DNA of 32,506 bases from Actinomycetota bacterium (GTDB taxonomy: Bacteria > Actinomycetota > Actinomycetes > Actinomycetales > Microbacteriaceae), in NCBI GenBank assembly GCA_041183925.1, contig JBEGKV010000001.1:1-32506 (forward strand), given 5' to 3'. The position numbers were made by a program, and so were the translations under genes. The notes under the pieces are model-generated. The model made no database searches. It saw only the letters and a list, made by a program, of their open reading frames with translations, and was not told where the DNA came from. Shown one piece after another: positions 1 through 32,506 of the stretch. The number at the start of each line of letters is the position of its first letter. The first letter of the stretch is position 1.

Positions 1-858
1 GCCAACGGTCGCTACTGCCAGCTTGACCCCTACCAGGGTGCTCGTTTGGCACTTGCTGAGGCCTACCGCAACGTGGCTGTCTCCGGTGCTGTTCCTGCAG
101 CGGTCACGGACTGCCTCAACTTCGGTTCTCCAGAGAACCCCGAAGTAATGTGGCAGTTCAAGCGCGCTGTCGAAGGCTTGGCAGATGGGTGCTTGGAGCT
201 CGAAATCCCCGTCACCGGTGGAAACGTCTCCTTCTACAACCAGACCGGTGACGCTCCCATCCACCCCACCCCCGTTGTGGGAGTGCTCGGTGTGATTGAT
301 GACGTAGCGCGCCGTATTCCTTCTGCGTGGCAGGACGAAGGCAACAACATCTACCTCCTCGGTATTACCCGCACCGAACTGGATGGTTCGGCCTGGGCAG
401 GCACCATCCACAACCACCTCGGTGGCCTTCCTCCTGTTGTCGACCTGGCACAGGAAAAGGAACTGGCTGACCTCCTGCACGGTGCTGCGATCGAGAGCCT
501 GGTTCTGTCCGCTCACGACCTCAGTGATGGCGGTCTGGGTCAGGCATTGGCCGAGTCGGTCATGCGCTTCGGTGTGGGTGCACGCGTCTGGCTCGATGAA
601 ATCATCGAGCGTGACGGCGTCGACGCCGCAACTGCCCTGTTCTCTGAGTCCACCGGTCGCGTGATCGTCTCTGTTCCTCGCGAAGATGACGTGCGCTTCT
701 TAGGCCTGTGCGAAGCACGCAACTATCCTGTTTTGCGTATTGGCGTGACCGATCAGGGTGGCACAGATGCCAAGCTCGATGTTCAAGGCATGTTCGAGGT
801 TACTGTCGACGAGATTCGTCAGCGCAGCAACGAGACGTTGCCCAAGTACTTCGGCTAG
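1..858 (+). CDS. purL: Phosphoribosylformylglycinamidine synthase subunit PurL, C-terminal part (5' truncated by window)
   Basis: Frame open from base 1; motifs [49 protein letters not shown]. Confidence 0.97.
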
Positions 859-1322
859 TCCCGAGTTAAGAAAATGCTGAGGGGACTTAGTTCCTGTCCC
901 ACGGAATACTGCTCACCCAATAGAGACTTCCCCCCAGCGGTCAGCATCACTTTGACTTCTTGAGTGCTTCCTGGTGAAGAAAACTCTAGTTCGGCGAAGT
1001 CAAGAGCTGTGGCTGGACTGAGAACACCACCAACAACTACGGTAAGCGTCCCACGTGTGCCCTGGATACTGATTTCAGGGTCTCGAATCTCAATATTGAG
1101 CATTCCCCAATGCCCGCTAAAGGTCACTGATCCAAGGAACTGAAGTTTTCCTTCGAGGGTCTCAGAGTTGAAATCAGAACGCTGAGCATCGAGTGGAAAG
1201 ATGAAACCACTGGCATCTTGCGTTACAGGCTCGCTGAGAGTGATTGATCCATCTTCGAGAGCACTGATGTACTCCACGAGACTTGCCTTAATTGCCCAGA
1301 CGAGTTGAGTCTGCTGTGACAT
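855..1322 (-). CDS. Single HtaA-domain protein (putative heme binding), no visible signal peptide
   Basis: [13 protein letters not shown]...F.FP...[16 protein letters not shown]...[12 protein letters not shown] resembles the HtaA conserved region; start moved to ATG at 1322; stop overlaps the purL stop (CTAG at 855-858). Confidence 0.7.
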
Positions 1323-1422
1323 GGGTTTCCAATCTTCTCGAAGCACTTCTATTTTACTTTCACATGTGGGCACCATTCAGAGCCTGTAACTTAAGTAAAG
1401 AAAGCTACGTGAGCAGGAGCAG

Positions 1423-2202
1423 ATGACACAACCACTACACATTGCCGTGATCTGTCAGGGTGGCACACATTCCACAGCAATTGGTTTATTCCTTGAGCAG
1501 ATTAATGCTGATGTCGTTTTCGATGTGTCAGCACCCGGTGAGAAGGTCATGAGAAACGCGATTTGCGATGCTGACGTGATCTTCTCGCTTACCTCACCCG
1601 TCCAGACCTTCACTATTGCCGAACAGGCCGCAGCTGCCCTCACTCCTGGAGCTCTCTATGTTGACCTGAGTGTGGGAACCCCTACTTTTCAGAAGAGCCT
1701 CTCGGCTCTGTTTCCAGAAGGAAGCTACGTTGATGGTGCCTTGCTGAGTGTTACTCCCGGTCACGACGAGAGCACGGTGCTGCATGTATCGGGAAGCGGT
1801 GCTCAGCGCTTCTTCGAGCTCATGTCAAGCTCCCTCCCTCATCTTGAGTACGTCTCCGACACCCCCGGAGATGCAACAGCACGGAAGCTTCTGCACGACA
1901 TGTTGATCAAGAACATCACGAGCGTTGTCGTTGACACCCTTTGGGCTGCTGAATCTCTAGGTATGCAGGAGTGGGCTTTCGAAGAAATTAAACGAGAGTT
2001 TGATGCGTTCAGTGGCGAGACGGCACAGCACCTCATCACGGATGCAGCCCAGAACTTCAAGCGCAGCCAGATTGAGATGGCTGATGTCGTAGAAATGCTT
2101 TCTGAGAGCGGCTATGAAAGTACGATGCTCGCTCCGGTCCAGTTCAACTATGGGCGCATCATGCACGGGAAGAAAATTCCCCACAGTAAGTCCCAGAAGT
2201 AA
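1423..2202 (+). CDS. 6-phosphogluconate/hydroxyisobutyrate dehydrogenase-like NAD(P)-binding protein (DUF1932-like C-terminus), degenerate Rossmann motif
   Basis: AGGAG RBS upstream; DADVIFSL, GALYVDLS, YVDGALL, VSG.GA..F, PGDATARKLL pattern. Confidence 0.65.
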   Translation: MTQPLHIAVICQGGTHSTAIGLFLEQINADVVFDVSAPGEKVMRNAICDADVIFSLTSPVQTFTIAEQAAAALTPGALYVDLSVGTPTFQKSLSALFPEGSYVDGALLSVTPGHDESTVLHVSGSGAQRFFELMSSSLPHLEYVSDTPGDATARKLLHDMLIKNITSVVVDTLWAAESLGMQEWAFEEIKREFDAFSGETAQHLITDAAQNFKRSQIEMADVVEMLSESGYESTMLAPVQFNYGRIMHGKKIPHSKSQK

Positions 2203-2211
2203 CACTTAAGC

Positions 2212-2245
2212 CAGTGAGCCCCACCCGTCAGGGTGGGGCTCACTG
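2212..2245. terminator. Bidirectional hairpin terminator between convergent genes
   Basis: CAGTGAGCCCCACCC-gtca-GGGTGGGGCTCACTG, perfect 15-bp stem. Confidence 0.85.
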
Positions 2246-2272
2246 CTGTCTGGACGAGTGGGGTCGGAGTGT

Positions 2273-3223
2273 TTAGTAGTCGAGCTGCTGTTGAAGCTGA
2301 TCGAGAACGACATAGCAGGGGAGGACCTGCGCGACGCTGGCGTTAGGTTCCCGACCTTCGATGATGGCGGAAACAAACTCGCGGTCTTGGAGTTCGATGC
2401 CGTTCATTGACACAGCGACCTGAGAGACGTCAATGACTTCTTCCTTGCCCGTGACGAGATCGTCGTAGCGAGCTATATAGGTGTTGGTGTCACCGATATA
2501 GCGGAAGAAGGTACCGAGGGGTCCATCGTTGTTGAACGAAAGCGAGAGGGTGCAAATCTTTCCGGATTCCGTACCCAACTGGATAGACATGTCCATTGCG
2601 ATACCCAACTCAGGGTGCTTGGGTCCTTGAATAGCATTCGCCTTCACGACCTTCTCCCCCGTTTGGTATTGGAACAAGTCCACGGTGTGGGCGGCATGGT
2701 GCCAGAGCAGATGGTCCGTCCAGGAACGAGCCTGCCCCAGTGCATTCATATTTGTCCGGCGGAAGAAGTATGTCTGCACATCCATCTGCTGAATGTTGAA
2801 TTCTCCTGCAGTGATTTTGTTGTGCACGTATTGGTGCGACGGGTTAAAACGGCGAGTGTGACCGGCCATAGCCACCAGGCCTGTTTCCTGCTGGGCATCC
2901 ACGATGTCTTGAACACCTCGGAGGTTATCTGCCATTGGGATTTCTACCATGACGTGCTTGCCAGCTCGCAGGGCCTCAATGGTCTGGTCGTGGTGCATCT
3001 GGGTGGGGGTTGCCAAGATGATCGCGTCAAGATCAGGTTGTGCCAGAAGTTCTGTGTAGCTGTCAAAACCCCGGGCCGCGCCATACTTCTGCGCGACCTC
3101 ATCGGCGATGTTCTGTCGGCTGTGGCCCACGTACTGAATCTTGACGTCAGGAATATTGACGAGAGCATCTAGGTGCTTTTGACCAAAAGCACCCAGTCCG
3201 ACAACTGCGAGATTGAGGGTCAT
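2273..3223 (-). CDS. ligC: 4-carboxy-2-hydroxymuconate-6-semialdehyde dehydrogenase (Gfo/Idh/MocA family)
   Basis: GLGAFGQKH, ATPTQMH, GKHVMVEIP, GHTRRFNPSH, RSWTDHLLWHHAAHTVDLF; start at ATG 3223 just after ligB. Confidence 0.95.
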   Translation of the reverse strand: MTLNLAVVGLGAFGQKHLDALVNIPDVKIQYVGHSRQNIADEVAQKYGAARGFDSYTELLAQPDLDAIILATPTQMHHDQTIEALRAGKHVMVEIPMADNLRGVQDIVDAQQETGLVAMAGHTRRFNPSHQYVHNKITAGEFNIQQMDVQTYFFRRTNMNALGQARSWTDHLLWHHAAHTVDLFQYQTGEKVVKANAIQGPKHPELGIAMDMSIQLGTESGKICTLSLSFNNDGPLGTFFRYIGDTNTYIARYDDLVTGKEEVIDVSQVAVSMNGIELQDREFVSAIIEGREPNASVAQVLPCYVVLDQLQQQLDY

Positions 3224-3225
3224 GT

Positions 3226-4071
3226 TTAGTCTTCCTTGGGGGTCAAAATGAGGTGTCCAACAGAGGTGTTGGATGCAGGGACGTGGTTGAAGCGGTAGAC
3301 CTCGTTGACCTTGTCGCCTAAGGCACCCCGCATGATGAGCCACATAATGAGCTCCACACCTTCGGATCCAGCTTCAATCATGTATTCCAAATGGGGCTTG
3401 TACTGCAGTACTTCGGGCTGGTTGATGAGGTCATCCATGAACTGGATATCCCAGGGTAGATTGATCAGTCCTGCACGCGCACCCTGGATCTGGTGGCTCA
3501 TGCCACCGGTTCCCCAGATCTGAACCGAGAGGTCTTCATCGAACTGCTCGACGGCGCGCTTGATGGCCTTACCGAGTGCAAGGCAACGCTCACCCGAGGG
3601 CTGAGGGTTCATCACGACATTCACGGGAAGAGGAATGACCTTGGTGGGCCACTTGTCAGGGGTGCCAAACATCAGAGACATCGGCACGGTCAGACCATGG
3701 TCCACCTCAAGGACGTTGAGGATGGTCATATCAAAGTCATCCATGATCAGCGATGCAGCGAGGTGGGTGGCCAACTCCGGTGCACCCTCAACTTCTGGGA
3801 CAGGCCGGGGGCCATACCCCTCGTCACAGATCGCATAGCTGTCTGCAATTCCCAACGCAAAGGTTGGCATGATTTCCATACCAAAGTAGGACGCGTGGTC
3901 GTTGTAGACAATGATCGCGACATCAGCAGGGTTGTCTTTCACCCACTGCTTAGAGAATTCGTAGCCATCGAACATCGGCTTCCAATACGCGTCTTGCGTC
4001 TTACCCGAGTCCACTGCGTGGCCCACTGCTGGGACGTGACTGGAAGCAATACCGGCAACAATCTTGGCCAT
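3226..4071 (-). CDS. ligB: Protocatechuate 4,5-dioxygenase beta subunit
   Basis: SSHVPA, YNDHAS, DEGYGPRPVP, VDHGLTVP, GTGGMSHQ, GSEGVELIMW. Confidence 0.95.
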   Translation of the reverse strand: MAKIVAGIASSHVPAVGHAVDSGKTQDAYWKPMFDGYEFSKQWVKDNPADVAIIVYNDHASYFGMEIMPTFALGIADSYAICDEGYGPRPVPEVEGAPELATHLAASLIMDDFDMTILNVLEVDHGLTVPMSLMFGTPDKWPTKVIPLPVNVVMNPQPSGERCLALGKAIKRAVEQFDEDLSVQIWGTGGMSHQIQGARAGLINLPWDIQFMDDLINQPEVLQYKPHLEYMIEAGSEGVELIMWLIMRGALGDKVNEVYRFNHVPASNTSVGHLILTPKED

Positions 4072-4469
4072 TATGCTTCTCCTCTTTCTTTCTTCGAACG
4101 CCAGCCTTCAACACTCCGGCCACCATTAATCATCATCTGCTGGTATTGCTCCACGTTCATATCTGTCATCGTGCTCACAGCCTCGACATAGCTCAAACCT
4201 TCAGAAGCAAAGATCTTGGAGAGGAAGTAGACATTGCCGCCCAGATCCAGCATCTTTTGGAAGTCACGGTCAATCACGGCTTGCTTTTGCTCATCCGTCA
4301 TCTTCCACTCTGCAAGATAGGCAGGGCCATCTTCGAGGAAGCGCTGACGGTTTTCTTCTGTGCGCAGGCTCATGCAGAACTGATTAAGGTGGAAACCTTC
4401 CCGGGCTTTCTCAATAGTGAAAATGGTGGTGCCTGGAATGTCGTCGTATTGTTCGAAATGAGGCTTCAT
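4071..4469 (-). CDS. ligA: Protocatechuate 4,5-dioxygenase alpha subunit
   Basis: DIPGTTIF, GFHLNQFCMSL, GGNVYFLSKI, GGRS; TAATG coupling to ligB. Confidence 0.95.
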   Translation of the reverse strand: MKPHFEQYDDIPGTTIFTIEKAREGFHLNQFCMSLRTEENRQRFLEDGPAYLAEWKMTDEQKQAVIDRDFQKMLDLGGNVYFLSKIFASEGLSYVEAVSTMTDMNVEQYQQMMINGGRSVEGWRSKKERGEA

Positions 4470-4471
4470 GC

Positions 4472-5359
4472 TTAGCTCCAGTACAGAGTGGTGGGGTTGG
4501 TAACGAGAAGCTTCTCTTGCAACGCAGGTGTTGTTGCAATGGAAGGAACATAGTCAACCAAGATGCCGTCATCGGGCATTTCGGTTTTCATGTTGGGGTG
4601 TGGCCAGTCCGTGCCCCATAAAACGCGGTCAGGGAATTCTTCGACAATTTTCTTGGCAAAGGGCACAACGTCGAGATACTCAGGAGAGCCTGACTTCGTC
4701 AAGCGGTCTGGGCAACTCACTTTGCACCACACATCCGGGTTACCACGCATAAAGTCGAGAAACATCTCGAACTCTTCGTTGTCTACGGGCTTGGTCACGT
4801 CGGGGCGGCCCATGTGATCGATCACGAGAGGGATATTGAGAGAGTTGAAGAAATCCATCTTTTCTTTGAGGTCCGCAGGCTCAAAGTAGAGAACGACGTG
4901 CCAACCTAACGGACGAATCTTTTCGATGATTTCGCGGTAGTAGTCATCCGGTTTGGGATCCACCAAGCGCTTGACGTAGTTGAAGCGCACGCCCCGCACT
5001 CCCAGATCGTGCATGCGCTGCAGTTCTTCACCAGTGATGTCTGGCTTCACGGTAACAACACCACGAGCTTTTCCGTTGGCACGTTCGAGTACATCGAGGA
5101 GTGCTGAGTTATCAGAGCCGTGACAGGTTGCCTGGACGACAACGTTCTTGTCAAAGCCGAGAAAGTCTCGCAGTGCAAAGAGTTGCTCCCAGCTGGCGTC
5201 ACAGGGTGTGTATTTGCGCTCGGGGGCAAAGGGGAAGGTATCCCCGGGGCCGAAGACATGGCAGTGTGCGTCTACTGCGCCGGCAGGAACCTGGAATTTC
5301 GGCTTGCTGGGGTTGGGGTGCCAGTCGAGCCAATCGGCATCCTTCACAAATATGCTCAC
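4472..5359 (-). CDS. ligI: 2-pyrone-4,6-dicarboxylate lactonase
   Basis: DAHCHVFGP, RKYTPCDA, VQATCHG, GVRFNYVKRL, DHMGRPD, WGTDWPHPN. Confidence 0.95.
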   Translation of the reverse strand: MSIFVKDADWLDWHPNPSKPKFQVPAGAVDAHCHVFGPGDTFPFAPERKYTPCDASWEQLFALRDFLGFDKNVVVQATCHGSDNSALLDVLERANGKARGVVTVKPDITGEELQRMHDLGVRGVRFNYVKRLVDPKPDDYYREIIEKIRPLGWHVVLYFEPADLKEKMDFFNSLNIPLVIDHMGRPDVTKPVDNEEFEMFLDFMRGNPDVWCKVSCPDRLTKSGSPEYLDVVPFAKKIVEEFPDRVLWGTDWPHPNMKTEMPDDGILVDYVPSIATTPALQEKLLVTNPTTLYWS

Positions 5360-6375
5360 AGTCCACGCTCCGTCAGCTTGGCATCCAGGCGGGGGAATAC
5401 CTTCCGGGCATTGTTCGAGAAAATGTTAGAACGTTCTTCTTCAGAAATTTTGGCTGCATCGATGTAGCGCTTCGTGTCATCAAAATAGTGGCCGGTTTGA
5501 GGGTCTATTCCTCGAACGGCACCAATCATTTCGGAACCAAAAAGCACATTTTTGTTCTCGATGACGTCAACCAACAAGTCAATGCCGGGCTGGTGATACA
5601 CGCAGGTGTCGAAGAACACGTTGTTCATGACATGGGTGTCCAGGCTGGGTTGCTTGAGCATGTCTGCCAGCCCCCGGTAACGACCCCAGTGGTAAGGAAC
5701 AGCTCCACCACCGTGAGGAATGATGAAGCGCAGCGTGGGGAAATCTGCGAACAGATTGCCCTGAATGAGCTGCATGAATGCCGTGGTGTCGGCGTTCATG
5801 TAGTGCGCACCAGTGGCATGGAAGTTGTGGTTGCAGGACGCAGAGACGTGAATCATGGCCGGGACATCAAGTTCGACCATCTTCTCGTACAGCGGATACC
5901 AAAACTTGTCTGTCAGGGGAACAGTCTGCCACTGACCCCCGGAGGGGTCTGGGTTGAGGTTCACGCCGATGAAGCCCAGCTCAGTAATGCAACGTTCCAT
6001 CTCCTTGATGGTTTCGGTCAGATCAGCACCGGGTGACTGCGGCAGTTGGGCCACACCAATAAAGTCTTCGGGGAACAGGTCAACAACACGCTTGATGAGG
6101 TTGTTGCACGCCACAGTCCACTCGAGGCTGATGCGCTGGTCACCTTCGTGGTGACCCATGGCTGAAGCTCGAGGAGAGAAGATGGTGAGATCTGAGCCAC
6201 GCTCTGTAATGAGCTTGAGCTGGTTCAGCTCAATCGTCTCTCGAATAATCTCATCAGATATCTCGGGGTATGCAGGGCTGGGTTGACCTGCTGCATACGC
6301 AGCAAGCTGATCAATGCGCCACTGATTGTGGAGCTCGGGAGCCGTTGTGTAGTGCCCGTGAATGTCGATGATCAT
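5356..6375 (-). CDS. ligJ: 4-oxalomesaconate hydratase
   Basis: [62 protein letters not shown]; ATGA overlap with ligU stop. Confidence 0.95.
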   Translation of the reverse strand: MIIDIHGHYTTAPELHNQWRIDQLAAYAAGQPSPAYPEISDEIIRETIELNQLKLITERGSDLTIFSPRASAMGHHEGDQRISLEWTVACNNLIKRVVDLFPEDFIGVAQLPQSPGADLTETIKEMERCITELGFIGVNLNPDPSGGQWQTVPLTDKFWYPLYEKMVELDVPAMIHVSASCNHNFHATGAHYMNADTTAFMQLIQGNLFADFPTLRFIIPHGGGAVPYHWGRYRGLADMLKQPSLDTHVMNNVFFDTCVYHQPGIDLLVDVIENKNVLFGSEMIGAVRGIDPQTGHYFDDTKRYIDAAKISEEERSNIFSNNARKVFPRLDAKLTERGL

Positions 6376-7475
6376 GCGTTGTTCTCCCAAGCAGATTCGA
6401 GGACGTAAATTGAACCCGACATCAACATGCGGGCGGTGCGCAGCAGCGCGGACTTTGTCACCACTGGGGATCCGGTGGAGTTATCAACTTCCATCTGGAC
6501 GGTGAAAAAGCCGGTGGGGTGTTCGACCTCAACCTCAAGGCTGGAACCGATGGTGTCCAGTCCTGCAATCTGGGCAGCGACGCTGCCCTCGAGCATGCAG
6601 GCGGTCGCCACAGAAACAGCACCCAGCACACCAATGCTTTCGTGCACACGGTGTGGAATGAAAGTGCGGGTGGACAGCAGACCACCATGTTGAGCGGGTG
6701 CAAGCAGGCTCATCTTGGGAACGGTCTTGTTCGTCACATCACCCAGGTTCATCATGGGCCCCACAGCTAATCGGATCTCCTCCACACGTGCCGTGAGCTC
6801 AACATTTGCCTCGAGCTCAGCGGGGGTTTCGTAGCCAGAGATGCCAAAGTCGGAAGCATTCAGACAGACAACGGGCATCCCGTTGTCGATGCAGGTCACC
6901 TGTATGCCAAGCACCTCGTCCACCACGTTGCCGGTGGGCAGCAATGCTCCGCAGCTCGAACCGGCAACATCTTCAAAATTAATGTTGATGGGAGCGTGGG
7001 TTCCAGGAACGCCGTCAATGCGGGCAGAACCTGCGTAGTTGACAACGCCACCGGGAGTCTCCACGAAAGCAGTTGCCTTCGAGTCGGTGTTCTCCATGTA
7101 AATAGCAACAGGAGTGACGCCATCTGCAGCGGCAATAAGTCCCTTTTCAATGGCAAAAGGACCCACCCCAGCCAGAATGTTGCCGCAGTTCTGCTGGTCA
7201 CTCACCTCAGCACGGTCTGGCCAGACCTGCAAAAACAGGTAGTCCACGTCGATGCCGTCACGCTCAGACTTCTTCACGACAGCAACCTTGGAAGTCAGCG
7301 GATGCCCCCCGCCCATGCCGTCAATCTCTCTCACATCAGGCGAACCCATAGCAGCGAGCAGGAAGGTGTCGCGGGCAGCACGGTCAGAGGGGAGGTCGCT
7401 TTCGAGAAAGTAGAGCCCCTTCGAGGTTCCCCCGCGCATCACTGCGCAGGGGACGGCTACTTCAGAGTTATTCAC
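6372..7475 (-). CDS. ligU: 4-oxalomesaconate tautomerase/isomerase (PrpF family)
   Basis: [46 protein letters not shown]; GTG start at 7475 overlapping the ligK stop. Confidence 0.9.
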
Positions 7476-8151
7476 CCGCGTAGTCCTCATAGACGAGACC
7501 CTTGGCAGCGAGCTTGTCTCGCATGTTGTAGATATCAAGACCGAGTTCACCACTAGCAAGACGCGTGCGCTTGCCGGCTTCCATTGCCTCTCGCTCTTGG
7601 GCTGCCTTGAGCACAACCGCTGCGTCCTCGCGACGAACCAAGCAGACACCATCAATGTCAGCAACAATCACGTCACCGGGGCGAACCAATTGGTCTGCCA
7701 TCAGAATCGGCGTCTGCACGTTTGCAATAGTTTCCTTGACGGTTCCCTGGGAACTAATGGTCTTGGACCAGACGGGGAAGCCCATCTCCGTCAGGGTTGC
7801 TACGTCGCGCACACCTGCGTCAATAACAAGACCGCGAACACCGTGAGCCATCAGGCTCTCGGCGAGGAGGTCACCGAGGTAGCCGTCATCACAAGGGCTG
7901 GTGGGAGTGACAATCAGAATGTCGCCGGGCTGCGCCTGTTCAACAGCCACGTGAATCATCCAGTTGTCTCCAGGGGCAACCTCACAGGTCAGCGCGTTGC
8001 CGGCAATCATGGCGGGGAAGATGGGGCGAAGGCGACGGTTGAGTAGACCGATTCGGCCCTGTGCTTCGTGCACGGTGGCCGATCCAAGAGCGGCAAGACC
8101 GTCCACAATCCCCAGTGGGGTTCGTGGTGTTCCTCGAACGACGCGTGCCAT
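7468..8151 (-). CDS. ligK: 4-carboxy-4-hydroxy-2-oxoadipate aldolase (RraA-like fold)
   Basis: [51 protein letters not shown]. Confidence 0.95.
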
Positions 8152-8222
8152 GATTCTCCTTCGAATGAATGCAAATAAGCCTGTATACAGACAACTGCAT
8201 GAGGAGGAAGAAATCCAAGGAG

Positions 8223-8241
8223 CCTTCCGGATAGTGGAAGG
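8223..8241. promoter_or_regulatory. Putative IclR-type operator upstream of the lig operon
   Basis: CCTTCC-ggatagt-GGAAGG inverted repeat between the IclR stop and the ligK start. Confidence 0.55.
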
Positions 8242-8256
8242 GTAATATCAGTGTGC

Positions 8257-9045
8257 TTAGCTGCCTGCCTTGAGGCGAGTTGCGTCACCCAGTCCTGCTT
8301 CAACCAGCTTCTTTGACAGAGCAGCTCCTGTGACTTGCATGACGGGTACCAATTTGCCCAAGTCCCGACCATCGCTGGGGGCCACGATACCCAGTGCGGC
8401 GATGACATTGCCGCCCTTGCCTCGCAAGGGCACAGCAATGGAAACCGCACCCTCCGCGAGCTCCTCTTGCGTCTTGGCAAAGCCTTGAACCTTGATGGTC
8501 TTCAGCTGTGTTTCCAGAACACCGGGGTCGGTGATCGTCTGCTCGGTAAAGCGATCTAAAGAATTCAGCACTGCTTTTTGCAGTTCCGCATCTCCGTGCG
8601 CCAAAAGAACTTTCCCCACGCCCGTGGCGTGGAGAGCAAGCCTAGATCCTGGTTTACTGATGACTTCCAGGGTTCTGGAGCCGGCAATTCGTTCCACGAT
8701 TAAGCAGCGCAGTCCGTCCAGAACAGCAATCTGAACCGCATCGTTGTGGAGTTGGTAGATGTCTTCCATATAGGGAAGCGCCACCTCACGAAGCTCTGAA
8801 TGGACCGAGGCAAGAAGGCCCAGGCGCCAAATCTTGCTGCCGATTTCATAATCACCATCGGAGCCCCGAACCAGTGCGTTCTGGTTCTCCAGCTCATGCA
8901 CCAAACGGTGAACGGTCGTGAGAGGCAACTGCGAACGGCGAGAGATGGCGGCAAGCGATTGCCTGCGGTGCTTGGCATCAAAAGTGTCCAACACGGCGAG
9001 CGCGCGACCAGTCACGGTGCGGGTCGGTGCGCTCTTCTCAGTCAC
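8257..9045 (-). CDS. IclR-family regulator (likely controls lig operon)
   Basis: N-terminal HTH (RALAVLDTF...LPLTTVHRLV), LHATGVGKVLLAH; TAGGCT -10 box 6 nt before the GTG suggests leaderless mRNA. Confidence 0.92.
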   Translation of the reverse strand: MTEKSAPTRTVTGRALAVLDTFDAKHRRQSLAAISRRSQLPLTTVHRLVHELENQNALVRGSDGDYEIGSKIWRLGLLASVHSELREVALPYMEDIYQLHNDAVQIAVLDGLRCLIVERIAGSRTLEVISKPGSRLALHATGVGKVLLAHGDAELQKAVLNSLDRFTEQTITDPGVLETQLKTIKVQGFAKTQEELAEGAVSIAVPLRGKGGNVIAALGIVAPSDGRDLGKLVPVMQVTGAALSKKLVEAGLGDATRLKAGS

Positions 9046-9054
9046 ACCTTCAGC

Positions 9055-9387
9055 CTAGATTGAGATATCCGCGAGTGCTTGACGAAGCTGGGCTTCAAAA
9101 TAGGGAACATCAATATCTATAGTGCCTTGGACGAGTTCAAGATCGAGAAGCGAATAACCATGAGAAATCCGATTTCTCATGTCCTTCATATACCGCCACT
9201 CGCTGCCAAAGTATGTTTCACGAAGTCCAGAACTGGTTTGAGAAATAGTTTCGATAGCAGCCGAGAGTCTCATATTGACTGCGTCTGAGATCAATGGGTC
9301 TTCAAAAGGCCCTTTGCTGAGGTGGTGCCTCAGTACTTCTAAATGGTCCAACGCGTCTCGAACTAACTCCTCATCAGTTCGACTCAC
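9055..9387 (-). CDS. HEPN/HepT (DUF86) ribonuclease toxin
   Basis: RX4HXY motif RNRISHGY; overlaps the MNT stop codon (GTGA). Confidence 0.85.
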   Translation of the reverse strand: MSRTDEELVRDALDHLEVLRHHLSKGPFEDPLISDAVNMRLSAAIETISQTSSGLRETYFGSEWRYMKDMRNRISHGYSLLDLELVQGTIDIDVPYFEAQLRQALADISI

Positions 9388-9869
9388 AGCTGGACCGCTT
9401 CTCCAAGCACACGATCTCGCAAGAATGGCCTAAGACTTTTTTCTGCAACAACATCAACATCTACTCCTAGCAATTCACCCAGCGCGAATTCCAAGCGAAC
9501 AATACCCATAAGGGTCATGCCCTTGTCGAAAGTTGCTAACAGGTCAATATCTGACTTCTCATGTTCTTTGCCCGTAACAACACTTCCAAAGACCTTGAGG
9601 TCATGAGCTCCATGCTCCTTGGCAATCCTGATGACGTCAGCACGGTGCTTACGGAGTTTTTTCCCAAGTGGTGTTGTGCCCTGGAAACGCACAAGACGAG
9701 ACACTTCAGGCTGACTTCTCCCAACGGCAACTGCAATATCACGCTGACTTAGCCCCGCTTTGACCCCGGCACGCACAGCATCAACCAAAATCTTCCGCGA
9801 CCTGACAGAGAGCAGGTCCGCAGCACGCGCTTCAGCCTGCAACTGTTCGAAAGAATAAGGAGTCCCCAT
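9384..9869 (-). CDS. HTH-fused minimal nucleotidyltransferase (MNT) antitoxin
   Basis: GLSQRDIAVAVGRSQPEVSRL HTH; FGS-X10-DID motif; LLGVDVDVV. Confidence 0.87.
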   Translation of the reverse strand: MGTPYSFEQLQAEARAADLLSVRSRKILVDAVRAGVKAGLSQRDIAVAVGRSQPEVSRLVRFQGTTPLGKKLRKHRADVIRIAKEHGAHDLKVFGSVVTGKEHEKSDIDLLATFDKGMTLMGIVRLEFALGELLGVDVDVVAEKSLRPFLRDRVLGEAVQL

Positions 9870-9883
9870 ATAGCAAATGCTAT
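9870..9883 (-). promoter_or_regulatory. Putative autoregulatory operator overlapping a leaderless -10 box of the TA operon
   Basis: ATAGCA-aa-TGCTAT palindrome abutting the ATG; TAGCAT on the minus strand 7 nt upstream of the start. Confidence 0.55.
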
Positions 9884-9934
9884 CAGTTATACACAGTTAG
9901 CGACATGGAAAAATTTGGCTCCCCCTATCGAGGC

Positions 9935-10696
9935 TTAGTGGCCGTCGAGTTCGGCAGAGATGGACGCGGCAGCGTCGGTCAACGTCGAAACCAAACGATT
10001 AATGTCAAGGCGGTTCAAATGAACAATCACCCCAACGGCCGCCACGCACCTGCCGTTTCGCATGATGGGAACGGCGATAGATCCACTGCCGCGGGTCATC
10101 TCCTGTCGCGTGATGGAATACCCGTTCTTTCGCACTTCAGCCAGGTCTTTTCGAAGGGCATCCGGCTGGGTAATTGATTGGGGGGTTGGCTTGGGCAGTG
10201 GCTGTGCCAAATACTGCTCAATAGCCTTCTCTGATTGATAGGCCAGCAAGACCTTCCCCACGCCGGTGGTGTGCAGGGGCAGGTGGCCTCCTGCACGACT
10301 AATAGTGGGAACGCTGCGTTCACCCACCAGGCGATCCACATAAAGCGCTTGGCCCCGGTCCAAAACTGCCAGAGTTACGTTCTCTCCTGTCTCCTCATAG
10401 AGGCGAGCAAGGGTCGGCAGTGCACTTTCACGGAGACGCTCACTGAGCGGAGCATGCTGCGCAATGGTCCACAACTTGGTTCCAATTCGAAAACGGCGAT
10501 CGGATCCTTTGCTGAGAAATCCAGCTTCTTCGAGTCGGGCAACAATGCGGTGACAGGTCGACATGGGTAGCTTTGTCAGCCGGGAGAGCTGAGTCAGCGT
10601 GAGGGCACTGTGATGTGGATCGAAGCAGCTCAGGATTTCAATGGCACGTTCAAGAAGCGCCGTGGGAGCGCCGGTATCCACTCGTGCTGGACTCAT
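9935..10696 (-). CDS. IclR-family regulator divergent from pobA (PobR-like)
   Basis: RAIEILSCF...LPMSTCHRIV HTH; LPLHTTGVGKVLLAY. Confidence 0.92.
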   Translation of the reverse strand: MSPARVDTGAPTALLERAIEILSCFDPHHSALTLTQLSRLTKLPMSTCHRIVARLEEAGFLSKGSDRRFRIGTKLWTIAQHAPLSERLRESALPTLARLYEETGENVTLAVLDRGQALYVDRLVGERSVPTISRAGGHLPLHTTGVGKVLLAYQSEKAIEQYLAQPLPKPTPQSITQPDALRKDLAEVRKNGYSITRQEMTRGSGSIAVPIMRNGRCVAAVGVIVHLNRLDINRLVSTLTDAAASISAELDGH

Positions 10697-10725
10697 CTGT
10701 TTTCCTCGCGAACGTCATTGTCGGA

Positions 10726-10748
10726 AAAGTTTCATCAGATGAAACTTT
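10726..10748. promoter_or_regulatory. Putative IclR operator between regulator and pobA
   Basis: AAAGTTTCATC-a-GATGAAACTTT, perfect 11-bp arms. Confidence 0.75.
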
Positions 10749-10818
10749 AGTCTTGCTGGCTTGAGAGCAACAGGCCTGAATAGTCATAGCTGTTTCCCCT
10801 CTATATAAAGGTTCAACG

Positions 10819-12009
10819 ATGACCATTGCAATCCGCACTCAGGTAGGCATTCTAGGCTCCGGCCCTGCTGGCCTCCAGCTCGCCCACTTACTTCAGCGCG
10901 CAGGAATTGACTCCGTCGTCATTGACGGTCGAAGTCGAGAAGACATCGAAGGCACCGTCAAAGCGGGCATTCTTGAATCTCCTGCCGTCGAAGTTCTGGT
11001 CGAAACTGATGTAGTTACTCGCGACTATGTCGAGACCATGCGTCACGACGGGATCGAATTCCACTTTGACAACCACGCGCACCGCTTTGATTTCCCCTCC
11101 CTGACCGGCAAGGGCGTTTATCTCTTCCCTCAACACGAAGTCCTCAAGGAACAGATCAAGGCACGCATTGCCGCAGGCGTGACGCCTCTCTTCGAGTATC
11201 TTGCTGACAAAGTTGTGGATGGCCCCCACGGTCCCATGATTGTGGGAAAGACCTCGACTGGTGAAACCTTCGAAATCTCAGCCGACTTTGTCATTGGGGC
11301 GGATGGCTCGATGAGTATCGCGCGCGAATACGTGACCGGAGACCGCTTTAGCGGTATGGCCCGGGAATACCCCTTCGGCTGGTACGGCATCCTCGTGGAA
11401 GCACCCCCGAGTTCAGAAGAACTCATCTACAGCCGCTCGGAAGAAGGCTTTGTTCTCATCTCCACCCGTGACGAGAATATCCAGCGGATGTATTTCCAGT
11501 GCGACCCCAACATGGACGTCAACGCCGTCACTGACGAGCAAATCTGGAATACCCTCCAGGCTGGCGTCGCAACACACGAACTTAAGCGTGGACCCATCTT
11601 CCGTAAAGATGTACTCAAGTTCCGCAGCTACGTCCACGACAGTTTGCGTAAGAACAAGGTCTTCCTGATGGGAGATGCAGCGCACACTGTTCCGCCCACT
11701 GGCGCCAAGGGACTCAACCTCGCTTTCAGTGATGTTCTCTGGCTCAACCGCGCACTGCGCGAGTACTACCGCTCAGGCTCTGAAGCACACTTGGATACCT
11801 ACCAGGAAGACGCTCTCAAGCGCATCTGGAAGGCAACCAATTACTCCTACATGATGACCACCATGCTGCACATCGCACCGGATGCTACCGAGTTCGACAA
11901 GCAGCGACAGGTTGCTGACCTCTATGCCCACACCGAGTCAGAAGCCGGTCAACGATTCATTGCAGAAGGTTATGTGGGCTGGGAGTACAGCGCCGACGAT
12001 TGGCGTTAA
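10819..12009 (+). CDS. pobA: 4-hydroxybenzoate 3-monooxygenase
   Basis: GSGPAG, AGILE, GADG, EYPFGWYGIL, ELIY, GDAAHTVPPTGAKGLNLA, AEGYVG. Confidence 0.92.
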   Translation: MTIAIRTQVGILGSGPAGLQLAHLLQRAGIDSVVIDGRSREDIEGTVKAGILESPAVEVLVETDVVTRDYVETMRHDGIEFHFDNHAHRFDFPSLTGKGVYLFPQHEVLKEQIKARIAAGVTPLFEYLADKVVDGPHGPMIVGKTSTGETFEISADFVIGADGSMSIAREYVTGDRFSGMAREYPFGWYGILVEAPPSSEELIYSRSEEGFVLISTRDENIQRMYFQCDPNMDVNAVTDEQIWNTLQAGVATHELKRGPIFRKDVLKFRSYVHDSLRKNKVFLMGDAAHTVPPTGAKGLNLAFSDVLWLNRALREYYRSGSEAHLDTYQEDALKRIWKATNYSYMMTTMLHIAPDATEFDKQRQVADLYAHTESEAGQRFIAEGYVGWEYSADDWR

Positions 12010-12030
12010 TACAACTCGACCCACAGAAAA

Positions 12031-12066
12031 CTCTCGGTCCCCGTTTATGAGGATGGGGGCCGAGAG
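12031..12066. terminator. Hairpin terminator between convergent pobA and couO-like gene
   Basis: CTCTCGGTCCCCGT...ATGGGGGCCGAGAG stem with G-U pairs. Confidence 0.7.
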
Positions 12067-12069
12067 CAG

Positions 12070-12960
12070 TTAACCTGCGGAGGTCAGACCGAGGAGCCTC
12101 AATGCGTTTTCCCGCAAGATGAGGGGGCGAACCTCTTCCTTGAAGGGAGCATTCTCAAAGTCACTCAGCCAGCGATCCGGTGTCAGCAAAGGATAATCAG
12201 AGCCAAAGAGAACTTTGTTTTTGAGCAGCGAGTTTGCTTGGCGGACGAGTGCCTCGGGGAAGTACTTGGGGGACCAGCCTGAAAGGTCAATCCAGGTATT
12301 GGCCTTGTGTGTAGCTACTGCAATTGCTTCATCTTGCCAGGGGACGGAAGGGTGAGCCATGATGATCGGTAGCTCAGGGAACTGTGCAGCTACCTCGTCG
12401 AGATGAATCGGATTGGACAAGCCAATTCTCATTCCGGAACCTCCCGGAGTTCCAGCACCTATTCCAGTTTGTCCGGTGTGGAAAAGAGCTGGAACGCCAG
12501 CTTCCTGCAGTACCTCGTAGAGAGGGAAGACGGACTCATCATGGGGAGCAAAGTTCTGCACGGTGGGGTGAAACTTGAAACCTTTGACTCCCGCGTCCCC
12601 GATGAGCTTTTTTGCTAACTCAACTGCCTTCTTCGGCTGGAGCGGATCCACAGAGCCAAAGGGAATGAGGACATCGTTATTTGTGGCAGCGCCAGCTGCA
12701 ATCTCAAAGCTATCTATCGGGTTATGGCCAAGTGCCGTCTCCGCATCCACTGTGAAGACAACCGCAGCCATGTTGCGTTCGCGATAATAGTCAGCTACTT
12801 GGTCCAACGTGGGACGAGCAGGCTCAGCGCGGAAGTAGGCAGTTGCAGCATCAATCAGCTTCTGGGGAAGTGAGGTGTGGCCGTGAGCGTCAACCTCGAT
12901 GTGAACATGCATATCGAGGGCGACAAAGTTCTCCACGTCGAGTCCGTATTCATAGCTCAT
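12070..12960 (-). CDS. couO: Amidohydrolase-family 4-hydroxyphenyl-beta-ketoacyl-CoA hydrolase (CouO/PhdC-like)
   Basis: DMHVH, FGSVDP, GFKFHP, FHTGQTGIGAG, AHPSVPWQDEA, IDLSGWSPKYFP, FGSDYP. Confidence 0.8.
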   Translation of the reverse strand: MSYEYGLDVENFVALDMHVHIEVDAHGHTSLPQKLIDAATAYFRAEPARPTLDQVADYYRERNMAAVVFTVDAETALGHNPIDSFEIAAGAATNNDVLIPFGSVDPLQPKKAVELAKKLIGDAGVKGFKFHPTVQNFAPHDESVFPLYEVLQEAGVPALFHTGQTGIGAGTPGGSGMRIGLSNPIHLDEVAAQFPELPIIMAHPSVPWQDEAIAVATHKANTWIDLSGWSPKYFPEALVRQANSLLKNKVLFGSDYPLLTPDRWLSDFENAPFKEEVRPLILRENALRLLGLTSAG

Positions 12961-13009
12961 GAACTCATTATCTCCAGATTGGTGGTGCCACGTTCGTGAA
13001 GAATTACAT

Positions 13010-14998
13010 TCACGTGAGGACTTCCTTCAGAGCGGCGATGATGCCATCAAGATCATCCGGACGAACCAACACGCCCCGATCGATGGTTGTGCCCGTATCA
13101 ATGCCTTGCACCAAACGCTTAAGTGGAATCTCTAGGCGCTTACCCGTTGCTGTGCGCGGAACACTGGGGACCCACACAATGACGTCTGGCACGTGGCGCG
13201 GAGACAGCTCGGTGCGAATGAAGGTTTTCAGTGACTTTTCTGCGATTTCGCGGTCAACATCCCCCGCTGCGACAGCGAGTAAAACCAGCTTGCCCATTCC
13301 CCCTGCTGGATCCTCAAAATGCAGAACTAGTGAATCTTTGAGTTCTGGTCGCGGATCCAAGATGGCGTAAAACTCTGCCGTACCGAGTCGAACTCCACCA
13401 CGATTAAGGGTGGCATCACTGCGGCCAGTAATTGCCCACGTGTTGCGCTCAGTATGAATCAACCAGTCTCCATGACGCCACACCCCTGGCCACGTATCAA
13501 AATAGCTCGCCGAGTAGCGCTCATAATTCTCATCACCCCAGAAAAAAGAGGGCATCGAGGGTAGCGGCGCAACGCAGACTAACTCGCCAGGTTCACCCGT
13601 TACTTCTTGCCCGTCTGGGCCCCAGCTATAGACGGCTGCTCCCAGGGGTCGCACAGCCATCTCACCCGCGTTAACGGGAGAAAGCGGACTGCCGCAGACG
13701 AAGCCGCTACAAATATCTGTTCCGCCGGAAGCTGGTGCGAGCAGGAGTGAAGAATTGACTTCGGCGTAAACCCATCCAGCAACATCAGCTGCAAGGGGCG
13801 AACCAGAGCACTGTATTTCTCTCAGTCCTGAGAGGTCCCACGTTTTCCCGGGTGTCAGACCCGAATGTGCACACACTGCCAAATAGGCAGAGCCTGTGGT
13901 GAGGTAAGTGGACTTTGTTTCGGCCAAAATTGCCCACTGAGACCATGGACCATCAAGTGTTGGCCAACCGGGATCACCATCCATCAGCACCATGGAGGCA
14001 CCGACAAGAAGCGAAGAAACACTGAGATTCCACACCATCCAGCCGGTTGTTGAATACCAGAAAGTTCGGTCTCGGTCGGAGATATCAAAATGCAATGCAA
14101 TGTCCTTGAAGTGCTCCAAAAGAAGCCCCCCATGGCAGTGCACGATTGCTTTCGGTTTTCCCGTGGTGCCAGATGAAAAGAGAATAACGAGGGGATGCTC
14201 GAAAGATACGGAGACAAAGTCCATATCATCCCGGAAATGAGTGAACTCACCATAAGAGATCATCCCTGCTGGTATCGCAGTGTCCGCATCTAGATAGGGA
14301 AGCAATACGCTCTTCATGCCCGGAAGTGCGGCTCGGATGCGCGCAATCTCATCTTGTCGAGAGACAGCCTTCGCCCCCCATTGATATCCATCGACAGCGA
14401 TCATCAGGCTCGGTTTCAGCTGTTCGATACGATCCAATACGCTCTGCGGCCCCATCTCTGGGGGAACTGAGCACCAAATTGCTCCCAGTGATGCTGTGGC
14501 GAAATACAGAGCAACGGTCTGCGGGATATTAGGAAGGTAGCCAACAACTCGGTCGCCCTCCTTAACGCCTTGAGCTACGAGTCCTGTCCGCAATGATGCG
14601 ATTTCATCGAGAAGCTGCTGGCCCGTCCATTCAGACGAACCAACGGTTTGACTCCGATTGATCAGGATGGGGGTACTTGCTTTGTCAAGAAGTGCCCGGT
14701 AGATATGTTCCGAATAGTTGATCCGCGCACCTGGGAACCATTGCGCACCTGGCATCGTTTTCTGACCGAGAACTGCGCTGTGAGGAGCGTGGGAAATGAT
14801 CTCGAAGTGATCCCACAACTGTTGCCAAAAGTCTTCGAGATTCTCAACTGACCATTCCCAGGCCTGGTCGTAGGTGTCGAAGTGGATCTCGTATGTGGCT
14901 TCAATTTTTGCCAGGAAACGGCCCATCTCAGTGGTATTCCATTGGTCACGGGGCAAGGCCGGGCGAAGTTCTGTTCCTAAAGCTGTCGACATTGACAT
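13010..14998 (-). CDS. Acetoacetate-CoA-ligase-family acyl-CoA synthetase (probable aroyl-acetate CoA ligase)
   Basis: WFPGARINYSE, FSSGTTGKPKAIVH, YSTTGWMVWN, SGGTDIC, VWRHGDW, GRSDATLNRGGVRLGTAE; substrate inferred from context. Confidence 0.85.
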   Translation of the reverse strand: MSMSTALGTELRPALPRDQWNTTEMGRFLAKIEATYEIHFDTYDQAWEWSVENLEDFWQQLWDHFEIISHAPHSAVLGQKTMPGAQWFPGARINYSEHIYRALLDKASTPILINRSQTVGSSEWTGQQLLDEIASLRTGLVAQGVKEGDRVVGYLPNIPQTVALYFATASLGAIWCSVPPEMGPQSVLDRIEQLKPSLMIAVDGYQWGAKAVSRQDEIARIRAALPGMKSVLLPYLDADTAIPAGMISYGEFTHFRDDMDFVSVSFEHPLVILFSSGTTGKPKAIVHCHGGLLLEHFKDIALHFDISDRDRTFWYSTTGWMVWNLSVSSLLVGASMVLMDGDPGWPTLDGPWSQWAILAETKSTYLTTGSAYLAVCAHSGLTPGKTWDLSGLREIQCSGSPLAADVAGWVYAEVNSSLLLAPASGGTDICSGFVCGSPLSPVNAGEMAVRPLGAAVYSWGPDGQEVTGEPGELVCVAPLPSMPSFFWGDENYERYSASYFDTWPGVWRHGDWLIHTERNTWAITGRSDATLNRGGVRLGTAEFYAILDPRPELKDSLVLHFEDPAGGMGKLVLLAVAAGDVDREIAEKSLKTFIRTELSPRHVPDVIVWVPSVPRTATGKRLEIPLKRLVQGIDTGTTIDRGVLVRPDDLDGIIAALKEVLT

Positions 14999-15021
14999 TC
15001 CTTTTCAGTTCACCAGAGTGT

Positions 15022-15804
15022 CTAACTCTGGCCTGTTGCTTTCAATTCTTCGAGACGAGCTGCAAACCCATGGCATGCATTAAGAAGCGCAGCGGAACAC
15101 TCTTCAATATCGGTGCGCGCGTCATAATTGACCACACCACATGCAGCTTCGATTCGCCCGTTGACGAACACGGGAGCCGCGATTGCTACAGCCCCTGGAA
15201 CATATTCGCTTGCCGAGTAGGCATAACCGCGGTCACGAACATGCGAGAGCTCACGGAGCAAAGAACGCTTGCTGGTGATTGTTTCGTCGGTATAGCTGGT
15301 TAAGGGCATGCCGACAACATCATCGATCAGGGATGTTTCTGCATACGCGAGAAGGACTTGACCCACGGCCGTGGCATGGAGGGGAATACGAGCCCCAATG
15401 CGACTTTGAATGGGAACCCCCACTTCACTGGTGAGCTTTTCCACATAAACCGCATCCATGCCATCGAGCACAGCAAGCTGCACCGTTTCATGCGTGACGT
15501 ATTGCAGGTTGAGTAAGAAAGGCATCGCTATTTCTCGCAAGCGACCGTGGACGGGGGTGAGGAGCCCCATCTCCCACAACTTGATGCCCAAGCTATAAAA
15601 ATGAGAAGCATCGCGCTGCAAGAATCCGCCTTCTTCGAGCTCTCCGGCAAGCCGGAATACTGTGGCTACGGGAAGCCCCGTCGCTCGAGAGATCTGGCTC
15701 AGAGTAAGCCGCGGGGTCAGTGCGCTGAATGCTCCGAGCACGCTCAACGCCCTCGCCGTGACGGACTTCGAGGGTGTGGGCGGAGTTGAGCTTGTGGTCG
15801 ACAT
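15022..15804 (-). CDS. IclR-family regulator divergent from carboxylase operon
   Basis: SVTARALSVLGAF HTH; PLHATAVGQVLLAY. Confidence 0.92.
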   Translation of the reverse strand: MSTTSSTPPTPSKSVTARALSVLGAFSALTPRLTLSQISRATGLPVATVFRLAGELEEGGFLQRDASHFYSLGIKLWEMGLLTPVHGRLREIAMPFLLNLQYVTHETVQLAVLDGMDAVYVEKLTSEVGVPIQSRIGARIPLHATAVGQVLLAYAETSLIDDVVGMPLTSYTDETITSKRSLLRELSHVRDRGYAYSASEYVPGAVAIAAPVFVNGRIEAACGVVNYDARTDIEECSAALLNACHGFAARLEELKATGQS

Positions 15805-15849
15805 TGTGCTTTCACTCTAAGTCAGAACAGGTGATTTATGTAGAAATAG

Positions 15850-15868
15850 TTTTTCACTGAATGAAAAA
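15850..15868. promoter_or_regulatory. Putative IclR operator of the carboxylase module
   Basis: TTTTTCA-ctgaa-TGAAAAA; core TCACTGAATGA also found at 30045-30055. Confidence 0.7.
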
Positions 15869-15956
15869 ATTACTTGCACTGCACTGTAATACCGGGGAAA
15901 CTGAGGACAGGTTTACAACGTTGTCATAGTCGACACCACCGAATATGAGGTCCCCC

Positions 15957-16421
15957 ATGTCTGAAACTCCAAGCTGGCAAGAACTGCTTGATCTGGTTGA
16001 GCAGCTCAATAACAGCGACTACGAGAATGCCAGCGTTCAATTCGGTAACGTCTCGGTCCGTCTCTCAAAGAATGAGCCATTCGTTGAAACGGCATCGCCA
16101 GTTGTTGCAGCACTATCCCCTGTTTCGGCGCCTGTAGTAAATGCTGCAACGCCTGCCACCGTTACATCTGCAGCTCCAGTAGGTGACACCATTGACGCCC
16201 CCATGATTGGTGTTTTTTACCGCCGCCCCTCACCCGGAGCAGACGAATTCGTCAAGCCAGGCGATACAGTCACTGCTGAAACCACAATCGGCATTATCGA
16301 GATCATGAAGCTCATGAATCCTGTAGTTGCTGGAAAAGCTGGCGTGCTGGGTGAATTCTTGGTGACTGACTCGAACCCGGTTGAGTTCGGCCAGCCCCTC
16401 GTCCAGATCACTCTCAACTAG
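15957..16421 (+). CDS. Biotin carboxyl carrier protein
   Basis: Ala/Pro linker, APMIGVFYRRPSPG, EIMKLMN biotinyl-lysine motif, VEFGQPL. Confidence 0.92.
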   Translation: MSETPSWQELLDLVEQLNNSDYENASVQFGNVSVRLSKNEPFVETASPVVAALSPVSAPVVNAATPATVTSAAPVGDTIDAPMIGVFYRRPSPGADEFVKPGDTVTAETTIGIIEIMKLMNPVVAGKAGVLGEFLVTDSNPVEFGQPLVQITLN

Positions 16422-16429
16422 TCCAGATC

Positions 16430-17803
16430 ATGACTACTTCACACAAGCCCGTTGTGTTGGTTGCTAACCGCGGAGAAATCGCGATGCGTATCATCGCAGC
16501 AGCCCGCCGAATCGGCGCCTCCCCCGTTCTTGCGGCCAGCGTTGCGGACGCGAATTCCCCCGCCGCCCGCGCTGCTGACCGCGTTGTCGTCATCGGTGCC
16601 GCGCAAGCCAACCTGTCTTATTTGCGGCCAGAACAAGTTGCTCAGGCTGCTGTGAATGTCGGTGCAACCGTGGTTCACCCCGGTTATGGCTTCTTGAGCG
16701 AGCAACCCAAGCTTTGTGAGCTTCTGGAAGAAGAAGGTATTGCGTTTGCTGGCCCTCGCCCGGAAACCCTGCGTGCTGTGGGGGATAAGGGAAGTGCCCG
16801 CCTCGTCGCCATTGAGGCAAACGTTCCGGTCGCACAGGGTATAGAGATCAATGACCCTAGCGAGGTTCGCTCTCTCGGGGAAAAACTCGGCTTCCCTCTG
16901 CTCATCAAAGCTATTCATGGTGGCGGGGGCCGTGGGATTCGTTTGGTGACCAACCTGGATGAACTGGAAGAGCTTGCTCCCCAAGCTGCACAAGAAGCTG
17001 AGGTTGCCTTTGGCAATGGGGCCCTTTACCTCGAGCGTTATTACGGCCTTGCACGTCACGTGGAAGTTCAGGTATTTGGCGACGGCGAAGGAAATGCATG
17101 GATCTTTGGTGACCGCGACTGCTCCGTGCAGCGCCGTCACCAGAAGCTCATTGAAGAATGCCCTGCACCGGGCTTGAGTGAAGCCCGCCGCACGATTCTG
17201 CACGACTCTTCTCGACGACTGGTGAAAGCACTGAAATATCGAGGTGCTGGAACTGTGGAATTCTTAGTCGACACCCAAAGCGAGGACGTTGTCTTCCTAG
17301 AAGTCAACGCCCGTATTCAGGTTGAACATCCAGTCACTGAAGAAGCCTTCGGAGTGGACCTCGTTGCTGCGCAGCTGCGTTTAGCGTTGGGGATGGATCC
17401 TGAATTGCCGGAGGTGGGACCTGTTCCACCTGCCAGTGTGATTGAACTTCGCATTAATTCAGAAGACCCTGACAACAACTTCATGCCGAATTCGGGAGTA
17501 CTCACTGAGGTGAGCTGGCCCAAGGGTCCCGGTATCCGCATCGATACTCAAGTAGAAACCGGCTACAGCTTCCCGCCTTACTACGACAGCTTGATGGCGA
17601 AACTCATTGTGCGAGCTCATGACCGTAAAGCTGCGGTAGCAGCCGCACTGGCTGCGGCACAGAACACCACCATTGCCGGACTTAAGACCACCTTGCCCAT
17701 GCTCGAATATGTACTTTCACACGACGACTTCATTGCGGGAGAAATCCCAACCAGCTGGTTTGGTCCCATCTGGGAAGAACGAAAGGTAACCGACAATGTC
17801 TGA
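16430..17803 (+). CDS. Biotin carboxylase subunit
   Basis: VANRGEIA, HPGYGFLSE, GGGGRGIR, RDCSVQRRHQK, EVNARIQVEHPVTE, YYDSLMAK. Confidence 0.95.
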   Translation: MTTSHKPVVLVANRGEIAMRIIAAARRIGASPVLAASVADANSPAARAADRVVVIGAAQANLSYLRPEQVAQAAVNVGATVVHPGYGFLSEQPKLCELLEEEGIAFAGPRPETLRAVGDKGSARLVAIEANVPVAQGIEINDPSEVRSLGEKLGFPLLIKAIHGGGGRGIRLVTNLDELEELAPQAAQEAEVAFGNGALYLERYYGLARHVEVQVFGDGEGNAWIFGDRDCSVQRRHQKLIEECPAPGLSEARRTILHDSSRRLVKALKYRGAGTVEFLVDTQSEDVVFLEVNARIQVEHPVTEEAFGVDLVAAQLRLALGMDPELPEVGPVPPASVIELRINSEDPDNNFMPNSGVLTEVSWPKGPGIRIDTQVETGYSFPPYYDSLMAKLIVRAHDRKAAVAAALAAAQNTTIAGLKTTLPMLEYVLSHDDFIAGEIPTSWFGPIWEERKVTDNV

Positions 17804-19340
17804 GATGAATCTGACCGGCGAACAGCGCCGCCAAGGGCCCATCAAGATCGTCGACACCAGTATTCGTGATGGTAACCAAAGCCTTTGGGCTGCCACCGGG
17901 ATCACCACTGGCATGGCCGAGGCAATGGCGCCAATTTATGAACGTATGGGTTTACACGCGCTGGACTTCACCAGCTCCACCCATCTCGTCATGGGGACAA
18001 AGTTCCACGGCGAAAACCCCTGGGAACGCATCAGCCGTGTTCGTGCAGCAGCTCCCAACACACACCTTTCCTGCATCACCACGGGCATGCGCTTTATGTC
18101 GTGGGAAAAGGCAGAAGAGTCGGTGTATCGCATGTCTTTGCGCGTGATGGCTCGGCATGGCCTGAGCCGACTCATGATTGCCGAGCCGGGCAACGACATA
18201 GAGCAAACCATGAAGGTAGCGCGTTGGGCTAAGCAAGAGGGTATTTCAGATGTGCTCGCCGGAGTGGTCTACACAACCAGCCCCGTGCACACTGACGAGA
18301 AGTTCCTGGCCGCAACTACCGCTTATGCCAAATGCGTAGATATTGACTCTGTCTATCTCAAAGACCCTGGCGGTCTCCTCACCGCTGAACGCACTCGGGA
18401 GCTTGTTCCCAAGATGCGAACAGCGTTGGGCACTAAGACATTTGAACTGCACAGCCACTGCACAACAGGGGCAGCACCTCACCTCTATCTGGTGGCGGCC
18501 GAGCTAGGCGTGGACGTCCTACACACGGGCATGGGGCCCCTCTCGAACGGAACTGCCCAGCCCAGTTTGGAACACCTGTTAGGTAACCTCGATGCCCTGG
18601 GTATTGATGTGGATATTGATCGAGAAGCAGCTGCCGAAGGATCCTCACTGCTATGGGATTTTGCCAAGAAACAGAAGCTGCTGCCGGGAGCTCCCACCGA
18701 ATATGACCTGAGCTTCCACAGCCACCAAGTTCCCGGTGGAATGATGGGTACGCTCAAGCGTCAGCTTGCCGAAATTGGCATGAGCGATGCTCTCCCAGCC
18801 GTGATTGAGGAGGCAGGTCGCGTCCGTGCTGACCTGGGATACCCCATTATGGTGACTCCCTTTAGTCAGTTTGTGGGAAGTCAAGCCCTGATGAACGTGT
18901 TGGCTGCCAAGAGTGGGCAGGAGCGTTACAGCCGAATTCCCGACGAAGTTGTGAAATTTGTTGTCGGTGACTTTGGTTCACCAGAAGGTGAGATCAACCC
19001 TGAGATTCTCCAGCGCGTGGCCGATAACCCTCGTGTGGCGGAGCTCAAAGCAGCGCAGCGCGAGCGAAGCATCGAAGAGCTGCACGCCGAATACACTGGC
19101 AAGTTTGGTAGCAAGCTCAGCGAGGAAGATCTTCTTCTGCGCATCGTGATGCCTCACGACCAAGCAGAAATTGCTATCAACGCAGCGCCTGCTCCTGCCT
19201 GGTCCCCCGGTGCTCGCCTCTCCATGGCTTCTGGTTCCGTCAATTCTGTTCAAACATTCATTGATGCCGCTAACGCTTTGCCAACCTGGAAGTCACTCTC
19301 CGTCCAGCGCGATGGCGCAACTGTTTCACTCTCTCGATAA
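17796..19340 (+). CDS. Pyruvate-carboxylase-B/OadA-like carboxyltransferase (probable aryl methyl ketone carboxylase subunit)
   Basis: DTSIRDGNQSL, ENPWERI, LKDPGG, ELHSHCTTG, HQVPGGM, PIMVTPFSQFVG; no fused biotinyl domain. Confidence 0.88.
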   Translation: MSEMNLTGEQRRQGPIKIVDTSIRDGNQSLWAATGITTGMAEAMAPIYERMGLHALDFTSSTHLVMGTKFHGENPWERISRVRAAAPNTHLSCITTGMRFMSWEKAEESVYRMSLRVMARHGLSRLMIAEPGNDIEQTMKVARWAKQEGISDVLAGVVYTTSPVHTDEKFLAATTAYAKCVDIDSVYLKDPGGLLTAERTRELVPKMRTALGTKTFELHSHCTTGAAPHLYLVAAELGVDVLHTGMGPLSNGTAQPSLEHLLGNLDALGIDVDIDREAAAEGSSLLWDFAKKQKLLPGAPTEYDLSFHSHQVPGGMMGTLKRQLAEIGMSDALPAVIEEAGRVRADLGYPIMVTPFSQFVGSQALMNVLAAKSGQERYSRIPDEVVKFVVGDFGSPEGEINPEILQRVADNPRVAELKAAQRERSIEELHAEYTGKFGSKLSEEDLLLRIVMPHDQAEIAINAAPAPAWSPGARLSMASGSVNSVQTFIDAANALPTWKSLSVQRDGATVSLSR

Positions 19341-19355
19341 CAACTAGGAATACTC

Positions 19356-20231
19356 ATGACCACCAGCAGCTTGCTCTCTCGCCTCAAGGCAACCCAAGGC
19401 ATCATGTTCGACATCGATGGCTGCCTCGTCATCTCTGATGGTCCCAGCGGTGCTGGCGGAAGCGTGCTTCCGGGCGCCATTGAATCCATCAAGTTTGCGC
19501 AGGACAGCGGCAGGGCCTACTGTGTGTTCACCAACGGAACCGCTCAGCGCCCCAAAGAAATTGCGCACCACTTGCGTGAAATGGGCTTCAACATTCCTGA
19601 CGAACTTGTCTTCACTCCCGCTGTCGTGGCAGCAGAAGTGATGAAAGAAAAATATGGAGATCAGCCCATCCTTGTCTTTGCCGCTGAGGGCATGCTCGAG
19701 GACTTCCGCGAGCGCGGTGTCAATGTGGTTGACGTCCCCGCCGCGATCGAGGGCGCCGAGCACGGTGCAGTTGCCGTGGTAATCGGCTGGGACACCAACT
19801 TCGGTAAAGACAAAATCCAGCTTGCTGCTGAAGCAATCCGCGATGGTGCGGAACTGTATTGCACGAGCTATGCGCCCATGTTTGCCTCTGCAGACCGTCT
19901 CAACGTGGGTGTCTCGGGCTTTATTACCTCTGGCCTCCTGTTTGTCACCGGCAAGAAGGACTTCGAGATTCTAGGGAAGCCTTCTCAGCACTCCATGAAT
20001 GTTGTGAGCCGCGTGTTGGATACTCCTCAGGAGAACATCCTGGTGATTGGTGACGACATCAAACTGGAGTCCACCATGGCACGTAATGCGGGAGCACTGG
20101 CTGGGCTGGTTTTGACCGGTACCAGCTCACGAGCAGATGCAGAACTTGCAGATCCTGCGGTTCAGCCTGAGCTCATTGTGGAAAGCATGACTGAGCTCCT
20201 CGAGCTATTTACGCAGGCAGATAACAGCTGA
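19356..20231 (+). CDS. HAD-IIA (NagD-like) phosphatase, probable aryl-phosphate phosphatase
   Basis: FDIDGCL, FTNG, GKPS, VIGDD, LVLTG motifs. Confidence 0.88.
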   Translation: MTTSSLLSRLKATQGIMFDIDGCLVISDGPSGAGGSVLPGAIESIKFAQDSGRAYCVFTNGTAQRPKEIAHHLREMGFNIPDELVFTPAVVAAEVMKEKYGDQPILVFAAEGMLEDFRERGVNVVDVPAAIEGAEHGAVAVVIGWDTNFGKDKIQLAAEAIRDGAELYCTSYAPMFASADRLNVGVSGFITSGLLFVTGKKDFEILGKPSQHSMNVVSRVLDTPQENILVIGDDIKLESTMARNAGALAGLVLTGTSSRADAELADPAVQPELIVESMTELLELFTQADNS

Positions 20232-20252
20232 TTTCATTGCCGCTGAGGACAA

Positions 20253-21992
20253 TCACAGCTCACCAACCCGGTGGATTGATTGTAAGCGGGTGTAAGCGTT
20301 AATACCTTCAGGGCCATATTCCATACCCACGCCTGAATCCTTCCAGCCACCAAATGGTGCAGCCAGGTTAGATGCGTAGAAGTTGATTCCCATCGACCCG
20401 GTCTCGATCTGAGCTGCAAGCTCAGCACCGTGGTGAATGTCTGTGGTGAAGATATTTCCGCCTAGACCATAAGGCGACTGATTCGCGATGCGCACAGCAT
20501 CCTGCTCGTTCTTATATGGAACAACTACGAGAACAGGGCCAAAGATTTCTTCCTGTGCCACACGCATGGAGTTATCAACGTTGGCAAAGACTGTGGGCTT
20601 TGCAAAGTAGCCGCGGTCAAGTCCCTCAGGACGACCTGAGCCACCCGTTGCGACGGAGGCACCTTCTTCTTGGCCAATCTTGATGTAGTTGGTCACAGTA
20701 TCGAACTGCTTCTTTGACGCAGAAGGTCCAAAGACGGTCTTTTCATTGAAAGGGTCACCCTGCTGCGTGTTTTTCACTGCATGCGCAACCGCGTCGACGA
20801 CCTCGTCATAGCGAGACTGGGGAGCCAGAATACGTGTGGCGTTGTAACAGGTCTGGCCCGTGTTTCGAAGCGATGTGCGAGTGACGGACTTGGCAAAGAA
20901 ATCTAGGTCAGCGTCTTCGAGCACGATACTGGCGGATTTTCCCCCGAGTTCCAGCGTGACAGGCTTGAGTAAGCGTCCGCACTGTTCAGCCAAGAATCGA
21001 CCGACTTCAGTTGAACCCGTGAACGCAACCTTGGCCACATCTGGGTGTTCCACAAGCGCGCCGACCGTGTGACGGGTGCAGGTGACGAGGTTGATCACAC
21101 CTTCTGGAAGTCCAGCTGCAACGGAGGCTTCTATCAAGATGCGCAGGTCAAGCGGGGTCTCGCTTGCAGGCTTGATCACGACCGTGCACCCTGCAATTAA
21201 TGCCGGTGCCAACTTAATCATGACGAGCGCAACGGGATAATTCCACGGGGCAATCAGGGCTGCAACTCCACGAGGGTGGCGGTGAACCTCGGTGTAGTGG
21301 TCCGGGCGGTCCGGGTAGGGGCGAGAGTCTTTCTTGTCGACGAAGTCTCCAAGGCCTGCGTAATAACGCAAAAGGCCAGCGCCGTGTCCGGCAGCAACGG
21401 AAGCTTCCATCAAAATGCGCAGATCGAGAGGTGTTTCACTCGCAGGCTTGATCACGACGGTGCAGCCGGCAATGAGTGCTGGTGCGAGCTTGATCATGAC
21501 CAACGCAACGGGGTAGTTCCAGGGGGCAATCAGTGCTGCAACACCGCGGGGGTGGCGGTGAACCTCTGTGTAGTGACCGGGACGGTCAGGGTAGGGACGA
21601 GAGTCTTTCTTGTCGACAAAGTCACCAAGTCCTGCGTAGTAACGCAGCAGACCAGCACCGTGACCTGCAGCCAGGCGGGTTTCCGAGATGGGTGTTCCGT
21701 TTTCACTGGTGATGATGTTGGCAAGTGCCTCCGCACGAGCTTCGAACTCATCCGCAAGTTTGCGCATGTAGTTTCCGCGTTCATCTGCGCTGATGTCGCG
21801 CCATCCCTTGCCGCGGAATGCAGCAGACGCGGCAGCAACTGCCTTGTTTATGTCGGCTTCGTCAGCAGCTGGAACCTGTGCCCAAATTTCTTCCGTCGCG
21901 GGGTCGGTCACATCAATGAAGACTCCCGAGCCCGACTTCACCCATTGACCACCAATAAAGAGGTCGTCGGCGTAAATCTCTAATGTCGTCAT
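20253..21992 (-). CDS. creC: Aromatic aldehyde dehydrogenase (CreC-like) with an internal 92-aa tandem duplication
   Basis: PWNYP and KPASETP each occur twice; FTGSTEVG, LELGGKS, GQTC, EEIFGPV; position matches the cre cluster. Confidence 0.8.
   Translation of the reverse strand: MTTLEIYADDLFIGGQWVKSGSGVFIDVTDPATEEIWAQVPAADEADINKAVAAASAAFRGKGWRDISADERGNYMRKLADEFEARAEALANIITSENGTPISETRLAAGHGAGLLRYYAGLGDFVDKKDSRPYPDRPGHYTEVHRHPRGVAALIAPWNYPVALVMIKLAPALIAGCTVVIKPASETPLDLRILMEASVAAGHGAGLLRYYAGLGDFVDKKDSRPYPDRPDHYTEVHRHPRGVAALIAPWNYPVALVMIKLAPALIAGCTVVIKPASETPLDLRILIEASVAAGLPEGVINLVTCTRHTVGALVEHPDVAKVAFTGSTEVGRFLAEQCGRLLKPVTLELGGKSASIVLEDADLDFFAKSVTRTSLRNTGQTCYNATRILAPQSRYDEVVDAVAHAVKNTQQGDPFNEKTVFGPSASKKQFDTVTNYIKIGQEEGASVATGGSGRPEGLDRGYFAKPTVFANVDNSMRVAQEEIFGPVLVVVPYKNEQDAVRIANQSPYGLGGNIFTTDIHHGAELAAQIETGSMGINFYASNLAAPFGGWKDSGVGMEYGPEGINAYTRLQSIHRVGEL
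21111..21671 (-). repeat. In-frame tandem duplication, 276-bp period, synonymously diverged copies
   Basis: Residues ~108-199 repeat as ~200-291; by manual comparison about 41 of 92 codons differ but only 2 amino acids. Confidence 0.95.
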
Positions 21993-22024
21993 GCGAAATC
22001 CGTTTCGATTGTAGAACTAATGAA

Positions 22025-22684
22025 TTAGAGAACGTCGAGGCACAGCACACGAATAGAGTGCTGCAGTTCTGCCTCAGCCATGGCGCGACCAGTTGGCGTA
22101 ATCATCTCGGGCATGATGTCAACTTCGAGTTTGTGTCTAATCTGCTGAGGGGTTTTGCCAAACCATTCCGCGGAGAAACCAAGCCCTACAGGGTTAAACC
22201 GCCAGAGACGATCTGCATCTCGGACAATTGAATCTTCAATGCTGTAACTTTCAGAGCGAGTGTCGTGACCGTCAATGATGTCCGTGACCTTCTTAATAAA
22301 GGCTTCGTCATAGCCACATCCGGGCAGAATCTCCCGGGCAATATCGCAGCCAAAAATTTCGTGCTGAACACGAACGTCGCTGGTCATGAAGTTTTCGCTG
22401 CGAAAGCCTTCAGAGAGAATTTTCTCCTCGTCCACGCGGGACCAACCTGCGTCATGCAGCATGGCTGCAACACGAGTTACTTTTTCATCCGCCTCGGGGT
22501 GAGCATCAAGGAGGAACTCTGCAAAAAGCAGAGTGAGGGGCAAGTGAATGTCATTCATCCGGGAGCGGGTATAAGGCTCCACGGCTTTCCAGATGTTGTC
22601 GACGTTGGTATAGGTTCCCGTAGGAAGCGCCCCATTGCCCAGAGTGGGAACATCCTTCAATGAGTGAGTAAATTCCATAGCCAT
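22025..22684 (-). CDS. creD: HD-domain phosphohydrolase (CreD-like)
   Basis: NDIH, MLHDAGWS, HE, IIDGHDTR, DADRLWR; sits between ALDH and ferredoxin reductase as in the cre cluster. Confidence 0.78.
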   Translation of the reverse strand: MAMEFTHSLKDVPTLGNGALPTGTYTNVDNIWKAVEPYTRSRMNDIHLPLTLLFAEFLLDAHPEADEKVTRVAAMLHDAGWSRVDEEKILSEGFRSENFMTSDVRVQHEIFGCDIAREILPGCGYDEAFIKKVTDIIDGHDTRSESYSIEDSIVRDADRLWRFNPVGLGFSAEWFGKTPQQIRHKLEVDIMPEMITPTGRAMAEAELQHSIRVLCLDVL

Positions 22685-22695
22685 GAGGCGTTCTC

Positions 22696-23934
22696 CTAAT
22701 CCGTGAAGAGGGTCTTAAGCGCAACGGAAGAATCCGCTGCACGATCTGCGGGAATGTTTTGACCTGCGGTGAGGGCACGGCGCACAGCCATATAGTCGCT
22801 GACGTCATTGACCGCATCCACCGCGATAATTCGGCCGTTCTTGTAATACAGCACGCTGAATTTACCCTCATCAGGGTTGCCGCGAAGAACCTGCTGGTCA
22901 TAGCCCTGCAGCAGTCCGGCCATCTGAAGCTTGAGGTCTGCCTGATCACTCCAGAACCAGGGCACTGCGCGATATTCGTCCGTTCCACCTCGCAAGGTTT
23001 TTGCGGCTAACTTTGCCTGGTCAACGGCGTTCTGCACAGACTCAAGCATCACCATGGATTCGCCTGTGAGCGGGTGAGGAAGCATCGCCACGTCTCCACA
23101 GGCCACAATTCGAGGATCTGACGTGCGGGCGTGAGAATCAACAACTATGGCGCCGTTAGCGCTGATTTCCAACCCGAGTTGCTGAGCAAGCTCACCACGG
23201 GGGCTCACTCCGATACCCACCATCACTGCATCCGCAGGAATCACGGTGCCGTCTTCGAGTTCCACACCGGTAACTCTCCCGCTGTTGCCGATCAGCCGGG
23301 AAACTTTCTTTTCCAGCAAAATATGGGCACCGCGTTGTGTGTGTGCCTTGAGGAAGAAATCGCTGACCACAGGGCCGACAGCGCGAGACATCAGGCGGTC
23401 ACGAGAGTGAACTACGGTGACGTTTTTGTTGTATTTACGCGCAACAGCAGCAACCTCGAGACCGATAAAGCCTCCCCCGATGACAACAATATTTTCTATT
23501 GATTCCCACCGTGCTTTGAGAGCGTTGGCGTCATCAAGACCGCGCATATACAGCACACCGTCAAGGTCAGCACCTTCGCAGGTCAGCCGCTTGGGATCTG
23601 AACCTGTCGCAAGTGCCAGCTGAGAAAAAGGAAGTTCCCGACCGGTTTCGGTTATCGCTACACCGTGGTTCTGCCCCCATGCAAGGGAGACAACCTTTTC
23701 AGAGGGAATAACGACAATGTTGTTGTCAACATAAAACTGTGGGTTTCTCAGTTCCAAAGATTCAGCATCTGCGTCGCCGGCGAGGTAGGCCTTCGACAGA
23801 GGAGGGCGTTGATAGGGACCGTGGTTTTCTTCCCCGACAATCGTGACTGTGCCATCGAAGCCGTCCTCACGCAAGGTGACGGCTATCTGCATTCCTGCTT
23901 GCCCGCCACCGATGATGAGGATGTGCTCGGTCAT
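22696..23934 (-). CDS. creE: FAD-dependent ferredoxin reductase (P450 class I partner)
   Basis: GGGQAG, PYQRPPLSK, LATGS, GGGFIGLE, ESVQNA, VPWFWSDQ; letter assigned by synteny from memory. Confidence 0.85.
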   Translation of the reverse strand: MTEHILIIGGGQAGMQIAVTLREDGFDGTVTIVGEENHGPYQRPPLSKAYLAGDADAESLELRNPQFYVDNNIVVIPSEKVVSLAWGQNHGVAITETGRELPFSQLALATGSDPKRLTCEGADLDGVLYMRGLDDANALKARWESIENIVVIGGGFIGLEVAAVARKYNKNVTVVHSRDRLMSRAVGPVVSDFFLKAHTQRGAHILLEKKVSRLIGNSGRVTGVELEDGTVIPADAVMVGIGVSPRGELAQQLGLEISANGAIVVDSHARTSDPRIVACGDVAMLPHPLTGESMVMLESVQNAVDQAKLAAKTLRGGTDEYRAVPWFWSDQADLKLQMAGLLQGYDQQVLRGNPDEGKFSVLYYKNGRIIAVDAVNDVSDYMAVRRALTAGQNIPADRAADSSVALKTLFTD

Positions 23935-23938
23935 TGCA

Positions 23939-24262
23939 TTAGACCTGTTCAGGAGCGATAGTGACACGCATTCCGTCGAGCTCGCTACGCAGTTTAATCT
24001 GGCAACTCAGACGAGAAGTAGGGCGGCGTTCCGCGGCGGCACCATCCAACATGTCATCCTCGAGATCGCCCGCTTCGCCAACCTCATCCGAGAAAGCTTC
24101 GTCCACATAGACGTGGCAGGTTGCGCACGCACAGGCGCCACCACATTCAGCAACGATGCCCTTCACACCATTCTTGACAGCGAGGTCCATGACAGAGTCG
24201 CCGTCGCGGCCTTCAAGGGTGGTTTCAGTTCCGTCTGGAGAGATATAAGTAACGCTAGGCAT
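23939..24262 (-). CDS. creF: [2Fe-2S] putidaredoxin-type ferredoxin
   Basis: CGGACACATCH...SRLSCQ; letter assigned by synteny from memory. Confidence 0.88.
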   Translation of the reverse strand: MPSVTYISPDGTETTLEGRDGDSVMDLAVKNGVKGIVAECGGACACATCHVYVDEAFSDEVGEAGDLEDDMLDGAAAERRPTSRLSCQIKLRSELDGMRVTIAPEQV

Positions 24263-24286
24263 GATGTTCTTTCTTGAGGTGAAGGG

Positions 24287-25036
24287 TTAGATAAATTGCT
24301 TGCCACCATCAACGATGATGGTTTGGCCGGTGATGTATCCAGCATTGCTGCTGGCAAGGAAGAGGGCAGTGCCCACAATGTCTTCCGGCTGGCTCGCGCG
24401 CTTGATGGAGCGGCTACTCACACCGTAGTTGGCGGCGTCATCGATTTGAGCCAGGCTTGCCTCGGTGAGAGTAAAGCCAGGGGCAATCGCATTGACCGTG
24501 ACATTCTTGGCCCCTGCTTCACGAGCCATGACACGGGTCATGCCCACGAGTGCACCCTTCGACGTGACGTAGTGCATCCACAGTGGTGACCCACTGAAGA
24601 AGGTGGCTGATGCAATGTTGATAATCGATCCGCCGTTCATGTGCTTGTAGCAGGCAGCCGATGCTAGCCACGGTCCCTTGACGTTGACAGCCATGACTTT
24701 GTCCCACTCATCTGGGTCTATATCCCAGAAGTCACTGCGTTCGAGAGTGGCATAGATTGCCGCGTTATTGATCAGCACGTCTACCGAACCAAAAGCGTCC
24801 AGAGTGGCGGCGACCATAGCTTCACAGCTCGACTTATCGGCCACATTGACCGATACAGCTATCGCCTGGGCACCTTCGGCTTCAACTAGCGCAACAGTTT
24901 CTGCAGCACCTGCAGAATTCATGTCGGCAATGATGAGGTTGGCACCTTCCTGAGCAAACCCCAGCGCAAATGCGCGGCCAAGGCCACCTGCGGCACCGGT
25001 AATGATGACAGTTTTACCACTGAGTTGTTGTGACAT
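24287..25036 (-). CDS. creG: SDR-family alcohol dehydrogenase (CreG-like)
   Basis: TGAAGGLG, NNAA, YVTSK, NAIAPG, ITGQTIIVDGG. Confidence 0.82.
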   Translation of the reverse strand: MSQQLSGKTVIITGAAGGLGRAFALGFAQEGANLIIADMNSAGAAETVALVEAEGAQAIAVSVNVADKSSCEAMVAATLDAFGSVDVLINNAAIYATLERSDFWDIDPDEWDKVMAVNVKGPWLASAACYKHMNGGSIINIASATFFSGSPLWMHYVTSKGALVGMTRVMAREAGAKNVTVNAIAPGFTLTEASLAQIDDAANYGVSSRSIKRASQPEDIVGTALFLASSNAGYITGQTIIVDGGKQFI

Positions 25037-25742
25037 GTGCACGTCCTCTTTCTTGCATGTCGTTCATCTGAGAGCTGATGTCCATGGATTCCAGAGCAAT
25101 CAATGCCAAAGACATTGCTTTCCCTGCGTCAGTGAAGAGATCGTCATAGGCGCGAAACGCATTGATGCGAAGCGATTCTTCACGGTCAAGTCCAAAGCGG
25201 GGCATCGCAACATCGACGCCATGGGGCGACACCCGCCAAATCTTATCGGCGTCTTTGACACAACTGTCATTGATGCTCAACGTCGTGAGTCGAGTGTCAT
25301 GGCCATCGATGATGTCGCAAATTTCAGCGATATCTGTTTCGGAATAGCCGACCTCGGTCAGAATTTCTCGGGCAATACGCGCACCCTCTTTTTCATGTTG
25401 CACAACAGCCCAGGTGTAGGTGCCATCTCTGTCAGGAGCGATGGCTTGGAAGGCAATCTCTTCCTCGACGGTAGACCAGCCGGTGTCGTGCAAAATGATG
25501 GCAGGTAACACAATGTGTTCATGAGCCTCAGGAATACGGGTGAGGAGCTGGTTCGCAATCGCAAAGGAATACAACGTGTGTACATCGTTGTCCCGGGTCT
25601 GTAAATAGGGAGTAGCGAGCTCCCAGATGCGAGCATCCCGTTCCCCCATAGCCACCAGGCCGGGGACGTTCTGCCACGAAGGAATCTTGTGGGAGACGTC
25701 ACGACCAAGATGGTTGACGGGGGAACGGGATACACGCTTCAT
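25014..25742 (-). CDS. Second HD-domain phosphohydrolase (CreD paralog)
   Basis: NDVH, ILHDTGWS, HE, IIDGHDTR, DADKIWR. Confidence 0.85.
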   Translation of the reverse strand: MKRVSRSPVNHLGRDVSHKIPSWQNVPGLVAMGERDARIWELATPYLQTRDNDVHTLYSFAIANQLLTRIPEAHEHIVLPAIILHDTGWSTVEEEIAFQAIAPDRDGTYTWAVVQHEKEGARIAREILTEVGYSETDIAEICDIIDGHDTRLTTLSINDSCVKDADKIWRVSPHGVDVAMPRFGLDREESLRINAFRAYDDLFTDAGKAMSLALIALESMDISSQMNDMQERGRAHVTTTQW

Positions 25743-25755
25743 GGTGTGGTGATAA

Positions 25756-27579
25756 CTACTTACTCAGAATCTCGACGGTTCCGTTGGTGCCATCAACACG
25801 CAACGTCATACCCGTCTTGATCGAGGTCGACGCGTTACCAGTACCGGTCACAGCTGGCAGACCATACTCACGGCAGACGATAGCTGCGTGAGACATCATG
25901 CCTCCGATGTCAGTAACAGTGGCGCTGATCTTTCCAAAGACAGGACCCCACGAAGGTGCCGTCACAGGAGCGACCAGGATTTCTCCCTGCTGGAGTTCCC
26001 CGAGCTGGTCGGGGCTGAAGATAACGCGTGCCTTACCTTCTGCAACACCACCTGATGCAGCCATACCCTTGAGCTCGTTCTTGTTTCCGGAGTCGGAACC
26101 AAGCCACTGCTGAACCTGCTCAGTTGTAATACCCCACAGCATGACAGTGAAGGGTTCGCTGATTTCAGCAGGTGGTTCGTTGAACGCAGGTGCTGGACGG
26201 TTCTGTGCCAGGGCGTTGATGATCTTTGCACGGCGTGCAATCTCAGCAGGCCAGTACTTAGGTCCGATGGGCTCCGTACCAACAGCCCATGCGTTTGCGT
26301 AGTCAAACATAACTTCGCGAACACGGTTGCGGTCGATGTAGAGAATGTCTTCTGCGTTCTCCCAGAAGCCCTGGTCTGCAAGAAGCTGTCCCAGCTGACG
26401 AACCTTGCGCCAGAAGACACCCATGGTCCAGTGCTCAATGTAGAAGTTGTGGTCTTCGACGTAGGGGTACACAGCGCGTGCGAGACCGAGCTTGCCTTGG
26501 AAGGTTTCCAGTGCTTCGCCGGACAGTGCCTCTGAATACTCGTCTGCAATGCGGTCGCGCTCGATAATGAGAGCGTCCTTGGGGCGGTGGAGCTGCTCAC
26601 CCTTGGCTGCACGCTCGACATAGTCAGCGATATAACCCACGGGAAGATCCAGGTTGTCACGCCAGTAGACATCGGTTCCGTAGAAACCGTTACCGACGGT
26701 GTAGTTGAACCATGGGTCTTGAGCTGCTTCAAACGCTTTGAGCCATTCAGCGCCCTGAGGTGCTGCTTCAACTGCGGCAAGAGTCTTCTCGGCGTTGATG
26801 TGGCCGGCGAACTGAGCGGTGAGGCCCAGCTTGACAGCGAGGTCGGCGAGGTTCTTCAGTTCGTCATCTGGACGGAAAAGCACTGAGTCAACACCCATCA
26901 CCATCTTGGCGATAGCAAGGTCAGGAATTCCAGGGAATGCTTCCTTGCAGAAACCGAAGAAGTCTAGGTACGCAACGTAACCCAGGTTAAGGAACTCAAA
27001 GTGGTGCTCCCAGTTGCGGTAAACAAGGTTGATCAGACGGTCGTAATCTTCAAACATCTTGACGGAAGGGTCCATACCCACACCGTTTTTGATGTCCTCG
27101 AGGGGAACCATGTCGGGAAGGGCCTCGAAGTTGATGGCGTCAATCTCTTCAATGTTCTTGAGAACTTTGGTCTTCCAGTTCTCGAGCAAGGTGCCCCAGT
27201 TCTGGAAGTAGTGCCCAGCTCGCTCCATGAAGTGTGGAACGCGGTCACCGATGAGCTCAGGCGCTACACCGACGGGGCTGAAGTAGTTGTAACCCATGTG
27301 GATACGGAAGTCGATACCGTTCGCAGGGGGAACAATGTAGTGGCGAGTGTTGTACGCACCGAGGCAGCGAGAAGCGAACTCCACGCCGATAACCTCGAAG
27401 GGCTTGAACACATTAGGCCAGTGCTGAGAGTCGCAGAACCAGAACTTCTGCTCTTCCTCTTTGCGCTGGTTGTCCTGGAAAACCAGGTAATAGGGGTAGA
27501 GCTCTTGCCATCCCTCAGCACCCTTGGGGGTTTTGAGTGAATAGGGCGAGGGGAAGCTCTTAGCGGCACGTGGCGACAT
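25756..27579 (-). CDS. creH: Alkylphenol kinase / arylphosphate synthase, substrate-binding plus phospho-His subunit
   Basis: C-terminal PEP-utilizer mobile domain TDIGGMMSHAAIVCREYGLPAV, VDGTNG; N-terminus resembles phenylphosphate synthase A. Confidence 0.87.
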   Translation of the reverse strand: MSPRAAKSFPSPYSLKTPKGAEGWQELYPYYLVFQDNQRKEEEQKFWFCDSQHWPNVFKPFEVIGVEFASRCLGAYNTRHYIVPPANGIDFRIHMGYNYFSPVGVAPELIGDRVPHFMERAGHYFQNWGTLLENWKTKVLKNIEEIDAINFEALPDMVPLEDIKNGVGMDPSVKMFEDYDRLINLVYRNWEHHFEFLNLGYVAYLDFFGFCKEAFPGIPDLAIAKMVMGVDSVLFRPDDELKNLADLAVKLGLTAQFAGHINAEKTLAAVEAAPQGAEWLKAFEAAQDPWFNYTVGNGFYGTDVYWRDNLDLPVGYIADYVERAAKGEQLHRPKDALIIERDRIADEYSEALSGEALETFQGKLGLARAVYPYVEDHNFYIEHWTMGVFWRKVRQLGQLLADQGFWENAEDILYIDRNRVREVMFDYANAWAVGTEPIGPKYWPAEIARRAKIINALAQNRPAPAFNEPPAEISEPFTVMLWGITTEQVQQWLGSDSGNKNELKGMAASGGVAEGKARVIFSPDQLGELQQGEILVAPVTAPSWGPVFGKISATVTDIGGMMSHAAIVCREYGLPAVTGTGNASTSIKTGMTLRVDGTNGTVEILSK

Positions 27580-27624
27580 TGCGACGACCTTTCTTCTGTT
27601 CTCGAGTTAGGTGTTTGAGTAGTA

Positions 27625-28698
27625 CTACTTTTTGTTTTTTTCTAGTGAAGCCAGGAGCGAGCGCGTAATGGCCTCGATTCCTGCCCCACCAGAAAGACTT
27701 GCTACCGGCGTCTCCTTCTGCGACCACACCGTTTCAGGTCGGCTTTGCAGAAGAAGAACGTTTGCGCCTGCGGGCAGATCGGCATCGATCGCCCATTCGA
27801 CGTCTTGAACGCAGCCATAATGCTTATCAGCTGCTTTGGCGAGCTTGGCAACAGAGATGATCTCCTCTTCGCTCAAGCTGGGAGAATTGCGGCGCTCTTC
27901 CTCTACTTCGCGGCGAGTGATAGCGCCCCGTCCATTGGGAACGAGCTCTTCATGCTTGTCAGAAACGATGCGGCGAACCACCGACAGCATGACCTTGTCG
28001 ACAACATAGTTATCTGGGGTTACTTCACCAGAAACGACCATTTCGCCTAGGCCCCAACTGGAGTCAATGACGATTTTGGTGCGGTCTCCTGTAGTGGGAT
28101 CAATCGTCATGGCTACGCCAGAAGAACGAGAGTTCACCATCTTCTGCACGGCTACTGCGATGGAAAGACCTTCGCTAGGGATGTTATTAGCTTCACGGTA
28201 ACTGATAGCGCGTGCGGTGTAGAGAGATGCCCAGCATTCACGAATCTTCATGAGCACATTTTGTTCACCGATAATCCAGAGGTAGGTGTCTTGCTGGCCA
28301 GCAAAGCTAGCGTCAGGCAAGTCTTCAGCAGTTGCTGAGGAGCGCACAGCTACGGGAACTTCTCCGCCACACAGTTCCATGAGGGCTCGATATGCCCCCA
28401 CTACTTCGTGACGGACTGCGTCAGGTACTTCTTGCGTCAGGATGAGTTCACGAATAAGTGCTGACTGGCGATCCAGCTCTGCAGGATTGTCGTAGTTCAA
28501 ATCTTTGAGGTGCTTGGCGATTTGGTCATGCAGCCGGGTGTCATTCATGACCGCGTCGAATGCATCGGTAGTGACAGCAAATCCGGGAGGAACGGGCATC
28601 CCCGCATTGGTCATGATGACCAGTGACGTGCACTTTCCGCCCAAACGTTCGTGTTGGGGAGTCTCAGTGCTATCAAAGGGAAAAGAGTAAAGCGACAT
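27625..28698 (-). CDS. creI: Alkylphenol kinase ATP-binding (PEP synthase N-terminal-like) subunit
   Basis: LGGK, PVPPGF, VAVRSSATAEDLPDASFAGQQDT, WGLGEMVVSG, QDVEWA, LQSRPET; AAGGA RBS before ATG 28698. Confidence 0.88.
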   Translation of the reverse strand: MSLYSFPFDSTETPQHERLGGKCTSLVIMTNAGMPVPPGFAVTTDAFDAVMNDTRLHDQIAKHLKDLNYDNPAELDRQSALIRELILTQEVPDAVRHEVVGAYRALMELCGGEVPVAVRSSATAEDLPDASFAGQQDTYLWIIGEQNVLMKIRECWASLYTARAISYREANNIPSEGLSIAVAVQKMVNSRSSGVAMTIDPTTGDRTKIVIDSSWGLGEMVVSGEVTPDNYVVDKVMLSVVRRIVSDKHEELVPNGRGAITRREVEEERRNSPSLSEEEIISVAKLAKAADKHYGCVQDVEWAIDADLPAGANVLLLQSRPETVWSQKETPVASLSGGAGIEAITRSLLASLEKNKK

Positions 28699-28726
28699 TG
28701 CTTGATTCCTTAGAGGGTTGTGATTT

Positions 28727-29974
28727 TTACCAGACGACGGGTACTGCGATGGGAACTCGGAAGGAGAGGTTGTCTCCGAACTCAACGTGAGTTCCGGGCG
28801 CGAGTTGCATAGTTGGCACATTTTTTACCAATTCTTCGAGAGCAACCTTGGTTTGCAGCTTTCCGAGCATGTTGCCAATGCAGTAGTGAATTCCGAAACC
28901 GAAGGACAGGTGCTGACGAGCGTTTTGACGGGTGATGTCGAAATCATTGGGGTTTTCGAACATCTCTGGGTCACGGTTTGCCGAGCCCATGAGGAGAAGG
29001 AGTTGTGCTTCCTTCGGAATGGCGACACCGTTGATTTCGGTGTCGACCATGGCGGTGCGACGCCACGAGAAGATCGAGCCCGCAGTGCGCAGAACTTCTT
29101 CTACCGCCCCGGGAATTTTGGCGGGATCTTGTTTGATGGCATCCCAGGCAGTGGGGTTCAACATTAGCTGGATGACTGCGTTTGAGATCAAAGTAGTGGT
29201 GGTCTCGTGACCTGCAAAAAGCAGGCTGTAGAGGAATGACGCAATTTCGTGGTCGGAGATCTGGTCACCAGCGGCCTGCAGGTTCACCAAATCCGTCACT
29301 AGGTTGTCACCGGGAGTGATCTTGGCATCAGCTACAAGCTTTTGGCAGAAGTTCCAATAAGCCACCATATTGTGGGCGTGAGGAATCTGCTCCTCATCAC
29401 TCAGGTCACCCCACGTGAGAGTTGCACGCGAGCCGGCCCATTCCTTTACTTGTTCGATCATGTCCATAGGGACACCAATGAGGGCAAAGATGGTCAAGGT
29501 GGGCAAATCCCAGGCGAGTTCTGGAAGGATATCGCCTGAGTTTGTGCCCTTGGCCTTCATGTTTTCAATCAGACGGTCCGCGTTCTCGCGGATGAAAGGC
29601 TCCAGTACTTTGTAACGGCGGGGAGTGAATGCCTTGGTTGCAACCTCGCGAATACGGGTGTGCTCAGGTGGAATGCGGGCGGACAGACCGGAGTAAGTCG
29701 TGAACTTGCCTTCTTCCATGACCTTCTTGGCGGAAGCGCCCAGCGGACGAATGGGTGCCTGAGCATCCTTGGAGGAGAAAAGCTCCCAATTCTCGAAGAC
29801 ATACTTCACGTCTTCGTAACGGGAGACAACAAACATATTGATTCGGTCATCCCACATCACGGGAGCTTCCGCACGGAGTTCTTCGCACGCGGGGAAAGGA
29901 TCAGTCAGCTTAAACGGGACGAAGCCGTGATAATTCTTGCTGAAGTGGACCTGATCAACAGTTGCGTTTGGCAT
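28727..29974 (-). CDS. creJ: Cytochrome P450 (CreJ-like, acting on aryl phosphates)
   Basis: AGHETT I-helix, EVLR, FGFGIHYCIG heme Cys; AAGGAGG RBS before ATG 29974. Confidence 0.87.
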   Translation of the reverse strand: MPNATVDQVHFSKNYHGFVPFKLTDPFPACEELRAEAPVMWDDRINMFVVSRYEDVKYVFENWELFSSKDAQAPIRPLGASAKKVMEEGKFTTYSGLSARIPPEHTRIREVATKAFTPRRYKVLEPFIRENADRLIENMKAKGTNSGDILPELAWDLPTLTIFALIGVPMDMIEQVKEWAGSRATLTWGDLSDEEQIPHAHNMVAYWNFCQKLVADAKITPGDNLVTDLVNLQAAGDQISDHEIASFLYSLLFAGHETTTTLISNAVIQLMLNPTAWDAIKQDPAKIPGAVEEVLRTAGSIFSWRRTAMVDTEINGVAIPKEAQLLLLMGSANRDPEMFENPNDFDITRQNARQHLSFGFGIHYCIGNMLGKLQTKVALEELVKNVPTMQLAPGTHVEFGDNLSFRVPIAVPVVW

Positions 29975-30041
29975 AACCCATTCCTCCTTGAATACGTTGA
30001 TTCTCATCTTCCACCTGCGTGCAAGGAGTGTATACAGGAAT

Positions 30042-30058
30042 TTCTCACTGAATGAGAA
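30042..30058. promoter_or_regulatory. Putative IclR operator upstream of the P450/cre operon
   Basis: TTCTCA-ctgaa-TGAGAA, just upstream of a candidate -10 TACACT (30027-30032, minus strand). Confidence 0.7.
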
Positions 30059-30093
30059 GGTGGAAAGGAATTTTAGGGAGAAGTTAAAAACGC

Positions 30094-30864
30094 CTAGTGG
30101 AGGCCCGCGGGACCGCCACGCATGACCAATTCAATGCGCTCCACAGTGCCCTTCAACATGGGCAACAAACGCTGTACTTCACGAGATCTATTGGCATCAA
30201 AAACCAGGCCAACAGCAGCAACGACGGCATTATTGAAAATCACAGGTACCGCTAAAGACATGGCGTCTAAGCGCATCTGTTCATGAGTGACCGAATAGTT
30301 TGTCTGACGAACCTCGGCGATAACCTCGCGAAGAACATCAGGATCAGTCACCGTCTTCGGCGTGGGAGCTTCCAACTCCCGCTCGAGATAAGCATCCACG
30401 AACCAATCAGGCTGTGAAGCAAGCAGGACCCGCCCCACGGCAGTTGCGTGAAGTGGAAGCCGGCCTCCTAAGCGAGAGATCTGGGGCATTTTCTTGGTGC
30501 CATAAATTTTGTCCACATACAGGGACTGGACTCCCTCGCGGATCGCCATGTGAACGTTTTCATGCGCCAAGTCGAACAAGTCCTGAAGGAAGGGGTGTGC
30601 CCGGTCCCGAAGTCGACGACCAGCCATTTGACCCAGCTCCCAGATTCGAAAGCCAATCTGATATTTACCGTCTGAACCGCGGCGTAACCCGCCCCACTCC
30701 TCGAGCTCAGAAATGAGTCGATAGGTCGTGGATAACGGAAGCCCTGAGCGTTGCGCAATGCGGGCAACAGAAAGAGAACCGGTGGTGTTTTCAAATGCAG
30801 CAAGAATGCTTAGCGCTCGCGCGGTGACGGATTGCCCGCTTTCACGAAACTCTGCCTCAGCCAT
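30094..30864 (-). CDS. creR: IclR-family regulator (CreR-like)
   Basis: SVTARALSILAAF HTH; LPLHATAVGRVLLA; GGAGG RBS before ATG 30864. Confidence 0.85.
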   Translation of the reverse strand: MAEAEFRESGQSVTARALSILAAFENTTGSLSVARIAQRSGLPLSTTYRLISELEEWGGLRRGSDGKYQIGFRIWELGQMAGRRLRDRAHPFLQDLFDLAHENVHMAIREGVQSLYVDKIYGTKKMPQISRLGGRLPLHATAVGRVLLASQPDWFVDAYLERELEAPTPKTVTDPDVLREVIAEVRQTNYSVTHEQMRLDAMSLAVPVIFNNAVVAAVGLVFDANRSREVQRLLPMLKGTVERIELVMRGGPAGLH

Positions 30865-30957
30865 GCGGTCACCTCCAGTTTGTAACCCGCACTCCACATT
30901 CTAGGCAGACGGTAACTTTTCTGCGAAGAGAGTCATGGCGACTCAGGAAAGCTCCGG

Positions 30958-31260
30958 TTAGCCCCTGGCCTGCTCGTGGTGGTGAATAACCTCTTCCACG
31001 ACGAAGTGGAACCACTTCTCTGCGAAAGTCGGGTCAAGGTTTGCTTCTTCGGCGAGCGCGCGGAGGCGCGCAACCTGACGTGCTTCACGTGCAGGGTCCG
31101 AGGGGGGAAGATCGTTGGTGGCTTTGAGCTTGCCCACCTTCTGGGTGAACTTGAAGCGTTCGGCGAGCATGTGAATGAGCGCGGCATCGATGTTGTCGAT
31201 GCTCTCGCGAATACCTGCGAGTTCTGCTGCGACCTCAGGGTCCATCTCGTTGTGCGCCAT
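30958..31260 (-). CDS. Chorismate mutase, AroQ type
   Basis: IRESIDNIDAALIHMLAERF, VGKLK, DPARE; TAATCT -10 box 6 nt before ATG. Confidence 0.92.
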   Translation of the reverse strand: MAHNEMDPEVAAELAGIRESIDNIDAALIHMLAERFKFTQKVGKLKATNDLPPSDPAREARQVARLRALAEEANLDPTFAEKWFHFVVEEVIHHHEQARG

Positions 31261-31284
31261 GCTTTCAGATTAGCGCAGGAGGTG

Positions 31285-32166
31285 TTACTTCTTCGCTTGC
31301 CTGCGCATGATGAGAACACCGGCAATCACGATGGCGCCACCCACAGGTTCGTACCAGTGCAGGTTCTCACCGAGGAACAGCACACCCAGGAGCACCCCCA
31401 CAATGGGCATGACGTAGGTCACGGCGGAGGAACGCGTGGGACCCCAGGATTCAAGAACATCATTGAACCAGAGATAGGCCAGACCTGTTCCGCCCAGGCC
31501 AATGACACTAATTGCCACCACGGTGCTCCAGTCGATGGTGACCGGGCCCAGGGCAATAAACGGGGTGAGGAGCAACATGAAGACCACTGCTGCGCCGACT
31601 TCAATGATGGACATGGCGCGGACAGATACCCCGCTGGGGAAGACAAACTTCTTCAGATAGGTACCCGAGAGTCCATACATGACGGCTGCACCGATGCAGG
31701 CAACTTGACCCCAGAAGGTCCCGCCTATTTCGGTGAGGGTCCAGGGAGCAATGACGACAACCAGACCTAGCAAGCCAACGAGAACACCGAGTATCTGATT
31801 GCGGTTGAAGTTCTCCACCCGCAATACATAGACCGCAATGATGGCGGTCATGATCGGGGTGAGGCCGTTATAGATGGTCGCAACGGCAGAGGTGATGTAT
31901 TGCTCTGCCCAGACACCCGCCACGGCGATATGCCCCCAGAGCTTGAGATCTCGGGGAAGCTTCTGGCGAGTGATGAGCAAGACAATGAGCATAAAGAGGC
32001 CACCAGCCAACACGCGTGCCCAGGCGATCTGGCCCCAGCTCAGGGTGTGCATCGCGATCTTGATGAAGTAGAAGCTGGAACCCCAGAGCAGGGCTAAAAA
32101 GATGAACTTTGCCGTGACGACAACGGGAGATTGTCCAGGTTTGTGAGCCGCAGCAGGAGTAGTCAT
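31285..32166 (-). CDS. EamA/DMT-family transporter
   Basis: ALLWGSSFYFIK, GTGLAYL, VTYVMPIVGVLLGVLFLGE; multiple hydrophobic segments. Confidence 0.9.
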   Translation of the reverse strand: MTTPAAAHKPGQSPVVVTAKFIFLALLWGSSFYFIKIAMHTLSWGQIAWARVLAGGLFMLIVLLITRQKLPRDLKLWGHIAVAGVWAEQYITSAVATIYNGLTPIMTAIIAVYVLRVENFNRNQILGVLVGLLGLVVVIAPWTLTEIGGTFWGQVACIGAAVMYGLSGTYLKKFVFPSGVSVRAMSIIEVGAAVVFMLLLTPFIALGPVTIDWSTVVAISVIGLGGTGLAYLWFNDVLESWGPTRSSAVTYVMPIVGVLLGVLFLGENLHWYEPVGGAIVIAGVLIMRRQAKK

Positions 32167-32250
32167 AACCTGTTCAGCCTAGGCCCTGCAGGGCCGTCGA
32201 CGGCAGGGAAAATTTCCCCGTATTTCAGGCCGGTTGCAGAACGAGAAAAG

Positions 32251-32506
32251 CTAGCCGACGAGGTCGTGCTGCACGATGATGGCATCGCGTGCAGGACCCA
32301 CACCAATGGCAGAGAAACGTGCCCCGCTCATGGCTTCCAAGGCGATGACGTAGTCCTGAGCGTTCTTGGGCAAATCACTGAAGCTGCGTGCACCGGTGAT
32401 GTCCTCCGTCCAGCCAGGGAAGTATTCCAGGATGGGGGTGGCGTGGTGGAAGTCACTCTGGTTGACGGGAACCTCATCGTGGCGAACACCGTCCACGTCA
32501 TAGGCA
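32251..32506 (-). CDS. purA: Adenylosuccinate synthetase, C-terminal part (5' truncated by window)
   Basis: [23 protein letters not shown]...SAIGVGPAR. Confidence 0.95.

Follow-up and report, generated by a model that had tools for sequence, protein, structure and literature searches.

One kinase for two modules: a CreJ-type P450 operon joined to an Hpe-type carboxylase module as a candidate aerobic route for 4-ethylphenol

Can one kinase supply both a P450-based cresol operon and a carboxylase module for hydroxyacetophenones, and on which substrate would such a combination act? The question is raised by a catabolic island in the window, the whole 32,506-nt stretch of actinobacterial DNA that was analyzed. 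A minus-strand run (30864 to 20253) comprised genes for an IclR regulator (creR), a P450, a PPDK_N protein, a PEP-utilizer, an HD hydrolase, an SDR, a 2Fe-2S ferredoxin, a reductase, a second HD hydrolase and an aldehyde dehydrogenase (ALDH). It converged on a plus-strand run (15945 to 20231) of genes encoding BCCP (the biotin carboxyl carrier protein), a biotin carboxylase, a pyruvate-carboxylase-type carboxyltransferase and a HAD-IIA phosphatase, with 21 bp between the ALDH and HAD-IIA ends. A third group, encoding an IclR regulator, an acetoacetate-CoA-ligase-type enzyme and an amidohydrolase (15804 to 12070), was divergent from the carboxylase run. Intergenic gaps within the runs were −23 to 49 bp, except that creR and the P450 gene lie 119 bp apart, and the HAD-ALDH junction was spanned by contigs from two further freshwater studies (X4 record 18 and X5 record 25). 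A preliminary description of this DNA had reported a cre-like operon meeting carboxylase genes, with a CoA ligase and a hydrolase adjoining; all of the genes that it named were found in place. The same island also includes pobA (4-hydroxybenzoate 3-monooxygenase; 10819 to 12009, plus strand; NF006091 above cutoff) and a protocatechuate 4,5-cleavage operon (2273 to 8151, minus strand), both absent from the earlier gene list. The latter holds ligK, ligU, ligA, ligB, a ligC-like gene and two amidohydrolases in the ligJ/ligI role; NCBIfam models for ligK, OMA tautomerase, ligA and the ligB family were above cutoff, and the remaining genes were assigned by Pfam. A scan for promoters and terminators gave a signal at chance level.

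Judged by its sequence, the window contains an entire cre operon with a CreJ-type P450 and a CreH-clade kinase, all on the minus strand. The P450 (28727 to 29974) matched the CreJ structures 5XJN/5GWE with an E value of 4e-161 (next match, 1e-67), and structure alignment to CreJ gave a Z score of 53 and an rmsd of 2.2 to 2.3 over 398 to 399 aligned residues at 57% identity. Residues S106, S109, R194 and S261, which we take to be phosphate/substrate-binding positions, were invariant in 18 sequences. The set of CreJ-family P450, ferredoxin and reductase that marks the Cre pathway was complete, with the partners encoded at 23939 to 24262 (ferredoxin; Pfam Fer2) and 22696 to 23934 (reductase; Pyr_redox_2 and Reductase_C). 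The kinase consists of an ATP-grasp subunit of the CreI type (27625 to 28698; PPDK_N, E 3e-110; 43% identical to Actinomadura macra HpeI) and a substrate-binding/His-swivel subunit (25756 to 27579; PEP-utilizers, NF006150; 45% to A. macra HpeH). In the motif GGMMSHAA of the latter, a Ser precedes the catalytic His, as in Corynebacterium glutamicum CreH. In FastTree kinase trees, which lacked C. glutamicum CreH, the window kinase fell into the P450-linked clade with a support of 1.0, separate from HpeH; the comparison of CreHI with HpeHI proposed earlier thus came out on the Cre side. Microbacterium kinase alleles were placed weakly in the window clade (0.85 in one tree, 0.13 in another), and 65% identity to the window kinase was found in a genome whose CreJ is much closer (E 1e-201 to 5GWE).

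The remaining cre genes were present in order, assigned by family and synteny rather than from a direct alignment with their C. glutamicum counterparts. They encode the IclR regulator (30094 to 30864; Pfam IclR) in the creR position, which was constant in all cre loci fetched; the SDR alcohol dehydrogenase CreG (24287 to 25036; Pfam adh_short; synteny; creG annotation in PMC7764795); the aryl-phosphate hydrolase CreD (22025 to 22684; Pfam HD; order creC-creD-creE in PMC7764795); and the ALDH CreC (20253 to 21992). The gene order creJ-I-H-G-(ferredoxin, reductase)-D-C is that of the C. glutamicum Cre system (creC to creJ, creR), which degrades 4-cresol via aryl phosphates. In contrast to that system, the window has an additional HD gene between creH and creG (25014 to 25742; Pfam HD; a second CreD-like paralogue, 39% identical to the other), is joined to a carboxylase module and 4,5 ring cleavage and belongs to a distinct allele clade.

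On the plus strand, the BCCP (15945 to 16421; IMKLM motif; TIGR00531 score of 114.9 versus a cutoff of 115.2), the biotin carboxylase (16430 to 17803) and the carboxyltransferase (17796 to 19340) showed 49%, 74% and 65% identity to their A. macra counterparts, and this three-subunit biotin carboxylase grouped with the HpeCBA clade. The HAD-IIA phosphatase, an HpeD orthologue (19356 to 20231, plus strand; TIGR01460 below cutoff), and, on the minus strand, the CoA ligase (13010 to 14998) and CouO-type amidohydrolase (12070 to 12960), presumed to act as HpeE and HpeF/CouO, were all present, with 52%, 40% and 59% identity to the A. macra cluster. HpeF of Rhodococcus rhodochrous GD02 is 95% identical to CouO. 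The regulator of this arm (15022 to 15804, minus strand) is 58% identical to the IclR protein upstream of A. macra hpeH, and the 140-bp divergent spacer (15805 to 15944) is the slot in which relatives carry hpeH or hpeHI. The carboxyltransferase has the fold of pyruvate carboxylase, and the ligase, at its modest identity to A. macra HpeE, scored above acetoacetate-CoA ligase cutoffs (TIGR01217 and NF002937), as would be expected if pyruvate or some other central metabolite were the substrate of the carboxylase and the ligase a true acetoacetate-CoA ligase. We regard this as very improbable: the carboxyltransferase stayed below every pyruvate carboxylase/OadA cutoff (best score, 282.6 versus 402 for NF006761) and is only 26 to 28% identical to the separate pyruvate carboxylase that the genome encodes on C6, while HpeE of GD02 and AcsA1 of Aromatoleum aromaticum EbN1 are likewise acetoacetate-CoA-ligase-like.

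According to PMC9618137, HpeCBA carboxylates phosphorylated substrates only, leaving unphosphorylated ones untransformed, and prefers 4-phospho-acetophenone about tenfold; for GD02, carboxylation by HpeCBA and phosphate removal by HpeD are both demonstrated there, and release by CoA ligase and amidohydrolase is proposed, with the enzymes not purified. Which kinase, then, serves the Hpe arm? A dedicated HpeHI/AcvAB kinase is absent at the window locus. One kinase pair was found in the window's own genome (68% complete), and two genomes of the same genus with the same cluster, G004 and G009 (both 99% complete), had one kinase H and one PPDK_N gene, with no dedicated HpeHI/AcvAB kinase detected. 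Members of the MarK family were found in none of the five genomes searched, including these two, and window or HpeH-clade queries revealed no separate Hpe kinase in G000, G001, G004, G009, G068 or G070. G069, considered as a further single-kinase case, was dropped since it has three cre-type kinases. The earlier statement that only one kinase pair is present thus holds in the window's own genome, G004 and G009, and a dedicated kinase elsewhere in the genome, named at the time as evidence against sharing, was not encountered in the near-complete relatives. With HpeCBA needing a phosphorylated substrate, there is good support for the claim of a single kinase feeding both arms, and a kinase common to the Cre and Hpe arms is highly probable. 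In the reading that we propose, phosphate supply by the Cre kinase explains why the Hpe module no longer has a kinase of its own.

Where the modules adjoin, either parent kinase can be missing. G065 has both kinase pairs, G061 to G064 (4 of 4) have hpeH but lack hpeI, with a single creI elsewhere, and the window type has neither hpeH nor hpeI; these relatives form a loss series. The reverse case was seen in a distant genome, G558 (96% complete), where a kinase-less creR-P450-SDR-ferredoxin-reductase-ALDH run adjoins hpeHI-CBAD and one kinase H is present; it was the sole match for this layout among the only 7 genomes available from its family and order. The search for co-located P450 and carboxylase clusters suggested in the preliminary description returned three Microbacterium loci with both modules in divergent layout and fused arrangements in 4 of 27 metagenome loci with CreJ and kinase. 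Two fused metagenome loci had the carboxyltransferase gene 166 bp upstream of the P450 gene on the same strand, and one had a CoA ligase gene inside the cre run. Metagenome loci L118, L119 and L125 to L127 did not extend further, which leaves the carboxylase behind L118 and L125 out of view. The Microbacterium and metagenome fusions appear to be independent of that in the window. Most cre loci had no carboxylase nearby, the modules usually being found alone; none of 5 genomes that have a canonical or truncated hpe locus yielded a CreJ, and in G018 and G151 a cre operon and an Acv-like cluster lie about 20 kb apart and each kinase is intact.

Within the genus, CreJ was present in 13 of 13 genomes, with identities of 91 to 100% in the 4 carboxylase-bearing genomes versus 64 to 65% in the other 9. 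The distinct cre allele followed the same division (4/4 versus 0/9), while the purL tree scattered the four. In a quick-run P450 tree, a 13-row CreJ clade (SH-aLRT 99) consisted of alleles from carboxylase-bearing genomes only; the family sample included 14 such genomes, from 4 genera. This co-segregation can stem from physical linkage. The island itself is strain variable: a 3.6-kb insert separates hpeE from hpeF in L019/L020, and the left flank differs in G004. Such variability, together with two genomes (G066 and G067) that have carboxylase genes without any kinase H, would suit an Hpe arm that is a decaying remnant after hpeHI loss and adjoins cre only as part of an aromatic-catabolism hotspot beside pobA/lig. 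However, none of the hpe reading frames is disrupted, and four genomes that differ by 12 to 14% in purL DNA share 94 to 96% identity in the catalytic subunits. G066 and G067 also failed as examples of a kinase-free Hpe system, since a deletion fuses the creC end to the BCCP gene's 3′ half, marking them as broken derivatives of the fused cluster. Decay is therefore improbable.

We favor the view that one kinase links the island's CreJ-type P450 operon to its Hpe-type carboxylase module in a branched route for small para-substituted phenols, and 4-ethylphenol is probably a physiological substrate of this route. The CreHI-type dikinase would phosphorylate p-cresol, 4-ethylphenol and probably free 4-hydroxyacetophenone, as orthology and necessity suggest. 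The P450 with its ferredoxin and reductase would hydroxylate the aryl phosphate at its benzylic carbon, a reaction reportedly demonstrated for C. glutamicum CreJ. In the methyl arm, SDR, ALDH and HD phosphatase would lead to 4-hydroxybenzoate. In the ethyl arm, the secondary alcohol would be converted to 4-acetylphenyl phosphate by the SDR or the P450; this is the least supported step, the basis for a CreJ/CreG step to the ketone being a PDB title and one secondary source. HpeCBA would then carboxylate 4-acetylphenyl phosphate, HpeD would take off the phosphate, the CoA ligase and amidohydrolase would release 4-hydroxybenzoate and acetyl-CoA, and PobA and the lig operon would complete the breakdown. 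The HD phosphatases might strip the phosphate ahead of carboxylation. Since the arms are convergent and have separate IclR regulators, they do not form one transcript; two metatranscriptome runs yielded short contigs only, mostly 88 to 95% alike.

The 4-ethylphenol route of the preliminary description remains plausible and the best reading, but the same genes also fit free 4-hydroxyacetophenone entering at the kinase. Free hydroxyacetophenone alone is the main rival: only the kinase would be shared, and for the Hpe arm it would phosphorylate 4-hydroxyacetophenone (or acetovanillone) that stems from lignin-derived dissolved matter, while the P450 arm would serve p-cresol and 4-ethylphenol would be minor. 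These kinases are promiscuous (cresol turnover by HpeHI is about a quarter of its 4-hydroxyacetophenone rate), which by itself would permit loss of either kinase, and the two arms have separate regulators. Yet the kinase sits within the creR-led operon, so that the free ketone would need to induce that operon, and the same-strand carboxyltransferase-P450-kinase and kinase-SDR-CoA ligase-P450 layouts suggest a single substrate flow. Nine clade-specific positions in the kinase of carboxylase-bearing genomes, 5 of which are constant across 18 other cre kinases, could mean adaptation to the ketone; however, their P450 has 12 such positions too. Also in favor of this rival, a VanA-type gene lies about 16 kb away from hpeF in the relative G004, but VanA_C was found in just 1 of 5 genomes tested. 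CreJ was crystallized with 4-ethylphenyl phosphate (title of 5XJN, "CREJ in complex with (4-ethylphenyl) dihydrogen phosphate"), which, with the HpeCBA preference, was counted for the 4-ethylphenol reading. Sharing of the kinase alone is possible but rather unlikely.

How does the proposed 4-ethylphenol route compare with known systems? In the Hpe system of GD02 and A. macra (hpeHICBADEF; PMC9618137) and in Acv of Sphingobium SYK-6, pobA is adjacent, as in the window; in contrast to Hpe, the window lacks hpeHI and has hpeEF on the opposite strand. GD02 does not grow on 4-ethylphenol, and a search of the A. macra genome revealed no CreJ. The anaerobic p-ethylphenol pathway proposed for EbN1 (EmhCF, Hped1, HacABC/Xcc, AcsA1, TioL1) runs from ethylphenol via the benzylic alcohol, 4-hydroxyacetophenone, a biotin carboxylase and a CoA ester to acetyl-CoA loss, with kinase genes clustered with the carboxylase; from the ketone onward, its chemistry is that proposed for the window. 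Unlike the route proposed for the window, where a P450 would act on a phosphate ester, that of EbN1 has an O2-independent methylenehydroxylase with the free phenol as its substrate, and a thiolase yields 4-hydroxybenzoyl-CoA; neither EmhCF nor TioL1 was found among the 34 window proteins scanned. Aerobic growth of Rhodococcus EP4 on 4-ethylphenol proceeds via ring hydroxylation and Aph meta-cleavage, and Pseudomonas putida JD1 converts it via 4-hydroxyacetophenone to hydroquinone; the accessible accounts of both mention neither phosphorylation nor carboxylation. The earlier remark that the modules are known only as separate systems was slightly too strong, given the EbN1 counterpart and a cluster of Klenkia soli DSM 45843. 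The latter is known here from a legend alone (SI Fig. S5 of PMC9618137, 2022), which calls its gray genes cre homologues in a figure of hpe-homologue clusters; the accessible text gives the kinase substrate as unknown and proposes no pathway. No paper on a joined Cre and Hpe 4-ethylphenol route was found in a literature search covering few subscription papers. All parts of the cluster are already known, and what seems new is the joined aerobic route. There is perhaps an even chance that this is a recurrent aerobic route in which a single phosphate handle stays on the phenol from the kinase via P450 and dehydrogenase to the biotin carboxylase, assembled several times independently with either kinase discarded, and that in streamlined freshwater Aurantimicrobium it is a mobile cassette that takes the place of the resident cre operon and brings in alleles tuned for ethyl/acetyl substrates.

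If true, this would be a third aerobic 4-ethylphenol route. 4-Ethylphenol is a product of reductive lignin depolymerization, and the route would direct it into the protocatechuate funnel, favored by engineers over meta-cleavage of alkylcatechols. It would also give a direct reason for the costly Hpe phosphorylation, called unexplained in the Hpe papers, since the compound from the CreJ step would already be phosphorylated. In every genome of the genus tested, these freshwater actinobacteria, for all their small genomes, have a phenol-trapping kinase operon. Cultured strains carry the fused cluster (loci L019, L020 and L044), so the idea is directly testable.

The ALDH gene of the window, encoding 579 aa, has a 276-bp in-frame tandem duplication at about 21120 to 21671. 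A real duplication of 92 aa was rejected in favor of an assembly artefact: the ALDH of the relatives (L019/L020) has 487 aa, and a contig of run X1 with 99+% identity jumps from 21109 to 21386, without the repeat. In addition, there are 45 differences between the two copies over 276 sites, most of them at third positions.

The window (contig C1; source genome 1.16 Mb, 68% complete) contains every gene named in the preliminary description, as shown by scanning 34 ORFs against Pfam and NCBIfam. The right arm has the order creR-P450-kinase I-kinase H-HD-SDR-ferredoxin-reductase-HD-ALDH on the minus strand. In the left arm, genes for the biotin carboxyl carrier protein (BCCP), biotin carboxylase (BC), carboxyltransferase (CT), and an HpeD-type phosphatase (HAD) run on the plus strand, and an opposite run, IclR-CoA ligase-amidohydrolase, lies on the minus strand. 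The two arms are convergent, each with its own regulator, and their junction was spanned by contigs of two other studies. Further left are two features that the preliminary description lacks, pobA and an operon for protocatechuate 4,5-cleavage. The cluster proteins were mostly 84-97% identical to those of Aurantimicrobium minutum and uncultured Aurantimicrobium loci, with lower values for BCCP (74-79%) and one ferredoxin (78%), and the runs containing the stretch were nearly all freshwater metagenomes. We conclude that the cluster is real, intact, and recurrent. A duplication within the ALDH gene was rejected as an assembly artefact. A 259-aa ORF (1423-2202) adjoining ligC had no Pfam or NCBIfam match; homologues lie near cre or lig genes in loci L109 and L111. 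A MntA-HepT (type VII) toxin-antitoxin pair (9055-9869) sits between two IclR genes that part pobA from the lig operon; it also occurs in genomes G002, G005, and G009 and is not at that position in G004. An insert between pobA and hpeF in G004 (L181:6928-9050, L011:7086-9044) holds a VanA-type oxygenase pair, a second LigAB-like dioxygenase, and sugar ABC transporter and transketolase genes.

The right arm keeps the creJ-to-creC order of Corynebacterium glutamicum, except for the window's first HD gene (table in the accessible part of PMC7764795). Its P450 matched PDB 5XJN and 5GWE (E of 4e-161; next family, 1e-67), and the P450 model (pLDDT 85) aligned to 5GWE with a Z of 53.3 and an rmsd of 2.2 over 399 residues. 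Kinase H (25756-27579) has a Ser before the catalytic His, as reported for CreH, versus Cys for HpeH (accessible part of PMC12167813). In a kinase tree, it fell in the P450-linked clade, separate from the Actinomadura macra HpeH clade, which has Cys-His in the members whose motif was read. Substitutions at kinase H residues 63, 70, 90, 100, and 142 are common to 13 kinases of carboxylase-bearing genomes, and the same residues are invariant in 18 other cre kinases; on sequence grounds, they are candidates for a specificity shift. The two HD paralogues (25014-25742 and 22025-22684) are 39% identical. The extra HD gene shifts position among cre loci. At 10 positions of its product, carboxylase-bearing genomes have residues of their own, and it possibly adds another specificity or acts as partner in a heterodimer.

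The left arm was compared with the A. macra cluster, which has been named a complete hpe cluster (PMC9618137, in part) and whose genes, placed in a host, converted acetovanillone and 4-hydroxyacetophenone (PMC13101465, in part). Identities were 74% for BC, 65% for CT, 59% for the hydrolase, 58% for IclR, 52% for HAD, 49% for BCCP, and 40% for the ligase. Pyruvate carboxylase is a separate gene in the source genome, and its CT domain is 26-28% identical to the window CT. According to the accessible part of PMC9618137, HpeCBA requires a phosphate ester, with a kcat/KM of 34 per mM per s for 4-phospho-acetophenone versus 3.9 for phospho-acetovanillone. The proposal that one kinase feeds both arms held up. 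The hpeH slot of relatives is a 140-bp spacer in the window, and two 99% complete genomes with the same cluster (G004 and G009) each carry one full-length kinase H and one PPDK_N gene, with no second dedicated kinase found elsewhere in them. MarK, another phenol kinase family, was found in none of the five genomes tested. Because HpeCBA needs the phosphate, these counts leave only the Cre kinase, among known phenol kinases, to feed the carboxylase, and we regard a Cre kinase shared by both arms as highly probable.

Relatives differ in their kinase complement. In an Alpinimonas genome (G065, locus L033), hpeHI lies beside the carboxylase and creHI at another site. G061-G064 retain hpeH beside the carboxylase but lack hpeI, and their single creI belongs to a cre operon far from it. 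In the window type, hpeH and hpeI are both missing, and the cre and hpe modules adjoin. These genomes form a loss series of the Hpe kinase. Eight loci of related freshwater Microbacteriaceae (L022, L024, L025, L026, L027, L028, L029, and L032) carry an orphan hpeH directly 5′ of BCCP, without hpeI. The orphan HpeH may borrow CreI, or cresyl phosphate may serve as its phosphate donor, since HpeH alone moves phosphate from phenol to phenol (PMC12167813, in part). In Microbacterium (L042-L044), a cre operon is divergent from a kinase-less carboxylase run, an independent fusion. G068 and G070 each carry a single kinase H, and G069 carries three of cre type. The fused cluster is present in cultured strains, namely Aurantimicrobium minutum MWH-Bo1 and MWH-Tana7 and Microbacterium schleiferi JCM 9175. 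In G558, a kinase-less creR-P450-SDR-ferredoxin-reductase-ALDH module adjoins hpeHI-CBAD, and the single kinase H belongs to the HpeH clade: the reverse loss, with the Cre kinase missing and the Hpe kinase retained. There, a flavin amine-oxidase-family gene (L090:9527-11299) separates the kinase-less cre module from hpeH. A result that tells against kinase sharing comes from G066 and G067, which carry carboxylase genes but lack a kinase, though both are deletion products.

The site at which CreJ hydroxylates ethylphenyl phosphates is the benzylic carbon. Its binding of 4-ethylphenyl phosphate is taken from the title of PDB 5XJN ("CREJ in complex with (4-ethylphenyl) dihydrogen phosphate"), and CreHI, CreJ, and CreD oxidise "a range of p- and m-alkylphenols" (PMC9549646, in part). 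The SDR or the P450 would then oxidise the product to the ketone phosphate, which would be handed over to the carboxylase; in Hpe orthologues, 4-phospho-acetophenone is carboxylated and dephosphorylated (PMC9618137, in part). The ligase and hydrolase would complete the route to 4-hydroxybenzoate and acetyl-CoA, and both arms would be induced. The shared-kinase and 4-ethylphenol readings partly coincide, since free ketone is probably another point of entry into the pathway. Against the 4-ethylphenol reading, kinase promiscuity (HpeHI: 0.18 U/mg on cresol versus 0.69 U/mg on the ketone) suffices to account for the kinase loss without ethylphenol flux. We consider the full 4-ethylphenol route reasonably likely. 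Strain EbN1 follows the same logic, but anaerobically and with a different hydroxylase (PMC10715001, in part), and its substrate may be phosphorylated according to the accessible part of PMC9618137.

P450 and carboxylase genes are co-located in the fused loci of Microbacterium, in G558, and in a few metagenomes; against the joined pathway, the modules were mostly found apart. In a class sample of 400 genomes, the source of G558, CT (at least 52%) and CreJ (at least 53%) were each found in 4 genomes, with both in one genome, adjacent. A metagenome search kept 80 loci out of 557; 27 of these had a P450 and a kinase subunit, and 4 of the 27, mostly short contigs, had Hpe-type genes. In the closely related L123 and L127, CT lies a short way upstream of P450-creI in the same orientation, L118 reads creH-SDR-CoA ligase-P450-HD, and L125 has a cre run convergent with HAD-CoA ligase. 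Likewise against the joined pathway, the modules of G018 and G151 lie ~20 kb apart and neither kinase has been lost. In a family sample (400 genomes), 14 genomes from only four genera had CT (at least 67%), and 13 of these 14 carried a cre-clade kinase versus 30/400 overall; linkage alone can produce such co-segregation. CreJ was present in 13/13 genus genomes, with alleles 91-100% identical to the window in the 4 carboxylase carriers and 64-65% in the other 9, three of which are only 64-78% complete. creC directly faces pobA in both cre-only genomes whose loci were compared, and the Hpe block is thus an accessory insert between these two genes. In a DNA tree of one gene, purL, the window's genome paired with cre-only G005 (0.99) and the four carriers were scattered; in a quick CreJ tree, 13 alleles of carboxylase-bearing genomes grouped (SH-aLRT 99), with cre-only alleles outside. 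From these patterns, the cassette appears to move as one unit and to replace the resident cre operon.

The Cre and Hpe/Acv systems have each been characterised separately (also bioRxiv 10.1101/2022.04.28.489975 and PMC8461187, both in part), and other alkylphenol routes are known (PMC6710988 and PMC13101518, in part). No description of a joined route was found in the accessible literature. The view that the modules were known only as separate systems is slightly overstated, as the legend of SI Fig. S5 in PMC9618137 mentions cre homologues for the Klenkia soli cluster. The parts are known, and the joined arrangement has been hinted at once in print; its interpretation or testing was not found. 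The survey PMC12624787 (in part, including Dataset S3) lists Alpinimonas with clusters carrying their own kinase. Three of its files contain no Aurantimicrobium, Klenkia, or schleiferi, and its main text contains neither "CreH" nor "ethylphenol". In two hpe-type clusters (L092 and L093, from G720 and G573), CT directly follows BCCP and the locus has no biotin carboxylase gene. L183 and L184 (G513 and G599) carry kinase pairs 54% identical to the window's kinase H, in genomes where neither CreJ nor the Hpe carboxylase was found, a third setting for such kinases. On Rhodococcus plasmids (L047 and L048), cre operons are flanked by toluene monooxygenase clusters, a layout that suggests a route from toluene via p-cresol into Cre.
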